This document shows positions 1-64,000 of a DNA stretch of 64,000 nt, one piece after another. Made by a program: the position numbers and the translations under genes. This stretch comes from an uncultured virus (IMG/VR IMGVR_UViG_3300046524_000154) (taxonomy: Duplodnaviria; Heunggongvirae; Uroviricota; Caudoviricetes). Every line of letters starts with the position of its first letter. The first letter of the stretch is position 1. The stretch lies in IMG/VR virus record IMGVR_UViG_3300046524_000154, one strand, 5' to 3'. The notes beneath the pieces were generated by a model. The model ran no database searches. It saw nothing but the letters and a program-made list of their open reading frames with translations, and was not told the DNA's origin.

Positions 1-119
1 CGCGCGCGTCCCTGGAGTCCCTGACCGCCTAAGCGGCGCACATGTCGCGCCCTGGTAGCAGGGCGCACACGTAAGCGTTTGCCGATAGCGAGCGCTTACG
101 CGTTATGTGCGGGGGGCTT

Positions 120-581
120 ATGGACGATTTAGCGGTTGAGTCGGGCGCGTTATCGCGTATCGGCTCACAGGTAGGCGGAGCATTCCCCAAGGTGTACGGG
201 GCGCGCGCCGCTTGTGACGTGCACAGGGCGCGCTATGCGGCGTACTGGCGTACGGGGAACGGTTCGTGGTCTGCGATTTATCGCGGTCCAGATAGGGCGC
301 GCGCCGTTGCGGCGTTTCGGAAATTTCCGAAAGGTGCGGCATTCGTCGAGATGCGCGACGCGCTAACCGATGAGTTGCTAGGCGAGATGGGCCGCTATGA
401 CTTCAGTTCGGAAATTTCCGAATTGCTCGACCAAGCGGCGCGATGCGATGAGTACGAAACGACATCGCAGCGGGTTACCACGCGTGCCGGAAAGCGCCGA
501 CTCGAAACGAACCGGCGCGAGCTGCTTTTGAAGCGTGCCGCAGCGCTTTACATGTGCTGTCACTTGCCTGGCGGGGACTAA
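120..581 (+). CDS. hypothetical protein
   Basis: ORF with ATG at 120 after a G-rich tract; contains two palindrome copies read in different frames (RKFPK, SEISE). Confidence 0.5.
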   Translation: MDDLAVESGALSRIGSQVGGAFPKVYGARAACDVHRARYAAYWRTGNGSWSAIYRGPDRARAVAAFRKFPKGAAFVEMRDALTDELLGEMGRYDFSSEISELLDQAARCDEYETTSQRVTTRAGKRRLETNRRELLLKRAAALYMCCHLPGGD

Positions 582-635
582 GCGCCGGGTTTCGGTAGGG
601 TAACGTATCGGAAATTTCCGAAGGAGTACTAATCG

Positions 636-782
636 ATGCACACATTCAAACGGGCTGTGTTTCGGAAATTTCCGAATGTCGCAGCGGCGTATGTGCGGGG
701 CGATTTTGTGGTGTTCGCAGCGTGCTCGGTCGGCGCTGTTTTGGGGCTCTCCTTGGGAGTGATCTGGTGTAAGGTTTGCTGA
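636..782 (+). CDS. small putative membrane protein (48 aa)
   Basis: Palindrome+AAGGAG at 608-626, ATG 636; MHTFKRAVFRKFPNVAAAYVRGDFVVFAACSVGAVLGLSLGVIWCKVC has a hydrophobic C-terminus; below the ORF-track cutoff. Confidence 0.5.
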   Translation: MHTFKRAVFRKFPNVAAAYVRGDFVVFAACSVGAVLGLSLGVIWCKVC

Positions 783-808
783 GGGTTTGACGCCACATAT
801 ACATATAC

Positions 809-1257
809 GGTGCGAGTCGATTCTGACTCGCTCCCACTCGCTCCGCCCATGCTGGGCGGGAGATTAGGCGATTTGAAAGGTGCTGTAAGGTTGCGACTCG
901 CTCCCGTTTTTCTCTGACTCGCACCATTTATATATATGTAGCAGTAAGTTGCACTGCCAGATATATGTAAATGGTGCGAGTCGGGAGCGAGTCAAAGTCA
1001 AAAACTAACAATGCTCTCATTTATCGTGCTAAAGAGCTGATTTTGTACCGCATAGTTAATTTTCGATTGTTGCAAAAATTCGAGCTAATGCACCACATCA
1101 CGCGCTAACAATGCATTTACAGCGCGCACTAGGGCATTCGCAGCAACAATTCCGCGACTCGCTCCCGACTCGCTCCCACTCGCTCCGGCCATGCTGGTAT
1201 TGGCTCGCAGCGATCTGAACATTCGGAAATTTCCGAAAAACAGCGCGACTCGCTCCC
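809..1257. repeat. Iteron-like GACTCGC(T/A)CC(C) repeats, about 11 copies in both orientations
   Basis: Forward copies at 825, 836, 895, 916, 1156, 1167, 1178, 1247; reverse copies at 809, 973, 983; a 31-bp near-duplicate at 825-855 vs 1167-1197. Confidence 0.85.
916..982. repeat. Long inverted repeat / cruciform with AT-rich arms
   Basis: GACTCGCACCATTTATATATAT (916-937) pairs with ATATATGTAAATGGTGCGAGTC (961-982), 21/22; inner GCAGT/ACTGC stem. Confidence 0.85.
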
Positions 1258-1382
1258 GGTGAGGTGATTCGCAGCGACCTCACTCACCTTTGCAGCGAAA
1301 AGTGGTCTCATATATATATATTACTTAACATTTATTAAATATATATAATGTGATCAAGCAGGGGGGGGGTTGCGATTTTGGT

Positions 1383-1456
1383 GACCCCCCTCGGAACCGA
1401 CTTCTTATTTTTTCTGATTCCCAAAAATCCCCTGGTACTGTTCTCCGAGGGGGGTC
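1383..1456. repeat. 13-bp perfect inverted repeat next to a G9 run and an AT-rich tract
   Basis: GACCCCCCTCGGA (1383-1395) / TCCGAGGGGGGTC (1444-1456); G9 at 1361-1369; (TA)n tract at about 1310-1349. Confidence 0.8.
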
Positions 1457-1493
1457 TACTTTTTTGGGCGTCGCCACGGCTAGGTAAATATAT

Positions 1494-2420
1494 ATGTTCA
1501 CAGACTTCTTCAGCTACGACGGCGACGCAGCGGGCGCAGTTACCCCTCGCTGCGCGATTGATGACGAACTCGGCTTGATGTGGTCCGCAGCGGACCTCGT
1601 GCGTCTGCTCGGCTTGCAGCCCGCGAACACTAACCAGATGGTCAACTACGCGCCCGGCATGTCTCTCGTGGCGCCTGACTGCGGCCCGCGTCCGTTGCGC
1701 TTCATCGCGCACGAGGTCGCCATGCATTGGCTCCATAACCGTCTGGAGGGGCAGCGCGCATGGGCGCTATTCACGAGCTGGGCGCTGCTTCGGAAATTTC
1801 CGAAAGTGGCCGCGCCTGATGGGCTGCCGCGTCTGCGTGATTTCAGCGTGGACGATCCTGTGCTGAGTGGCCGCGCTGAGGACGTTGAGGCCGCGTTCCA
1901 GCGAATGCAGACCGCGCGCTATCACCTGACCGATCTCGTGTGCGGGAAGCCCCTGCGTGTACTGTATTTGCGCGGCAAGCCGTACGTTTCGTGGCCCGAC
2001 GTGTGTGACCTGTTGCCGGCCACCATGACGCATCTGGCGCGCAAGACGCAGGTCGGCACGCTGAAGTCCTATTTCCCGGACCATGCCGCGCATATCGAGC
2101 GTGTGCGTGGGCGCAACGGTGACCATGTCATCGTGATGACGCCTGAGCTGGTGTTGCTGATCGTGAGCCTCTACGCGGTCCCCGTCTATAACGAGCTGGT
2201 GACCCCGTCGAGCAGGGGGCGCACCAAGCCTGAAGTGTGGGCGCAGCACGCCGTCGAGCAGCCTGAGCACACGTTCGTTGCGACGCCGAAGTCTGTGCGC
2301 GATCGCCTGTTTGCACCGGGCACGCTCAGGGCAGAGCAGACGCCAGCAGCTGCGACTGAATTTGCAGCCGCGCAGTTCACCCCGCTCGATGTGATGCGCG
2401 CCAGTATCAAACCCGAATAA
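1494..2420 (+). CDS. putative DNA-binding protein with two degenerate BRO-N-like domains
   Basis: FSYDG..PRCAIDDELGLMWSAADLVRLLG and GKPLRVLYLRGKPYVSWPDVCDLL both resemble the BRO-N pattern (R-hydrophobic...P-W/Y-F...D-V-C..L). Confidence 0.55.
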   Translation: MFTDFFSYDGDAAGAVTPRCAIDDELGLMWSAADLVRLLGLQPANTNQMVNYAPGMSLVAPDCGPRPLRFIAHEVAMHWLHNRLEGQRAWALFTSWALLRKFPKVAAPDGLPRLRDFSVDDPVLSGRAEDVEAAFQRMQTARYHLTDLVCGKPLRVLYLRGKPYVSWPDVCDLLPATMTHLARKTQVGTLKSYFPDHAAHIERVRGRNGDHVIVMTPELVLLIVSLYAVPVYNELVTPSSRGRTKPEVWAQHAVEQPEHTFVATPKSVRDRLFAPGTLRAEQTPAAATEFAAAQFTPLDVMRASIKPE

Positions 2421-2508
2421 CCGGCCGACTCAAACCCGCGAATTGCGGCCAGTTATGCCCTTTGAATCCGCTTTACTCTGGCGTGTGAACCTGCCAGACT
2501 TGTATCTG

Positions 2509-2536
2509 CGCACCGACGACCAACCGGTGCGTTTTT
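2509..2536 (+). terminator. Rho-independent terminator
   Basis: CGCACCG-N9-CGGTGCG followed by TTTTT. Confidence 0.65.
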
Positions 2537-2594
2537 CATGTGCAGTCCCACACTCGCACTCAACCTTTTCGGAAATTTCCGAATGGAGTCCCAC

Positions 2595-3524
2595 ATGTCA
2601 ACAGTAGAAAAGAAACCGGCCGCGCCGGAAGGCTATACCGTGTGCCGCACGTCGACCCGATTCGAGGTCATCAACGACGGCGACACCTGCGTCTGGAACG
2701 ATATGCACCTGCGCAAGGTGAGCGCTGCTCACGCGGTCGAGGTAGGTGCGCCGGCCGATCGTCAGGGCCAGTACTTCGTCGGCCACCGCACCGAGGTCTG
2801 GCAGACGTTCGAGCACGCGAACGTAGCAATCGAGCGCCTCGAAAGCGCTGCGAACACGGTCGCGTCGAGTACGCTGAGTAAGCCGGCCACGCCGGAAGGC
2901 TATAACGTCGGTGGCTCGCCGATCGAGTTCAGCTGCCTGAACGTAGGCGACACGTTCATTAACGGCGTGCAGCACATGACCAAGCGCGACGATCACCACG
3001 CCGGGATAATCGGCTACGAGAACAGCGGAACCTACACTGTCTCCTTAGGGCGCAGGGTCTGGCAAACGTTCAAGCACGCTGATCTGTCGTGGGCCACCCC
3101 GGTCTCAGTTTCGGAAATTTCCGAACCCACGCCGCAGTTCGAACCGGGCGACTCGATCCGGCTCGCGATCCTGCCGCGCATTGATCATGAGGCTGAGATT
3201 ATTAGCCACGACGGTGAAAATCGCTGGCACGTTGCGGCCAAAGTCAACGGACAGCGTTTCGACTTCATCGTGTTCGAGCATCAGATCGTGAAGATGCAGC
3301 GCTACCTCGTGACGGGATTGTCCCGTCTCGGTGTAGCCGACGGCGGTGAATTCGCGTTCACGCCGCAATCGGCGATCGTCGAGGCTCACACAGCCGTCGA
3401 AGCGCGCAAGCTGGCGAAGGCGCTGCACAACGATTACTACCAGATCGTGACGTGCATGCTGATGCCTGCGACGCACTTCGAGCCTGAGTACTACGACGAT
3501 GAAGGCGTCGTGGCGTTCTACTGA
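2595..3524 (+). CDS. hypothetical protein with a tandem ~89-aa repeat and a C-terminal SH3-like module
   Basis: Palindrome+GGAG before ATG 2595; repeat units KPAxPEGY...VWQTFxHA; TPQFEPGD module shared with 7544..8077. Confidence 0.8.
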   Translation: MSTVEKKPAAPEGYTVCRTSTRFEVINDGDTCVWNDMHLRKVSAAHAVEVGAPADRQGQYFVGHRTEVWQTFEHANVAIERLESAANTVASSTLSKPATPEGYNVGGSPIEFSCLNVGDTFINGVQHMTKRDDHHAGIIGYENSGTYTVSLGRRVWQTFKHADLSWATPVSVSEISEPTPQFEPGDSIRLAILPRIDHEAEIISHDGENRWHVAAKVNGQRFDFIVFEHQIVKMQRYLVTGLSRLGVADGGEFAFTPQSAIVEAHTAVEARKLAKALHNDYYQIVTCMLMPATHFEPEYYDDEGVVAFY

Positions 3525-3525
3525 C

Positions 3526-3615
3526 ATGCTCACCGCGCTCATTTTCACTGGCCTGTGCACAGCCGCAGCACTCGCCAGCTACCTGATCTCCATCGCGCGA
3601 CTGGTGAGCGAATGA
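3526..3615 (+). CDS. small membrane protein (29 aa)
   Basis: MLTALIFTGLCTAAALASYLISIARLVSE; its stop overlaps the next start (ATGA). Confidence 0.5.
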   Translation: MLTALIFTGLCTAAALASYLISIARLVSE

Positions 3616-3767
3616 TCCATACTCTCACCCAGCCGCTCGTGCTCGCGGCGATACTGGCTTCACTTTTCCGTTGGCCCTCATTGACCATGTGGGCCATTTT
3701 TATCATCGCGTTGGCTGTCGCTGCGGCGGCCTGCACGGTGCAACTCTATCCGCAGCTGATTGTTTAA
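3612..3767 (+). CDS. small membrane protein
   Basis: MIHTLTQPLVLAAILASLFRWPSLTMWAIFIIALAVAAAAC..., two hydrophobic stretches. Confidence 0.6.
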   Translation: MIHTLTQPLVLAAILASLFRWPSLTMWAIFIIALAVAAAACTVQLYPQLIV

Positions 3768-3798
3768 CCAAAATCCACTTTCAATTCAGGGGTTCAAA

Positions 3799-4101
3799 AT
3801 GAAAAAGAATCTGATTGCATCAGCAGCTCTGTACCTGGCTTGCGGCATGGCAGTGGCCGGTACTGGCGGGGCGGGTAACGGCACGGCGGCGGGCGCGACT
3901 GGCGCGAGCTACGGCGGCTCGAACGGTTTCGGCAAGGCCGAGCTGGGCTATATGGACAACTGGCAGACGATGAACCCGGTTCAGCGCGAGAAGATTCAGG
4001 ACTCGCAGCCGAAACTGGCCTCGAAGCCGAGCGCGAAACCGGAATGGCCGGCGTGGGTGAAGGTAGCAGCACCGGCAGTCGTGCAGACCGCTGCGGAGTG
4101 A
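3799..4101 (+). CDS. putative exported Gly-rich protein
   Basis: MKKNLIASAALYLACGMAVA looks like a Sec signal peptide, followed by a Gly/Ala/Thr-rich stretch; AGGGG RBS. Confidence 0.7.
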   Translation: MKKNLIASAALYLACGMAVAGTGGAGNGTAAGATGASYGGSNGFGKAELGYMDNWQTMNPVQREKIQDSQPKLASKPSAKPEWPAWVKVAAPAVVQTAAE

Positions 4102-4111
4102 AGTAACGGGA

Positions 4112-4145
4112 CGGTGTGCATCGGGTGATGCACACCGCACATTTT
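4112..4145 (+). terminator. hairpin / probable terminator directly upstream of a palindrome
   Basis: CGGTGTGCATC-GGGT-GATGCACACCG, an 11-bp perfect stem followed by CACATTTT. Confidence 0.5.
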
Positions 4146-4168
4146 CGGAAATTTCCGAAGGAGAACAC

Positions 4169-4471
4169 GTGAAGCGCAACACCCTAAGGTGCCCGGCAGA
4201 ACTATCTGTGCTGCTGCATTACCACTACGGCGTCGGCCTTTATGAGCCGCGCTCGGCTGTGGCCAACGAGTCAGAGGACCATCTGATCGAGCATGGTCTG
4301 CTGGAGATGATTCCCAACACGATGCAACCCTGCAACGTTCGCATTACTGACATGGGGGAGTTCTTTGTCCATCACCTGATGACGGTGCCGTTTCCTGTGG
4401 CGACGGTGCAGTTCAGCATCCCTGAGGAACACTCGGAAATTTCAGAAGGAGATCAGGATGTCAGAGGTTGA
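4169..4471 (+). CDS. hypothetical protein
   Basis: Palindrome-AGGAG-GTG start. Confidence 0.8.
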   Translation: MKRNTLRCPAELSVLLHYHYGVGLYEPRSAVANESEDHLIEHGLLEMIPNTMQPCNVRITDMGEFFVHHLMTVPFPVATVQFSIPEEHSEISEGDQDVRG

Positions 4472-4637
4472 GTTGCAGGTTGCGCGCCTCACCGCAGCCC
4501 TCGTTCGCATGGTCGCGATGTACGAGAAGATGCTCGAAAAGACGAACGTCGGCGCGTCGTTCTACGATGCCGACACGATCCGCGAGATGAACGAGGCGCC
4601 GATTCAGGCTGCGCGTGCGCTCGCTGGCAGGGATTAA
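4458..4637 (+). CDS. hypothetical protein (59 aa)
   Basis: Variant palindrome at 4433 + AGGAG, ATG 4458; MSEVELQVARLTAALVRM...ALAGRD; not in the ORF track. Confidence 0.75.
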   Translation: MSEVELQVARLTAALVRMVAMYEKMLEKTNVGASFYDADTIREMNEAPIQAARALAGRD

Positions 4638-4676
4638 CCGCAGCACATTTCGGAAATTTCCGAAGGAGAGCATGAC

Positions 4677-4967
4677 ATGAAAGTAAAGATCATCGCGACG
4701 ATCGAGATGGAAGTCGCAAGCGAGAGCGAGGCGTTTGACACAGCCAACGAGATCCTGCGCCCAGTTATGTTCGATGAAGGCAGCGCGGTTATCGACTACA
4801 GCGTGCACGCTGCCGGTGAGCAGTTCACCATCGTGACCGGCGACCCGATCGACGGCATCAACCTGATCGGCGTATTCGACTGCTTCAGCGATGCGCAGGG
4901 GTATGTCGACACGCACCGTTTCGAGAGCAACTGGTGGATCACCAGCATCGATTCCGCCGTTGAATAA
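4677..4967 (+). CDS. hypothetical acidic protein
   Basis: Palindrome-AGGAG-ATG. Confidence 0.8.
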   Translation: MKVKIIATIEMEVASESEAFDTANEILRPVMFDEGSAVIDYSVHAAGEQFTIVTGDPIDGINLIGVFDCFSDAQGYVDTHRFESNWWITSIDSAVE

Positions 4968-5004
4968 CCGCAGCACATATCGGAAATTTCCGAAGGAGAA
5001 CACC

Positions 5005-5469
5005 ATGGAAGCGATTCACATCCACAGCTGGTCCGACATGCAGCAGCTCGGGCTCAACGTCCTCACCGGCGAGGCATGCAAATTCGCACAGCGGCTGCTG
5101 TGCGACGTGAACGAGGACGGCGCAGCGCTCATGCTGGACTACCTCGGCGTGGCGATGCTGGGCAAGAACTGGAACAGCACGGTGAACGGCAAGCCGGCCG
5201 TCGGCAGTGTGATGCTGCACCGTGAGTCACTGCTGCAGGTGGCTGAGTTCGCGATCCTGCGCATGCCCGATCTGAAGGCCATCATGTACAAGGGTGGCGA
5301 GGGTGTGTCGGGACTGTTCTCGAATCACGTCACGGGGCAGTACCTCGACCTGCTCAAGGACTGGCCGAACACGACGAACAAGTGGACCATGCGTCGTGTC
5401 GGCAAGAGCGATCCGAACGTGAGCGAAGGCTCGCGCAACATCCACCAGGCTTCGGGCCGGGTGGTCTGA
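5005..5469 (+). CDS. hypothetical phage protein
   Basis: Palindrome-AGGAG-ATG (MEAIHIH...); LTGEAC..RLLCD motif. Confidence 0.8.
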   Translation: MEAIHIHSWSDMQQLGLNVLTGEACKFAQRLLCDVNEDGAALMLDYLGVAMLGKNWNSTVNGKPAVGSVMLHRESLLQVAEFAILRMPDLKAIMYKGGEGVSGLFSNHVTGQYLDLLKDWPNTTNKWTMRRVGKSDPNVSEGSRNIHQASGRVV

Positions 5470-5478
5470 GGTAACGTG

Positions 5479-5556
5479 ATGAAGAGAACGCTTGGCGATG
5501 CGGCGTGGACAGTGCTCTGCGTAGTGGTGGGCTTTGTGCTCGGCCGCATCCTTTGA
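5479..5556 (+). CDS. small membrane peptide (25 aa)
   Basis: GAGG RBS; MKRTLGDAAWTVLCVVVGFVLGRIL exactly fills the gap before the next palindrome. Confidence 0.5.
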   Translation: MKRTLGDAAWTVLCVVVGFVLGRIL

Positions 5557-5594
5557 ACAGTAGTGCGTTTCGGAAATTTCCGAAGGGGAGCAAC

Positions 5595-5831
5595 ATGATA
5601 CTCAAACCTGAACAGGCCGCAGCGGTGTATGCCGCGATGGTGGCACTGAATAACGTGTGGGGCACTATCAGCTGCAAGATTCCTGCAGGCGTCACGCCCG
5701 GCGACACACGCAGGATTTTCGTGGAAGAACTGGAATCGAACGGACGTATCCGCGTGTCGTTCGATGCCAGTTCGCGAGGCGAACTCCACGACAATCAGAA
5801 CTCGTTCGCGAAAGCGTACGGTCTGGAATAA
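5595..5831 (+). CDS. hypothetical protein
   Basis: Palindrome-GGGGAG-ATG (MILKPEQ...). Confidence 0.75.
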   Translation: MILKPEQAAAVYAAMVALNNVWGTISCKIPAGVTPGDTRRIFVEELESNGRIRVSFDASSRGELHDNQNSFAKAYGLE

Positions 5832-5857
5832 CAACCGCAGCACAACAGGAGAGCGCC

Positions 5858-6106
5858 ATGCCGCCCAAAGTCGAACGCATCGAGTCCGCGCGAATGGACC
5901 GTCTTGAGCGCGTGGCGTTCGAGCGTCACAACAAACTGCTCGACCACCTTTCGGAAATTTCCGAAAGGATCGGCAAGCTGGAGTCAGTCACCGCGCTCGT
6001 GCTGGCGCATGTCAGCACGGACAATCAGACGTACGTGCGCATGCAAAAGACGATCGACGAGCTGCGCTCGCGCGTGGAAGAACTGGAGCGGGGCACCCCG
6101 CATTAA
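5858..6106 (+). CDS. hypothetical coiled-coil protein
   Basis: AGGAG RBS, MPPKVERIES...; contains an extended 22-bp palindrome at 5947-5968. Confidence 0.7.
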   Translation: MPPKVERIESARMDRLERVAFERHNKLLDHLSEISERIGKLESVTALVLAHVSTDNQTYVRMQKTIDELRSRVEELERGTPH

Positions 6107-6143
6107 TCGCAGCACACATCGGAAATTTCCGAAGGAGATTCAA

Positions 6144-6449
6144 ATGAAGCGAATGATGTTCATCGAGATGGACTTCCCCGATGGGTTACCTGACGGTGTC
6201 GTCGACTCCAACATCGAGCGACTGCAGGAGACGTTTGAGTCGATCATCGACCTGACGGGCTTTAGCAATAACACGATCCTGTACACAGCAGACGAGGACG
6301 CCGGTGCCGGCATGCGCGACGTGTTCGACATCGCTGCGCAGCAGGTCAACGAAACGAAAGTGCTCGGCGACAAGCACGCTCGGGCCATGCTGTTCATCGA
6401 CGACATGTGCACGGTGTTTGAGTGGCCGAAGGACGACACAGGTAGTTAA
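6144..6449 (+). CDS. hypothetical acidic protein
   Basis: Palindrome-AGGAG-ATG (MKRMMFIE...). Confidence 0.8.
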   Translation: MKRMMFIEMDFPDGLPDGVVDSNIERLQETFESIIDLTGFSNNTILYTADEDAGAGMRDVFDIAAQQVNETKVLGDKHARAMLFIDDMCTVFEWPKDDTGS

Positions 6450-6477
6450 TTTTCGGAAATTTCCGAAGGAGAATGTG

Positions 6478-7101
6478 ATGGACAAGTACATCGACCCGCG
6501 TCAGCAACTCATCGCAGCCGCTCAGGCTGCGCTCGACGACATCGAAGGCAACCTCGGCGAGACTGAGCGCAAGAACCTGTGCGCAGCGCTCAAGCGTAAT
6601 CGCTGGACCAACACGGACGAGAAGCTGCAGGAGCTGGCCGATCGTTACGCGCAGGCGAAGACCGCGCAGATGCAGCAGTTCTACGAGAAGATCGCGCAGC
6701 GCCACGGCGCCGAACGCGTGCGCAGCTTCAAGCCTGATGTGCGCACGTCCGTGCTCGATGATGGTCGCATCGAGATGTTCGGCAACAGTTTGCCGCCTAA
6801 TCCCGACCTGCTCGCGACGTACCCGAATGGGTGGGGATTGCATGATTACATCGAGCCGCGCGACGCTATGCACTTCTGCGACGTGCTGGAGAACAACATC
6901 GTTCGTGACTACGATGAAAATCGGCTGACCGATCCGAACTATCCGCACGCGTCGTGGCAGATCATCTTCAAGACGAAGGACGGTCTGGACTACTGCCGGG
7001 AAACGAAGTGGCGCGATGACACAATCACAGAGGTCGAGCAGTTCGCGCTGCAGACCATTCGCAATAACGACCTGGGTGGCGCAGTCATCCAGTTCTGGTG
7101 A
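6478..7101 (+). CDS. hypothetical protein
   Basis: Palindrome-AGGAG-ATG (MDKYIDPR...). Confidence 0.8.
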   Translation: MDKYIDPRQQLIAAAQAALDDIEGNLGETERKNLCAALKRNRWTNTDEKLQELADRYAQAKTAQMQQFYEKIAQRHGAERVRSFKPDVRTSVLDDGRIEMFGNSLPPNPDLLATYPNGWGLHDYIEPRDAMHFCDVLENNIVRDYDENRLTDPNYPHASWQIIFKTKDGLDYCRETKWRDDTITEVEQFALQTIRNNDLGGAVIQFW

Positions 7102-7109
7102 GGTGTGGC

Positions 7110-7505
7110 ATGGCAAAGACAACTACGCGCAACCTGCTTTCGCCGTGCTGTCCAGGCGCACGCCTCACGCAGGTGAGCATGACAAAACACAGCGGCAATG
7201 TGCGCATCACAGGTCATTACAAAGGCACGTGCGAGTTCTGTCTGAAGGTGCGTGAGGTGACTCGAAAGACGAATGCGAGCGTTGCGTTAGGCCCGCTTAG
7301 TGATGGAGTAATTCCGGTTTTCAACTACTGGCCGTACAAGCTGTTCGTGCGTGGCGGCCTCGGTGAGTTTGACATCGGCAGCGTGCACTTCGAGTGCTAC
7401 GAAGTGGATGGAATGGTCTACGCAAAGCCAGACCGGCCGCTGCCTGCGTCTTGGTTGGTGGATCTGTCTGCCGATGTTGAGGTAGGCCAGCTCGAACTTG
7501 TTTAA
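7110..7505 (+). CDS. hypothetical Cys-containing protein
   Basis: GAGGTG RBS, MAKTTTRN...; PCC and CxxC motifs. Confidence 0.7.
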   Translation: MAKTTTRNLLSPCCPGARLTQVSMTKHSGNVRITGHYKGTCEFCLKVREVTRKTNASVALGPLSDGVIPVFNYWPYKLFVRGGLGEFDIGSVHFECYEVDGMVYAKPDRPLPASWLVDLSADVEVGQLELV

Positions 7506-7543
7506 CCGCAACACACATTCGGAAATTTCCGAAGGAGAACAAC

Positions 7544-8077
7544 ATGGAACTTAAAGTAGGTCGCCTCTATGAGTGGACGGTGCCGTTTCGCCCTGAGTCG
7601 AGCGGCGCCGTAACCGTGCGTCTGCAGAAGGATCTCGGCAACACTGTATTCGTTGAGTACAACGGCGAGGTCTATCCGGCGCGCACTCAGGATCTCACCG
7701 ACACGCCGCAGTTCGAGCCCGGCGACACCGTGCGCTACGGTCAAGGGTGGTCGCACAGCCTGTACGAGGTTCAGAAAATAACGCACACCAGCAGCAGCGA
7801 CGAGACGCTGTATTACGTGTGCCCACTCGACGTCGACGAGAACGGCGATATCGGCAGCATGAACGCCGCGCAGGAGCTGCGCAGCGAGAGCGACCTCGTG
7901 GCCGTGAAGCACTATCACGTGTTCGGGCTGTACGGCGACGATATGGCGCGCTGGCATCGCTCGCTGTGGGCGAAGGACGCGCAAGAGGCTGGTGTCGAGT
8001 GCCAGAACGGCACCAACGGCGAGCTGGAAGTTGCTGTCGTTCTGCTCGTGAACGGCTCGATCGAAGTGCAGGAATAA
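7544..8077 (+). CDS. hypothetical protein with SH3-like TPQFEPGD module
   Basis: Palindrome-AGGAG-ATG; its stop abuts the next palindrome. Confidence 0.8.
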   Translation: MELKVGRLYEWTVPFRPESSGAVTVRLQKDLGNTVFVEYNGEVYPARTQDLTDTPQFEPGDTVRYGQGWSHSLYEVQKITHTSSSDETLYYVCPLDVDENGDIGSMNAAQELRSESDLVAVKHYHVFGLYGDDMARWHRSLWAKDAQEAGVECQNGTNGELEVAVVLLVNGSIEVQE

Positions 8078-8102
8078 TCGGAAATTTCCGAAGGAGGATG
8101 AA

Positions 8103-8417
8103 ATGCCACGTCGAGCAGCGAGTGTAGCAATGCTCTGCACACTGAAAGATGTCACGCCCGAGATCGCGCGAAAGATCCGGCACGTGTGGAAGGAGTACAA
8201 GCTGAAAGAGGCGCGCGAGACGGTCGATAAACTGTTCGAGACGCACGGCGTCGAGTTCCTTGGTATCGATCGGCGCAGCGGTGTCGATGTCTATTACTGC
8301 AACGCGGGCGATACGTACGCGCCCACGATCCTGTTCAAGGGCACGACGCTGTTCGTGTCAACCTGGGGTGACCTGGTGGAGCGCAACAGCGTGCGCGATC
8401 CGCAATCGCAGTACTGA
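8103..8417 (+). CDS. conserved phage hypothetical protein
   Basis: HGVE...YCNAGDTYAPTI motif, typical of a widespread phage early-protein family. Confidence 0.8.
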   Translation: MPRRAASVAMLCTLKDVTPEIARKIRHVWKEYKLKEARETVDKLFETHGVEFLGIDRRSGVDVYYCNAGDTYAPTILFKGTTLFVSTWGDLVERNSVRDPQSQY

Positions 8418-8443
8418 ATCGGAAATTTCCGAAGGAGATCGAG

Positions 8444-8698
8444 GTGAAAAGCAAAGTCAAGTATCCGCATGTGAATCTTGAGTGCGTCATTAACCACGAC
8501 GGTCACGAGTACCTGTACTTCACGACCGCGCGCGAGCAGTACTTCGAGTGGCAGCGCGGCTCACAGACCATCAGTATCAAACCACGGACGGAGTGCCAGG
8601 CGCAGGGTCGGGCCTGCTTCCGTGTGGACTACCGCAACAACCGGCCTGATGCGCGCGATGTGAAGCGCTGCATCGTGGATTATCTGAACAACAGGTAG
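8444..8698 (+). CDS. hypothetical protein, paralog of 11449..11703
   Basis: KxKVKY...HxGHEYLYFT...EWQRGSQTI...CIxDY shared with the paralog. Confidence 0.8.
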   Translation: MKSKVKYPHVNLECVINHDGHEYLYFTTAREQYFEWQRGSQTISIKPRTECQAQGRACFRVDYRNNRPDARDVKRCIVDYLNNR

Positions 8699-8729
8699 CA
8701 CAATCGGAAGTTTCCGAAGGAGATTCAAA

Positions 8730-9074
8730 ATGAAGGCATGGCTGATCAACCCGTTCGACAAGACCATCACCGAAGTCGAACACAACGGCGACTATCGCCA
8801 CATCTACACGCTGATCGATTGCGACACGTTTGACTGCGTGCGTTTCAGCGACAACGGCGACGCGATCTATGTCGATGACGAAGGTCTGCTCAAAGATCTG
8901 GAGAAGCAGGCGTTCTTCGCACTGCCGTCGATCTATCCCGATTCGGCATACGCAGGCAACGGTCTGGTGCTGGGGGTGGACGGTGAAGGAAGTACAGTAG
9001 CGCCCGAGACTTCGCTCGAAGAGATGAAGAAGCTCGTGACGTGGGCCACACTCGACGACCTGCGCAACCTGTAA
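8730..9074 (+). CDS. DUF3846-like protein
   Basis: MKAWLINP...IYVDDEGLL...YAGNGLVLG.D.EG pattern. Confidence 0.75.
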   Translation: MKAWLINPFDKTITEVEHNGDYRHIYTLIDCDTFDCVRFSDNGDAIYVDDEGLLKDLEKQAFFALPSIYPDSAYAGNGLVLGVDGEGSTVAPETSLEEMKKLVTWATLDDLRNL

Positions 9075-9112
9075 TCGCTGCGCATATTCGGAAATTTCCG
9101 AAGGAGAACAAC

Positions 9113-9805
9113 ATGGTTTTCGATGGCGAAATTATTGAACAGGGCGGTCACCGCTTCCGCGTGAATATCGAGCGTGACGACGACAACGAACCGCCCTGGG
9201 AGAACTCAGATGGTCACGGCGTCGTCAGCGAGTGGACGACGCGCGACAAGCGCCCCGGCGAACGGGTGCTGTGCAGCGACCGTCACAGCAAGCGCTACTA
9301 CGACGTGCACGAGACGATGAAGATCGCGAAGCGTGACTGCTGGGGTCTGAACGAGGACGCGAAAGCGGAGCTGCTCAAGCGGCTGTGCGGGCCGAAGAAG
9401 GTGTGGCAGCCGACGAGCGAGAGCGTCACGGACGGCCTGCGCAAGCGTGAGGGGAAGTGGGTGGTAGCGCCGGTTCGCCGCGACGATGTACCACTCACAC
9501 CCGGCGAAATCACCGCTGAAGCCGTGCGCCGCGACTTCGAGTTCCTGCGCGGCTGGTGCAACGACAGCTGGTACTACGTAGGTGTGATCGTCACGCACCT
9601 GCCCGACCCGGATGATGACGACGAGCCGATCGACTACGGTCACGCACTGTGGGGTATCGAGAGCGACAGCGACGACTACATCGAACAGGTCGCACACGAG
9701 CACATCGAGGAAATCCTGCGTGAGCTTGCTGAGCAGGATGCAGCCGACGCGAGGGAGGCTGCTGAGGCGTTGTACTGGCTCGAACGCGGCGTTGTCACTT
9801 ACTAA
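9113..9805 (+). CDS. conserved phage hypothetical protein
   Basis: PPWE.SDGHG.VS.W...LRGWCND.W.YVGV...LWGIESD motifs; palindrome-RBS start. Confidence 0.8.
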   Translation: MVFDGEIIEQGGHRFRVNIERDDDNEPPWENSDGHGVVSEWTTRDKRPGERVLCSDRHSKRYYDVHETMKIAKRDCWGLNEDAKAELLKRLCGPKKVWQPTSESVTDGLRKREGKWVVAPVRRDDVPLTPGEITAEAVRRDFEFLRGWCNDSWYYVGVIVTHLPDPDDDDEPIDYGHALWGIESDSDDYIEQVAHEHIEEILRELAEQDAADAREAAEALYWLERGVVTY

Positions 9806-9830
9806 TCGGAAATTTCCGAAGGAGAGCAAC

Positions 9831-10244
9831 ATGGTTATGCCAATCCAATTCCAATTCAACCGCGAGGTCGAGAACCACTTTGTGCACACTATCCTTGAGA
9901 TGGCGTGCGAGCCCGGCTCGATCGAGTACTGGGCCAATCCTGACGTCGGCATCGACGGCGAGTTCAAGACCACCGACACGGACAGCGACGGCACGTACAC
10001 GCTTGAAGTGCGCATCAGCATCGACGACGAGCCCGTGCCGGGTTTCGCGCAGAAGCAGACGATCGACGGTCAGGTCATAAACACCGGCATCAAGCGTCTG
10101 CTCACCGGCGAAGTGCACCTCGACGCGAACCCGCTCGGCCGGCTGCTGTATGCGGTGATCAACAGCGACGAGTTGGAGATCGACGGCGATCTGGTGGATT
10201 CGATCGTGCAGGCCGGGCTGTTCAACGACATCGTGTTCGGGTGA
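9831..10244 (+). CDS. hypothetical acidic protein
   Basis: Palindrome-AGGAG-ATG; ends D.IVQAGLF.DIVFG. Confidence 0.8.
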   Translation: MVMPIQFQFNREVENHFVHTILEMACEPGSIEYWANPDVGIDGEFKTTDTDSDGTYTLEVRISIDDEPVPGFAQKQTIDGQVINTGIKRLLTGEVHLDANPLGRLLYAVINSDELEIDGDLVDSIVQAGLFNDIVFG

Positions 10245-10245
10245 T

Positions 10246-10461
10246 GTGATGGAGCAATCCCGCAAACTCCAGCTTGCCCGCGCGTGGCGCAAAGAGCGCA
10301 TCTTGTTTGACGCGGCGTTTGCTGAGAACGACGGCGCGCGAGCAAATCAACACGCTATGCAGGCGTCGCAGATCGCTGAAACATACCGCGCCGAATCTGG
10401 CAAACGACACACCGACGACGCGGTATCTGAGATCCGCTCGCTGCTGAACGTAGCGGGCTAA
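10246..10461 (+). CDS. hypothetical protein
   Basis: Translationally coupled ORF; its stop abuts the palindrome at 10462. Confidence 0.6.
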   Translation: MMEQSRKLQLARAWRKERILFDAAFAENDGARANQHAMQASQIAETYRAESGKRHTDDAVSEIRSLLNVAG

Positions 10462-10484
10462 TCGGAAATTTCCGAAGGAGCACC

Positions 10485-10964
10485 ATGAAAATCAAAACGA
10501 AAGACCTGATCGGCGCGGCGCTCGACTGGGCTGTCGCCAAGTGCCTCGGGCACCGCCTGACCAGTGACGGGATATCGCAGCTGGTTGAAATCAGCGGCGG
10601 CCTCATGATCGTCGGGCCAGTTACCACAGGGCAAAGAATACCCTGTGGCTATAGCCCGAGCACGCGCGGCGAGCAGGGCGTCGAAGTCATGACGAGCCAC
10701 GACATCTCCGTGATCCGCTGCGACGACGATTGGGGCGTGGACGCCAAGGGCTACTGCAATAACGTGCGAATCCCTGTGTGGTGCGCCACGATGGGGCAGC
10801 ACGGGCCGCAGGAGTCAACGGAGCACCAGCACCACGACGCGATGTACCAGATCTACGTGAGCGAGGTGGTGTACGGCCCGACGCCGCTGGTCGCCGCCAT
10901 GCGCTGCTACGTCGCTTCCAGGCTCGGCGCCGAAGTCGAGATCCCAGACCAACTCACAACCTGA
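10485..10964 (+). CDS. NinX/DUF2591-like phage protein
   Basis: L.GAALDWAVA...YSPST...GPTPLVAAMRCYVAS.LG.EVEIP signature. Confidence 0.8.
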   Translation: MKIKTKDLIGAALDWAVAKCLGHRLTSDGISQLVEISGGLMIVGPVTTGQRIPCGYSPSTRGEQGVEVMTSHDISVIRCDDDWGVDAKGYCNNVRIPVWCATMGQHGPQESTEHQHHDAMYQIYVSEVVYGPTPLVAAMRCYVASRLGAEVEIPDQLTT

Positions 10965-10988
10965 TCGGAAATTTCCGAAGGATTCGAA

Positions 10989-11423
10989 ATGAACACTACA
11001 CTGCTTGAGGTGCCGTCCGATCTGGACTGGCTATTCGAAACCCACCTGCAGCCGTTCAACGAGCTGCGCCCGCGCGTGAAGATCGCGATCCTGCACGGCA
11101 ACGAGGACGCACCGCAGAAGGTGTTCCTGCACGACGTCAACGATATGCGTGTTCCGCCGATGGCTGAGTTCGGTCTGAACGAGGTCGGCAACCTCGTGCG
11201 CACCGACGAAGCGCTCGATCACGAATTCGCGTTCGACGTGAAGCTCGATGCAGCGATCCGCTTCAAGGCCAAGAGCGAGGAACACGCTCGGGCAGCGCTG
11301 CGCGAGATGATGCAGTGCGTCGACGCGAACCTCGGCGAGATCCTCGGACAGACGATCGTGTGCGAGGTGAGTTTGAACGACGACCCGGTGCTGTACGAGG
11401 TCGATGGTAAATCGGTGGACTGA
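10989..11423 (+). CDS. hypothetical protein (two apparent modules)
   Basis: Palindromes on both sides; LHGNEDAP N-terminal module and E.AFDVKL.A.IR C-terminal module. Confidence 0.75.
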   Translation: MNTTLLEVPSDLDWLFETHLQPFNELRPRVKIAILHGNEDAPQKVFLHDVNDMRVPPMAEFGLNEVGNLVRTDEALDHEFAFDVKLDAAIRFKAKSEEHARAALREMMQCVDANLGEILGQTIVCEVSLNDDPVLYEVDGKSVD

Positions 11424-11448
11424 TCGGAAATTTCCGAAGGAGCCTGAA

Positions 11449-11703
11449 GTGAAGAACAAAGTCAAATATTCCAACATCACGCTGTCCGGTACCGTGATGC
11501 ACAAAGGCCACGAGTACCTGTATTTCACGATCGACGGAGACACGTTCTACGAATGGCAGCGGGGCTCGCAGACGATCAACACCAAGGCCGCCCCGCACTA
11601 CGAGTCGCAGGACTTGGAATGCTTCAGCATGAGCTACGCCAAAGAGAAGCCGACCGTGCGCGACGCGATGTCCTGCATTCTCGACTACGTCAACGAGAGG
11701 TGA
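11449..11703 (+). CDS. hypothetical protein, paralog of 8444..8698
   Basis: Palindrome-AGGAG-GTG; shared motifs with 8444. Confidence 0.8.
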   Translation: MKNKVKYSNITLSGTVMHKGHEYLYFTIDGDTFYEWQRGSQTINTKAAPHYESQDLECFSMSYAKEKPTVRDAMSCILDYVNER

Positions 11704-11707
11704 TGAC

Positions 11708-12382
11708 GTGCCATTCCGACCACTATCCGAAGTAGGTTCCTCACGCGGCGCCCCGATGGGCCGCCGCAACACCGAGGGCGATCCCGACGTCGCCCACCGC
11801 CTCTATCTGCACCCGCTACCCTTCATCGACGGCGATTACGACGCGGGCGGCGCTTACTGGGGCGCAGGGAGCGACGGAGAGGCCATCTGGCGGGCCGTCG
11901 AGGATGACGGCGACGTGGAGCTATTCTTTCGCGCCACAAACCGCGCTATGGCCCTCGTAGCGGTTCTGGATGAGTATCCGCTCGCGGTGATCCTGCCGAC
12001 GCCGCGCGAAGGCTGGTTTGACGACTTCGTGGAGGGTTACGTGACGGCGGCGCTGTGGTCGAGCACGGACGTTGTCGACGGCGAGGATGTCGAGCTGGAT
12101 AAGTACGAGCTGGCCGATACCACTCGTGAGAAGATGCGCGCCGAGTGCAGCGAGTTTGCCGATGCGCACGGCGAGAAGATCGCTGAGGCGGCCAGTGTGA
12201 ACGGCTACACGGCCGAGCGTGCCGGCCACGACTTCTGGATGACACGCGCCCGGACGGGTGTGGGCTACTTCGACCGCCAGGAGCTGCCCGAAGAGTTGCG
12301 CGAGTATCTGGACAAGGCGGCAGAGGCGGCTGGCGAGCGTGACCTGTATCTGGGTGACGATGAGCTGGTTTATCAATCGTAG
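11708..12382 (+). CDS. conserved phage hypothetical protein (two-module fusion)
   Basis: GAPMGR...YD.GGAYWG module followed by an ALWSS...AGHDFW.TR...G.G.FDR module. Confidence 0.8.
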   Translation: MPFRPLSEVGSSRGAPMGRRNTEGDPDVAHRLYLHPLPFIDGDYDAGGAYWGAGSDGEAIWRAVEDDGDVELFFRATNRAMALVAVLDEYPLAVILPTPREGWFDDFVEGYVTAALWSSTDVVDGEDVELDKYELADTTREKMRAECSEFADAHGEKIAEAASVNGYTAERAGHDFWMTRARTGVGYFDRQELPEELREYLDKAAEAAGERDLYLGDDELVYQS

Positions 12383-12412
12383 GTAATCGGAAATTTCCGA
12401 AGGAGACTTATC

Positions 12413-12607
12413 ATGGCGAAGTACCGTGTAACTGTACCTTTCGTCGACGACATGGGCAGCGTCATGCCTTTCGTCGCTTCCAGCAGTCCAATGGAGTCGA
12501 AAGAGCAGAACGCGCTGTGGACCATCAACAGCATGCGCGACCACGACGGGTTGCCGCGCCTCACGCGCATGCCGGCTGGAACGAAGTTCGAGCGTGTCGA
12601 AGACTGA
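12413..12607 (+). CDS. hypothetical protein
   Basis: Palindrome-AGGAG-ATG. Confidence 0.75.
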   Translation: MAKYRVTVPFVDDMGSVMPFVASSSPMESKEQNALWTINSMRDHDGLPRLTRMPAGTKFERVED

Positions 12608-12653
12608 CACGTCGCACCTGCGACACATTCGGAAATTTCCGAAGGAGCCTGAA

Positions 12654-13160
12654 GTGAAAAAGCTATTCTTTATCGAGGTCACCGACACGTTCGGCGGCGA
12701 AGCCAACTACAGCTGGGTGACGCGCCACGTGATCGCTGCAACGACCGATCGCGGCGCCGTGAATCGCTTCTCGAAGATGTCCGGTTACGAGTGGCATGTC
12801 GAGGGCGACTACGGCGACAGCAAGCGCTACGACTCGAAGTCGGGCGCTACGTGCTTCTTCATCAGCGAGTACGACAACAGCAGCCCGGCAGTGCACAACT
12901 TCGACACGGACGAGCGCGAGACGAAGGTCGTGTTCCGCAAGTTCAAGGAAGGCGACGTGATTGCGCTGATCTGCGGCACGGCGGCAGACTGCAGGCCTGG
13001 TATGGTGATGAGCTACCAGCGCGTCGGGCAGCACGGTGAGGTGTCCCGCTGGCTGGGTAACGATCTGAAGCTCGCGACGCCTGAAGAGTACGCCGCGCTC
13101 AAGCGTGAGCTGGAAGGAATCTATGGACCGATCACAGCAGTGGATCGGCTGGTAGCGTAA
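12654..13160 (+). CDS. conserved phage hypothetical protein (two-module fusion)
   Basis: TDTFGGEANYSWV module plus a VVFRK...SY..VGQH module; GTG start after the palindrome. Confidence 0.8.
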   Translation: MKKLFFIEVTDTFGGEANYSWVTRHVIAATTDRGAVNRFSKMSGYEWHVEGDYGDSKRYDSKSGATCFFISEYDNSSPAVHNFDTDERETKVVFRKFKEGDVIALICGTAADCRPGMVMSYQRVGQHGEVSRWLGNDLKLATPEEYAALKRELEGIYGPITAVDRLVA

Positions 13161-13185
13161 TCGGAAATTTCCGAAGGAGAAAAGA

Positions 13186-13752
13186 ATGTCTAGCATTATT
13201 GCAAACATGATCGACGCCAATGCGCGTCGTGCCCGAGTCCTCGAACTGCTGCGTCAGGCCGCGATCGCGCAGGTCGAATTCTGGGCGCTGCAGACGCGGC
13301 TGGAGTCGGCGATGCTCGACGGCCAGGAGATGGAAGATGACGCCAGTGACAAAGTGCTGGAGTTCATCAAGGATCTTGCAGCCGCTGCACCGGAGGGTCA
13401 CAGCAATGAGGTCTACGACGCGATCGTGGATGAACATGTGACTGAACTGTTCCGCGATGTGTCTCCTGGCGTGAAGCAGGTCGAAGTGACCATCCCACCA
13501 AAGTCCTGTACGCAGCGCTACGATGAGCGGCCTTACTGCGGCGAGCAGGTATTCAGCGGCTCGCTGAGGAGAGGCATGCTTGTGCGATACGACGCGGGCT
13601 CGACCGCGCTCGTAGAACTGACCTCTCCGCATGCAGGCGGCTGGCATGGGAAGCAGTGCATGGGCGGCAGCACCTTTGTCTCGGGACGTCTGTACGAAGC
13701 GACTGATCTCGATCGCGAAATATGGGCCGAGTGCTCGCCGTGGAGGAAGTGA
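13186..13752 (+). CDS. hypothetical protein
   Basis: Palindrome-AGGAG-ATG. Confidence 0.75.
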   Translation: MSSIIANMIDANARRARVLELLRQAAIAQVEFWALQTRLESAMLDGQEMEDDASDKVLEFIKDLAAAAPEGHSNEVYDAIVDEHVTELFRDVSPGVKQVEVTIPPKSCTQRYDERPYCGEQVFSGSLRRGMLVRYDAGSTALVELTSPHAGGWHGKQCMGGSTFVSGRLYEATDLDREIWAECSPWRK

Positions 13753-14081
13753 TGGAAGGTAACGCGAAGGAGCGGGCCAAAGCCATCGCGCTACCCGACG
13801 CGGCGTATAAGCGGATGATCGCCGAGGCGCCAGAGTGCCGGAAGCTGCAGCACTACTGGTTTTATATGCAGCAAAATCCGAACGCCCGCATGTTTAGGGA
13901 AAGCGATCTGTGCATCATCGCAGGGTACGCTTTCACGAAAATGACTGTGATTCTCAAAGGGAGCAAGCAGCAACTCACGCAGCTGCTTATGGACGGCAAG
14001 AACATCAGGTATCGCATCGCGATGCAGATGGTGTGGGAACGACACTTATCGGAAATTTCCGAAGGAGAAAGCAATGCCTAA
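13752..14081 (+). CDS. hypothetical protein
   Basis: GGAGG RBS, coupled start MEGNAKE... Confidence 0.65.
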   Translation: MEGNAKERAKAIALPDAAYKRMIAEAPECRKLQHYWFYMQQNPNARMFRESDLCIIAGYAFTKMTVILKGSKQQLTQLLMDGKNIRYRIAMQMVWERHLSEISEGESNA

Positions 14082-14646
14082 CAAACTGGTGTACAGCATC
14101 GAGAAAGGACTGCGCGTACAGAAGACGCCGACCTCGCACCTCGACCCGGAAGTGCGCCGCTCCATGAGCTATATCAGCGCACGCAAGAAGCCGCGCTGGT
14201 TCTACAGCGGCGATCTCGACATCCAGAACGGCGGCACGTTCTATAACCTCGACAACTGGCCGCACTATGTCGACGCGTGGCGCGTTTCTCCCTGCAGCGA
14301 TGCAGGAGGGCCAGACAACGTTTTCTGGCTCGAAGAGTTGACCGTCAATGTGGACCCGAAAATGGTGAACCACGGAGGTCGCATGGAGAGTGCGCTCCGT
14401 CTGATTGGCGTGAGTGACGATGAGTTCAACGCGCTCTCTGTCAATCGACAACGTCACGTGATCGTAGGTGCCTACCTGGCTTACGGTCTATATGACCAGT
14501 GCAGCAGCAGGGTCGTCATGGTCGGCCCTCGGCCAGACGAGTTATGGGAAAGTCGCGGCGGCTTCGAGATGCCCGGAGTCGATACCACGCTGCGCAGTAA
14601 CGTCGATTTGAAAAAGTGGCTTCGTGCCCGCGTGAACGCACTTTAA
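14074..14646 (+). CDS. hypothetical protein
   Basis: Palindrome-AGGAG-ATG. Confidence 0.75.
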   Translation: MPNKLVYSIEKGLRVQKTPTSHLDPEVRRSMSYISARKKPRWFYSGDLDIQNGGTFYNLDNWPHYVDAWRVSPCSDAGGPDNVFWLEELTVNVDPKMVNHGGRMESALRLIGVSDDEFNALSVNRQRHVIVGAYLAYGLYDQCSSRVVMVGPRPDELWESRGGFEMPGVDTTLRSNVDLKKWLRARVNAL

Positions 14647-14656
14647 GGAGAACACG

Positions 14657-15049
14657 TTGAACAAGCAGGAATCACAGGCGCTGTACAAGGAGCTGCTGGC
14701 AAAGCGCGTCAAACTCGACAAGGAGATCGAGGCCGCGCGTGTGACGGCAGCGCGCCACGCGATCGAGACGTGCAAGCAGCTGATCGAAGAGTTCGCGCTG
14801 ACCACGGTCGATCTCGGCTTCGTGAAGGCGCAGCACGTGCCGGCTGCGAAGGTGAAGAACAGCGACAAGACGTTCGCAGCGAAGAAGCCCAAGTCGGTGA
14901 AGCCGCCGAAGTACGTCGATCCGAAAAGCGGCAAGACGTGGAGCGGTTACGGCCACGCGCCGTCGTGGATTGTGGGTAATCGTGATGATTACCTGATCAG
15001 GACTGAGCCGTCGAAGCGGACGACGCAGAACAACAAGCAGGAACACTAA
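14657..15049 (+). CDS. hns: H-NS family nucleoid protein (Burkholderia Bv3F-like) with a variant DNA-binding loop
   Basis: N-terminal YKELLA...L..EIEAAR coiled coil; C-terminal PPKYVDPKSGKTWSGYGHAPSWI (canonical KY.DP..G.TWSGRGR.P.W); AAGGAG RBS with TTG start. Confidence 0.9.
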   Translation: MNKQESQALYKELLAKRVKLDKEIEAARVTAARHAIETCKQLIEEFALTTVDLGFVKAQHVPAAKVKNSDKTFAAKKPKSVKPPKYVDPKSGKTWSGYGHAPSWIVGNRDDYLIRTEPSKRTTQNNKQEH

Positions 15050-15072
15050 TCGGAAGTTTCCGAACGGAGAAG

Positions 15073-15429
15073 ATGATGGCTGACGTAACTAACATGAGCA
15101 ACACGATCGCACGCCACGAGGTACTCGCAGCGATTGCCTACTACGCTGGTGAGCTGAAAGAAAACCCGGCAGACTTCGACGACATGGACGAGTTGTCGAA
15201 TCTGCGCAGCGTGCTCGAAGAAGCCGACAGCTCGTCAGGGTCGCGCGAGGACTGGTTGCTCATCCGCGACGAGTACTTCGAGCAGTGGTGCGAGGACTAT
15301 GCGAATGGCATGGGTCCGACCGACGGCTGGCCGTACAACTGCATCGACTGGGCTAAGGCAGCGACATCCCTGAAGCAGGATTACAAGCAGGTCGAGTACG
15401 ACGGCACGACGTACTGGGTGCGAGCATGA
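15073..15429 (+). CDS. acidic protein, ArdA-C-terminal-like putative antirestriction/DNA mimic
   Basis: Acidic; LIRDEYF...WPY.CIDW.KAA..LKQDY..VEYDG.TY resembles the ArdA-related ID(W/Y)e.aArdl..DY motif. Confidence 0.5.
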   Translation: MMADVTNMSNTIARHEVLAAIAYYAGELKENPADFDDMDELSNLRSVLEEADSSSGSREDWLLIRDEYFEQWCEDYANGMGPTDGWPYNCIDWAKAATSLKQDYKQVEYDGTTYWVRA

Positions 15430-15611
15430 GCACCCAGCACAACATGTACTACGCAGCGGAGCGGAGCGCTGCCGAAGTCTCGCTTCAGTTCCTTGAGTTC
15501 GTGAAGGACGGAATGACGCGCGAGGAACTGGAGCGGAACATCGAGCGCAGGCCCGCGCTGTGGGGTCGCTTTAGCGCGTGGCTGGACAAGCTACCGTCGA
15601 AACGAGACTAG
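15426..15611 (+). CDS. hypothetical protein
   Basis: ATGA-coupled ORF. Confidence 0.7.
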   Translation: MSTQHNMYYAAERSAAEVSLQFLEFVKDGMTREELERNIERRPALWGRFSAWLDKLPSKRD

Positions 15612-15620
15612 GAGGCAGTC

Positions 15621-15899
15621 ATGGCATGTGGAGTGATGATCACGCGCACGCTGGACATGCGGCGCACCGGCTGCGAATCGTGGTGGATTGTCGAGACGCT
15701 CTGGAAGCACGGCGCACACACCGCCTTCGCATTCAAGGCACGCAGCGACGCGGACGAGGTCGCATGTGGCAACGCCGCCGAAGAAGTAGCCAAGGAGGTC
15801 GCGCTCTGGCAGGTGCTGGCTGCGCCGGGCACGTCACTTGACGATGTTCAGGCGTTCGCGAAGGAGAACCGCGCAATTCGCGACGGTCGAGTGCAGTGA
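15621..15899 (+). CDS. hypothetical protein
   Basis: AGGAGG RBS. Confidence 0.7.
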   Translation: MACGVMITRTLDMRRTGCESWWIVETLWKHGAHTAFAFKARSDADEVACGNAAEEVAKEVALWQVLAAPGTSLDDVQAFAKENRAIRDGRVQ

Positions 15900-15973
15900 G
15901 TAAGCAGTAAAGAACCCGCGCTATCCAGTGCGGACAATCGAATATTTTCGGAAATTTCCGAAGGAGTAACACC

Positions 15974-16534
15974 ATGTCTGAAGCCAAGAAAATGACCCTC
16001 GACGAAATGGCACAACAACTCGTGCGCACCGAGGTCTACTACAACATCAGCTCGCTGGTTAGCGACCTCAACACACTTGTGTCGAGCGCAGATCCGAAGA
16101 CGCTGCAGAACGTTGGCGTCGATCAGGACCAGCTGATGACCCTGATGATTCAGGACGATTGGGAAGAGCCCGCGAGCGACTACATCCGCAGCCTTGACCG
16201 CGAGGATTTGGTCAACGAACTGGAGCTGAAGGATATCGAGTTCGACCCGGCAGGGAGCGACGAAGATCTCCAGAAACTGCTGATCGCTCACCTCGACGAA
16301 GAGGGTGAGTTTCAGGAGTTCTGCAACGACAACCGGCTCGACCCGAACACCGACGAGGTGTATGAGCACTGGATCGTGTCGGACTTTCTCGCCGGCAGGC
16401 TCGCCGAGAAGGGCGCGGTCGTCGATACCGACGTGAGCGGCTTGACGATCTGGGGCCGCACGACGACCGGCCAGATGGTGTACATGGACTGGATCATCCA
16501 GCAGATCGCGCAAGACATGCTCGACTCGAAATGA
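15974..16534 (+). CDS. highly acidic conserved phage protein
   Basis: Palindrome-AGGAG-ATG; EHWIVSD.LA..L...G.....WGRTTTGQ motif; D/E-rich. Confidence 0.8.
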   Translation: MSEAKKMTLDEMAQQLVRTEVYYNISSLVSDLNTLVSSADPKTLQNVGVDQDQLMTLMIQDDWEEPASDYIRSLDREDLVNELELKDIEFDPAGSDEDLQKLLIAHLDEEGEFQEFCNDNRLDPNTDEVYEHWIVSDFLAGRLAEKGAVVDTDVSGLTIWGRTTTGQMVYMDWIIQQIAQDMLDSK

Positions 16535-16752
16535 CCTACGGCCCCTACACCACAGCAGCCGCTGCGATGGAAGGGGCCAGCGTCGAACTCGACTATGTGC
16601 GCCGCGCTTACCCCGCGTGGCGGACTGAGCAGGGTGAAGCGATGATCGACGACCAGATCAACGGTTTCGCCCTGCAGTTCGGTGTCGTGCTGGAGCAACG
16701 CGACGATGCGTGGTTCTGGACAACGCCCGACGAAGAAGCGACCCTGGCATAA
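16531..16752 (+). CDS. hypothetical protein
   Basis: ATGA-coupled ORF. Confidence 0.65.
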   Translation: MTYGPYTTAAAAMEGASVELDYVRRAYPAWRTEQGEAMIDDQINGFALQFGVVLEQRDDAWFWTTPDEEATLA

Positions 16753-16803
16753 TTTTCCTATCGCTACCTTTGGCGATGCAGTCCCACCTCGAAGGAGAAC
16801 TTG

Positions 16804-17007
16804 ATGAACTCAAAATATCGCCTGCGGGCGACGTTGAAGACAGGCCGCTATCACGTGGTCGAGGGCAAGAGCCTGGAGAACCTGAAGAAGAAAGGTCGCC
16901 AGCTCGAAAACGAGGGTGCTTACGGCTACGTCGAGCACATGGACAACCACCGCGTGATGTTCGGTTTCGGCCAACAGGAGACACAGCATGCTGACGCTAC
17001 TGCGTGA
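16804..17007 (+). CDS. hypothetical protein
   Basis: GAAGGAG RBS. Confidence 0.7.
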   Translation: MNSKYRLRATLKTGRYHVVEGKSLENLKKKGRQLENEGAYGYVEHMDNHRVMFGFGQQETQHADATA

Positions 17008-17353
17008 TGTCCTGATTGTGTGGGGCTTGATGAAAGACACCCCTTCCCTGAAAGCCGAGCGCGAGACGAACTCGGCCGACCTGCAGCTGCTCGAAGTCGA
17101 GTCGCTGCACGAGGAAGCGGAACACGCCGCGCGTCTGCTGCGGTACCGGATCAGCCGACTGGCGACCCGCGTCTGCGTCGGCGCCGGTGTCGAGTCCCGC
17201 GTGACGCGGCAGATCGCCGACGCGCGCATCAAGCTGATGGAGAAGGAAGCCGAGGCTGAAGAGCTGGCGGCCAAGGTCACCATGCTGCGCGAGCGTATCA
17301 GCCGGCTGAAGCGGCTCGTGAGCGCAGGCGACACAGCACTCGCAGCTGCGTGA
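16988..17353 (+). CDS. hypothetical coiled-coil protein
   Basis: AGGAG RBS. Confidence 0.7.
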   Translation: MLTLLRDVLIVWGLMKDTPSLKAERETNSADLQLLEVESLHEEAEHAARLLRYRISRLATRVCVGAGVESRVTRQIADARIKLMEKEAEAEELAAKVTMLRERISRLKRLVSAGDTALAAA

Positions 17354-17402
17354 TCCCCCGAATAGGGGATGTTTCTGGGTTCAAATCGCAGAATAAAGCG
17401 AA

Positions 17403-17431
17403 TTGACAAACAGACACATCCCCTTTAATCT
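17403..17431 (+). promoter_or_regulatory. sigma70-like promoter
   Basis: TTGACA (17403)-N17-TAATCT (17426) in an AT-rich intergenic gap after the ATCCCC/GGGGAT hairpin (17353-17370). Confidence 0.7.
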
Positions 17432-17450
17432 ATTAATCTGGAGTAAAGAG

Positions 17451-17810
17451 ATGCACCCCGAAATCAGGAAGTTCGAGATCGCGCTCAGTTTCACCCGCGA
17501 CCAGATCGAGGTGCTGAGAGCGATCGGCCAGAGCCCGTCACGAGCCAAGCTCGTACTGATGCCCGAAGCCACACGCAGCGGCAAACCGACCGGCAACATG
17601 ATTTACATCCACGCAGCATTCAAAACGCTGCGACGTATGGGTCTGACCCGAGCAAGTACAGAAAACCATCGTAACACCTGGCACCTGACGACCACAGGCG
17701 CACAGGTCTACGAGCAACTATTCAACTCCAGTCCCACCCTGGAAGAGAACGATGACAACGAACCCGAAGTTCGCGCCAAACGAGCGCGTGACGCTGGACG
17801 GCAGCGGTGA
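17451..17810 (+). CDS. putative winged-helix protein
   Basis: GGAG RBS; FTRDQIEVLRAI...AFKTLRRMGL...WHLTTTG.Q.Y resembles wHTH. Confidence 0.5.
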   Translation: MHPEIRKFEIALSFTRDQIEVLRAIGQSPSRAKLVLMPEATRSGKPTGNMIYIHAAFKTLRRMGLTRASTENHRNTWHLTTTGAQVYEQLFNSSPTLEENDDNEPEVRAKRARDAGRQR

Positions 17811-17928
17811 ACCCCAACCGCTGATCGTCAAGAAAATCCACCAATGGCCCGGCGCGGAGACGCGCTACACGGTCACAGCCGGCGACCGGGAATACACCCT
17901 TCCCGAGTCGCAGCTCCACAGCGTCTGA
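17752..17928 (+). CDS. small SH3-like protein (58 aa)
   Basis: MTTNPKFAPNERVTL...RYTV...LPESQL; PKFxxxxxV start similar to the TPQFEPGD modules; not in the ORF track. Confidence 0.55.
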   Translation: MTTNPKFAPNERVTLDGSGEPQPLIVKKIHQWPGAETRYTVTAGDREYTLPESQLHSV

Positions 17929-17969
17929 CGACGCGCCTTTTCTTTCGGAAGTTTCCGAAGGAGTCCAAA

Positions 17970-18467
17970 ATGGGTAACGACGCATACGAGCACGCCGCAC
18001 GTATTTGCGAAGGCGTCGTCGCGCAAAGTCGCAACTCGATCTTTCGCAGCGCAGCGAAGATCTGCGCCGCGCTGATCCGCGACGAGGCACAAAAACAAGC
18101 TGGAGGCAACGTGAAGCACACAGCAAGCGTCTACAACATCTGGTTCAGCGACGAAGGTCTGGCGACGATCATTCTGCCGAAGGATGCCGACGTCATCTTC
18201 GCTCGCGACTGCAGCATCGCCAATGGCTGCGAGATCCACGTGATAGAACACGCGGACGAAGTTCGGATGGACCCGCGAAAGTTTCATCTCGTGCGGCCTA
18301 ACGAGCCGATGCCGACGTGCGTTGGCAGCGGTGATCGGGTGTCGTCTTTCGTGCACTGTAGCGGCGAAGTCTGGCACATCTTCGCCGGCCAGTACGATCG
18401 CGGCGTCATGACCAAAGAGATGCCGGCGCAGCACCGCGCCATCACGAAGCTGCAGACCAACGATTAA
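17970..18467 (+). CDS. hypothetical protein
   Basis: Variant palindrome-AGGAG-ATG (MGNDAYE...). Confidence 0.7.
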   Translation: MGNDAYEHAARICEGVVAQSRNSIFRSAAKICAALIRDEAQKQAGGNVKHTASVYNIWFSDEGLATIILPKDADVIFARDCSIANGCEIHVIEHADEVRMDPRKFHLVRPNEPMPTCVGSGDRVSSFVHCSGEVWHIFAGQYDRGVMTKEMPAQHRAITKLQTND

Positions 18468-18532
18468 TTAGGGTCCGAACGGAAGTTCGGGACAGTCAAA
18501 AATTTTTTCGGAGATTTCCGAAGGTGACCATC

Positions 18533-19012
18533 ATGCGCAGAAACAGACCCCTCGTCGAACACTGGCGCGCGCTGCTTGAGAAGCGCGACGCTGCAGAGCA
18601 TCCCGCACTTTCGCTGAAGCAGTGGCGCGCTCAAGTCGCCAGCGACCTCACGCGCCACGGGTACCACCACAGCATCGCGCTGAGCATCTACATGAAGCAC
18701 GTCGCGACGCCGCTGCCGCCCGTGCTCGTGCAGTTCAAGCCGAAGGGCAAGTGGACCGCAGCGTCGAAAGAGGCCGTGATCCAGTCGTTCACCGACAACC
18801 ACGTGCAGTACGACAAGGACATGCACGGGCCGCTGTGGTTCGTGATGGCGCACTGCTTCGAGAACCTGATCCCGTTCGTGCTGATCAAGCTGGGCGACGA
18901 GTACGCGGTGGCCGAGGATTCGGAGCAGCTGCGCGCTGAGTTGAAAGACGCCAGTGCCGAGGTGCTGTACGAAGGCAGCGGTGCGGACATTCCACGCTAT
19001 ACGGATCTGTGA
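18533..19012 (+). CDS. hypothetical protein
   Basis: Variant palindrome-AGGTG-ATG. Confidence 0.7.
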   Translation: MRRNRPLVEHWRALLEKRDAAEHPALSLKQWRAQVASDLTRHGYHHSIALSIYMKHVATPLPPVLVQFKPKGKWTAASKEAVIQSFTDNHVQYDKDMHGPLWFVMAHCFENLIPFVLIKLGDEYAVAEDSEQLRAELKDASAEVLYEGSGADIPRYTDL

Positions 19013-19019
19013 GGTTGCG

Positions 19020-19463
19020 ATGAGCGAACAACAGACGGAGTCAGCGGTAGAGCTTCTGCGACGGCTCAAACGCGACCTCATGCATACGCGCCGCTTCGGC
19101 GACAACACGATGGCGTCATACCGCCGCGCGTGTTCATCGGCAGAGGGCGATATCGAAGAGTGGCTGAAAGCCCGCGCTGAGACGGTCCCGCACATCGGCC
19201 AGCCTGTTCAGCACTACATCGGCGGTCGAATGGTGCAGCACGTTGAGACGCCGCCCGGCATGGAGGTGAAGGTCGTAAGCGAGGGTTTAGGTGTGTCGAA
19301 AGTAGTAGTCAACTACCTACCAGTCCCGGAGAGGCTACCTGGAGAAAAGTTCAGCGACTGGGCCAAGCGCACTTACGCACTGCAGACAGCGCCGCGCTGC
19401 CCCGAAGGCGGCGAGTGCACGGGCAATTGCGACCACTGCCGAACCGGAAACGACCATGCCTAA
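19020..19463 (+). CDS. hypothetical protein with C-terminal Cys cluster
   Basis: GAGG RBS; CPEGGECTGNCDHC. Confidence 0.65.
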   Translation: MSEQQTESAVELLRRLKRDLMHTRRFGDNTMASYRRACSSAEGDIEEWLKARAETVPHIGQPVQHYIGGRMVQHVETPPGMEVKVVSEGLGVSKVVVNYLPVPERLPGEKFSDWAKRTYALQTAPRCPEGGECTGNCDHCRTGNDHA

Positions 19464-19917
19464 CGCACCCCACTACCACCAGCAGGCTGCGATGGCCGAC
19501 CTGATGTCTCGCGAGCTGCACAAAGGCATGATGACGACCATCACCGGCCGCGTCATCGACAGCGGCCCGGATTGGGTGATGATCCAGCAGGACAGACTCG
19601 TCGAGCCGCCCCTCGAAGATCACGTGCTTGACGTGGACTTCGCAGCGCTGGAGCGACGCATCTACGACTTCGAGTGCTTCGGCTTCAACGAAGCCCCGGC
19701 CATCCGCTATCTGGACTTGTTCACTCCGGTCGAGCCGAGCCTGCCGCAGGAAGTAATCGACAGCCGGCCGAAGCCAATGACGATTCTCATGGAGATCAAC
19801 CGTGTTAGTTACGCCGGTGATAGTGAACAGGCCGAACCGTGGCGTGGGCGTGTGCGAACAGCACGAGATCCAATCGATCCGGTACGTGGTCGAGGGCCAC
19901 GACGCGAGCGTTGGTGA
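19456..19917 (+). CDS. hypothetical protein
   Basis: Coupled ORF; contains DVDFAALERRI. Confidence 0.55.
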   Translation: MPNAPHYHQQAAMADLMSRELHKGMMTTITGRVIDSGPDWVMIQQDRLVEPPLEDHVLDVDFAALERRIYDFECFGFNEAPAIRYLDLFTPVEPSLPQEVIDSRPKPMTILMEINRVSYAGDSEQAEPWRGRVRTARDPIDPVRGRGPRRERW

Positions 19918-19989
19918 GCCGCTGACGCTCAAGCAGGTCTACGCACTCGCGGCCAAGCGCGGCGAGAAGATTGAATTCGCGGAGGTGAA

Positions 19990-20226
19990 GTGATGGAACG
20001 TTTCGGATGGATTATCCGGCGGGTATTCAGCGAAGGGCGGCCGCAGTACCTCAGCTCGATCTGCATGCCCCTGGAAGGCAGGACCGTGTTCGGGTTCGCC
20101 AACAGCAGGCACAACGCGGAGCTGCTCGACACGGCGATGATGGACGCCGTGATGCGCAAGCTGCACGAGAAGCATCCGGGCTGGAAGTTCGAACCTGTTG
20201 AGTTGTTCTGGAGTGAAAGCAAATGA
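19990..20226 (+). CDS. hypothetical protein
   Basis: GGAGG RBS. Confidence 0.65.
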   Translation: MMERFGWIIRRVFSEGRPQYLSSICMPLEGRTVFGFANSRHNAELLDTAMMDAVMRKLHEKHPGWKFEPVELFWSESK

Positions 20227-20894
20227 GAGCAGTCGAAGAACCCACCATCGAGAAGTCGAGCAGCGGGCACAGAGACTACACAGTGCACCATCCCGCGTAC
20301 GCGCAGATCAGTGCGAACCGGGTTAGTGGCGGCAAAGTTCTGTACGGCTCGGACTTCCAGCACCAGAACTACGTCACGGTCAAAATCACGAAGTCGGAGT
20401 TGCATCGAAACCTCTCCAACGACAGCGCATTCGGCAGCAGCCGACCCTACATCGAGGTCGCGATGTCCGAGGCGCAGTGGGCCGAGTTCGTGAGCAGCAT
20501 GAACGTCGGCTTCGGCGTCCAGTGCACGCTGCAGTACAAGGACGGCAAGGAGATCCCCGGCATCCCGAACGTAGCGAACCAGCGCGAGACGTTCAAGGAA
20601 GAGGCCGCGCAGCGTGCGGACCACGCGCTGAAGACGCTGGCTGAGCTGCGCGAGAAGATCGACGCACTCGGCATCAGCGAGAAGGCGAAGAAGAGCCTGC
20701 GCGGCCACGTCAATTCGGCTGAAGCGCAGCTGACCAGCTCGATGCCCTTCGTGCTCGAACAGTTCGCCGAGCACATGGAGCGCACCGTCCAGAAAGCGAA
20801 GATCGAGATCAGCGCTTACACCACACACGCCATCATGCGCGCCGGCCTCGACGCGCTCGACGGCAAACCAATTCTCGGCGCATTGCCGGAATAA
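20223..20894 (+). CDS. conserved phage hypothetical protein
   Basis: HPAYAQI.A.RVSG...LYGSDF.H...EV.MSEAQWA.FVSSMN.G.GV.CT motifs. Confidence 0.85.
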   Translation: MRAVEEPTIEKSSSGHRDYTVHHPAYAQISANRVSGGKVLYGSDFQHQNYVTVKITKSELHRNLSNDSAFGSSRPYIEVAMSEAQWAEFVSSMNVGFGVQCTLQYKDGKEIPGIPNVANQRETFKEEAAQRADHALKTLAELREKIDALGISEKAKKSLRGHVNSAEAQLTSSMPFVLEQFAEHMERTVQKAKIEISAYTTHAIMRAGLDALDGKPILGALPE

Positions 20895-20927
20895 AACCAC
20901 TTCCTTACCCACCCAAGGAGCAGCAAC

Positions 20928-21554
20928 ATGGACTTGAATACCTACCAGGCACTCTCGCAAAACACTGAGAAAAAGTACGACACGAGCAAGCGCCTGAAGC
21001 ATGCCGGCGTCGGCATGGTCACCGAGATCGGCGAGTTCGCCACGCAGGTGAAGCGCATCTCGATCTACGAGAAAGACATCGCGGACATCAAGGAAGGCAA
21101 GAGCCTGCGCGATCACATGCTCGAAGAGCTGGGCGACCTAGGCTTTTACCTCGTGATCCCGTTCAACGCGCTGAACCTGATCGCGAAGATGCCGGAATCG
21201 AGCTGGATGGCGCTGCTAATGGAGCAGAGGGGTCTCGATAGCGACGTCAACGCGCTGTCGATCGACGATCGCGAAGACATGCTGCTCGAAGTTACATTCC
21301 AGATGGCGATCGAGGCGTCGCGATACCTGCAGAACTTCGACGTCGCTCACGGCATGGCGATCCCGTGCGTGGTGTCGCTGCTCGGCCTGCTCGATGACGC
21401 AGCGCGTCTGCTCGGTACCCGCAGCGAAGAGATATTCGACGCGAACGTCGAGAAGCTGCAAGGTGCGAAGGGTCGGTACGGTTCGAACGGCTTCAGCAAT
21501 GAAGCTGCGGAAGCGCGGGCAGACAAGGGCGGCGCCGACGCGCGCAGTAGCTAA
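20928..21554 (+). CDS. MazG-like nucleotide pyrophosphohydrolase
   Basis: YQ..S..T...H...GM.TE.GE....K....EELGD..Y...N.EKL..RY motif set. Confidence 0.8.
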   Translation: MDLNTYQALSQNTEKKYDTSKRLKHAGVGMVTEIGEFATQVKRISIYEKDIADIKEGKSLRDHMLEELGDLGFYLVIPFNALNLIAKMPESSWMALLMEQRGLDSDVNALSIDDREDMLLEVTFQMAIEASRYLQNFDVAHGMAIPCVVSLLGLLDDAARLLGTRSEEIFDANVEKLQGAKGRYGSNGFSNEAAEARADKGGADARSS

Positions 21555-21564
21555 GGAGAACAGT

Positions 21565-21963
21565 ATGCTGAAGTGGTACGACGTGGCCGATGTGTATCGC
21601 GACAAGGAGATGCGCGACACGATCGGCAGTTATCGCGGTCGCATCGCGCACACCCACGCGAGGTACGCACGCACGCTGCAGCTGCCCAATTCGAAGGCCG
21701 GGCGGCCGAGGCTCGTGACAGTGCTGACCGAGGACGGCGTGCGCTCCCTGTATGAGGACGGCGAGATGCCCAACATCCAGCCGTACCCGGTGCCGGTGCG
21801 CCTGACCGACGCGGCGCGCGCGTACATCGTAGAGGGCAGCCTCTACACGACCAGCGGCCTCGAAGAACCTCCGCGCACGCTGTCGCGCGAAGCCTTCATC
21901 GACTTCATACAGGGCTGCGACGCGGCCGGCGATCTGTACGAAGGCGATTTCATTCCATTGTAG
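21565..21963 (+). CDS. hypothetical protein
   Basis: AAGGAG RBS, MLKWYDV... Confidence 0.75.
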   Translation: MLKWYDVADVYRDKEMRDTIGSYRGRIAHTHARYARTLQLPNSKAGRPRLVTVLTEDGVRSLYEDGEMPNIQPYPVPVRLTDAARAYIVEGSLYTTSGLEEPPRTLSREAFIDFIQGCDAAGDLYEGDFIPL

Positions 21964-21971
21964 GAAGCAAG

Positions 21972-22559
21972 ATGCAAAACAAACAGATGGCCGCGCAGGT
22001 GTACGACCTCGCGCAGCGCGTGATCTTCGACCCGGACACCGGCAACGTGTTCAGCTCGTTCAACAAGCACATCATGCCGCTCGGCAACATCCGCACGGGG
22101 CAGATCTACCTGTACCGGCAGTATCCGCTGAGCCCGGAAGGCCAGATCGACATGCCGGCCGAGCACGCCAGCGGCTGGACGGTGACCGTGCCCGAGGCAG
22201 ACCTCGAAGTGAAGCTCGGATACATCCAGCAAATGGCGATGTACCTGAACATGGGCTACCAGACGAACGCGGCAGCTGCGAAGACTGTGACGCTCGGCGA
22301 CACGCTGACGATGATCACCGACGCAGTGATCCCGAGCCTCGCCGAGCAGAACGCAACGGCCATGCACCTCGTAATGATGGCAGCGCAGACGCTGCTGGAG
22401 TATCGGCAGGGGATGGCTGGTGTGTTCGAACTGAACCGCGAGCTGGAGCGCATCACCGGCTTCGTCTCGACGATGCCTGAAGCGTTCGTCACCGCGCCGA
22501 TCAAGTGGCAGCAGCCGGGCAGCCCGCTGCTCGGTTCAGACGGCAAGGTATTGCAATGA
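21972..22559 (+). CDS. hypothetical protein
   Basis: AGGA RBS, GC3-biased ORF. Confidence 0.75.
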   Translation: MQNKQMAAQVYDLAQRVIFDPDTGNVFSSFNKHIMPLGNIRTGQIYLYRQYPLSPEGQIDMPAEHASGWTVTVPEADLEVKLGYIQQMAMYLNMGYQTNAAAAKTVTLGDTLTMITDAVIPSLAEQNATAMHLVMMAAQTLLEYRQGMAGVFELNRELERITGFVSTMPEAFVTAPIKWQQPGSPLLGSDGKVLQ

Positions 22560-22963
22560 GAAAGAGCGCCCATCGCCGCGTGCGGCTCAAGCGCGTGCCG
22601 GTGACGGGCGCGCTTCTCTCCGAGCTGCGCCAGGTCATGCACACGCAGTACGTTGTGCTGCAGACGAAGTTCGCCACGCTGGACAACGTTCAGATGCTTC
22701 GGGACATGTTCGACACGGTGGGCTTCACGATCGAGGGCGACGAACGCTTCAGCGAGCACATGGTGATCCTGAACTCAGGGTTCCGTGCACTGAAGCAGGT
22801 CGCCGAGAAGGGAGCGCCCGTACTCACGACCGAGGATGAGCGCACGCCGGTTTTGAACGCCATCAACGTCATTGATGGCATACTGCCGCGCCTGGACGGA
22901 ACGAAGCTGTATCTCGCGAACGTCAAGGTCAACGAACTGAAACTCGTAGCGGCCGAGCAGTAA
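22556..22963 (+). CDS. hypothetical protein
   Basis: ATGA-coupled ORF, MRKSAHRR... Confidence 0.7.
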   Translation: MRKSAHRRVRLKRVPVTGALLSELRQVMHTQYVVLQTKFATLDNVQMLRDMFDTVGFTIEGDERFSEHMVILNSGFRALKQVAEKGAPVLTTEDERTPVLNAINVIDGILPRLDGTKLYLANVKVNELKLVAAEQ

Positions 22964-22992
22964 AAGAAAAGGCCGGATCTCTCGATCCGGCC
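22962..22992. terminator. terminator-like hairpin
   Basis: GGCCGGATC-TCTC-GATCCGGCC with an upstream A tract. Confidence 0.55.
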
Positions 22993-23028
22993 CCTGTCTC
23001 TTGCGTCATTACCCCTAAGGAGTCCCAC

Positions 23029-23814
23029 ATGCCCCAGCAACGACGCACCAGCATTCTAACGCACGTCGGTCAGATCGTGCAGAACATCATCGTTGAGCGC
23101 TACGCCAAGGTGATCAAGGAGCACACCAGGAAAGTCCGCGCACTCGAAGAGCGCCACGTCGCGCAGCACTTCGACGCTGAGGCGCAGGAGGTCTATAAAA
23201 CGCGGCCGAACATCGCGGCCACGATGAACTACACGGCGTGGTCGCTGCAGTGGTTGGCGCCCGAGGATGTATCGAAAGAGCACACCGACCGCATCAGCGC
23301 TGCGGCGAAGCTGATGAACGCGAGCGCGCGCGGGAAGAGTGCGTTCAAGCTGATCGACAAGCTGCAGCGGGCTGCGGTCGATGGCCGAGACTTCAAGAAT
23401 TTCGCCCCGGTGTTTATCACGTCAACTGATACACGCAGGGTAGGGCCGATGCAGGAGAGCGGGTACAACACTTACACGCGCGTTGGCCCAAACCGCCACC
23501 ACGAACTGTTCCTACAGCCCAGGTCGGCGTGGAAGAAAGGTACCGAGTACGGCGCCGCCACGATCTTCGTACCTGACTCGGAGTGGTTGAAAGCCGTCGA
23601 TCTGCAAGTCAGGCTACTGGAGATCCAGGCCGAGCAGATCGTCGTCTCACGCGAACTGATCGAGGCGTTCGTGCAGCGCAAGACGATCGAGCGGTTCATT
23701 GAGGACTTCCCCGATCTGGCGAAGCACGTGCCGCACATCCCCGAACCCGTGCGCGCGCTGATCGTGCCGGCGAGCGCCGTGCTCGCGCGACTCGAAGCAG
23801 TACCTGCGGAGTGA
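23029..23814 (+). CDS. hypothetical protein (C-terminus weakly Nmad5-like)
   Basis: TAAGGAG RBS; KTIERFIEDFPDLAKHVP...ALIVP resembles the T..kl.e.wPe..P motif. Confidence 0.6.
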   Translation: MPQQRRTSILTHVGQIVQNIIVERYAKVIKEHTRKVRALEERHVAQHFDAEAQEVYKTRPNIAATMNYTAWSLQWLAPEDVSKEHTDRISAAAKLMNASARGKSAFKLIDKLQRAAVDGRDFKNFAPVFITSTDTRRVGPMQESGYNTYTRVGPNRHHELFLQPRSAWKKGTEYGAATIFVPDSEWLKAVDLQVRLLEIQAEQIVVSRELIEAFVQRKTIERFIEDFPDLAKHVPHIPEPVRALIVPASAVLARLEAVPAE

Positions 23815-23817
23815 TTC

Positions 23818-24633
23818 ATGGAGACGATTGAGTTCACTTACGTGGTGAACGGTCAGGCACGATCGCTGCCTGTGATCGTCTCGGAAGGCCGTATCGTCGT
23901 GCGCAACATCGCGGACCTGCTCGGCGTCTACACACCGCGCGCGTTCAAGCGGCTGCCGGTCGACTACGGCGCCGTGCCGGTCAAGGGCTACCGCACGAAC
24001 GCAGCGCTCGCACTGCTGCCGGCCGACATGGATCGCTGGTTGACTGCGCACGTAAGGGCCGACAACGAGCTGCACGTTCACGTCGCCACGAACCTGATGG
24101 CGTCGATCCGCGAGAAGAGTCTGGATCTGCGCGTGGTCGACGCGGTCAAAGCAGCCGAGCAGGCGAAGCGCAACGCTGAAGTGACGATCATCGGCCACGC
24201 GCTGGAGTCGCCCGACGTGTTCCGCCAGCAGGCCACGCGCGGCGGCGTTCAGAACTGGCTGCCACCCGCGCTGATCGACGGGGCTGTGCGACGGCGCCGG
24301 ATCGATACGTTCCGCGTCGTCGAGAACCTGTGGACCGAGCAGAAGGAGATCGTGCACGTCGAGATGACGATCGCACCGGGCGCGAGCCTGACGGAGTTCA
24401 GCAGGCTGCACGCGAGCGGCGAGCTGATGACCGGCCCTGAGATGCAGGCGAAGTTCCCGTTATCTCCGCTATTGAAACGCCACACCATCGCGGAGCATTA
24501 CTTCGCGGCAGCCGACGACGACAGCGATGTCGCGCACGGCAAGGTCGTGCTGATCCCAGCGCAGCCGTCGCGCTTCGCGTGGGAAAAAGATATGGCATCT
24601 GTACCCCAACCTAAAGGAGCCAAACGATGCTGA
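23818..24633 (+). CDS. hypothetical protein, N-terminus antirepressor/BRO-like
   Basis: EFTY.VNG..RSLPVIVSEGRIVVRNIADLLGV. Confidence 0.55.
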   Translation: METIEFTYVVNGQARSLPVIVSEGRIVVRNIADLLGVYTPRAFKRLPVDYGAVPVKGYRTNAALALLPADMDRWLTAHVRADNELHVHVATNLMASIREKSLDLRVVDAVKAAEQAKRNAEVTIIGHALESPDVFRQQATRGGVQNWLPPALIDGAVRRRRIDTFRVVENLWTEQKEIVHVEMTIAPGASLTEFSRLHASGELMTGPEMQAKFPLSPLLKRHTIAEHYFAAADDDSDVAHGKVVLIPAQPSRFAWEKDMASVPQPKGAKRC

Positions 24634-25103
24634 GCTACCTGAAGTACCCGATACAGCGGTCGTTCCTGTACGGTGTCCAGTCGGACCCGATCATGGAGCG
24701 CATCGCACGCCGTTCGCAGGCTGTGTTCAACATCATCGCAGTGCTGGACCCGCAGGTCCACGACTGGGATGTCGAATACCGCATCGCGTCGAAGAACCCT
24801 GGCGCGATGGAGCAGCGCGCGAACTTCACGCCGCTGTTTATGGGCGTGTTCAACAACCTCGGGTTCCACGCGTCGATGCGCGGTTCGCAGGCGCTCGGCG
24901 AGAGTACCCCGATCACGCTAGGTGACGCAGCGCTGAAGCTACCACCTCTCACGCTGCACGCGTTGATGCTCAACGATCCCACCCTTGCGACAGCGCCGTT
25001 CTTCGCCTCGCGCATGGTCACGATGCACCTGAAGATGCCAGAGGTGCTGACCGGCCTGCTGCGAGCGCACGATGCACTTCACGAGGTGAAGGAGCCGGCG
25101 TAA
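24627..25103 (+). CDS. hypothetical protein
   Basis: AAGGAG RBS. Confidence 0.7.
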   Translation: MLSYLKYPIQRSFLYGVQSDPIMERIARRSQAVFNIIAVLDPQVHDWDVEYRIASKNPGAMEQRANFTPLFMGVFNNLGFHASMRGSQALGESTPITLGDAALKLPPLTLHALMLNDPTLATAPFFASRMVTMHLKMPEVLTGLLRAHDALHEVKEPA

Positions 25104-25147
25104 CATCAGGGCAGCGCTTAGACCGACGCTGCCCGTTGAGAAATATC

Positions 25148-26560
25148 ATGACTACTGACTACGTCGAACAGATTTGCAAGAAGATTGCGTTCCCCAAGGT
25201 GCCGTGGCCGTACCAGCGCGACGAGGTTAATCGCGGCGTGATCGAGTCACAGGACCGCTTCGGCATGTACTGGGATATGGGCGCGGGCAAAACATTCGGC
25301 AGCACGCTGTACGCAATGATCCGGCGTCAGGAAACTGGCGCGCGGATGATCCAGCTGTGCCCTCCGATCCTGCTCAGGCAGTGGCAGACGTGGCTGGAGA
25401 GCTGCGGCATCCGCTGCAAGGTGTACTACGGCACGCCAGCGCAGCGCTCGAAGATCGTGCTCGACGACGAGACGGTGTACTGGATCACGACGCCGCAGAT
25501 GTTGAAGAGCGACTTTGACCGACTGTACGAGTTCTTCAGCAAGCGGCCTGTGATGGTCGTGAACGACGAAGCCACGTGCGCGAAGAACTTCGAGTCGGGC
25601 AACTTCCGCGCGGTGCTCCAGATGGCGGCCGGCAACGGCGTGCTGCCGATGACGGGCTCTCCGCTGTCCACGCCGCGCGACGCGTACTCGTACATCAAGC
25701 TGGTGTCGCCCGGCATCTACCGCAGCTACAGCCAGTTCGAGAACATCCACGTCGAGAAGTTCGACCAATACAAGCGCCCGATCAAGTGGCGCAAGCTCGA
25801 CATGCTCGCGCGCAACCTCGCGATGAACTCTTCGTTCATCAGCACACCAGAGGTTCACCCGGACATGCCGCGCGCGAACATCAGTTCGGTCGTCTACGAC
25901 CTCGAAGCGCAGCACATGAAGATGTACAAGACGCTCGTCGATCAGCAGATGCTGGTGTACGAGAGCGGCTTCGCGATCGACGCGACGACTGCCAACAAGC
26001 TGCACGTCGCTCTCCAACAGGTAGTGCTCAACGCTGCGTACTTCGCGCAGGACGACAAGATGGTGCCGTACGGCTTCCAGCTGCTCGACGAGTTCATCAC
26101 CGAGCTGCGCGGCCAGAAGCTGCTCGTGTTCGCCAACTACAAGATGTCAGTGAACGCGATCATGCAGTATCTGCTCAAGCAGGGAATCGACGCGGTCGCG
26201 GTCAATGGCGATGTGAGCAAGGCGCAGAAAGACAAGAACGTCGAGCGCTTTAAACACGTCCCGGAGTGCACCGTCGCCGTGATGAACCCGCTGTCTGGCG
26301 GCGTAGGGGTCGACGGATTGCAGGAAATCTGCAACCACGCCCTGTTTCTGGAGATCCCTAGCGTCTCGAAGGACTTCTTCCAGGCTGTGAAGCGCATCGA
26401 GCGGCCGGGCCAGAAGTTCGTCTGCGACATCCGCGTCGCGACCGCCCTCGGAACCGTACAGGTGACGCTGCGCAAAAACCTGGTGCAGAACAACGGCCTG
26501 ATTCAACAGGTCGTACCGAGCACGGCCGACCTGCGCGCGCAGCTGCTCGGCCAGGCGTGA
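25148..26560 (+). CDS. SNF2-like SF2 helicase
   Basis: WPYQ, MGAGKT (motif I), DEAT (II), MTGSP (III), GGVGVDGLQ, QAVKRIERPGQ (VI). Confidence 0.9.
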   Translation: MTTDYVEQICKKIAFPKVPWPYQRDEVNRGVIESQDRFGMYWDMGAGKTFGSTLYAMIRRQETGARMIQLCPPILLRQWQTWLESCGIRCKVYYGTPAQRSKIVLDDETVYWITTPQMLKSDFDRLYEFFSKRPVMVVNDEATCAKNFESGNFRAVLQMAAGNGVLPMTGSPLSTPRDAYSYIKLVSPGIYRSYSQFENIHVEKFDQYKRPIKWRKLDMLARNLAMNSSFISTPEVHPDMPRANISSVVYDLEAQHMKMYKTLVDQQMLVYESGFAIDATTANKLHVALQQVVLNAAYFAQDDKMVPYGFQLLDEFITELRGQKLLVFANYKMSVNAIMQYLLKQGIDAVAVNGDVSKAQKDKNVERFKHVPECTVAVMNPLSGGVGVDGLQEICNHALFLEIPSVSKDFFQAVKRIERPGQKFVCDIRVATALGTVQVTLRKNLVQNNGLIQQVVPSTADLRAQLLGQA

Positions 26561-26748
26561 CTGTCTGAATTCGACGAGTCCATCCGCCTCGACGAATGCT
26601 CGAAAAGAACAACAAAGTGGCATTACTCTGGTGGATTGGACTCGCAGTGCTTGCACCAAACTTGCAGGCCGCAAGTAGCAAGCGGTCGCTGGTATTGCGT
26701 CGGTGTATGCGCAACGATTTGGGCAGTGAAAAACTAAGATGTAACGAA

Positions 26749-26777
26749 TTGTTCTTCGCAAATTAGGCGAGTACAAT
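26749..26777 (+). promoter_or_regulatory. possible sigma70 promoter for the primase
   Basis: TTGTTC-N17-TACAAT in an AT-richer intergenic gap. Confidence 0.4.
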
Positions 26778-26857
26778 CCGCTTTCACCCGTTGGCCGGAA
26801 AACGCTAATCCCACCCTTGGCGCCTGGCTGACTGTTCCACCCTACCTGCCCCGGAAC

Positions 26858-29749
26858 ATGGTCACTGATAAGTATTTCTATTTCTCGAAAGAGAAGGCAG
26901 GCGGCTGGTCGTCCGGTAAAAGCGACCAGCGGCTTGCAATAGTCGAGTCCAGGCAGCCCAAGTACGTCACCGTACTCGACCTGTCCGAGCTGCTGGACGA
27001 CGACGCTGGCCTTGAAGACCAGCTCAAGATCCGGTACAGCGGTCCCTTCTATGCCGACTGGGATTGCGAAGACCTGATGATCGGCGCCGACGCTGTTCGG
27101 CGCTTTCTTTCCGTCCTGCACGACGAATACGAAGTCGACCCGCTGAGCGTACAGCTGTACGCAACGGGCGGTCGCGGCTATCACATCGAATTGCCGTTCG
27201 AAACGTTCTGTTCGCATCAGCCGACGATTCTCGGTGGGGTCCAGTACCTGCCGCAGATCTATCGCGAGCTGGCGAACGAGCTGTACACCGAAGAGATGGA
27301 CATGGCGGTGTACAGCGCCAAGCGTGGCCGCATGTGGCGCACGCCGAACGTCGAACGCGAGACAGCAGGGCGCTACAAGGTGCCCATCACGTACGCGCAG
27401 CTCAAGGCGATGACGCCTGACCTGTACGTCGAGCTGACATCGGCCCCAAGGCCGTTCTCGCAGCTCGCAGAGCCTGTCTACTCCCCCCAGCTTGGTTCCA
27501 AGTTCGACGACTTCCGCAAGAAGATTGCGCAGCGCTACAGCGAGAGTCGCAAGAAGGCCGGCGAATCGGTCGAGACGATCAAGGCGCTGAACGGCGACTG
27601 GCCGGACTCGGTCAAGGCGCTGATGGACGGCAACAACATCAGCCCGAACGTCGGGCTGAACAAGATCGCGCTGCAGCTCGGCATCCTGTCGAACGCGCTC
27701 GGCAAGACGCTCGACGAGCACCTCGAAGCCTGCCTCGGGCTGATCCAGAACTATCGCGGCGACGGTCACACGACGCTGCGCAGCGTGCGCGAAGAGCTGA
27801 AGCGCATGTACCGGTACGCCTCGGGCAACATCGCATACCAGTACAGGCCTGCTGCGATGACGTCCATCATGGACGACACCGCTGACGTGAACGACCTGCG
27901 TGGCGACCCCACGAAGGGCGGCAAGTCGGCTGAGCGTCAGGCCAAGGGCGACCTGTCCGACCTGATGGGCGGCATCGTCAACGGTTCGTTCGGCGTGTAC
28001 TCGACGAAAGGCGAGGACTCGATGCGCCGCGAAACGAACTGGCACTACGACCCCACCAGCGCGGTCGAGGTGGTCGATGCGACCGACCTGAAGACGCGCG
28101 GCTTTCTCGTGGAGTCGCTGAAGGGCGGTGTGCCGCAGGGCGAGATGCAGATCGAGCCGTCGGTGTTCCTGTCGGCCGACGCGGCGAAGAAGTTCATCGC
28201 GACCGCAGGCGGCGTCGCGCCGAAGCTCGACTCGTTCAAGGCGGGCGGCATGTTCGCCTCGATCATGCAGGCGGCCCGCGCCAACCCGCGCGTGTTCGCC
28301 CTGATGAAGGAAGGCTTCAACATCGTCAAGGACGAGCAGGGCGACGAGAAGCTGGTATGGGCATCGAGCGAGGGCTGCTTCGCGCCTGACTCGTCCCGCG
28401 CGTACCGGTACCGCAGCCCGAACGGCACCGAAGTCGGCAACTTCCGCAGCGACGTGGCCGAGGCGCACGCGCTGACCGATCACGCCGACGCCGAAGAAGT
28501 CGTCGACGCACTGCTGCACTTCAACAACGACCCGACCACGACCGCGTGCGTGCTCGGCTGGCTCGGCGCGTGCTGGCTCAAGCCGCTGCACCACAAGTAC
28601 GGGACGAACTTCCCGTTGCTGCAGGTGTTCGGCGAATCCGGCGCCGGCAAGACCGCGATGATCCTGCTGCTGCTGCGCATGTTCTACCTGAAGACCGAGC
28701 CCAAGGCGACCAACGCGTCGCAGGGCACGAGCTACGGCCGGCGCATGATGCTGACCAGCAGCTCGACGATCCCGTACTTCATGGACGAGTTCAAGCCGAA
28801 GCAGATGTCGCAGGATCTGGTGCGCGAGATCCGCACGCTGATCCACGAGATGTACACGCCGAGCATGCAGGCACCGCGTGGCGGCGGCAACGGCAATGGC
28901 TCGTCGGGCGGTAGCTGGCATGATCTCGCGTTCGAGACGAAGACGGCGCCGATGGTGTTCTCGACCGAGACGGCCGAAGCCGAGGCAGCGATCCAGGAAC
29001 GGACCATCGCCGCTGCGTTCTCCAAGCGGCATCGTGAGGGCCGCGCCAAAAAGTCGTTCTCTATTTTGGAGCGACGTCAAGTAGTCCTATCCAGTATTGG
29101 CAAATCGATGTTGCAGGCCACCATGTCCGGTCGGCCCGACGTCATCAGGAAGCTGATCGACGAAAGTCATGCCGAGGCAGCCGAAGCGCTGTCCATGACC
29201 GGCAACTCGCGGATCGTCTACAACCTGGGCGTCGCGCTCAGCGGGCTGAAGTTTCTCGGCAAGGTGCTGCGTCATGCGTTCGGCAGCTCCGTCTTTGACG
29301 AGAAGTTCCTGCCGCGCTTCATGGAGCTGCAGACGGCCATGCTCAGCATGGACAACCACCCGTCGCTCATCTCGATCCCGGCAATGATCCGCATCCTGCG
29401 CTTCATGTCGACCATCAGCTGGCAGGACGACCCGTCGCTCGATCACAACGTGAGGCATGGCACCGAGTTTGCGTACACGCCATCGCTGGATCTCGACATC
29501 AACGTCGACGCGTTTTTCGGGCGGTACCGCGTGGCGTGTGTGCGCCGCAGCGTGACACCTGAGTTCAATGACGTAGAGTCTTTTCTGATGGGCGTGCAGG
29601 TCAGTTCTCTGATCATCGAGAAGCAGCCGGCCGACTCGCCCCTCATCAGAAACGCAGGCAACGGTCAGGCGCCGCGCGTCGTCCGCTTCTCTGGCGAGAT
29701 GCTTGCCGAATACAATCTCGGCACGTTCAAGATAGGCGAAGGAAAATAA
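26858..29749 (+). CDS. AEP primase/polymerase fused to a P-loop helicase
   Basis: AEP motifs YADWD, TGGRGYH, MDMAVYS; Walker A GESGAGKT, Walker B FMDEFK. Confidence 0.85.
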   Translation: MVTDKYFYFSKEKAGGWSSGKSDQRLAIVESRQPKYVTVLDLSELLDDDAGLEDQLKIRYSGPFYADWDCEDLMIGADAVRRFLSVLHDEYEVDPLSVQLYATGGRGYHIELPFETFCSHQPTILGGVQYLPQIYRELANELYTEEMDMAVYSAKRGRMWRTPNVERETAGRYKVPITYAQLKAMTPDLYVELTSAPRPFSQLAEPVYSPQLGSKFDDFRKKIAQRYSESRKKAGESVETIKALNGDWPDSVKALMDGNNISPNVGLNKIALQLGILSNALGKTLDEHLEACLGLIQNYRGDGHTTLRSVREELKRMYRYASGNIAYQYRPAAMTSIMDDTADVNDLRGDPTKGGKSAERQAKGDLSDLMGGIVNGSFGVYSTKGEDSMRRETNWHYDPTSAVEVVDATDLKTRGFLVESLKGGVPQGEMQIEPSVFLSADAAKKFIATAGGVAPKLDSFKAGGMFASIMQAARANPRVFALMKEGFNIVKDEQGDEKLVWASSEGCFAPDSSRAYRYRSPNGTEVGNFRSDVAEAHALTDHADAEEVVDALLHFNNDPTTTACVLGWLGACWLKPLHHKYGTNFPLLQVFGESGAGKTAMILLLLRMFYLKTEPKATNASQGTSYGRRMMLTSSSTIPYFMDEFKPKQMSQDLVREIRTLIHEMYTPSMQAPRGGGNGNGSSGGSWHDLAFETKTAPMVFSTETAEAEAAIQERTIAAAFSKRHREGRAKKSFSILERRQVVLSSIGKSMLQATMSGRPDVIRKLIDESHAEAAEALSMTGNSRIVYNLGVALSGLKFLGKVLRHAFGSSVFDEKFLPRFMELQTAMLSMDNHPSLISIPAMIRILRFMSTISWQDDPSLDHNVRHGTEFAYTPSLDLDINVDAFFGRYRVACVRRSVTPEFNDVESFLMGVQVSSLIIEKQPADSPLIRNAGNGQAPRVVRFSGEMLAEYNLGTFKIGEGK

Positions 29750-29773
29750 ATTGAAACTCCTTAGTTCTTATGC

Positions 29774-29802
29774 TTGACACCGCACATACAGCAGCATAAA
29801 GT
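29774..29802 (+). promoter_or_regulatory. sigma70-like promoter
   Basis: TTGACA-N17-TAAAGT. Confidence 0.7.
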
Positions 29803-29870
29803 TCTATCTCGCCTCCCACCCGGCGATATCGTAAATCGTTAATTAGCAACCCTTAATAGGCACATCGACC

Positions 29871-30902
29871 ATGTCCATCCTTAAATCCAAAGCCACCCAG
29901 GCAGCAGCAAAGAACACCCCGGCATTCGAAGCAGGTGAAGATCGCGGCGGCGACACGGCAGTTGAAGAACGTCCCGCAGATACGACCGGCGCAAACACGC
30001 AGGTCAGCGATGTTGAGCACACCGAAACGGTTCGCACCGTCAAGCGCGAAGAAGCAGAAAAGATCACCGACGTCACGCCGGTGAACGAAGCTGCGCAAGC
30101 TGGTGCAGCTGCAGCTCTCGCGAAGGCAACCGATCCGGCCGCGAAGGAAACCAAGTCGAAGCCGGCAGCGGACGAAGACAAGGCGCCGGAAGCAGTGAAG
30201 GGCGACGCAGCGCAAGCGAAGACCACGGCTGTTGCAGTTCCGCAGCGTAAGGTGCTGTCTACCTTCCTGTCGGGCAGCAAGGACATCCCGAATCCGCTGG
30301 CTGATCTGCGCGACGCGTTCGCCAACAGCGGCATTCCCGTCGACTACAACACGTTCCAACGGATGCGGGTTGACGCAGGCATCATCGCTACGAAGGAAGG
30401 CAAGGAAGCAGGCACGTTCATCGAACTCGCGATCATCTCGTACGGCTCCAGTTGGACGGTGTCGAGTGGTGACGACAGCGATGAAGGCAACAAGGCCGTG
30501 CGTTTCTCCGACGACGGTAAAACCATTCGCGGCGCAGGCGACGACGACGAGCACGACGGCAAGACGTGCGAAGAGTATCGCGACCATCTGCGTGAGCAGG
30601 GCTACGAGAAGGCATCCGTCAAGGAGTACCTGAACGTGTTCGGCATCGCTGTGGACGCTGAGAAGTCCGACTTCGCTTTCATGAACGAAATCGTGTCACT
30701 GTCGCTCTCGCCCACCTCGAAGGGCAAGTTTGACAGCTACGTCATCAATCGCGCTGTGAAGGCGCGCATGGGTAAGGTGGTTGAGGACTCGGGCAATCCG
30801 GTCGTCCGCTTCACCACGGAGCGCACCAAGGGCAAGAACGATAAATCGTTCTTCAACCTGAACCCGTCCGACGGCAAGACGGCTGCCCCGCAGCTGGCGT
30901 AA
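29871..30902 (+). CDS. hypothetical replication-module protein (possible ssDNA-binding protein)
   Basis: Has its own promoter and terminator; long low-complexity A/E/K/T N-terminus, beta-rich C-terminal domain; SSB call is positional inference. Confidence 0.5.
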   Translation: MSILKSKATQAAAKNTPAFEAGEDRGGDTAVEERPADTTGANTQVSDVEHTETVRTVKREEAEKITDVTPVNEAAQAGAAAALAKATDPAAKETKSKPAADEDKAPEAVKGDAAQAKTTAVAVPQRKVLSTFLSGSKDIPNPLADLRDAFANSGIPVDYNTFQRMRVDAGIIATKEGKEAGTFIELAIISYGSSWTVSSGDDSDEGNKAVRFSDDGKTIRGAGDDDEHDGKTCEEYRDHLREQGYEKASVKEYLNVFGIAVDAEKSDFAFMNEIVSLSLSPTSKGKFDSYVINRAVKARMGKVVEDSGNPVVRFTTERTKGKNDKSFFNLNPSDGKTAAPQLA

Positions 30903-30921
30903 CACGACCCTGACGTAGTTT

Positions 30922-30949
30922 GAGCCGCCCCGATCTGGGCGGCTCTTTT
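30922..30949 (+). terminator. Rho-independent terminator
   Basis: GAGCCGCCC-CGATCT-GGGCGGCTC-TTTT. Confidence 0.8.
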
Positions 30950-30965
30950 CATGGAACCCACCCAC

Positions 30966-31670
30966 ATGAAAATCTTCATCATGGATCTTGAGTGCACGGG
31001 CATGTCCCGTGACGACAAGGTCTGCGAAGTCGCGTTCATCGAGTGCCGTCTGGACATTGGTGAGTTCATCACGAAGCTGGTGCCGACCCGCCGCTTCGAG
31101 ACGCTCATCAACCCGCTGCGCCCAATCAACCCTCACGCTTCCGCCGTCCACGGCATCTGCGACCGCCACGTGAAGGAGGCGCCGACGATCAGCCAGGTGC
31201 TGCCATCCGCGTTCGGCGTGTTGCCCACCGAGAAGTTCTACATCCTCGGCCACGGCTTCGCCAGCTTCGACATGAAGTACATCGACTACTACGTGCCGAA
31301 GGGCGCGGACGTCGGATGCACGCTGCGCGGCGCCAAGCGCTTCGTCAAGGACATGCCGACGTACAAGCTCGGGCCGCTGCTCGACACGCTCGAAGCGACA
31401 CACGGCGTCACGCTGCCGCCGATGAAGGTGGAGCACAGCGCAATGGGCGACTGCGAACGCTGCCTCGTGCTCATCAACTACATCCTCAGCTTCGGCACCG
31501 GCTGGGAGCTGCTGCTCGATGTGATGTGCGAACGCCTCACGAACATCAGCTTCGGCAAGTACAAAGGCCAGCGGCTGGAGAACCTGCCCGAGACGTATGT
31601 GAGCTGGCTGCTCAGCGGCGAGTGCGAGACGGTCAGCTGGGAACTGAAGCGCGCGCTGAGGGAGCTGTGA
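30966..31670 (+). CDS. DEDDh 3'-5' exonuclease (ExoX-like)
   Basis: DLECTG, HG..SFD, HSAMGD; C-terminal FGKYKG..L..LP..Y..W domain. Confidence 0.88.
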   Translation: MKIFIMDLECTGMSRDDKVCEVAFIECRLDIGEFITKLVPTRRFETLINPLRPINPHASAVHGICDRHVKEAPTISQVLPSAFGVLPTEKFYILGHGFASFDMKYIDYYVPKGADVGCTLRGAKRFVKDMPTYKLGPLLDTLEATHGVTLPPMKVEHSAMGDCERCLVLINYILSFGTGWELLLDVMCERLTNISFGKYKGQRLENLPETYVSWLLSGECETVSWELKRALREL

Positions 31671-31876
31671 TGAGCCCGAGATTCAAGGTCATAGAAGGGT
31701 CGCAAGCCGGCTACAGCTGCTTCGCAGCGACGGTGGTTGATACGACGCGCGACTCGATGGGCAACCCCTATACGCCGGATGCGTGGCGCTACTACGCGGT
31801 GTGCGAGTGCTTCGAACGCAACGACGCGCAGACGATGTGCAAAGCGCTGAATGCAACGATTGAGGAAATAGCATGA
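31670..31876 (+). CDS. hypothetical protein
   Basis: Coupled ORF MSPRFKVIEGSQ...CF.ATVVDT...VCECF. Confidence 0.7.
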   Translation: MSPRFKVIEGSQAGYSCFAATVVDTTRDSMGNPYTPDAWRYYAVCECFERNDAQTMCKALNATIEEIA

Positions 31877-32460
31877 AACCAATTCTGATAGGGCTGCACG
31901 GCCCGACTGGTGTCGGCAAGGACACCGTCGCGCAGATCATGCGCGAGAACCACGGCGCGCGGCGTCTGGCGTTCGGCGACCCGCTCAAGCGCGCGGTGAA
32001 CGCAGCGTTTGGCTTGGGCGACGAGTGGTTGCTCGACGAGTTCAAGACCAAGGTTCACCCGCACTGGGGCATCACGCGACGTGAGATGGATCAACGCACC
32101 GGCACCGAAGCGATGCGCGGCGAGTTCGGCGCGGACTTCTGGGTTCGTCGTCTCGAACTCGACTACTACGCCATGCGCGCGGCAGACTTCACCGGCCCGA
32201 TTGTCATCACCGACGTTCGCTACAACGGAGAAGAGACTGAGTCCACCTGGGTGCGCGCTCAGGGCGGCTGCGTCGTCCACATGGAAGGTCCGCAGCGTCG
32301 CGGTGATGTGAATCACAGCCACATCAGCAACACGAAATTGCCGGTACTCGCGGGTGATTACATCCTGCCGAATACGGGCGACCTGGAGACTCTTGAGGCG
32401 AACGTGATGATGCTGATGTCTAACATCTACAGCCGCGCGCGGGAGACAACCAATGCGTAA
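31873..32460 (+). CDS. deoxynucleoside monophosphate kinase
   Basis: IGLHGPTGVGKDT, AFGDPLK, R...Q..GTE..R, ITDVRY, H.S motifs. Confidence 0.9.
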   Translation: MKPILIGLHGPTGVGKDTVAQIMRENHGARRLAFGDPLKRAVNAAFGLGDEWLLDEFKTKVHPHWGITRREMDQRTGTEAMRGEFGADFWVRRLELDYYAMRAADFTGPIVITDVRYNGEETESTWVRAQGGCVVHMEGPQRRGDVNHSHISNTKLPVLAGDYILPNTGDLETLEANVMMLMSNIYSRARETTNA

Positions 32461-35400
32461 TCGCACCCGGATCGTCTACGACCTGAGCAGCGTCGCCAAG
32501 CGCTGCTACTTCGCGGGCCAGGACAAAGAGCACGGCTTCAAGGTCGAGTTCGAAGAGAAACAGGTCCACGTCAACGGCTGGCAATACGGCTTCGAAAACT
32601 TCCTGAACAGCGTCGACAAAACGCTGCGCGAACACGAGGCAACGCCGATCGACATCATCTTCATCCGTGAAGGCGAGAACGGCTCGCAGCTGCGCCGCAA
32701 CATCTTCCCTGGCTACAAGGACAAGTCGAAGAGCCAGAAGCCGCCCGAGCAGCTGGAGCAGTACGTGCTGATGGAGAACAAGATCGTCGAGTTTTTCAAG
32801 CGCCTGGGCAGCGTGTTCGTGAAGCTCGATGGCCGCGAGGCTGACGATGTGTTCGCGTACCTGATGAAGAACCTCACCGGCCCGCGCGTCGGCGTCGCTG
32901 ACGACGCAGACATGCTGATCCTCGCGCAGATCCCCGACGTGAAGATCCGCTACCAGTCGAAGGTCATCAACCCGGAAGAGAATCCGCTGGGTCCGTGGCC
33001 GCTCGAACTGAACCGGATCTACAAGGCACTCGTCGGCGACAAGAGCGACACGCTGCCTGGTGCATTCGGTTTCGGCGACGCGAAGTTCACGGACCTCTAT
33101 TGCGCGGCCGACGTCGAGGGTATGCAGCAGGTTGAGCAGGTGATCGAGAACGCGGACTGGGCGTCGCTTGAAGAAGATGCACAGTCGCCGACGCCGGCAG
33201 GCAAAGCGCTCAAGCTCATGCTCGAACACAAGGACACGGTGCGCCGCTGCTATCGCTGCGTCCAGTTCTTCGACGAAGAGATCGGCTCGCCGGGCAAGGA
33301 GCTGCAGTGGGACGCCGGGATCGTGCTGGAGAAGCCGGAAGGTGAGCCCAAAGACCCGCGCTTCGATCACTGGTACCAGACGCGAACGCTGGTCACGAGC
33401 GGCAACTTCGCGCAGCTGATGGCGAGCGGTGTGTGGGCGCGCGTGCGCAAGTCGCCGTGGGTCACGCTCGACCTGGAAACCGCAACGCCGCCCGAGTCCG
33501 ATGAGTGGCTCGCGCGCATCAACGACCCCGACTACGTCGAAGAGATCGAGAGCGACGACGAGGACGAAGACCCGCAGGCCGAGACGCAGAAGAAGCGTGC
33601 AGGTGGTGTCGACGTGCTGGCCTCGAAGATCGTCAGTATGGGCGTGACACTCGGAGAGAACTGCGAGCACACGCTGTATCTCACGGTCGATCACAAGACC
33701 GACCGCAACATCACGATGCACAACCTGTACCAGTTCCTCGCGCGGCTGATTCGCGAAGACGTGCAGATCCGTTTCCCGGTGCACAGCAGCGCGTTCGAGC
33801 TGCCGGTGTGGTTCATGAACCTGATCGAGTGGACCGAGAGCGACGAGGCGTTCGACAACGGCTTCATGCCGCGCATCGACGACACGTTCTTCATGGCGAG
33901 CTACGTCGACGAGAACGTATCGCTCGGCCTGAAGCAGCAGGCTGAAATGGTGCTCGGCTACCAGCAGGTGACGTACGAGGAAGTGACGCAGGGTCGGAAG
34001 ATGAACCAGCTCACGCCTCAGGAAGCGTTCATGTACGGCACCGACGACACGATCGTCACGGCAGCGCTGCGCAACTACTACGAAATCGTCATGCAGATCG
34101 AGCGCACGTTCGACCTGTATCGCGAGGTCGAGATCGATGCGTCGTATCTGAGCAACGCTGGCTACATCACCGGCGTGAATTTCAGCCGTGAAGAGATGCG
34201 CAAGCAGGAGCGCGCGGACGACAAGATATATGACGCAGCGTGGGCCAAGCTGCGCACGTATCTGATCGAGAAGAAGTGGGACGGCGTCGAGTTGCCGGCC
34301 GTGACGCTCGAACCCGCGTCGATGAAGGTGATGTACGAGATCGTCACCGGCACGCAGCTGGAGTGCAAAGCGCGCACGCCGTCGAAGATCGTCGCAGTGA
34401 TGCGTCAGAACGACGACGCGGGCACGCTCGCGGACCTGTACGACTGGTCTATCGCCAACGCCGGGGATATGTCGTTCGTCGAAAAGTACGTGCGTCAGTT
34501 CTACAAGGGCGAGCCCAACATCAACTCGGACAGCCCGGCGCAGATGTCGCGGCTGCTGTACGAGGTCATGAATCTGCCGGTGCGCGCCCGCAACCGCCCG
34601 ACGAAGGCGATGAAGGCTGCACAGGGTCGCAGCGCCGTGGGCACGCCGAAGACGGATGCGCTGGCTATCGCTTCGGCGAAGTTCTATGACAGCGAAACGC
34701 ACCCGACCGAAGTCGCGATGCTCGATGCGATTCACGACATGCGCGCCGTCGGTACGCGCCGCAAGATGTATTACCGGCCGTACAAGGCGCTGCCGCACTG
34801 GATGGACAACACGGTCCACGGCAGCGATGGTCAGTGCCGCACCGTGACGCGCCGGTTCGCGCCGAACAAGCCGAATAAGGCGCAGTGGCCGAAGGGCGAG
34901 AAGGGCGACTTCCGCGCGACGATCAAGCCGCACCACCACGACGCAGCGATTGTGGCGCTCGACTTCAAGGCACAAGAGCTGCGCGTGATTGCGGACGCGT
35001 CGGGCGACGAGGCGATGACGTCGTGTTTCGTGGGCGACAACCTGCGCGACATGCACCACATGACAGGCGTCTCGATCGCGCTGCGCAAGTTCAAGGACAA
35101 GGTCGACACGGAGATCACGTACGAGTGGTTCGCTACAGCGATCGACGATGAAAACCACCCGATGCACAAGCAGATGAAGTCGACGCGCAAGCGTGCAAAG
35201 ACCACCAACTTTGCGACAGAGTACGGCGCAATGGCTCCGAAGCTGGCAGCGACGCTGATGGTGCCGGAAGAGGAAGCGCAGTCGTACCTCGAAGCGAAGC
35301 TGGCTACGTTCTGGCGCGCGGAAGAGTGGAAGAAGGAAGAGATCATTCCGCAAGCCAAGCGTCGCGGCTACAGCCTCACGCTGCTCGGCGGCCGGCGCCA

Positions 35401-35818
35401 CCTTGCCAAGGCGTTCGGTTCGAGCGAGTGGTGGGAGCGCAGCCGTGCCGAGCGTCAGGCTGTGAACTTCGTCATTCAGGGCAGCTGCGCCGAGATGACC
35501 AAGCTGGCGATGGGCCGCATCTGGCGCGCAAAGCTGATCGTGCGCTACGACGCGACGTTCATCGGCGTGGTGCACGACGAGCTGGTGTTCAGCGTGGGCC
35601 GTGGCGACATCGTCGCGTTCACGAAGGAGCTGCATGCACTGATGACGATGCAATACGCAAACATGACCATCCCGATCGAGTCGTCCATCGGTATCGGTCA
35701 CGACTTCCTGAACCTGATCGAGATCGGCGAAGTGCCGAGCGACGTGAAGATTCAGGGCGCTATTGACCGGCTGTGGCCGCAGCACGCAGCGAACGACAGT
35801 CAGCGCGTTGCCGCCTGA
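32453..35818 (+). CDS. polA: DNA polymerase family A with N-terminal 5'-3' exonuclease
   Basis: EADD / D.DM / LVGDKSD.LPG (5'-3' exo); DLET, YGTDD (3'-5' exo); DFKAQELR (A), KTTNFATEYG (B), VHDE (C). Confidence 0.93.
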   Translation: MRNRTRIVYDLSSVAKRCYFAGQDKEHGFKVEFEEKQVHVNGWQYGFENFLNSVDKTLREHEATPIDIIFIREGENGSQLRRNIFPGYKDKSKSQKPPEQLEQYVLMENKIVEFFKRLGSVFVKLDGREADDVFAYLMKNLTGPRVGVADDADMLILAQIPDVKIRYQSKVINPEENPLGPWPLELNRIYKALVGDKSDTLPGAFGFGDAKFTDLYCAADVEGMQQVEQVIENADWASLEEDAQSPTPAGKALKLMLEHKDTVRRCYRCVQFFDEEIGSPGKELQWDAGIVLEKPEGEPKDPRFDHWYQTRTLVTSGNFAQLMASGVWARVRKSPWVTLDLETATPPESDEWLARINDPDYVEEIESDDEDEDPQAETQKKRAGGVDVLASKIVSMGVTLGENCEHTLYLTVDHKTDRNITMHNLYQFLARLIREDVQIRFPVHSSAFELPVWFMNLIEWTESDEAFDNGFMPRIDDTFFMASYVDENVSLGLKQQAEMVLGYQQVTYEEVTQGRKMNQLTPQEAFMYGTDDTIVTAALRNYYEIVMQIERTFDLYREVEIDASYLSNAGYITGVNFSREEMRKQERADDKIYDAAWAKLRTYLIEKKWDGVELPAVTLEPASMKVMYEIVTGTQLECKARTPSKIVAVMRQNDDAGTLADLYDWSIANAGDMSFVEKYVRQFYKGEPNINSDSPAQMSRLLYEVMNLPVRARNRPTKAMKAAQGRSAVGTPKTDALAIASAKFYDSETHPTEVAMLDAIHDMRAVGTRRKMYYRPYKALPHWMDNTVHGSDGQCRTVTRRFAPNKPNKAQWPKGEKGDFRATIKPHHHDAAIVALDFKAQELRVIADASGDEAMTSCFVGDNLRDMHHMTGVSIALRKFKDKVDTEITYEWFATAIDDENHPMHKQMKSTRKRAKTTNFATEYGAMAPKLAATLMVPEEEAQSYLEAKLATFWRAEEWKKEEIIPQAKRRGYSLTLLGGRRHLAKAFGSSEWWERSRAERQAVNFVIQGSCAEMTKLAMGRIWRAKLIVRYDATFIGVVHDELVFSVGRGDIVAFTKELHALMTMQYANMTIPIESSIGIGHDFLNLIEIGEVPSDVKIQGAIDRLWPQHAANDSQRVAA

Positions 35819-35881
35819 AAGTAGTTCGGATTACTATACGAATGGCCGGCGCAGACCGGCCTTCGATCGAAGGGGTTCTAT

Positions 35882-36154
35882 ATGCCAGATGTAGCAGACA
35901 GCGCGAACGACACGATGGAGTTGGAGCTGAACGCCAGCCTGTCGTTGCAGCGCAAGCAGCGCGAGAAGATCGCTAAGGATCGTCGCGAGTACGAAGAGAA
36001 ACACGCCGAGCGCGGAGAGTGCCTTAACTGCAAGGAGCAGATCGCAGTGGGCACGCTGTACTGCCCACCGCTCGACGCGGCAGCGAAGAAGTCGGAATGC
36101 CAGCAAGACCACGAAGCACGGACCAGCAAAAGGAGCCAACAATCATGGGCGTAA
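35882..36154 (+). CDS. TraR/DksA-like C4 zinc-finger protein
   Basis: N-terminal DVADSA (DxxDxA); CLNC...YC...ECQ. Confidence 0.75.
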   Translation: MPDVADSANDTMELELNASLSLQRKQREKIAKDRREYEEKHAERGECLNCKEQIAVGTLYCPPLDAAAKKSECQQDHEARTSKRSQQSWA

Positions 36155-36420
36155 GACAAATTTGGGACGGCAAGGACTTGCCGCCCGTCGGTAGCGAAGT
36201 GTTGATCAAATTGGCTTCGCAGAAAGAGCCGTACCCGATGCAGGTGCTCGGCCACACAGCTGACTGGAGCGCGGAGATGCGCGCGTTCCGCGTCAACGTG
36301 CAGCTCTCGGCCAGCGACGGCACAACGAACATGCGCTCGCTGCAGGACGTGTACCCGATGGACTGGCGCGGCGAGATGCCGGTCGGGCATGCCGGGAGAT
36401 TCAAGCATGTTGGAGAGTGA
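36145..36420 (+). CDS. hypothetical protein
   Basis: AAGGAG RBS; WDG..LPPVG motif. Confidence 0.7.
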   Translation: MGVRQIWDGKDLPPVGSEVLIKLASQKEPYPMQVLGHTADWSAEMRAFRVNVQLSASDGTTNMRSLQDVYPMDWRGEMPVGHAGRFKHVGE

Positions 36421-36925
36421 CGACAGCGTCGCCTTCACCGCCTGGCGCGACGACCGCGCCAGGCGGAAGAAGCAGGGGCAGAAGGGCAAGGCCAGCGAGA
36501 ACACAGTCAAGAAATGGCTGCAGGCCGAGCAGCTCAAGCGAGGGATGGAGTTCGCCTGGGATCGCCCGGTCGATACGCGCGAGGCAGGTGGGGTCGTCAA
36601 GGCTGTGATTGGCGACTACGACCTGATGTTCGCGGGGCGGCTGCTGACGATGGAAGTGAAGGAGACGGGCTTCGATGATCTGCCGTCCAAGAACTTCAAG
36701 CGTCCGCAGATCAACCGCCTGAAGCGCCGCACGCTGGCCGGTGTCCAGGTCGTCGTGCTCGTGCATCACACGGGCGACCGTGACCGGTGGGTAGTGATGC
36801 CCATCGAGCCTTTCTTCCGCAACGAGAAGGGCAACTTCCAGACCGACGGGTATCCCACCTACCCGACAGCCAAGGAAGCGCTTGACGCAGCAACCGAAAA
36901 GCTGTTCAATCACACCCCATATTGA
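36407..36925 (+). CDS. RecU-like Holliday junction resolvase (PD-(D/E)xK)
   Basis: GK..E, GDY...MEVKET, Q...L motifs; start uncertain. Confidence 0.7.
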   Translation: MLESDDSVAFTAWRDDRARRKKQGQKGKASENTVKKWLQAEQLKRGMEFAWDRPVDTREAGGVVKAVIGDYDLMFAGRLLTMEVKETGFDDLPSKNFKRPQINRLKRRTLAGVQVVVLVHHTGDRDRWVVMPIEPFFRNEKGNFQTDGYPTYPTAKEALDAATEKLFNHTPY

Positions 36926-36969
36926 AACGCCAGAATCGAGGCGACTGAAAATGTCGCCGGGAGAACAAC

Positions 36970-38487
36970 ATGAGTACCCTCGCCCCGGACGCAATCGCGT
37001 CCTTTCAAGGTCTGTCGCCCGAGCAGAAGACCGAACTCGACAAGATCCTCGCCTGGATGGTGCGCCGCGACCCGCGCCAGAAAGGCGGCGACGAACTGAG
37101 GTGGCTGAAGCCGCAGTTCAAACTGCCGGCCGACGCAGCCGAGTGGTTCGATGACAACCCCGACGACTACTATGTGCTGCGCGGCTTCGCCGGCGTCGGC
37201 AAGACCGTGCTCGTCGGCGAGCTGATCATGGAAGCGTCGGCCAACGACTGGTCGCTCGCTGTGACGGCGCCGACGAACAAGGCCGTCTCGATCCTGCAGG
37301 AGAAGGTTCGCGCGATCGCCAGGACGCGCGTCGTCAACGCCACGTTCAGCTCGCTGCACAGCGTCTGCGGCCTGCGTATGGTCGAGTCCGATGACGGCGA
37401 GCTGAAGATCTCCAGCACCGGCTACTCGAAGTTCGACGGCGTCAACCTGCTGGTCGTCGACGAAGCGTCGATGGTCGACACGAACATGCTGCTGCGCTCG
37501 ATCCAGAGCAGCCGTGGCCGCACGCTGGTGCTGTTCGTCGGCGACCCGGCGCAGCTGCCCCCTGTGATGGAGGGCGGCCTCACCAAGGTCTTCTCGCTGC
37601 CGCAGAAGGGCACGATGACCAAGATCGTGCGCCAGGCCGAGGGCAACCCGCTGATCGAGGCGTCGATGTTCATCCGCCGCAAGAACCGTATCGAAGACAT
37701 GATGAACGCGCCGACGCTCGACGAGCAGCAGCGCATCATGGACTCGCTCGGCCCGGACGACCGCGTGCAGGTCAGCGACCTCATGGACATGCTGCCGGCC
37801 GACTGGTTCGTGCGCCGCAACCGCCTGCAGGGTATCGGTACCGACATGCAGCGTGAGGGCCGCGACGCGCGCATTCTCGCGTACACGAACCGCGCGGTGC
37901 TCGACTACAACCGCGAGATCCACTTCGACCTGCACCCTGAGTCCGTGCCGCTGCAGTACGCCGTCGGCGAGCGCGTGATCGTGCAGTCGGCCACGAAGGG
38001 CGAAGACATCGATACAGGCAAGGACGTAGATCTGCTGACGAGCGAAGAGCTGGTGATCGAGCACGTCGAGATGTCCGAGCACCACAAGTACCCCGGCTTC
38101 ACGAGCTACCTGATGGTGCTGAAAGACGACCTCGGCAACTACGTGCGCGTGTACACGCCGAAGCTGATCGCAGCGTTCAACACGCGCCTCGGCGAGCTGT
38201 TCGATGAGGTGCGGGACGCGAAGGAGGTGTATCACCGAGATCCGCGCAACCCGAAGTTGAAGGAGCAGTACACGCAGGCTCGCAACGCTGCGTGGCTCTA
38301 CAAGAACAGCTTCGCAGACATCCGCCACACGTATGCGATGACCACGCATAAGTCGCAGGGCAGCACGGTCGACACGGTCCTCATCGATCTGCCGAACATG
38401 ATGACGATGGCGACGACGTTCCAGTTCAACACCGCTTTGTACGTGGCAATCACCCGGCCGCGTTTCGAAGCAATCATCGGCTACTAA
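36970..38487 (+). CDS. Dda/RecD-like SF1B helicase
   Basis: GFAGVGKT, APTNKA, DEASM, GDPAQLPPV, VRQ, YAMTTHKSQGST, YVAITR. Confidence 0.92.
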   Translation: MSTLAPDAIASFQGLSPEQKTELDKILAWMVRRDPRQKGGDELRWLKPQFKLPADAAEWFDDNPDDYYVLRGFAGVGKTVLVGELIMEASANDWSLAVTAPTNKAVSILQEKVRAIARTRVVNATFSSLHSVCGLRMVESDDGELKISSTGYSKFDGVNLLVVDEASMVDTNMLLRSIQSSRGRTLVLFVGDPAQLPPVMEGGLTKVFSLPQKGTMTKIVRQAEGNPLIEASMFIRRKNRIEDMMNAPTLDEQQRIMDSLGPDDRVQVSDLMDMLPADWFVRRNRLQGIGTDMQREGRDARILAYTNRAVLDYNREIHFDLHPESVPLQYAVGERVIVQSATKGEDIDTGKDVDLLTSEELVIEHVEMSEHHKYPGFTSYLMVLKDDLGNYVRVYTPKLIAAFNTRLGELFDEVRDAKEVYHRDPRNPKLKEQYTQARNAAWLYKNSFADIRHTYAMTTHKSQGSTVDTVLIDLPNMMTMATTFQFNTALYVAITRPRFEAIIGY

Positions 38488-38523
38488 GCCACCAACCGCT
38501 CCTTTCCCACCCAAGGACGCAAC

Positions 38524-39891
38524 ATGAAAAAGTATCTGCTGGATCAGCTCGCATCCGTGAGCGGAAATGCCCTCGACTCGAAGCTGGCTGCGCTGCTCTC
38601 GCACAACAGCGCTGAGGGCGACGCGCTGCGCCGTTACGTGACGGCTGTGCTGGACCCATCCGTGACCTACGGTATATCCGGGTCACTCGTGTGGGCCAGC
38701 GGCTCGCGCGAATGGGACGAGAGCTGCTACACGCTGCTCGACTCGCTGGCGCAGCGACGCCTCACCGGCAACGCCGCGAAGATGGAGCTGGTGAACTTCG
38801 GCCAGCACTACAGCGCTGACGCGTGCGAGTTGCTCAAGCGCGCGCTCGACAAGGATCTGAAGTGCGGCGTTGGTGTGAAGACCATCAACGGCCTCGGCAT
38901 CCCGTTTCACATCCCTGTATTCACCTGCGCGCTCGCCAAGCCGTTCGAAGCGAAGCGCATCAAGCCGGGCTCGCAGTGGCTGGGCTCGATCAAGTTCGAC
39001 GGCATGCGCGCGCTCGCAGTGGTGCGCGATAACAGCGCAAACTTCTTCACCCGCACCGGTAACGAGATACCTGCGCTGAAGCACCTCGAAGACGCCGTGC
39101 TCGAAGTGTTCGGCGGCCACCACGTCGTGGTCGACGCTGAAGGTGTAGGCGTGGACTTCATCGACTCGGTATCGACGCTGCGCAAGACTGTGAATGTCGA
39201 AGCACTCAAGTCGTCGACGATCCTGCAGTGCTTCGACATCATCCCGTTCGAACTCTTTGACGACACGCGCGGCGGCGATACGGTGGGCGCGGAGCTGCAT
39301 GAGCGGTTGGAGATGCTAAAGAGCTTCATGATCACAGGCACTGAGTTTCCGAACGTCCAATATCTGCGCCACTACAGGTTCGGCGACGACGCGCAGGCCA
39401 TGCTCGACAGGGCTGACGAGTGGATGGAGCGGGGTTTCGAGGGCGGCGTGTTCAAGAACGCAGCGTCGCGCTACAGCAAGAAGCGCTCGGCAGACTGGCT
39501 GAAGGTGAAGGGTGAAGATCCGTTCACGATCGAGATCCAGTCGGTGTACGAAGGCGAGAAGGGCGGCCAGTTCGAAGGCCAGCTCGGCGGCGTCACCGGC
39601 AAGGTCAACGGCGTGCCATCGAACATCGGCGGGGGCTGGAGCGCGTACGAGCGCGCGGCGATCTGGGCTGCGCATAGCGGCAAGCCAGTGACGATGCGCA
39701 GCATCAAGCTGAACAAGTCGACCGGCCTGCGTGAGGTGACTCACGAGGTGGTTCAGCCTGACCCGAAGAACTACGTGATCGGCCGCCTGATCGACGTGCT
39801 GGCGAATGGCCGCATGCCGAGCGGCGCGCTGCGTCACGGCCGGAAGGTGAAGTTCCGCGATCTGATTACGACACCGGGGGTGATGGCATGA
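38524..39891 (+). CDS. ATP-dependent DNA ligase
   Basis: KFDGMR (motif I), DAE, FDI, FEGGVFK, WLKVK. Confidence 0.92.
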   Translation: MKKYLLDQLASVSGNALDSKLAALLSHNSAEGDALRRYVTAVLDPSVTYGISGSLVWASGSREWDESCYTLLDSLAQRRLTGNAAKMELVNFGQHYSADACELLKRALDKDLKCGVGVKTINGLGIPFHIPVFTCALAKPFEAKRIKPGSQWLGSIKFDGMRALAVVRDNSANFFTRTGNEIPALKHLEDAVLEVFGGHHVVVDAEGVGVDFIDSVSTLRKTVNVEALKSSTILQCFDIIPFELFDDTRGGDTVGAELHERLEMLKSFMITGTEFPNVQYLRHYRFGDDAQAMLDRADEWMERGFEGGVFKNAASRYSKKRSADWLKVKGEDPFTIEIQSVYEGEKGGQFEGQLGGVTGKVNGVPSNIGGGWSAYERAAIWAAHSGKPVTMRSIKLNKSTGLREVTHEVVQPDPKNYVIGRLIDVLANGRMPSGALRHGRKVKFRDLITTPGVMA

Positions 39892-40502
39892 GCGCAGGCA
39901 TCCGCAAAGACATCATCACGTTCAGTGGCCGCTACTTCGATTTCACGAACATCTCGCAGAACAAGATCGAGATCGTGGACATCGCTAAAGGCCTGTCTAA
40001 CGTGTGCCGGTTCGCAGGTCAATGCGACAGGTTCTACAGCGTAGCCGAGCACAGTGTGCTGGTATCGCGGATCGTGGAGCGTGCAGGCCGCAGCTGGCGC
40101 GTCGTGTTCGCAGCGCTCATGCACGACGCGAGCGAGGCGTTGCTGGGCGATATCACGTCGCCGCTGAAGAGCCTGCTCCCGGAATACGTGGTGATCGAGT
40201 CAGAGGTTCAGACGTATCTGATAGACCGTCTGGCGCCGCTCGCCATCACTGACCACCCGTTCATCCGGGTCGCCGATCTGATCGCTCTTGCAGTCGAGCA
40301 GCGCGACGTGATGCACAACACGGACGTCTGGGGCGCGCTGACCGGCACCTACGGCAACGAGTTGATTGCGCAATTCAACATCCACGAGTCGCTGATGCCG
40401 GAAGGCGCGTACGAACTCTTCCTGAACCGCTACACAGAGTGCCTGGTGAACTCGGGCCGTAACGCACCGCAGGCATTCCTGCCGCTGGGAGAAGCACGAT
40501 GA
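39888..40502 (+). CDS. HD-domain 5'-deoxynucleotidase (YfbR/YfdR-like)
   Basis: CRFAG...YSVAEHS...LMHDASEA.LGDI.SPLK...AD. Confidence 0.88.
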   Translation: MSAGIRKDIITFSGRYFDFTNISQNKIEIVDIAKGLSNVCRFAGQCDRFYSVAEHSVLVSRIVERAGRSWRVVFAALMHDASEALLGDITSPLKSLLPEYVVIESEVQTYLIDRLAPLAITDHPFIRVADLIALAVEQRDVMHNTDVWGALTGTYGNELIAQFNIHESLMPEGAYELFLNRYTECLVNSGRNAPQAFLPLGEAR

Positions 40503-41581
40503 TCGTCATCAATGACATCCACCTCGACCCGCACCGCACGGGCGGCACCACGCCGCTGTCGTTCGCGATGCTGGTGAACTACACGCACGACTGCTTCGAG
40601 CAGCTTCTCGACGTGGTCGGCGAGCAGCCTGAAGGCCAGCGCGATCTGCTGGTGAACGGTGACCTGTTCGACGGCTTCACAGTGTCGAACAACGTCATGT
40701 CGCGCACGTTCGAAGCGCTGAACCAGCGCCTTGGCAGCGGCGTGATCGAGCGTCTGTACTTGTCCCGAGGCAACCACGACATCTCGAAGAACAGCGAGAA
40801 GCTCTCCAGCTTCGACCTGCTCGGCGAGTTGCTGACCGCTGCGCACGGAGTCAAGGTGATCGTCATCACAGACTACGAAGTTGTAGTAACGAGCGCCGGC
40901 CCTGTCTGGGTGTTGCCGCACCTGCCGAATCAGGATCTGTTCGACGCTGCGATCGAGGACATCTGTGCGAACCCTCGCCCGTACCTGTTCGTGCATGCGA
41001 ACTACGACAACGGCTTCGCAGAGGAAGCGGACCACTCGCTGAACGTGTCGAAGGTGCGGGCTGAGAAGCTGCGCAGTGCAGGCGTGAAGTCCCTTGTGTT
41101 CGGCCACGAACACCAGCCGCGCCAGGAAGCGAACGGCGTGTTCGTCGTCGGCAACCAGTTCCCGACATCAATCAGCGACTGCCTCGGCAACAGCGAGAAG
41201 CGAATGCTATTGGTCACGCCTGAGTCGATGACGACGATGGCTACGTGGGAAGACAAGGGCAGCTATACCGAAGTCGACTGGCACAAGCTGGACACGGTGT
41301 CGCCTGACGTGTCGTTCATTCGCGTGAAGGGCGAAGCCACCGCCGAGCAGGCAGCGGACGTGCTGGCCGCCGTCTCGTCGCTGCGCAAGTCGCACAACGC
41401 CTACGTCATCACCAACGCGGTCGAGGTCGATGGCCGCTCGATGGACGTGAGCGCGCTGGAAGCGGTGGAGAACGTGCAGCGCTTTGACGTGATCACGTTC
41501 CTCAAAGACAACCTCACGGCTGAGCAGGCTGCAGCTGTCGATGCCATTGTGGCGACGCGCAAGGAAACCGAAGATGCTTAA
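40499..41581 (+). CDS. sbcD: SbcD/Mre11-like nuclease
   Basis: DIH, GDLFD, GNHD, GHEH metallophosphoesterase motifs, upstream of an SMC ATPase. Confidence 0.88.
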   Translation: MIVINDIHLDPHRTGGTTPLSFAMLVNYTHDCFEQLLDVVGEQPEGQRDLLVNGDLFDGFTVSNNVMSRTFEALNQRLGSGVIERLYLSRGNHDISKNSEKLSSFDLLGELLTAAHGVKVIVITDYEVVVTSAGPVWVLPHLPNQDLFDAAIEDICANPRPYLFVHANYDNGFAEEADHSLNVSKVRAEKLRSAGVKSLVFGHEHQPRQEANGVFVVGNQFPTSISDCLGNSEKRMLLVTPESMTTMATWEDKGSYTEVDWHKLDTVSPDVSFIRVKGEATAEQAADVLAAVSSLRKSHNAYVITNAVEVDGRSMDVSALEAVENVQRFDVITFLKDNLTAEQAAAVDAIVATRKETEDA

Positions 41582-43760
41582 TTCCGTACACCTCACCAAC
41601 TTCCGCCAGCACACGGACAAGCTGGTCAAGTTCAACTCGGGCAACACCGCGCTGCGCGGCGAGAACGAAGCAGGCAAGACGACCATCATCGAGGCGGTGA
41701 TGTACCTGATGGGCGGCACGAAGCGTTGCCGCAACTCTGACTTCACGACGTGGGGCGCCAAGCCCAGCTCGACGAAGGTCGAGGGCGTGTTCACGTTCAA
41801 CGGGATCACGGTGCGCGCCACGCGCGGCCCGAAGGGCGCTGAGCTGTTCGTGCCGGCCGACGCGAAGAAGCCGACGATCACCGGCCAGAACGAAGTCACC
41901 GCGTGGTTCACGGAGCAGTTCGGTGCGCCGCTGGAGATCGTCGAGAAGATGTCGTTCGCCGGCCAGAAGGAGATCGGCGGCCTGCTCGACGAGGGCAACA
42001 CCAAGGCCGTCGAGTTCATCGAGAAGATGAGCGGCCTGGACATCGTCGAGTGGATCATCGGCCAGATCGAAGCGAAGGGCGAGTGCGGCCCGACCGGCTC
42101 GCTCGATGACCGCATCGCATCGCAGCGTGAGCAGCTGGCGCAGGAAGAGAAGGTGAACTTCGCGGACGCTATCGAGCAGACGCAGAAGCTGATCGACCCG
42201 CTCGGCGAGCAGCAGACTGAGCACACGGCGAAGCTCAACGCGAAGGTGCAGCCGCTGCAGGAGGCACGTACCGCGCTGCGCGGCGTCACCCAATGGCTCA
42301 CGACCGAGCATCAGCTGCACCGCAGCCTCGCCAAGGCCACTGAAGAAGGTGCTGAGGCTCTGGCCAAGTTCGCTGCCCAGCAGGCCGCTGTAGGGGCTCT
42401 CCGCACGTATGAGGCCATCGAGGCGGATCTGGCGCAGCTGCGCGAGAAGCAGACCGGTGTCGAGAGCTGGAACGCGACGGCAGCGGCGAAGCGCAAATTC
42501 GACGCGTACGTGGCGCCGGAAGTGGAGTGGAGCGAGACGGGCGAGGAAGGGCTGCGTGCGTTCATCGCTGAACACCGCAATGCGATGGCACACCGGCAGT
42601 CGGACATGGAGACTCACCGCAGCGCTCGCGCCGGCTTCGAAAAGAAGATTGCTGTCGCGCAAAGCCAGAAGATCACGTCGAGCGCGTGCGGTCTGTGCGG
42701 CAAGGATGTCAGCGAACTGCCCGAGGTCAAGGCGAAGAACGACGCACTGCAGGCCCAGATCGCCGATTGGTACGCGGACATTGAGACGCTTGACCGTTCG
42801 ATGGCCGACACGCGGGCAGCGTTCGACGAGGCGAAGGCCAACGTCGAAGCTGGCGACGACATCGCTCGCACGCAGCGCTTCGAGCTGGCCTTGCAGTTCC
42901 CGAACCTCTTCAAGATCGACTCGACGTTCGTGCCGTTCCGCGTGACTTGGATCGGCCCGGAAATCGATCTGACTGTTGGCCCGGCAGACCTTGCGCCCGA
43001 GATCGGACGCGTGAGCAGTGAACTGAAGGCGCGCGGCGACGCAGAGGCTAGGCTGTCGGCGTGCATGACGGTCTCCGACGGCGCCAGCAAGCGCCTCGCC
43101 GACGCGAGCAAAGAGCTGGCCGCGCACCGGGCGAACAAGCCTGCGCAGACCGAGGACGAGATCAACAGAGTGATCGAGACGCTGGAACAGGAGATCGCCA
43201 CGCTGCGCGTGAAGTCGCAGGAACTGGCCTCGAAGATCGGCGAGCTGCAAGGCCAGATGAAGTCGCTGGTCGACAGCGAGAAGCGGCAGCAGGCGTCCAT
43301 CACGCGCCTGAAGCAGCAGATCGCGGCCGACGAGGAAAAGGCTGCGCGGTACCAGTTCAACAACGACCTGATCGCAGCGCTGCGGCGCGCGCGGCCGGTG
43401 GTCGGCAACCAGCTTTGGTCGATGATCCTTTTGTCCGTGTCGACGTACCTGTCGCGCATGCGGGGCGAACTGTCCGAAGTGACGCGCGAGGGCAAGACGT
43501 TCCTGATCAATGGCAAGCCGTACACGAGCTACAGCGGCAGTGCGCTCGATCTGCTTGGACTCGGTATTCGTATCGGCCTGACGAAGGTGTTCGTGCCGGG
43601 CGCGGACATGTTGGTGCTCGATGAGCCGTTTAGTGCGTGCAGCGCTGAGCGGACGCTGTCGTGCCTCGCATTCGCTGCGTCGGCTGGGTTCGAGCAGACG
43701 ATCGTGGTCACGCATGAAAGCTCGTCGGAGCAGGTATTCGATCACTTGGTGGAGATCTGA
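41574..43760 (+). CDS. sbcC: SbcC/Rad50-like ATPase
   Basis: NFRQH, GENEAGKTT, coiled coils with CGLC zinc hook, YSGS, LVLDEP, VTH. Confidence 0.9.
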   Translation: MLNSVHLTNFRQHTDKLVKFNSGNTALRGENEAGKTTIIEAVMYLMGGTKRCRNSDFTTWGAKPSSTKVEGVFTFNGITVRATRGPKGAELFVPADAKKPTITGQNEVTAWFTEQFGAPLEIVEKMSFAGQKEIGGLLDEGNTKAVEFIEKMSGLDIVEWIIGQIEAKGECGPTGSLDDRIASQREQLAQEEKVNFADAIEQTQKLIDPLGEQQTEHTAKLNAKVQPLQEARTALRGVTQWLTTEHQLHRSLAKATEEGAEALAKFAAQQAAVGALRTYEAIEADLAQLREKQTGVESWNATAAAKRKFDAYVAPEVEWSETGEEGLRAFIAEHRNAMAHRQSDMETHRSARAGFEKKIAVAQSQKITSSACGLCGKDVSELPEVKAKNDALQAQIADWYADIETLDRSMADTRAAFDEAKANVEAGDDIARTQRFELALQFPNLFKIDSTFVPFRVTWIGPEIDLTVGPADLAPEIGRVSSELKARGDAEARLSACMTVSDGASKRLADASKELAAHRANKPAQTEDEINRVIETLEQEIATLRVKSQELASKIGELQGQMKSLVDSEKRQQASITRLKQQIAADEEKAARYQFNNDLIAALRRARPVVGNQLWSMILLSVSTYLSRMRGELSEVTREGKTFLINGKPYTSYSGSALDLLGLGIRIGLTKVFVPGADMLVLDEPFSACSAERTLSCLAFAASAGFEQTIVVTHESSSEQVFDHLVEI

Positions 43761-43761
43761 G

Positions 43762-43956
43762 ATGAGCACACCGTTCTGGGTTGAACTGGTGTGCGCCGGC
43801 TGCGCCAAAGCCGACATCGGGCAGTTCGTATTCAACGGTCAGATCCCAGTGAGGGCGCTGAAGAAGGAAGCGAAGAAGCAGGGCTGGCTGTTCAAACACA
43901 ACGAAGTATTTTGCAGCGACGATTGCGAAGCTGCGTGGGAAGGGGCAAGAGAATGA
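43762..43956 (+). CDS. small Cys-rich protein
   Basis: CAGC...FCSDDC; GGAG RBS. Confidence 0.65.
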   Translation: MSTPFWVELVCAGCAKADIGQFVFNGQIPVRALKKEAKKQGWLFKHNEVFCSDDCEAAWEGARE

Positions 43957-44060
43957 AGCTCTACTGGACTTTGGTCAGCGCCGCGATGGTGGGCGCTTGC
44001 CTGAACGACATCATCGGCGAAGCTGGCCGCCTGCTGGTTCTCTACTGGATGCACAAATGA
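43953..44060 (+). CDS. small membrane protein
   Basis: ATGA-coupled, hydrophobic, 35 aa. Confidence 0.45.
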   Translation: MKLYWTLVSAAMVGACLNDIIGEAGRLLVLYWMHK

Positions 44061-44266
44061 AAATTGCCGCACGACCCTACGTGCTCTCGTGCGGCGCCTT
44101 AGGTGGCCGCTCGCCGAAGACAGGCAATCGCGTCGGTGTGCGTCACCGCTGGAATGGCGGCGCTTGGGGCAAAGGCACGTGTGACTTCTGCGGCCGAACG
44201 CTGTCGCAGGTCACCGTAAAGCCCGAGCCGACCCCGACGCTCGAAAAAGCACTCAAAGGAAATTGA
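44057..44266 (+). CDS. small zinc-finger-like protein
   Basis: C...H.W......C.FC; coupled ORF. Confidence 0.6.
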   Translation: MKIAARPYVLSCGALGGRSPKTGNRVGVRHRWNGGAWGKGTCDFCGRTLSQVTVKPEPTPTLEKALKGN

Positions 44267-44267
44267 C

Positions 44268-44816
44268 ATGAAATTCAAACACTACAAGGGCGGCGAATAC
44301 GAACTCGTGACGCTCGCTACGGACGAAGCGACCAACGAGCCGCTGGTGGTCTACAAGGCGCTGAGCGATGGCACGGTGTGGTCGCGGCCGGCGAAGGTGT
44401 TCTTTGGCCGCGTATTCGTTGACGGTGGCGGGGCGATCGACCGCTTCTCTCTCACACTCCCAGCCGGCCAAGCGCTCACGTGCGACGCCGGCTGCGACTC
44501 GCCGAGGCTGCGCGTCGAGGCGTTCGAGTTCTCGCGCGAGGAAGACGCTGAAGGGCTGCTGATCAGCAGCCGAAGCAGGCCGGTGTGGGCGTGCCGCTGC
44601 GGGGAAGAGATTCACATCTACCACGAGATCGATGGCAGCGAGACGGAGCTGGACGAGCCCGCGCCGGCGCAAGTCGATCTGCCGCCGCGCGTCATCGACA
44701 AGCTGTTTCAGGCTGCGGGCGTGTCGACGTATCACCCCGACGGCGACCAGCTGGAGAAGCTGCACGCATTCGCTCACGGTGTGGCGGCCGAAGTACTGGC
44801 ACGGAGGCCCGCATAA
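44268..44816 (+). CDS. DUF1653-domain protein
   Basis: FKHYKGGEY..V..A..E.T.E.LVVYKAL....WSRP..F. Confidence 0.8.
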   Translation: MKFKHYKGGEYELVTLATDEATNEPLVVYKALSDGTVWSRPAKVFFGRVFVDGGGAIDRFSLTLPAGQALTCDAGCDSPRLRVEAFEFSREEDAEGLLISSRSRPVWACRCGEEIHIYHEIDGSETELDEPAPAQVDLPPRVIDKLFQAAGVSTYHPDGDQLEKLHAFAHGVAAEVLARRPA

Positions 44817-45430
44817 TGGCCCGAATCCTGGTCGGCTGCGAATACTCAGGCGTCATGCGCGACGCATTCATCGAGCGCGGGCACGACGTGATCTCGTGCG
44901 ACTTCGAGCAGCCCGAGGGCAAGTACACCGACCGGCACTATCGCGGCGACGTGCGCGACCTGCTGCAGCCCGGACGCTTCGATCTCGGGATCTTTCACCC
45001 GTCGTGCCAGTACCTGTGCAACAGCGGCGTGCGTTGGCTGCACGAGCGGCCCGAGCGCTGGGATCTGATGCGCGAGGGCGCGGAGTTCTTCAAGCTGCTG
45101 CTGAACGCCGACATCCCGCACGTCGCGGTAGAAAACCCGGTCATGCATAAATACGCGGCCGAAATCATCGGCGAGAAACTGACGTTCTCGTTGCAGCCGT
45201 GGGAGCACGGCGAGGCCGAGAGAAAGCGTACGTGCTTCTGGCTGCGCAACCTGCCGCCGCTGAAGCCCTCCAACATCGTCGCCGGGCCGTACGGAAACAA
45301 GGTGCATCACGCGTCGCCCGGCAAGGACCGCTGGAAGATCCGCAGCCGTACGTTCGACGGCGTCGGTCTGGCCGCTGCGGATCAGTGGGGCGCTTACGTT
45401 GAACAACAATTGCTGCTCAAAGCAGCCTGA
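44816..45430 (+). CDS. phage DNA cytosine methyltransferase-like protein
   Basis: LVGCE.SG..RDAF...GHD..SCD, HPSC (usually HPPC), ENP, K.TC.WL, RSRTF. Confidence 0.65.
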   Translation: MARILVGCEYSGVMRDAFIERGHDVISCDFEQPEGKYTDRHYRGDVRDLLQPGRFDLGIFHPSCQYLCNSGVRWLHERPERWDLMREGAEFFKLLLNADIPHVAVENPVMHKYAAEIIGEKLTFSLQPWEHGEAERKRTCFWLRNLPPLKPSNIVAGPYGNKVHHASPGKDRWKIRSRTFDGVGLAAADQWGAYVEQQLLLKAA

Positions 45431-45446
45431 CTCAAGGACCGAAACC

Positions 45447-46331
45447 ATGTGGGAACTCCAATACCTCAACCTCCTGCGCGACCTGCTGCTCGACGGTGAC
45501 GAGATCAAAAACGACCGCACCGGAGTCGGCACTTATAGCCTGTTCGGCCGCCAGATCAAGGTCGATCTTCAGCAAGAATTTCCGCTCATGACCACCAAGC
45601 GCGTCGCCTGGAGATCGGTCGTCGGCGAGCTGTTCTGGATGCTGGAGGGTTCGACGAGCGCCAAGCGCCTGCGCGAGCACTACGGCACGACGATCTGGGA
45701 CGAATGGCAGGACGCAGCCGGCGAGCTGGGGCCGGTGTACGGCAAGCAGTGGCGCGCGTGGGAGGGCATCGGCGGCCAGAAGATCGACCAGATATCGGAG
45801 CTGCTCGTGAACCTCAAGGAGCGCCCGTACAGCCGTCGCCACGTGATCAGCGCGTGGGACGTGGGCGCGCTTCCTGACGAGAAGATCAGCCCGCAGCTGA
45901 ACGTCGCAGCCGGCCAGATGGCTCTCGCGCCGTGCCACTGCCTGTTCCAGTTCCGCGCGCGCCCGAACGGTCTGCTCGATCTGCAACTCTACCAACGCAG
46001 CTGTGACATCTTCCTCGGCGTGCCGTTCAACCTCGCGTCGTACGCGCTGCTATGCCACATCGTATCCCACATTGTGGGATTGAAGCCGGGCCAGTTTATC
46101 TGGACGGGCGGCGACGTCCACCTCTATTCGAACCATCGCGAGCAAGCTATCGAGCAGCTGCGTCGGAAGCCCAGCCTCGGCGCGGAAGCCTCAGTCTCGA
46201 TCGCGCGCGGGATTGGCTATTCACGTCAAGACTTCAGCAGCCTCCAGGAACTGCTTGAATTCGGCACCTCTGCAGTACGTCTTACGGGGTACGAGCCGCA
46301 AGCAGCCATTAAAGCTGCGGTAGCTATCTGA
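45447..46331 (+). CDS. thyA: thymidylate synthase
   Basis: DRTGVGT, LGPVYGKQWR, SRR, MALAPCH, QRSCDIFLGVPFN, GDVHLY. Confidence 0.96.
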   Translation: MWELQYLNLLRDLLLDGDEIKNDRTGVGTYSLFGRQIKVDLQQEFPLMTTKRVAWRSVVGELFWMLEGSTSAKRLREHYGTTIWDEWQDAAGELGPVYGKQWRAWEGIGGQKIDQISELLVNLKERPYSRRHVISAWDVGALPDEKISPQLNVAAGQMALAPCHCLFQFRARPNGLLDLQLYQRSCDIFLGVPFNLASYALLCHIVSHIVGLKPGQFIWTGGDVHLYSNHREQAIEQLRRKPSLGAEASVSIARGIGYSRQDFSSLQELLEFGTSAVRLTGYEPQAAIKAAVAI

Positions 46332-46383
46332 AGGAATTCACTAAGGAACTGTTAAGTCTCAGCAGGTACTCTTTGAGGCGACC

Positions 46384-46412
46384 AAGCCCGCAGAAGTATC
46401 ACGCGGGCTTTT
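46384..46412 (+). terminator. terminator ending the replication operon
   Basis: AAGCCCGC-N11-GCGGGCTT-TT. Confidence 0.65.
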
Positions 46413-46546
46413 AAACAACCAGGTAAATATCGGTTAAGGAATTCCTGACCTAACAAATAAGGTATTCCTGACTGAACAGTTACGGTAAATTTCGCACCAA
46501 CCTAGCGCGGCTCTGCCTCGCACAACTAAGAAAGAGGGTTCAAAGA

Positions 46547-46885
46547 ATGATATCGGCAATGGAAATCGAGCAGCTGGAAGCGTTACGGGACGGGCTTGTG
46601 GAGGATTCTGACTCTGATAAAATCCGCCTCGGCCGAGCTTTAGGGGCGCTGCTAGAAGCTCATGAGGAACTAAAGAAGCCTCACGTTCAGGCTCTAGCTG
46701 AGCCTAAACTTCAATTGGACTATCAGCGGGTCTTGGAATTAAAGAGCTTAGCTGGTAGTCTCTCGGCCTCTGCAGTCTCCGCAGGTCGCAAAGACATTCC
46801 CGACGAGACTCACAAGGAAGCCTTGATGGCATCAGTACGCACGGCCAGTGCTGAGATCATCAGGATTGTGGAAAGTGAGTCGTAG
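46547..46885 (+). CDS. hypothetical protein, AT-richer moron-like gene
   Basis: GAGGG RBS; many A/T-ending codons, unlike its neighbours. Confidence 0.6.
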   Translation: MISAMEIEQLEALRDGLVEDSDSDKIRLGRALGALLEAHEELKKPHVQALAEPKLQLDYQRVLELKSLAGSLSASAVSAGRKDIPDETHKEALMASVRTASAEIIRIVESES

Positions 46886-46996
46886 TGCGTAGGGTGTGTT
46901 TCTTTGTGCGGAGGGTCGCAGACTGGGTGGTTCGCCGACCGTATTCTGGTCGGCGGCCTAGGTAGGGGATGGCGCCGCAGGATTGTTAATGCGTTG

Positions 46997-47584
46997 CTAC
47001 ATGGCCGGGGGTTGCGCCGATGTGGGTGGGACTGCGTCGGCGCTTTTTTTCGTCCCTACGCCCGGCAAGGCGCCGGTGCAAATCCGACGGTCTTCCGCGA
47101 TGATAGCCTGAAGGGCTGTGATCGTAGCGATGTTGACGTCGGCGGCACCGAACTGGCCGGTGTTGAATTCAGAAAGTTTTGCCAGTCGTTCAAGAAATGC
47201 GGCGTCATTGGCTGCATCAGATCCGCCGGTGCCGGCTGTAGAGCTGGACACGAGAGCTGCGGTGCTACGGGCGCCGGTGAGGTACCCGCGCAGCTGCAGA
47301 GAAAGACGCTGATTGTCAGCAAGCAAAGCGTCACGGCGTTTAGTCGTTTCATCTATGGTCCCCTTCTGGTCCTGAACAATCTTCGCGAGCGCAGCGCTCT
47401 GCTGCCGCTCCTGTACCAGCAACTCCCCTTTGTTGTCCGCGACCTGCGTCTCGGCCTTGGAGCCCTGCTGCGACTTGTATGCCTCGAATACGAGGCTCTC
47501 GTTGTGATGCCCCCACCCGTAGCACCCGAAACACAGCCCGATCACAAGCACTATCTCGGCGACAATGGCGTATGGCTTTAGCAT
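46997..47584 (-). CDS. i-spanin (Rz-like)
   Basis: N-terminal TM helix (MLKPYAIVAEIVLVIGLCFGCY) plus coiled coil; ALQA near the C-terminus; downstream of the endolysin. Confidence 0.8.
   Translation of the reverse strand: MLKPYAIVAEIVLVIGLCFGCYGWGHHNESLVFEAYKSQQGSKAETQVADNKGELLVQERQQSAALAKIVQDQKGTIDETTKRRDALLADNQRLSLQLRGYLTGARSTAALVSSSTAGTGGSDAANDAAFLERLAKLSEFNTGQFGAADVNIATITALQAIIAEDRRICTGALPGVGTKKSADAVPPTSAQPPAM
47056..47352 (-). CDS. o-spanin (Rz1-like lipoprotein) embedded in the i-spanin
   Basis: Lipoprotein signal with lipobox LCSC, Pro-rich mature part, different reading frame inside Rz. Confidence 0.8.
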   Translation of the reverse strand: MKRLNAVTLCLLTISVFLCSCAGTSPAPVAPQLSCPALQPAPADLMQPMTPHFLNDWQNFLNSTPASSVPPTSTSLRSQPFRLSSRKTVGFAPAPCRA

Positions 47585-47588
47585 GGTG

Positions 47589-47855
47589 TTACCCCGGTGT
47601 GTCTGTCTTCTGCTTCTGAGCGATGCCAATGGCAGCTGCGCACAGGCCCGTGAGCATCGCACACACGGCTGTGCCGAAATCTACGGCGTTGAAGTGGTGC
47701 TCGGGCGACGCGTAGACGCTGTACACCGTGCAGCCGATGAGCGTAGGCAGCGTCGAGCCGCCTACGGCCAGCACGATCACCCGCGTCACGTCGACGCTCT
47801 TGCCGTCGTTCTCCGTGATGCAGTCCTTGAGGACTTTTTTCAGGGTGGCGAACAT
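47589..47855 (-). CDS. putative holin
   Basis: 88 aa with two hydrophobic segments, between endolysin and spanins. Confidence 0.6.
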   Translation of the reverse strand: MFATLKKVLKDCITENDGKSVDVTRVIVLAVGGSTLPTLIGCTVYSVYASPEHHFNAVDFGTAVCAMLTGLCAAAIGIAQKQKTDTPG

Positions 47856-47856
47856 G

Positions 47857-48390
47857 TCACGCCCCCGACCAGTTGACGCCGAACTGCGCGCCCAGACCCT
47901 TGAGCCTGTTGGTCCAGCCCGACAGGAACTTCTTCTGCGTCGCATCCTTGGCGCAGATGTCGCAATAGAAGCGATAGCGCGCGTCGAGGTACTGATCGGC
48001 CAGCGTCAGCGGCTGGTATGAGGCGACCGCGCCCATCGTCTTCGGGCCGACCACGCCGTCCTTGGTGAGGCCCATCGTCCCCTGCAGCGTCATGAGCGCC
48101 TGCTTCGGGCTGCTGTTCACGGCCATGTCGAACAGGATCGCGTCGATCGGCGCGGGGAAGCGGTCGCACTGCGCCGCGCCCCAGAAATCTTCCCAGTACA
48201 GCTGCGTGGCCTCGCCGACGGTGATCACCGTGACGGGCTGCTGCGGGAGGTGGTGGCTCGCGCGCCACGCGTCGTACGTGCGCTGCGTGACGCCCATATT
48301 GGTCAGGCCGCCGTGGTCGGCCGCGTCGTTGGATACGCCGCCCTCGATGCCGAGAACGAGTTTGAGTGCGAGCAGGAAGCGTGGTGTCAT
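47857..48390 (-). CDS. endolysin, glycoside hydrolase family 108
   Basis: EGG.SND..D.GG.TNMGVT, FDMAVNS, DG.VGPKT, KF..GW.NR. Confidence 0.92.
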   Translation of the reverse strand: MTPRFLLALKLVLGIEGGVSNDAADHGGLTNMGVTQRTYDAWRASHHLPQQPVTVITVGEATQLYWEDFWGAAQCDRFPAPIDAILFDMAVNSSPKQALMTLQGTMGLTKDGVVGPKTMGAVASYQPLTLADQYLDARYRFYCDICAKDATQKKFLSGWTNRLKGLGAQFGVNWSGA

Positions 48391-48776
48391 GAGCGACCTC
48401 TGTTGGCAGGGTTGATGATCGAATCAATGCGCCCGTTCAGCGCGTTTAGCCCCGTCCTCGTCTCCCGCTGGTTTTCCTTCATCAGGTCACTCAGCGCGAC
48501 CAGCGTCTGGTCCAGACTGGTCATCACCTGGGTGAGCGCCGGCTGCGTGATGAAGTCCCGATACGCCTGCTTCTCGAACACGGCCTGCTTCAGCTCGATC
48601 TCGGCTTTGTCCTTCTCGTGCTGGAGTTGGAAGTCCGTCAGCGCTTTCGACTGACTCGCGTTGGTGTCTTCGAGCTTGGTGATCCGTTTCTGGTGCGTGA
48701 CCCACAAATAGCCGGTCGCTGCAGAGATCACGGGCACCACAATTGCGCCGATTCCGACGACGATCGTGAGGTCCAT
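48387..48776 (-). CDS. membrane-anchored coiled-coil protein (holin/antiholin candidate)
   Basis: Single N-terminal TM helix, overlaps the endolysin start. Confidence 0.55.
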   Translation of the reverse strand: MDLTIVVGIGAIVVPVISAATGYLWVTHQKRITKLEDTNASQSKALTDFQLQHEKDKAEIELKQAVFEKQAYRDFITQPALTQVMTSLDQTLVALSDLMKENQRETRTGLNALNGRIDSIINPANRGRS

Positions 48777-48878
48777 CTTTTCGGTCCTGTTCTGGGTTAG
48801 CCGGGGTGGGGCGGCTGACCCGGAGTTTACAGGACAACGAACATTTCGTAACACAGTTTATTCGGACTGCAGACTATC

Positions 48879-49106
48879 TCAGGGCGGTGAAACGGCCACT
48901 CCCAGCGCTGCAAACCACGCAATGCACTCAGGCGAATACTTGAACAGGTGCGTCGTAACCTGCAGCATGAAGCTGGTTTCGTATTGCGCGGCCGGCGCGC
49001 AATCGCGCGAGAAGTTGCGCGCCGCTTCGAGCAGGCCGAACACTTCCTCGTGAAGCACCGGGTCTTCGAGCTGCGCGATCGCGGCGAATATCTGAGTCGA
49101 GTCCAT
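48879..49106 (-). CDS. hypothetical protein
   Basis: AAGG RBS, ORF directly after the oxidoreductase. Confidence 0.6.
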   Translation of the reverse strand: MDSTQIFAAIAQLEDPVLHEEVFGLLEAARNFSRDCAPAAQYETSFMLQVTTHLFKYSPECIAWFAALGVAVSPP

Positions 49107-49113
49107 GTCGGCC

Positions 49114-51228
49114 TTAGTTGTAGTAGAGCGGAACCAGCGCCGCAGCGTCGGCCACCACGTAGCCTGTCGTGCCGGTGTTGCTCACCACCAGCTTGTTAGT
49201 GGCCGGCGAGCCCGCTGTGAATGCGTAGGTGCCGATCAACTTCCACGAGCCCGAGTTGATCTGGTTCACGTTGACGACCGTCTGCGCGACGCCGGATGCG
49301 GTGACTGTGTGCGGTACCGCGCCCGCGCGTGTCGAACTCTCGGGGAAGAACGCGTAGACCTGATAGGTGCCGGCCTTCGCGAGATTGAACTGGAACTGGA
49401 CCGTGCATGAGCCCTTGCTGGTCGCGTCGTCAGACAGGTAGGTCGGGCCATAGATCGAGGCTTCAGCGAACGTAGCCAGCGTCTGCGTCTCCAGCCACGT
49501 GCCGGCGACCACGATCTGACCGTTGCCTGCCGGGTCCGCATACGTGCCCGGAACGTTGCCGCCTTGGGGAATGTCCAGCACGATCGCGCCGGGCGGCGCC
49601 ATGCCGAGCGCCTCGCGGATCTTGTACGGGTCGATGGCCTGCACGGTGGTCGCGAGGTCGATCGCGCGGGCCGCAGCGAACCCGGCGATTTCACCCAGCT
49701 GCATCGCGATCGGCTCGACGCGGATCGAGGCAAACGCTGCGTGCGAGGCCGACACCGCGAACGTCGCCAGCAGGTTCGTGCACTGCGTGACCTTCGGGCA
49801 CAGCGCGCGATAGCTGATCCAGTAGCGACCATCCTGCCCACCGGCCGCTGTCTTCTGGAAGAAGCCGCCTTCGAGCGCGACGTAGCCGCCCGCCACAACC
49901 ATCTGGCAGTGGTGCGAGTCCATCGCATAGAAGCCGACCGCCACGCCGTCAGTCACCGGGTCGATGCGCTGGCAGTGACGATCGGTCATCACGAAGTCGC
50001 CGATCATGCGCCTGCCTTCGCGTACGTACAGCTGCTTGGGCAGCCCGTGGCGCGTCGGTACCTGAGCATAGGGCGGCAGCCCGAAGCCCGCCAGCGTCGT
50101 TTTAATGGCCGTCGGCACGCGCGAATCCTCACGCAGGAACTTGAACAGCCCGAGGGTCCAGTCGACGTGCTGCTGGTAGATCACCGCGCGCTGTGCGTAG
50201 GTCGCCGTCGGCCACGCGTCGGCGCCGCCGATGAAGTCCAGCTGCTGCAGCGCTGAGCCTGCGTTCAGGTCCGTCACACCGTCCTTGCACAGGTGGTCAT
50301 TGAACAGGCCGGGCGGGCTGCTGTTATCGCTCCACGCGGTGATGTGGCCCGCAGCGAACTGGCGGCCAAGCACCTCGTAGTTCAGCGCGCTGTAGGTCGT
50401 CGGCTCGGGGAACTTCCGGTACGTGCCGGGGCCGCCCGTGGTGGGCACGACGCTGATGCGGAACCCGTACGCCTGCACGCGACTATCGCCGGTACCGACC
50501 GCTGCGGACGCGGCGTTGATGCCCGGCAGCCGGCCGGATGCGGGCACGCCCGGCGTCACGTACGGATCGATCTGCCATGCGCCGGCCTTGTTGTAGACCG
50601 CCACCACCCCGTTGTACGTCTCGTTGTACTGACTGTTTGGCTCACGACCGACGGTGAACGAGCAGCCGGCAGCCGCCATCAGGTCACCTTCGTACGTGCT
50701 GTCGACGTACTGTGCAGCCGTGACCGTCAGCTTCGGCGCGGTGGTCGGCAGCAGCGCATCCTCGAACTGCACGGAGTTGATCACGGTGCCGGTCTTGCTC
50801 ACGCCGGTCGGGATCACCCGATAGTTGTTTCGGATTGTCAGGCGGCTCGCGGAGATCATCGCCTGGATCTGCGCGATGAACACCTTGGCCGAGCCGTTCA
50901 GGCTTTGCCCCCAGTACGTCGGGTAGTCAGTCGCGTTGGCCGTGTAATTGTTGCTCCAGATCGCGCGGTACAGCGCGTTCGTGAGCCCCTTCAGCACGTT
51001 GCAGTCGCCGCCCGCACGGTCGGTATAGATCAGGCCGCCCATCGCCGGCATCCCGGCGAAGGTCGAGTCGGGGTTGACCAGCTCAACCGTCTTGCCGTTC
51101 TGCACGGCCGAGATCGCGGCCATGATGCCGCTGGCCGTGGCGCCGTACACGCACACGTCCACGTTGCGCGTCGCGTAAAGCGAGTCGGCCTGCCTCTTGG
51201 TAATCGCCGGTGCGTCAAATCCGCTCAT
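49114..51228 (-). CDS. FAD-dependent oxidoreductase-family protein with a C-terminal golvesin/xanthan-lyase CBM-like domain
   Basis: DVCVYGATASGIMAA Rossmann fold; DSTYEGDLMAAAG, GRE, YVREGRRM.G, DSH, SASH.AF.SIR.EP; C-terminal G.Y.V...W..IGTY.F......V.ADA. Confidence 0.85.
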   Translation of the reverse strand: MSGFDAPAITKRQADSLYATRNVDVCVYGATASGIMAAISAVQNGKTVELVNPDSTFAGMPAMGGLIYTDRAGGDCNVLKGLTNALYRAIWSNNYTANATDYPTYWGQSLNGSAKVFIAQIQAMISASRLTIRNNYRVIPTGVSKTGTVINSVQFEDALLPTTAPKLTVTAAQYVDSTYEGDLMAAAGCSFTVGREPNSQYNETYNGVVAVYNKAGAWQIDPYVTPGVPASGRLPGINAASAAVGTGDSRVQAYGFRISVVPTTGGPGTYRKFPEPTTYSALNYEVLGRQFAAGHITAWSDNSSPPGLFNDHLCKDGVTDLNAGSALQQLDFIGGADAWPTATYAQRAVIYQQHVDWTLGLFKFLREDSRVPTAIKTTLAGFGLPPYAQVPTRHGLPKQLYVREGRRMIGDFVMTDRHCQRIDPVTDGVAVGFYAMDSHHCQMVVAGGYVALEGGFFQKTAAGGQDGRYWISYRALCPKVTQCTNLLATFAVSASHAAFASIRVEPIAMQLGEIAGFAAARAIDLATTVQAIDPYKIREALGMAPPGAIVLDIPQGGNVPGTYADPAGNGQIVVAGTWLETQTLATFAEASIYGPTYLSDDATSKGSCTVQFQFNLAKAGTYQVYAFFPESSTRAGAVPHTVTASGVAQTVVNVNQINSGSWKLIGTYAFTAGSPATNKLVVSNTGTTGYVVADAAALVPLYYN

Positions 51229-51235
51229 AGGTTTC

Positions 51236-51634
51236 TCAGGTAACGATGAGGGCAGGGCCGACAGCAGCGCCCGAGATCGGGTCGCGGGTCACGAGCGCCT
51301 GGGTGACAGTCTTGTTCACGCCGCTCAGCGAGTAGGTCACGTGCCATGCATCGATCGCGCCGGGCCACGCCGTCGACAAGGCGTCTGCCGTGAACGTGCC
51401 GGTGCCACCATCAGGCCACACAACCGAAGCGGTCAGCAGCGCTCCGTTGGCGTCGCGCGTCGCAGCCGTCGGCGTCCATGACGGGCTGGCTGCCCACGCC
51501 TTCAGGTTGGCGGTCAGCTGCGTCGCGATGAGGCCGGTCGAAGACTGCGCCGCGTTCAACGAACTCTGGGCCGCAGCGAGCGCGCTCTGAGCTGCCGCCA
51601 GTGCACTCTCGGCCGCGTTATCGGCGTCACTCAT
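51236..51634 (-). CDS. tail-fibre-associated protein
   Basis: Ala-rich helical N-terminus; RDANGA...VVWPDG..GT...GAIDA..VTY..VTQ..VTRD module seen in phage tail proteins. Confidence 0.55.
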   Translation of the reverse strand: MSDADNAAESALAAAQSALAAAQSSLNAAQSSTGLIATQLTANLKAWAASPSWTPTAATRDANGALLTASVVWPDGGTGTFTADALSTAWPGAIDAWHVTYSLSGVNKTVTQALVTRDPISGAAVGPALIVT

Positions 51635-51680
51635 TAGGTTCCCCGGAATTTATAGGATAACGAATGTTTCGTACTGCGTT

Positions 51681-52175
51681 TTACTTGGATACGAGAACAT
51701 CGGCAGTACCAATCATCTGCACTACAGAGTAGTTATTGTAAGCCGCCGCCACGCGCGCGAGCGCGACATAGAACGCATTCGGATCCAGCCTCCACGACTG
51801 GGTGAAACCGAGCGCGGCGCCGACCGCCTCGGAGCAGAACTCCTGGTTCGGCTTCTCGTGAATGAAGCCACACACGAAGTGCGCGTCGCCCCAGCAGTCG
51901 TACTTGTCGCCGTCGTGCTGCTCGAACCACTTGCGCGCGGCAGGCTCATCGAAACCCTTGCTGAGATCGATGAAGTCCCACTGGCCGTTCGTGAAGTCGA
52001 TCGAGCCGGGCGCAGCGATCCGTACGCCGCCCTCAAGGAACGTCGACGACGCGGCGCTCCCATCACTGAAGATCAGCTCGCAGTGCGCATAGTCGCCCGC
52101 TTCCCACTCGTGCACGCCGATGTCGAACAGTGCGGCCAGACCGGGCTTGGTGCCCTTGTAGAAAGCGGCTCTCAT
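51681..52175 (-). CDS. permuted papain-like NlpC/P60 (YiiX-like) protein
   Basis: YAHCEL (His first), KYD, FCSE (Cys last). Confidence 0.75.
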   Translation of the reverse strand: MRAAFYKGTKPGLAALFDIGVHEWEAGDYAHCELIFSDGSAASSTFLEGGVRIAAPGSIDFTNGQWDFIDLSKGFDEPAARKWFEQHDGDKYDCWGDAHFVCGFIHEKPNQEFCSEAVGAALGFTQSWRLDPNAFYVALARVAAAYNNYSVVQMIGTADVLVSK

Positions 52176-52693
52176 TAGCTCACCTGTGAAAGTATCGCGG
52201 CGATCTGCGCGAGGATGTTGTCGTGCACGCTTTGCGCGGCGGCTGCGTCAGCTGCGGCGAGGATCTCGTACTTGCGCATGCGCTGCGCGCCGATCGCAGC
52301 TAATGCGCCGTTCAGCGCTGCGGCCTGCGACAGGATCAGATCGGCCGCCTGCTGGTTCGTGTTGCCGGAGACTGTGGCGAAGCCGGTCACATAGATACCG
52401 GGGTCGCCGGTGTAGCCAGCCGCCTTGAACGCGGAGGCCGCAGCCTCACGCGCCTGGTACTCGGCCTGAAAGCGCGTCCACGAGCTGTACGCAGTGGCGA
52501 CCTGCGCGTCGATGTCGTCGGACAGGGTCTGCTTGATGTCGGCGAGGCCCGGTACCGGGACGGGCGTAGGGACGCCGCCCGCCGCGACCCAGTCTAGGTA
52601 GGCGGCGTAGTCGCTGTTCGCGGGGTCGCACGGGATGTGCGCACCATCGTCGCGCACCACACATCCGTAGGTGGTCAGGGCGTAAGTAGTCAT
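52175..52693 (-). CDS. tail fibre assembly protein
   Basis: DGA.IP.DPANSDY..YL.WVA.G motif; directly after the fibre gene. Confidence 0.75.
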   Translation of the reverse strand: MTTYALTTYGCVVRDDGAHIPCDPANSDYAAYLDWVAAGGVPTPVPVPGLADIKQTLSDDIDAQVATAYSSWTRFQAEYQAREAAASAFKAAGYTGDPGIYVTGFATVSGNTNQQAADLILSQAAALNGALAAIGAQRMRKYEILAAADAAAAQSVHDNILAQIAAILSQVS

Positions 52694-55174
52694 TTAGAGT
52701 TCCGCCGTGTTCTGAATGTTGGCACTCACGCTGCCGACCGTTGACTGCGCCGTGTAGCACACGGAAACACCTACTAACGATGCAGCCTGGAATGAGTTGA
52801 AGGTGCCCGCCGACGTCGATCCTGTGTACACAGCGTTGACAATCACGTTCGTGGGCTGCGCGCGCATAGTGACCGGGTACGTCACCGTCATGGAGCTGAT
52901 ATTAGTGGACGCCTGCAGCGCTACGTCCACGCGGTAGCTCACCGTGTTGTAGTAGCGCTGGCAGAACGCCACTTCCTGCTCGACGCTGCGGCGCTCGAAC
53001 GGCGTCGCAATGGGTCCAGCCTCAAGCTGCAGCTCCGTGAGCGAGATAGCCGCGCCAGCCGTGGTGGCCCACGAGAGCGCACCTGCCGCCGAAATGAAGT
53101 TGCCAGCCTGCCATGCGTTGAGTGTGCTGGTCTGGAACGTGCCGGTGTTGCATGCGCCAATCCAAAGCACCAGCCCGGTCGCGGTGCTGCACGGCATGCT
53201 CGCGCCAGCGGGGATGGCTGGAACAAGGATAGTGAACAACTGAGGCACGCTCGCGGTGGCAACCGTAATCGTCGTGACGTAACTGAACGTGCTGCCGCCA
53301 TCAATCAACGAAACCGAGTACGTGCCCGCGTTATTCGCCTGAAAGATGAAGCTGATGGCGACCGGCTGCCCAACGAGGTCGTAGACGTTGTAGCCCTCGA
53401 AGCGGTAGTTGATCCCGGCCCAAAAGTTCGTGCCGGCGATGTTGGTCGCCGCGACGGTCGCAACCTGAAGCACGGCAGGTCGAACGACTCCGTTGTACGT
53501 GAGGGTCGCAGCGGATTGAGTGATCGTGCCGCCCGCGCTGCTGTTCGACACCCGGAAACGGTCAGGACCGCCGTAACCGTTCAGGGTGGAGGTCGCAACA
53601 AAAGAGCCTCGCTGCTGAACACGGCAGCAGCCATTGATGACTCGGTTCTTGCCCACCAGCGATGACGGGTTGACAGCCGACCAGTTTGCTTCCTGCGACC
53701 ACAATGAGGGCGTCGAGCCTTGCTCGATCTTGATGCGGCGGAACGCCAGGCCACCTGCAGAGACTGCGGTCGAGCCCCCGGCGATGCCGATCAAGCATTG
53801 TGCGGTAACTGCGCCAGCCGGCGCTGCGCCAGTCAGAGATCCGTACACGTAGTTGGCGACGCCGATCGGCATGGACACCGCAGACGACAGCCCGACAGAA
53901 ACACCGGCCGCGTTGAAGAACTGCAGCTGGATGAGCGGCGTGCCCGCTGTTACGCCGCCTGTGTACGTCTCGCCCGAAATCGAGTAAGTCGCACCCGCCG
54001 CGAGCGGGAACTGCCCAGACTGCATATTGCCCGCAGCGTTGAGCGCCGCGTTGTTGGTGAAGTTCGGGCCTTGCCCAGACGGCCCAAAACCGGCCGACAG
54101 CGCGGTACCCGTCCACCCAGTCAAGGCAAACTCGGCGGAGCTGTTGTACAGTAGGTTCGGGCTGTTGACCGCAACCACCTTCCCGGCGAACGAGCCCGAG
54201 CCCCCACCGACCTTGCCGGTGAACGAGCCGTCGCCGCCCACCTGCAGCGCGCTCACGCCGTCGTCCGTCTGGATATTGATGCGCTGACGGCTGAGAGCCT
54301 CGACCGCCGTGCCCATGAACACGTCAATCAGCGTGGCCGACTTGCCGACCAGCACGACCCACTCGCCAGGCATCAGCGTGAACGAGGTGATCGAGTTGGT
54401 GTTCGAGCCGACGCCAAAGAACGCGCTGGTATCAGCCGTTGCGCGCGCGACCGTCAGCAGACCCGTGCCCGCGTTCCAGATCGTGACCGTGCGACCGTTG
54501 ACAATCGTGTTGGCCGTCGGCGCGTTGAGCGTGCCCGCGCTGCCTTTGGTCCAACGGATCGCCTTACCTGTGTAGGTCGAATCGAGCGCCGTGTTGACCG
54601 CGATGTCCGCGTCGGAGCTGAACGCGAACCCGGCAGCGGACGACGCGGAACTCGCGGCGGCTGTGGCGCTTGCTGCAGCGTTCGTCTCAGACGTGCCCGC
54701 AGCTGCTGCCGAACCCGCAGCTGCGCCTGCACTGGTGCCTGCTGCCGTGGCCGAGCCCGCCGCTGCCGTGGCACTGCCTGCAGCGTTGCCTGCCTGCGTC
54801 GTGGCTGTGCCCGCTGCAGTCGATGCGGTGCCCGCAGACGTGCCCGCTGCCGTGGCCGACCCCGCCGCCGCTGTAGCGCTCCCGGAGGCTGCCGTCGCCG
54901 ATCCTGCGGCTGCCGTGGCCGAGCCTGCCGCTGCCCCTTGGCTCGTAGATGCCGCACTGGCGCTGCCTGCTGCTGCGCTCGCGCTGCCTGCCGCCGCCGT
55001 GGCCGAGCCCGCCGCCGCAGTCTTGCTGTTGTCGGCCGCGCCCGCGCTCGTTGCAGCTGCAGCTGCGCTGGTCGCTGCCGCCGCAGCTGCGGTAGCAGCA
55101 GTCTGAGCGGCGGCGCCACTCGCGTCGGTCGCAACCTCGAAGACTGTCTGTTCGATAACCAGTTCGTAACTCAT
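52694..55174 (-). CDS. side tail fibre protein
   Basis: Stf-like SATAAAG heptad repeats, CBM-like NLL.NS domain, KNR.ING...QR and QLE.G..ATPFERR....E...CQRYY modules. Confidence 0.88.
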   Translation of the reverse strand: MSYELVIEQTVFEVATDASGAAAQTAATAAAAAATSAAAAATSAGAADNSKTAAAGSATAAAGSASAAAGSASAASTSQGAAAGSATAAAGSATAASGSATAAAGSATAAGTSAGTASTAAGTATTQAGNAAGSATAAAGSATAAGTSAGAAAGSAAAAGTSETNAAASATAAASSASSAAGFAFSSDADIAVNTALDSTYTGKAIRWTKGSAGTLNAPTANTIVNGRTVTIWNAGTGLLTVARATADTSAFFGVGSNTNSITSFTLMPGEWVVLVGKSATLIDVFMGTAVEALSRQRINIQTDDGVSALQVGGDGSFTGKVGGGSGSFAGKVVAVNSPNLLYNSSAEFALTGWTGTALSAGFGPSGQGPNFTNNAALNAAGNMQSGQFPLAAGATYSISGETYTGGVTAGTPLIQLQFFNAAGVSVGLSSAVSMPIGVANYVYGSLTGAAPAGAVTAQCLIGIAGGSTAVSAGGLAFRRIKIEQGSTPSLWSQEANWSAVNPSSLVGKNRVINGCCRVQQRGSFVATSTLNGYGGPDRFRVSNSSAGGTITQSAATLTYNGVVRPAVLQVATVAATNIAGTNFWAGINYRFEGYNVYDLVGQPVAISFIFQANNAGTYSVSLIDGGSTFSYVTTITVATASVPQLFTILVPAIPAGASMPCSTATGLVLWIGACNTGTFQTSTLNAWQAGNFISAAGALSWATTAGAAISLTELQLEAGPIATPFERRSVEQEVAFCQRYYNTVSYRVDVALQASTNISSMTVTYPVTMRAQPTNVIVNAVYTGSTSAGTFNSFQAASLVGVSVCYTAQSTVGSVSANIQNTAEL
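54655..55110 (-). repeat. Ala/Ser/Thr/Gly heptad coding repeats (SATAAAG)n
   Basis: Repeated GCCGTGGCCGA-type 21-nt units in the fibre N-terminus. Confidence 0.8.
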
Positions 55175-55587
55175 GGAGCCCTCGTGACGCTCGGTGATAC
55201 ATACACATTGCCGCCGACGATCGGCATAACCTTGCCGCTGGGCGGGTACAGCCTCACGTCATAGACGCCGACCTTCGTGTACGGTCGGCCGTTGATTTTT
55301 TGCCACACCGGCGTGGGTGATGGAGCGCCGGCCGGGATCATCGCAGCGGTCATGGTCGCGGGCAGGTTCCACTGGATCGTGCCGAGCACGCCACCGAGCG
55401 TGACACCGCCGTTGGCGATCGTCAGATCCGCGAGGATCGCTGATGCGTAGTACGTCGAACGAATCTGGATGTGCGCGGTCCAGCCGGTGAGATCCACCGG
55501 GTCTTGGGAGCCGGGCCACCTGAACTGCCACAGCGGTGTGAAGTCCTCTCCCTGCTCCAGCTTCAGGTCATAAACGGCTGCGGTCAT
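55171..55587 (-). CDS. tail fibre adaptor/attachment protein
   Basis: L.LEQG.DF...PVDLTG.TA..QIR...YD...G.V..SP.VT pattern. Confidence 0.7.
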   Translation of the reverse strand: MTAAVYDLKLEQGEDFTPLWQFRWPGSQDPVDLTGWTAHIQIRSTYYASAILADLTIANGGVTLGGVLGTIQWNLPATMTAAMIPAGAPSPTPVWQKINGRPYTKVGVYDVRLYPPSGKVMPIVGGNVYVSPSVTRAP

Positions 55588-55778
55588 TTGGCGTCCTTTT
55601 TCACAAAGCGCGCCTTCACGGCCTTGACCTGCGCGCACACCGCGATCGCATCAGGCGGCGGGAGCTTCTGAGCCAGAAGCGCGTCGACGATTTTCCACAG
55701 CGCATCCAGCTGGTCACCCTGGCTAGGGTAGGCAGCTGCGCGCAGCGGTCGCGGGTCGGGGTTGTGAGTGATCTTCAA
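55584..55778 (-). CDS. small tail-associated protein
   Basis: LRAAAYP..GDQLDALWK...VKARF motif. Confidence 0.7.
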   Translation of the reverse strand: MKITHNPDPRPLRAAAYPSQGDQLDALWKIVDALLAQKLPPPDAIAVCAQVKAVKARFVKKDAK

Positions 55779-56218
55779 GGTTCAGTTACCGTAAAAGTCG
55801 CATCCAGCATCGGCCATGAGGACACCTGAATAACGTACGTGCCCGGCTGGGTGAATTCCAGATCCACCTCGCCGTCGGTGACCGTGGCCGGTTCGCCGCC
55901 GTCGATTGTAATCGTGGACGGGTTCGGCACGTTAGAGATTTTCATACCAGTCAGGACAGCTGAATTATCCGGGCGTGCCTTCACAGTCCACGGCGTGGTC
56001 GACTGGTCCGCATAGTCCTGCGCCAGATCCGCACCTTCCGGCAGCTCCAGCACGTGGCCCCCGGCCGGCGCAGCTGCGTCCTGCGAGGCCAGCATCCAGC
56101 GGGGCATCATCCCGGTCTGGTGCAGCCGCCCGTCGCTGCTGACGAACACGTAGTGGACCTGCGTCTGGTCGCGGCCATCGGTATCGATCACGGTCGGATC
56201 GCGTGGAATGTCGCTCAT
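55775..56218 (-). CDS. hypothetical tail protein
   Basis: Coupled ORF downstream of J. Confidence 0.7.
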   Translation of the reverse strand: MSDIPRDPTVIDTDGRDQTQVHYVFVSSDGRLHQTGMMPRWMLASQDAAAPAGGHVLELPEGADLAQDYADQSTTPWTVKARPDNSAVLTGMKISNVPNPSTITIDGGEPATVTDGEVDLEFTQPGTYVIQVSSWPMLDATFTVTEP

Positions 56219-59200
56219 CGTTTGGACTCGAAAATAGTAAGGGTCGCGTTGCCGCCCAGCGCTGCAAAACCGTTCGCGTCAAAGAGTGCGGTGACCGGGC
56301 CGATGCTGCCTGACCAGATAATCGTGATGGTCACGAACCCAGAGCCGTAGGTATTGCTACCGCCAGCGAGCTGACCGCCGTTGAGGTTTATCTGGCAGCC
56401 GGCGCCGCCGTTCACCGGGCCAGAAGCGATCGCCATGATCTGGCCGCCGCCTGACGTGTAGTTGATCGCGCAGCCGGTCGTGCCCGAGGCGGTGACCATC
56501 GAGCTGACCGCGTTCGGGCCGATGCGCAGCGTGTCGATCTGCGCCGTCTGGATGTGCGCCGTGACGATCTGCGCGTTCGCGATGTGCGCGCTGACGATCT
56601 GCGCGTTCGCGATCAGCGCGCTCGTGATCGAGGCGTTCTGGATCTGCGCGGTACCGATGGCTGCGATCGCGATCTTCGCGTTCGTCACCGACAGCGACGC
56701 GAGATCGAGCGTGCCAGCCTGCAGCGGTACCGCCGACGTGCCGACGTTGCTGTTCCACGGGCCGATGTTCAGGCTCGTGCTGACCGCGCGCACCCAGAAG
56801 TAATAGGTTGTGCCCGACTGCAGGCCGCCGACCGACCAGCTCGTCGAGCCGATCTTGTCGCCCACTACGCCGGCCGTCGCGATGTTGTTCGTGACCGACA
56901 TCCCCACCTGGAAGTAGGCGAGGTCGAGGCTGTTCGGCGCAGCCCAGTTCAGGTTCACTGCCTTGAAGTCGGCGGTCGCGGTCAGGCTCGTCGGCGCTCC
57001 GGGGATCGCGCTGATGCCGTGGATGGTGTACGTCTCACCCAGGCCGTCGCTCAGCGTGCCGTCCGAGCTGATGCCGTAGACCACGAAGTCGTAGATGTCG
57101 CCCTTCGTGACGCCGTCGATCTCGTAGCCCGGCGTGCGCGTCGTGTCGCTCACCCAGATGCCGCCGTTCACGCGCCACTGGATCATGAAGTGGGTCGTGT
57201 TGCCAGACCAGCTCATGATGATCTTCGAGCCCACCGTGCCCGGCGCCGCGATGAAGGTGGTCTCAGTCAGCGACCAGTTCGTCGGCAGCGTCGCAGCGAG
57301 GCCGCCGCCATAGCCGATCGGCGGCAGCTGCAGCTTCGTGTTGAAGTCGATCGCGCTGTACTTGCTGGCGTTGTACGTGATCGCCATCACGTCGAACACA
57401 TTGCGCGACGTCTCCTTCACGTTCAGCACGCGGAAGGTCTGCGGCACGAGGTTCGAGCCCGTCAGCACCCACATGAACGGCGCCTGCGGGATGTGCGCCT
57501 GCGCGCTGACGAAGAACAACGTCGGCGTCGTATTCGCCGTGTTGATCACCGGCGCGGTGTAGCTGTTTCCCACGCCGTCGTAATAGATGATCGAGTAGGA
57601 CTGGCCCGGATCGAGCACCACCGGAGAGTCGAGCGTGATCGAGTTGGCGTCACCCGACATGATCCGGCCGCCGATCCGCTTCGAGCTGCGCGTCGGGTCG
57701 GCGACGTAGATGATCTCGCCCGGCACCATCGTCGAGGCGTCCATCCCAGCCTGGAAGGTGATCTGGTCGGTGTCGCTCAGCTCCGAGATCAGCGCCCACT
57801 GGCCGAGCCGGTGAGCCTGCCCGCGCGAGCTGCAGCCCACCGCGAGGATTTCGGTCGTGCGTACGCCGAAGCGTGCCAGCGCGTCTGCGTTCTCGACGTA
57901 CTCAACGTTCTGCTGGTATTGCTGAGCCGGATCGTTCCAGCGCACGAGCGCGACGCTGTGGCGGTCTTTCAGGGCGGTACCTTGGTACGAGAACTTGCCG
58001 CCGATCACGTTCGCGCGGCTGAACATCTTGCTCGGCGTACGGGGCGCGTCCTGCGTGACCATGATGTTGCCGGCTGCCCAGTACGTCATGCCCCGGAAAA
58101 TAGAGCACATGTCCTGGATACACTGGTACGCCTCCTTTTGCGAGCTTAGTACCAGGTTGCAGGTAAATCGCGGCTCCTGGCCGCCGAAGCCGTCGGGCAC
58201 CAGCTCGTCGCAGTACTGGCCGATCATGTAGAGCGACGTCTTGTCGATCGACGTGTTCTGCAGGTAGTTGCCGAGCCCGTACCGAGTGCTATTCACCAGG
58301 TCGTAGAAGCACCACGCAGGGTTGTTCGAGTACGCGAGCTTGAAACTCCCATCCCACGCGCCGCTGTACGTGCGCAGATCCGGGTCGTAGTTGCTCGGCA
58401 CGCGGATAATCATGCCGTCTACGAGGAAGCTGCGCGCCGGCACGCTGGAGAACTGCCGCGCGTCGAGGTTCAGTCCGACGAGCGCGCTATTCGGATACCG
58501 CAGCCGCTGATCGACGACCGTCGTGACGCCGTCCAGAAACGTGTTGTTCGCGAGTGCTGAGCTGGTCGAGTCGGCGGTCAGCCGGCGCATACGCACGAGC
58601 CACGGGCCGGCGCCGGTCAGGTCGAAGCGGGCGCTGCGCTCGTACTTGCTGCGCGTCTTGCCCGTGATCGTCATCTGCAGCGCTTGAATCCACGTGCTGG
58701 TGCCGCTCGGCTGGTATTCGAACACCACGTCAACGGTTGAGCCATGCACGTCGCCGGTGGACGTATCCGCGCTATACAGCGCATCGACCGCAGCCGTCAT
58801 CACAACCGCGTTGGCTTCCGTGTTCGAGATCGCCGCTTGGACAGGAATGCCAAACTTCACTTGCGTGCCGAGCGTCACCGTCGAGAACACCGAGCCGAAT
58901 CCCGGAACCACGTCCTGCGACTGCGTGCCGTTCACCCACGCGGCGGTGTAGCCGTTGAAGTTCGGGAAGCCGTTGCTGGTGACCGAGACGTTGTCCAGAA
59001 AGATCGAGTCGGTCTGCGCGCCGGTGTCGCCGGTGATCGCGTTGTTCAGGCCGCCAGGCACGAGCCCTTTGATTTCCCCCTCGCAAAGCAGGTCGAGGAA
59101 GTTGACGAAGGCGACCGACTGCAGCGAGTCTGGATCCTCGACAGGCTGGTTGGCCGAGCCGCCGCCAGCCTTGCCGCCGCCCGCGCCGCGCGGAGCGTCA

Positions 59201-59280
59201 GGAATGCGCGCGATGACGCGGCGCGGGGGGCGCGGCGGCAGGTAACCGCCCTTCAGCGGGAAAGGTACGAGTTCGTTCAA
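56215..59280 (-). CDS. central tail fibre / tip attachment protein J
   Basis: EGEI.GL, YPNSAL, W.G.FK.AYSNNPAW, YCDELVPDG.GG.EPRF.CN, FnIII domains. Confidence 0.95.
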   Translation of the reverse strand: MNELVPFPLKGGYLPPRPPRRVIARIPDAPRGAGGGKAGGGSANQPVEDPDSLQSVAFVNFLDLLCEGEIKGLVPGGLNNAITGDTGAQTDSIFLDNVSVTSNGFPNFNGYTAAWVNGTQSQDVVPGFGSVFSTVTLGTQVKFGIPVQAAISNTEANAVVMTAAVDALYSADTSTGDVHGSTVDVVFEYQPSGTSTWIQALQMTITGKTRSKYERSARFDLTGAGPWLVRMRRLTADSTSSALANNTFLDGVTTVVDQRLRYPNSALVGLNLDARQFSSVPARSFLVDGMIIRVPSNYDPDLRTYSGAWDGSFKLAYSNNPAWCFYDLVNSTRYGLGNYLQNTSIDKTSLYMIGQYCDELVPDGFGGQEPRFTCNLVLSSQKEAYQCIQDMCSIFRGMTYWAAGNIMVTQDAPRTPSKMFSRANVIGGKFSYQGTALKDRHSVALVRWNDPAQQYQQNVEYVENADALARFGVRTTEILAVGCSSRGQAHRLGQWALISELSDTDQITFQAGMDASTMVPGEIIYVADPTRSSKRIGGRIMSGDANSITLDSPVVLDPGQSYSIIYYDGVGNSYTAPVINTANTTPTLFFVSAQAHIPQAPFMWVLTGSNLVPQTFRVLNVKETSRNVFDVMAITYNASKYSAIDFNTKLQLPPIGYGGGLAATLPTNWSLTETTFIAAPGTVGSKIIMSWSGNTTHFMIQWRVNGGIWVSDTTRTPGYEIDGVTKGDIYDFVVYGISSDGTLSDGLGETYTIHGISAIPGAPTSLTATADFKAVNLNWAAPNSLDLAYFQVGMSVTNNIATAGVVGDKIGSTSWSVGGLQSGTTYYFWVRAVSTSLNIGPWNSNVGTSAVPLQAGTLDLASLSVTNAKIAIAAIGTAQIQNASITSALIANAQIVSAHIANAQIVTAHIQTAQIDTLRIGPNAVSSMVTASGTTGCAINYTSGGGQIMAIASGPVNGGAGCQINLNGGQLAGGSNTYGSGFVTITIIWSGSIGPVTALFDANGFAALGGNATLTIFESKR

Positions 59281-59909
59281 GTCAGGTTCCCCGTTTCAGC
59301 CGGCGCGCTCACGAGATCCACAGCCTGCATGCTGGCCGAGATCGCGGTCGAGCCGATCAGTGCGCGGCCATACACCACCGGCACGGGCAAGCCCTGCTGC
59401 TGCGTGTTGACCGGGCCGTTGAAATAGAACGAAGTCAGCGAGTCGTTCGACGCGCCTGTGGCCTTCGGAATGGTCGTCAGGAGTGATGTGATGCCGCCGA
59501 GCAACAGGCCCGCGCCGGCAGCGCCGAGCAGTGGTGTGAGGGCCGGGTACAGCTCGTACTGCTGGAATACCGTCGCAACCGCGATCAGGATCACGCCGGC
59601 CACAGCTTCGAGAATGCCGCCCACGCCTTTCTCGCCTTCCACGATCGCGGCGAAAAAAAGCCGCTGGCCGCCGATCGGCAGGTTCAGCTCGGTCGCGCCT
59701 ATGCTGCGCGAGTCGTCAACCACGAACTGATAATCCACGCCGGCCGCAGCGCCGTCGATCAGATCCTGCTTGAACTGCGGGTAGTTCATCATGAGCAGGC
59801 GCAGCGCTTCGACAGGGCTGTCCACGACGAGGTGATGGCTGCGACCGTACTTATCGCCCATCTCCCCGCCCAGAATGATCTCAGTCTTCGTGTTGTCGAT
59901 TTGTCTCAT
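59277..59909 (-). CDS. tail assembly protein I
   Basis: Ubiquitin-like N-terminus; SFYFNGPVNT..QG.PVPVVYG. Confidence 0.9.
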   Translation of the reverse strand: MRQIDNTKTEIILGGEMGDKYGRSHHLVVDSPVEALRLLMMNYPQFKQDLIDGAAAGVDYQFVVDDSRSIGATELNLPIGGQRLFFAAIVEGEKGVGGILEAVAGVILIAVATVFQQYELYPALTPLLGAAGAGLLLGGITSLLTTIPKATGASNDSLTSFYFNGPVNTQQQGLPVPVVYGRALIGSTAISASMQAVDLVSAPAETGNLT

Positions 59910-60649
59910 AGCTGTGACTTGTGCCGCAGGTGGTGCGTCGTGCGCTTCTGCCAGTCGCCGCCGTACACCGTTACTTCGGATAACTTACCGTATAGGTGGT
60001 GCAGGATTTTACCCTCACCGAGATACACCGCAGCATGATTTACCTTTCTGGACGCGACCTGCATAAGCAACCCGTCGCCGCGCTTCAGGTTCGCGGTCTT
60101 GACCTCCGGGTCGACGCGCTCGAACCCGTTCTTCTCGAACCCGTCGACGTAGTAGTTCGGGCCGTCCACCTTGTCCCACCACTTGTCCTCGCGGTCGTCG
60201 TCGGGCAGCTCAATGCCCATCTCGCGCTCGTACCAGTCGCGGCACAGCGCGTAGCAGTCGAGGATGCCGTGGATGAACACGCGGCCTTCGTACGGCGCCA
60301 CGTAGCCCGTCGGTTTCGTGTAGCTGTGGCCGCCTTCCGGCCAGCTGACGATGTGCCAAGGCAGGCCGGTCTTCTCCAGCCGCACGAGGTCGCCCTGGCT
60401 AGGCGCGGCCACCTCGTTCGGGTGCGTATGCCACACCTCCAGCACTTCCTCGGTCAGGAACAGCTTGGCCCACTCGGTTGCACTGATCTTGAATTGCCGG
60501 TCAGGGTCTAGCGCGATGTTCGTGCACTCGATCAGCTTCGCGCTGTCGCCGTCTTTCACGATCACGCCGCAGCGCTCCAGCGGCTTGTCTGGATGCAGCG
60601 CGGTTTCTTCCTGCGCGATCGAGATCATCTGTCGTACGAGGTCAAACAT
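59906..60649 (-). CDS. tail assembly protein K (JAB + NlpC/P60)
   Basis: E.CG, HTHP...PS..D; DCY.L..D.Y; NHAAVYLG...LHH. Confidence 0.92.
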   Translation of the reverse strand: MFDLVRQMISIAQEETALHPDKPLERCGVIVKDGDSAKLIECTNIALDPDRQFKISATEWAKLFLTEEVLEVWHTHPNEVAAPSQGDLVRLEKTGLPWHIVSWPEGGHSYTKPTGYVAPYEGRVFIHGILDCYALCRDWYEREMGIELPDDDREDKWWDKVDGPNYYVDGFEKNGFERVDPEVKTANLKRGDGLLMQVASRKVNHAAVYLGEGKILHHLYGKLSEVTVYGGDWQKRTTHHLRHKSQL

Positions 60650-61343
60650 ATTTGCGTGCTCCGGGGAAACCGCCAAAGGGGAGGTCAGGGTTGTTGCCGC
60701 GCGAGACAAATCGGCATTTGCAGCTGGACAGCCGCTTGCCGCAGATGTCCGCGCCGGGCAGCACGGGCTGGTCGTTCGCGTCGAAGTAGAAGCCGGCGAT
60801 CGGAATCCAGCTGCACTCAGCGGACTTGTAGACCCACGAGCAGCTGTTCTGGATGATCTGCCGCGACGGCAGCTGCAGGCCCGCGAGGTCGAACGAGCTG
60901 GTCAGGTCAAACGTCACGACGTCCGCTGTTTCAGCCGTCTTGCGGCCGATGAAGTAAATGTCGAGCGGGTATTCCTGCGTTGCGTTCGCCTCGGGCATGC
61001 CGTCAAGGAACTTTCTGAAGGTGCGCTTGCGCGTGACTTTAGCACCGACCATATCGTTGTACTGAATAATGGTCTGCGAGATAGATCCGTTGATGTTCGA
61101 CACGGCTAACGACGGCGTAGGCACAGTGCCTTGGCCGTTCTGCTCGTAACCGGTGATCTGCACCGGGAAGGGCGCGTATGTGATGCCCTGGAACACGATC
61201 GGCTGGCGGTAGTCGTTCGTGCCGCAATGGAAGTACTCGATCGCTGCGAGGCCGATCGGGTTCAGGTCCAGAATGAATAGCTCGATCAGCGCATCGGGCG
61301 CCAGCTTCATCATCTCGGTCGTCAGGTTGCTGGTGATCGTCAT
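60642..61343 (-). CDS. minor tail protein L
   Basis: GAKVTRKRT..KFLD, C.W.Y...EC, D.CGKRLSSC..RF, FGGFPG. Confidence 0.93.
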   Translation of the reverse strand: MTITSNLTTEMMKLAPDALIELFILDLNPIGLAAIEYFHCGTNDYRQPIVFQGITYAPFPVQITGYEQNGQGTVPTPSLAVSNINGSISQTIIQYNDMVGAKVTRKRTFRKFLDGMPEANATQEYPLDIYFIGRKTAETADVVTFDLTSSFDLAGLQLPSRQIIQNSCSWVYKSAECSWIPIAGFYFDANDQPVLPGADICGKRLSSCKCRFVSRGNNPDLPFGGFPGARKYV

Positions 61344-61345
61344 GG

Positions 61346-61699
61346 CTAGTCCGGGTCGAATTGTTGTTTGAAGTTGGCCGTGATCGTGCACCAGCCCCAG
61401 TTGGTCCACTCCTGCTTCACCTCGCCCACCGTCTTGACCTTGATCGGGTCGACCTCGTCAGGCAGCGTAAGCCAGAACCTCTTGCTGCCGCCCTGTCTTT
61501 TGAGGAACGCGTAACAATCCTCAGCATCACTCCAGCTGAGCTGGAAGGTGAGCGCTACCGTGTTGGGCGTCGAGTTGATCCCGTTCGGGATGTCCTGCGA
61601 GTAACCATCGCCGAAGTCGGCCGTCAGCAGGCTCGGCGTGAACGACTTGGCGCCCCCGTAGGCGCCAACCCACTCGAAAATTTCCAGATCAGTAGCCAT
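61346..61699 (-). CDS. minor tail protein M
   Basis: FGDGYSQ....GIN...FL...GG...F.W..P. Confidence 0.9.
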   Translation of the reverse strand: MATDLEIFEWVGAYGGAKSFTPSLLTADFGDGYSQDIPNGINSTPNTVALTFQLSWSDAEDCYAFLKRQGGSKRFWLTLPDEVDPIKVKTVGEVKQEWTNWGWCTITANFKQQFDPD

Positions 61700-64000
61700 C
61701 AGCGTGTCAACGTTTTAACCGTGTTGTAGACCTGGCCGCCAGGTGTGGAGTGCTTCGCGATAATGCCCAGCACCGCGGACTCCAGCTCCTTCTGCAGCGA
61801 GCCGTCCTGCGCGCTCTTGTTCATGCTGCTTTGCTGGCCGCCTTGACTGCGCGCATCGACTGCGATCGAGACGCTGGTTCCGCCATTGCCAGAGCCGCTG
61901 GCGTAAGGAGAGCCGCCTACGACGCCGCCGTCAGCGAAGCGCGATGCGCCCTTGTTTGCAGCGTCGATGCGGTTACGGCCGAGCCGCTTGACTGCGTCCG
62001 CGTTCAGCACAGCCTCGCCGTGCGACAGACGTACAAGCGCGGTATCGTCGCGCGAGCCGCCCGGCGCCGTGACGTAGCCCTTCGAATCAATAAAGCTCGT
62101 GCCGTCGGCGTGTCCGCTGTAGCCGCTGATCAGGTCATCCGGCGTACTGGTCGCTGCCGCGCCTGCATTCTCGCTGCCGGCCGCCCCACCGAACGCACTA
62201 ACAGCCAGACCGACCAGCTTCTGGATTGCGTACACAGCCAGCAGCTGCTCGATCGCATACGCCGCGAAGTTCTTGAAAGCGTCCTTGCCCCCGGACGTCG
62301 CCGCCACCACTCCCGTGTAAAACAGGCCGGTGAACTGGGTGGCGTTCATACCGAGCGCGCTAAACGTCTCAGTACCAGTCGCCTTGAAGGACTTAAGGCT
62401 GTCGTTCGCTGCGTCGAGCTGCGCGGTAATGGAGTCGCGACCGGAGCCCTTATAGCCGCTGATCAGGTCATCAGGTGTGCTGGTGGAAGATGCGCCGAGA
62501 GCCTCGCTGCCGAGGTTCGAGCTGCCCGGCAGCGCTGCGTTGCCGACTGGGCCGCTCGGCGTGATCGTGCCGTTCGCGAGGCCGATAAGCTGCCTCAGCA
62601 GGTCGGGGATCGTAACGTTCAGCGCGTCCGTCATCGACTGTGTGTTCAGCGCCAGATCCTTCTGAGCCTGATCACGCGCGGCGTCAGCCTGCGACGTCGC
62701 CCCGGTCGCCTTGAGCAGATCCTGGAAGGCCTTCAGCTGCGTCTCAGTCATCGACTTCGACAGCTGGCTCGTGATCGAGTCGTACAGGCCGCCGCCGATG
62801 TTCGACGTGTAGTCGCGCAGCGTGTACTTGCTCGCTGCCTGCGGACTCTTGAGCGACTGGAACAGCGACTCATTGGCCTTTTGCGTGCCAGAGCTGAAGC
62901 CCGACACGACCTGATCGGCCAACGTCGTGCGACCTTTCTCCAGCGATGCGATCTGCGCGTCGACCGCGTTCAACGTCTGCTGGTAGATGTTCGCGAGCGT
63001 GGTCGCGTTGTCCATCAGCAGCTTCTGGCGGTCCTGCTCGATCGCGTAGATCTGTGTCGCAAGCGACAGCACGTTGGCCTGCCGGGCGAGCGCGAGCGTC
63101 TCCTGATCGGCGCCCGACTGCACCAGCTGCTGGTACTGCACAGCCTGGTCGTACTGGGCCTTCTGAGTCACCGCGCGCTCGGCCGCGTCGTCCAGCGCGT
63201 TCTGGTCGAATGCGTTGGCCGTGCCGTACAGCGTGTTCAGATCCTTAAGGATCGTGCCGCGCGCGGCAATGATCGTGTTGATGTTCGTCAGCCGCTCGGC
63301 GATCGCACGCTGAACTTCCTGCTCTTCGTAGTCGAGTTGAATCTGCTGCAGCTTTGCCTGATGCTGTCGCTCCAGACCTCGCAGCGATGCCTCCAGCGAT
63401 GCCTTGCTGTCGGCGTTGCCGTTGCGCTGCGCGTTCTGGATTTCCTTCAGGATCTTCTGGCGCGACGCCTCGTAGCTCGACTGCTCCGCCGTAACCTGCA
63501 GCGTCTCGATCTGCGCGTATTTTTGCTCGTCGATCGCGATACCGAGGTTCTTGAGGATTGCCAAACGATCTTGGGCCGTCTTTAGGGCAGCGGCGTCCTG
63601 CTTGGCGATCTCCTGCGCGGCGTTGTAGTTGGTCGGGTCGATGTGCCCGCGCGGCGTCTTCTTATCGTGATACTTCGCGTTGGCCTTGGCGACCAGGTCG
63701 TCGACGTCCTGCTGCGAGATGCCGCCGTTGGCTACACCGAGATCGACGAGCGGCTGCAGTCCTTGGCGAAGCCGTTGCTCTTCCGCCGCGCGCTTGTCAG
63801 CCGGCGTGGCAAGTTTCTTACGCTCCGCGTCGAGCAGCTGCTGCGCGGTCACTTGCGCGCGTGTCGCCTGCGTCTGCTCGCCCTTTTGCTTGGCAATGAA
63901 CTCTTCGTACTTCAGCTGCTCCTGCAGGAAGTAGAGCTGCTTCTCCTTCTCGGACGTGTCGTTCATCTCGACGCCACCGGCGCCGTCCTGCGTCGGGCCT
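61699..64000 (-). CDS. tail tape measure protein (5' end outside the window)
   Basis: Long Ala/Gln helical ORF open to the window edge; C-terminal G.SRDD...LSHGE.VLNA.AV...FADGG.VG. Confidence 0.9.
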   Translation of the reverse strand, partial: GPTQDGAGGVEMNDTSEKEKQLYFLQEQLKYEEFIAKQKGEQTQATRAQVTAQQLLDAERKKLATPADKRAAEEQRLRQGLQPLVDLGVANGGISQQDVDDLVAKANAKYHDKKTPRGHIDPTNYNAAQEIAKQDAAALKTAQDRLAILKNLGIAIDEQKYAQIETLQVTAEQSSYEASRQKILKEIQNAQRNGNADSKASLEASLRGLERQHQAKLQQIQLDYEEQEVQRAIAERLTNINTIIAARGTILKDLNTLYGTANAFDQNALDDAAERAVTQKAQYDQAVQYQQLVQSGADQETLALARQANVLSLATQIYAIEQDRQKLLMDNATTLANIYQQTLNAVDAQIASLEKGRTTLADQVVSGFSSGTQKANESLFQSLKSPQAASKYTLRDYTSNIGGGLYDSITSQLSKSMTETQLKAFQDLLKATGATSQADAARDQAQKDLALNTQSMTDALNVTIPDLLRQLIGLANGTITPSGPVGNAALPGSSNLGSEALGASSTSTPDDLISGYKGSGRDSITAQLDAANDSLKSFKATGTETFSALGMNATQFTGLFYTGVVAATSGGKDAFKNFAAYAIEQLLAVYAIQKLVGLAVSAFGGAAGSENAGAAATSTPDDLISGYSGHADGTSFIDSKGYVTAPGGSRDDTALVRLSHGEAVLNADAVKRLGRNRIDAANKGASRFADGGVVGGSPYASGSGNGGTSVSIAVDARSQGGQQSSMNKSAQDGSLQKELESAVLGIIAKHSTPGGQVYNTVKTLTR

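Follow-up and report, generated by a model that had tools for sequence, protein, structure and literature searches.

The locus raises the question of what a short palindrome might do that recurs 33 times in one block of a phage genome. The source is an uncultured soil phage, and the block is the left 18 kb, with small rightward genes, of the 64-kb stretch of DNA that was analysed as a whole (the window); judging from position and gene content it is probably the early host-takeover block.

Extent of the palindrome array

Scanning the whole window for the palindrome TCGGAAATTTCCGA at no more than one mismatch yielded 33 matches (28 exact and 5 with one mismatch), all in 317-18521 and none outside it, the same numbers as in the first-pass annotation; the mean over 100 dinucleotide-preserving shuffles was 0.00. 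Relaxing the threshold to 2 mismatches added no copy across the 64 kb, so that array sites are either near-perfect or missing. The full element is a 16-bp dyad (TTCGGAAATTTCCGAA) around an almost invariant 14-bp core, and the longer palindromes noted before (18 bp at 315-332 and 22 bp at 5947-5968) were both verified. The units between the repeats had been described as unrelated genes, in agreement with an all-against-all blastp of 49 ORFs of the window, in which 8444-8698 and 11449-11703 (46% identity) were the only clear paralogues, next to a single marginal match. The copies (no strand assigned) and two potential readers are listed here, G001, G002 and G003 denoting relatives and SD a Shine-Dalgarno sequence.

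317..330: exact, in ORF 105-581, reads RKFP; 18-bp palindrome 315-332, kept in G001 and G003
408..421: exact, in ORF 105-581 in the other frame (SEISE); 16-bp palindrome
608..621: exact, then AGGAG, 9 nt and ATG of the 48-aa ORF 636-782
662..675: exact, in ORF 636-782, reads RKFP
1223..1236: exact, in non-coding repeat-rich region 783-1493
1790..1803: exact, in ORF 1494-2420 (RKFP); in the G001 homologue (~30% identical) a copy occupies a comparable position and the same frame
2569..2582: exact, then ATGGAG and ATG 2595 of gene 2595-3524
3111..3124: exact, in gene 2595-3524 (SEISE frame); homology of a variant contig begins at 3110
4145..4158: exact, adjoins SD of gene 4169-4471
4433..4446: variant C12A, adjoins SD of gene 4458-4637, overlaps 3' end of gene 4169-4471
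4650..4663: exact, adjoins SD of gene 4677-4967; upstream spacer CGCAGCACA
4980..4993: exact, adjoins SD of gene 5005-5469; upstream spacer CGCAGCACA
5570..5583: exact, then AGGGG, gene 5595-5831; repeat and gene missing from the X3 and X4 run contigs
5951..5964: exact, in ORF 5858-6106, no SD; 22-bp palindrome 5947-5968
6119..6132: exact, adjoins SD of gene 6144-6449
6453..6466: exact, adjoins SD of gene 6478-7101
7519..7532: exact, adjoins SD of gene 7544-8077
8078..8091: exact, adjoins SD of gene 8103-8417; touches upstream stop codon
8419..8432: exact, adjoins SD of gene 8444-8698
8704..8717: variant A7G, adjoins SD of gene 8730-9074 (DUF3846)
9088..9101: exact, adjoins SD of gene 9113-9805
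9806..9819: exact, adjoins SD of gene 9831-10244; touches stop codon
10462..10475: exact, adjoins SD of NinX-like gene 10485-10964; G001 orthologue lacks a copy
10965..10978: exact, then AGGAT, gene 10989-11423; junctions in variants at 10982
11424..11437: exact, adjoins SD of gene 11449-11703
12387..12400: exact, adjoins SD of gene 12413-12607; 12406 joined to 12625 in an X2 contig
12629..12642: exact, adjoins SD of gene 12654-13160
13161..13174: exact, adjoins SD of gene 13186-13752
14049..14062: exact, adjoins SD of gene 14074-14646
15050..15063: variant A7G, then ACGGAG, gene 15073-15429
15948..15961: exact, adjoins SD of gene 15974-16534
17945..17958: variant A7G, adjoins SD of gene 17970-18467, 3' of terminator-like hairpin 17921-17934; G001 orthologue lacks a copy
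18508..18521: variant A6G, then AGGTG, gene 18533-19012; final copy of the array
17448..17810, + strand: putative reader, 119 aa, lineage-specific, own gene without repeat, predicted symmetric homodimer
14657..15049, + strand: H-NS-like phage protein with an H-NS domain at its C-terminus, 73% identity to its G001 and G002 counterparts, possible alternative reader

Position of the repeats relative to genes

The earlier estimate of about 26 copies just before a ribosome-binding site and start codon proved accurate: 26 of the 33 adjoin an SD at zero gap, with ATG or GTG 3-9 nt past it. AGGAG stands directly 3' of 21 copies, four are followed by one-off SD variants (AGGGG at 5570, AGGAT at 10965, ACGGAG at 15050 and AGGTG at 18508), and the copy at 2569, followed by ATGGAG, is counted among the 26 as well. 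Over the span 4145-18508 the SD-adjacent copies number 25 of 26, the sole exception being 5951. The zero gap persists even with upstream spacers of 43-134 nt and is retained in orthologues, in which the spacer between SD and ATG drifts freely; the 5' edge of the repeat touches a stop codon in 8 of 33 copies. This zero gap points to an effect on translation. The transcribed repeat is predicted to fold into a hairpin of 5-6 bp (-5.7 to -6.6 kcal/mol) that touches the SD and leaves it single-stranded; it is short, has no T-run, and the repeat had no match in an Rfam search.

The description of the repeats as punctuation between single genes holds for the 26 copies at gene starts and not for the other seven, which are without an SD: 317, 408, 662, 1790, 3111 and 5951 lie inside ORFs, and 1223 sits among iteron-like repeats of the non-coding region 783-1493. 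All seven are extended by a T at -1 and an A at +1 to the 16-bp palindrome, as are six of the seven non-SD copies of G001. The intragenic copies use two reading frames (RKFP and SEISE), which shows that the repeat is imposed on the coding sequence, and one of them is retained between homologues of only ~30% identity (ORF 1494-2420 and its G001 counterpart).

Conservation and variation

The same array was found in the same block of two related uncultured phages, a complete 85-kb genome having 27 copies and none beyond 17.5 kb. The relative sequences hold 27, 7 and 7 copies, all in the corresponding block (0 with a reversed-motif control), so that the motif scan proposed in the first-pass annotation found one block in the full window and one in each relative. 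Searches of other sequences and of relatives confined the array to its own phage lineage; this restriction, the near invariance of the repeat and the absence of an RNA family or sigma-70-type promoter accounting for the array uphold the view of a dedicated phage system.

Among 12 orthologous copy pairs, 3 of 168 positions differ (P ~3e-17 at 25% divergence), and the genes around these copies are 69-81% identical. The repeat sequence itself is under very strong purifying selection. Across four sequence sets, the copies with one mismatch have 7 of their changes at the 4 central positions and 2 at the 10 positions of the arms. Near-fixed arms around four variable central bases are what one would predict for an operator bound by a dimeric protein. 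Compensatory stem changes were not seen in the one-mismatch copies, which carries little weight as the comparison covers only three closely related lineages.

Cassette exchange at the repeats

In relatives, and likewise in further samples from the rhizosphere, the ends of swapped or deleted cassettes frequently coincide with a repeat. Between G001 and G002 (92-98% identity in aligned blocks) homology sets in 3 nt ahead of one repeat and an extra gene stops 2 nt short of another, and in other rhizosphere contigs 12406 is joined to 12625, 4671 to 7507, 10982 to 11709 and 15431 to 14048. Among the 30 joint endpoints listed, 10 fall -12 to +9 nt from a repeat (~6% expected by area); 19 of the 24 loose ends listed fall away from repeats, and two of four replacements between G001/G002 and G003 do not end at one. 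Breakpoints show no enrichment at the repeat relative to the remaining gene junctions: in a manual tally on maps, synteny between the window and G001 is broken at 10 of the 13 junctions that have a repeat and at 6 of the 9 that lack one. Since these rates are similar, shuffling looks like a consequence rather than a selected function.

Possible functions of the repeat

We tentatively prefer, at a probability just short of even, a multi-copy operator through which a phage-encoded dimeric regulator would control the early block, possibly via the mRNA hairpin too. A dimeric protein with sequence specificity, most probably the phage's own, would bind the 16-bp dyad, and the repeats would tag the left 18 kb for regulation as a single unit. 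A DNA-bound dimer at every gene start might act as a roadblock or operator, like the L5 stoperators, and the same protein on the SD-touching mRNA hairpin could keep ribosomes from loading, in the way that Aca2 acts on its own operon, the likeliest outcome being coordinated early-gene shut-off; as a side effect, the common junction of 19-34 nt would offer a place for cassette swap and deletion. Of the three roles offered in the first-pass annotation, the operator agrees with how the repeat varies and with its occurrence outside gene starts, a role in translation or RNA would account for the absence of a gap before the SD, which a DNA roadblock alone leaves unexplained, and cassette exchange is observed. 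Scans of the early block located no promoter that the repeat sites could control.

If the repeat acted in RNA only, the SD-adjacent hairpin would serve as translational operator for an RNA-binding protein, as a processing or stability signal by which the long early transcript would be cleaved to end-protected units, or as a device for translational coupling. This would suit the conserved zero gap, the adjoining stop codons, the single-stranded SD and the transcription of all copies in the same direction, but we hold it to be rather unlikely: the loop varies and the stem is fixed, the opposite of most loop-reading RNA binders, seven copies are without an SD (one of them non-coding), RNase III needs a longer stem than 5-6 bp, and ORF searches found no ribonuclease-like protein nor Rfam a match. 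Recombination as the primary role, with repeat and SD as a PeSL-like micro-homology linker for gain, loss and reordering of expression-ready cassettes, appears improbable, as breaks are not enriched, a perfect dyad would be unnecessary, the intragenic copies would be unexplained, the scanned ORFs included no integrase, and gene boundaries, most of which have a repeat, are the sole viable breakpoints anyway; the sharp homology edges of G001 and G002 and the rhizosphere joins speak for it, and exchange between copies is also proposed for the Cluster O repeats in the excerpted text of PMC4351075.

The AT-rich core with GC flanks could also be a high-affinity nucleation site for an H-NS-family protein, of the host or encoded at 14657-15049, that would cover the early block or form bridges across it. 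The core agrees at 7 of 10 positions (ungapped comparison) with TCGATAAATT, which we take to be the high-affinity H-NS consensus site, and the phage protein matches the H-NS C-terminal domain at 29.7 bits (cutoff 25.6). H-NS-type DNA binding is loose, however, and would not fix 10 GC-containing arm positions, and the phage protein has YGH in place of the usual QGR loop of H-NS; we give the idea little chance. The TCGATAAATT string occurs in PMC2094087, which deals with H-NS sites of high affinity. Sigma-70-like promoters are nearly absent (1 found over 20 kb, 5.5 expected; only weak candidates with looser rules), so that another signal may drive transcription, and the repeat might be a promoter element for a phage-modified host RNA polymerase that makes each cassette its own transcription unit. 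That is very improbable in our view: a palindrome would fire both ways, the repeat lies only ~16-20 nt from the start codon, intragenic copies would launch transcripts within genes, and ORF searches turned up neither a phage RNA polymerase nor a sigma factor.

Comparison with known systems

Stoperators of mycobacteriophage L5 are reported to be transcription roadblocks, and we use those of Cluster A as a working model for a roadblock at the window repeats. Both systems have dozens of operator-like sites in short intergenic gaps, acting at a distance from promoters, but stoperators, unlike the window repeat, are asymmetric, orientation-dependent and genome-wide, in temperate phages with an immunity repressor. 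Cluster A stoperators (L5 repressor) are named in the excerpted text of PMC3203893, according to which the start-associated sequences (SAS) of Cluster K mycobacteriophages occur in 11-19 copies before unrelated genes, are conserved across subclusters and are of unknown function, with a role in translation suggested. SAS/ESAS share with the window repeat a position directly 5' of non-structural gene starts and the association with AGGAG; in the same excerpt, SAS is a 13-mer without symmetry and includes the SD, and ESAS consists of imperfect 17-bp inverted repeats with variable spacers, whereas the window palindrome is perfect and 5' of the SD.

The closest published analogue, going by the excerpt of PMC4351075, is the 17-bp dyad TGTTCGGNNNCCGAACA of Cluster O mycobacteriophages, absent from the analogues listed in the first-pass annotation. 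It likewise exceeds 30 copies in each genome and has inverted arms that stay constant around a variable A/T-rich centre, intergenic and intragenic copies, indels at copies and no occurrence in other phages; the arm cores TTCGG/CCGAA are identical. The authors of that paper propose a dimeric regulator for it, without assigning a function. In that text the repeat has 7-bp arms and a 3-bp centre (4-6 bp in the window), its copies are genome-wide, including structural genes, and not fused to an SD, in an actinobacterial host, whereas the window copies stay within one 18-kb block. The HTH regulators Aca2 and Aca1 bind a DNA inverted repeat and 5'-UTR hairpins, and Aca RNA motifs are also found between genes within anti-defence operons (excerpt of PMC13551039). 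The likeness lies in one dimeric regulator for a DNA inverted repeat and an RBS-adjacent mRNA hairpin; the Aca systems described there have one to three sites per locus, in contrast to the 33 copies here, and an ORF domain search detected no Aca-family protein. The PeSL of T4-like phages (excerpt of PMC2839356) share short conserved units flanking small ORFans and modular shuffling of variable regions, but consist of a strong sigma-70 promoter and a terminator stem-loop.

A possible reader of the repeat

A weak candidate for the reader is the 119-aa protein 17448-17810, encoded near the far end of the block and found in this lineage only (5 clusters). Its homodimer model scored 0.71 against 0.00 for the best control, on a scale calibrated with solved structures, where 20 of 30 homodimers and 1 of 23 monomers reached the mark, with at least 96% contact agreement between runs and a partner pLDDT of at least 77. 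The monomer model is poor (pLDDT 47.7), its structural neighbours are MarR/HxlR-like at a TM of 0.52-0.56, under the bar of the tool, and sequence searches with the protein gave no recognisable DNA-binding family. If it is the reader, the late position of its gene would provide a built-in delay.

The repeat array and its contact with the Shine-Dalgarno sequence

The first-pass annotation had described an array of 33 palindromes confined to the left part of the window, and this was borne out: the 14-bp repeat occurs between 317 and 18521 in 28 exact and 5 one-mismatch copies (chance expectation 0.00), the rest of the window holds none, and copies with two mismatches were found nowhere in the window. 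The surrounding genes, about 40 small ORFs on the + strand of the first 19 kb, are nearly all without a known family, and from their position and content this part would be the early block. The Shine-Dalgarno (SD) sequence follows directly on the repeat at 26 of the 33 copies (AGGAG 21 times; AGGGG, AGGAT, ACGGAG, AGGTG and ATGGAG once each), with the start codon 3-9 nt further on, and the two abut even where the upstream spacer measures 43-134 nt. At 8 of the 33 copies the stop codon of the preceding gene abuts the 5' edge of the repeat, so that the intergenic DNA there consists of repeat, SD sequence and spacer, and nothing else. The only clear paralogous pair of the early block (8444-8698 and 11449-11703; 46% identity, both 84 aa) has a palindrome and a GTG start for each member.

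The true site is probably 16 bp long and reads (T)TCGGAAATTTCCGA(A). Of the 60 copies in the window and G001 (the complete related contig), 59 have A at +1 and 58 have T or A at -1; an A at -1 often ends a TAA stop codon directly adjoining the repeat. Copies that lack an SD sequence carry T at -1 in 7 of 7 cases in the window, giving TTCGGAAATTTCCGAA, and in 6 of 7 in G001. A second, looser motif, TAA(C/T)CGCAGCACA, lies 5' of the palindrome at a fixed offset at 8 of the 33 copies here and at 7 of the 27 in G001 (e.g. 4636-4649, 4966-4979, 6105-6118 and 7505-7518), and lengthens the shared junction to about 34 nt.

Intragenic copies occur in two reading frames, encoding RKFP (317, 662 and 1790) or SEISE (408, 3111 and 5951). 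Those at 317 and 408 are unchanged in G001, within a gene whose protein is 77% identical, and the homologue of ORF 1494-2420 (about 30% identical) retains its copy at a similar place and in the same frame. The copy at 1223 sits among iteron-like repeats. These copies, all without an SD sequence, indicate that the element has a function independent of the SD sequence. An ESM Atlas search with ORF 105-581 gave nothing. The region around the copy at 1223 is composed as follows:

783-1493, non-coding, with GACTCGCTCCC present about 8 times, counting both orientations
916-945 and 953-982, arms of a 30-nt inverted repeat
about 1305-1350, A/T blocks
about 1365-1465, two G/C hairpins, each followed by a T-run

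It looks like a replication origin, or a control or injection-stop region, and is partly conserved in G001 and in the related contig G003. Rfam gave only miRNA-like matches on the inverted repeat at 916-982, which we judged spurious.

Conservation in related phages

Scanning IMG/VR with the 19-mer formed by the repeat and AGGAG yielded three related contigs. G001 (85,240 bp, rated complete) has 27 copies, all within 63,396-80,866, and 7 copies were found at the contig ends of each of G002 and G003, which come from one sample and probably represent one phage; a reversed-pattern control gave 0 copies in these relatives. The motif scan of relatives proposed earlier thus upheld the block structure, with the array in a single block of 17.5-18 kb in both the window and the complete G001.

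The window and G001 are collinear in gene order, and a G001 homologue was found for only 21 of the 46 window gene models, the others being replaced by unrelated small genes, most of them with a repeat in front. The DNA identity of the shared genes is 69-81%. In 12 securely orthologous copies of the repeat only 3 of 168 positions differ (P ~3e-17 at 25% divergence) and the contact with the SD sequence is preserved, while the SD-to-ATG spacers of the same pairs diverge freely. This points to selection on the repeat and its SD contact, and argues against 5' leaders that were merely copied and pasted.

Palindromes of the REP and MITE kind are abundant in bacterial genomes. The 19-mer scan of 185,579 species genomes (one per prokaryote species) found 6 single-copy loci only and no host repeat family. 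Similarly, the 23 loci found with the 19-mer in metagenome contigs were all single-copy and added no relatives, and a 37-nt repeat query of INPHARED gave only single-copy chance matches in 47 records. The palindrome is also absent from five more distant phages (L017-L021) that share the protein encoded at 20223-20891 at 55-57% identity; repeated words in these are coding repeats or an iteron cluster. One of them, L019, carries at 1088-1210 five copies of GGTTACCGAA in about 130 bp, which are iteron-like and unrelated to the palindrome. In the openly accessible literature covered by our search, this motif is not reported.

Cassette exchange at the repeat

Gene indels had been expected to break exactly at the repeat if it served for recombination. 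Many breakpoints do lie at repeats, but there is no enrichment: in our own count on the gene maps of the window and G001, 10 of 13 junctions with a repeat coincide with a break in synteny, as do 6 of 9 without one. The more closely related G001 and G002/G003 (92-98.5% identity in aligned blocks) differ by four replacements or insertions. One of these has homology starting 3 nt 5' of a repeat, one has an additional gene placed between a stop codon and a repeat, and the remaining two are unrelated to repeats.

Natural variants were found by aligning contigs of four other rhizosphere runs to positions 1-20000. Of the 30 endpoints of the 15 joints listed (52 in all), 10 map close to a repeat, at -12 to +9 nt; by area, about 6% would be expected to do so. 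The joints listed include 12406 to 12625 and 4671 to 7507, whose aligned pieces overlap on the shared junction and which are most simply read as repeat-to-repeat deletions, and 10982 to 11709 and 15431 to 14048, which place other genes behind the repeat. Of the 24 loose ends listed, 5 lie at repeat edges (3110, 9803, 10982, 11423 and 12385) and 19 elsewhere. The exact stretch shared at the joints is about 20 nt, shorter than the Logan assembly word of 31, and we therefore take the joints as true variants and not as assembly chimeras. Exchange at the repeat junction is real. Since most gene boundaries carry a repeat, which confounds the association, we treat this exchange as a consequence of the array.

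Relation to published repeat systems

Among published repeats, those closest to the array are the palindrome of Cluster O phages and the start-associated sequence (SAS) of Cluster K phages. The former resembles the present array in its more than 30 inverted-repeat copies (here 33) and in its A/T-rich variable centre (here the changes fall mostly in the central 4 positions). It differs in sequence, since TGTTCGG-N3-CCGAACA (7-bp arms, 3-bp spacer) is not matched and only the TTCGG/CCGAA core is common to both, and in distribution, since its 17-bp repeats occur genome-wide, including in structural genes, whereas here they occupy one block of 17.5-18 kb. The Cluster K SAS likewise lies directly 5' of the start codons of non-structural genes, as do 26 of the 33 copies here, but it is an asymmetric 13-mer, GGGATAGGAGCCC, that contains the SD sequence and has one orientation, whereas in ours the palindrome is perfect and lies 5' of the SD sequence. 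In the two papers, the functions of the SAS (2011; PMC3203893) and of the Cluster O palindromes (2015; PMC4351075) are given as unknown.

The PeSL elements offer an analogy for shuffling (PMC2839356). Each PeSL unit has a strong sigma-70 promoter and a terminator stem-loop, while the present repeats have no promoter and form a 5-6-bp stem followed by AGGAG and no T-run. Exchanges of PeSL units give indels and replacements; here many breakpoints lie at repeats, with no enrichment over repeat-free junctions. Dual DNA/RNA operators of the Aca type similarly place a hairpin beside the RBS in the 5' UTR or between genes, but have an Aca-family HTH regulator in the operon, whereas here Pfam and PHROGs revealed no HTH or Aca family. 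Cluster A stoperators, where a bound phage repressor blocks elongation, differ in being asymmetric and oriented with transcription. Integron attC cassettes were rejected: attC sites measure about 57-141 bp, the present site is a perfect dyad of 14-16 bp, and no integrase was found among the ORFs scanned. Papers on D29 Gp36 and DdmABC proved peripheral to the array. The array thus lacks at least one defining feature of each known system compared, and we regard the array as a variant of a known but unexplained kind of repeat, for which stoperators and Aca regulators may serve, by analogy, as working models.

The array is cleaner than the SAS and Cluster O cases, in that its dyad is perfect, strictly joined to the SD sequence and limited to one block. 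It lies in a lytic phage, probably of Gram-negative type, of which natural variants show cassette exchange at the junction.

Mode of action and candidate reader proteins

The pattern of variation bears on whether the repeat is read as DNA or as RNA. Nine one-mismatch copies were found over four sequence sets, with 7 changes at positions 6-9 (A7G three times, T8C twice in orthologous copies, A6G once and T9C once) and 2 at the ten arm positions. A tolerant A/T-rich centre flanked by two almost invariant 5-bp arms has the geometry of an operator for a dimeric DNA-binding protein, and the 14-bp operators of phage 434 may be comparable. Positions 6-9 form the loop of the predicted RNA hairpin, and a protein reading that loop would be expected to fix these positions, which vary here. 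An RNA role is suggested by the predicted fold, a hairpin with a stem of 5-6 bp (-5.7 to -6.6 kcal/mol) outside which the SD sequence stays free; the longer dyads at 317 and 5951 reach -15 kcal/mol. For Aca2 and Aca1, one dimer is described as reading both DNA and RNA (PMC13551039). Given the zero gap to the SD sequence, the hairpin and the Aca2/Aca1 precedent, we favour the repeat as a protein-bound operator that may act on both DNA and RNA. A promoter scan of 20 kb gave 1 sigma-70 promoter-like site against 5.5 expected, none lay at the repeats and none was convincing.

A bolder version of the protein-bound operator, which we consider unlikely, is a phage-wide 'translational stoperator'. A single small dimeric regulator, made last because its gene lies near the far end of the early block, would recognise one 16-nt dyad in two forms, double-stranded DNA and an mRNA hairpin in contact with the SD sequence, and its binding would shut off about 25 unrelated early genes simultaneously. 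The junction would double as a standard cassette plug, such that a gene recombined behind it would be expressed immediately and with correct timing, allowing plug-and-play cassettes without an integrase. 

Should a single reader exist, the array would illustrate how the timing of a large, rapidly evolving set of takeover and anti-defence genes is achieved by a phage, and the repeat would give synthetic operons a compact tag through which many genes could be regulated together.

Such a reader would be expected in all three lineages, and there are two candidates:

17448-17807, protein of 119 aa
14657-15049, + strand, H-NS-like protein (H-NS C-terminal domain, Pfam 29.7 bits, cutoff 25.6)

The relatives of the 119-aa protein are only 5 clusters in 5.8 billion proteins, all of this lineage. 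It was predicted to form a homodimer (score 0.71, best control 0.00); in calibration, the mark of this test was reached by 20 of the 30 homodimers and 1 of the 23 monomers of solved structure. Contact agreement between runs was at least 96% and the pLDDT at least 77. The modelled contacts (residue 9 with 8, 11 with 7 and 12 with 6) would indicate paired antiparallel N-terminal strands, which together with the two predicted helices that follow may resemble ribbon-helix-helix proteins. The AlphaFold monomer has a pLDDT of 47.7, and the ESM Atlas model has MarR/HxlR-like neighbours with TM 0.52-0.56, under the bar of the tool. No sequence method assigned a family, and PDB and Pfam searches with the whole protein and its halves gave nothing meaningful. 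The second candidate, 73% identical in the relatives, has YGH in place of QGR, the usual H-NS loop.

Genome setting

The window covers about 64 kb of the genome of a lytic, uncultured phage of siphovirus type; the full size is roughly 85 kb and the G+C content in the window 57-66%. No near match was found among 50,697 deposited phage records, and megablast of positions 1-20000 against INPHARED was empty. PolA is 26-28% identical to that of the Pseudomonas phages PMBT3, UAntarctica and Lana and of some Vibrio phages; the PolA and A1 scans gave nothing beyond relatives already known. The DNA runs that contain window sequence carry rhizosphere or soil metagenome labels, and the host would be a bacterium of the rhizosphere, probably from the proteobacteria. 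Among the window ORFs scanned we recognised no RNA polymerase, sigma factor, integrase, repressor or ribonuclease. Beyond the early block the gene content is as follows:

about 20 to 46 kb, + strand, replication and nucleotide-metabolism genes (MazG-like, helicases, primase, PolA, ligase, SbcCD-like and dNMP kinase)
about 20 to 46 kb, + strand, further genes of this group (T5-type 5'-deoxyribonucleotidase, methyltransferase and thymidylate synthase)
from 47.8 kb, - strand, lysis and tail genes

Several genes of the middle region (20900-38530; starts at 20928, 23029, 24627 and 38524) have a C-rich stretch, e.g. TTACCCACCC, immediately 5' of AAGGAG, which may be a second class of leader, unlike the palindrome. 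Amid the tail-fibre genes, a 704-aa protein (49114-51228, - strand) combines an FAD-dependent oxidoreductase with a Golvesin C-terminal domain, and it adjoins an enoyl-CoA hydratase-like gene (51681-52172), a content unusual for a tail module.
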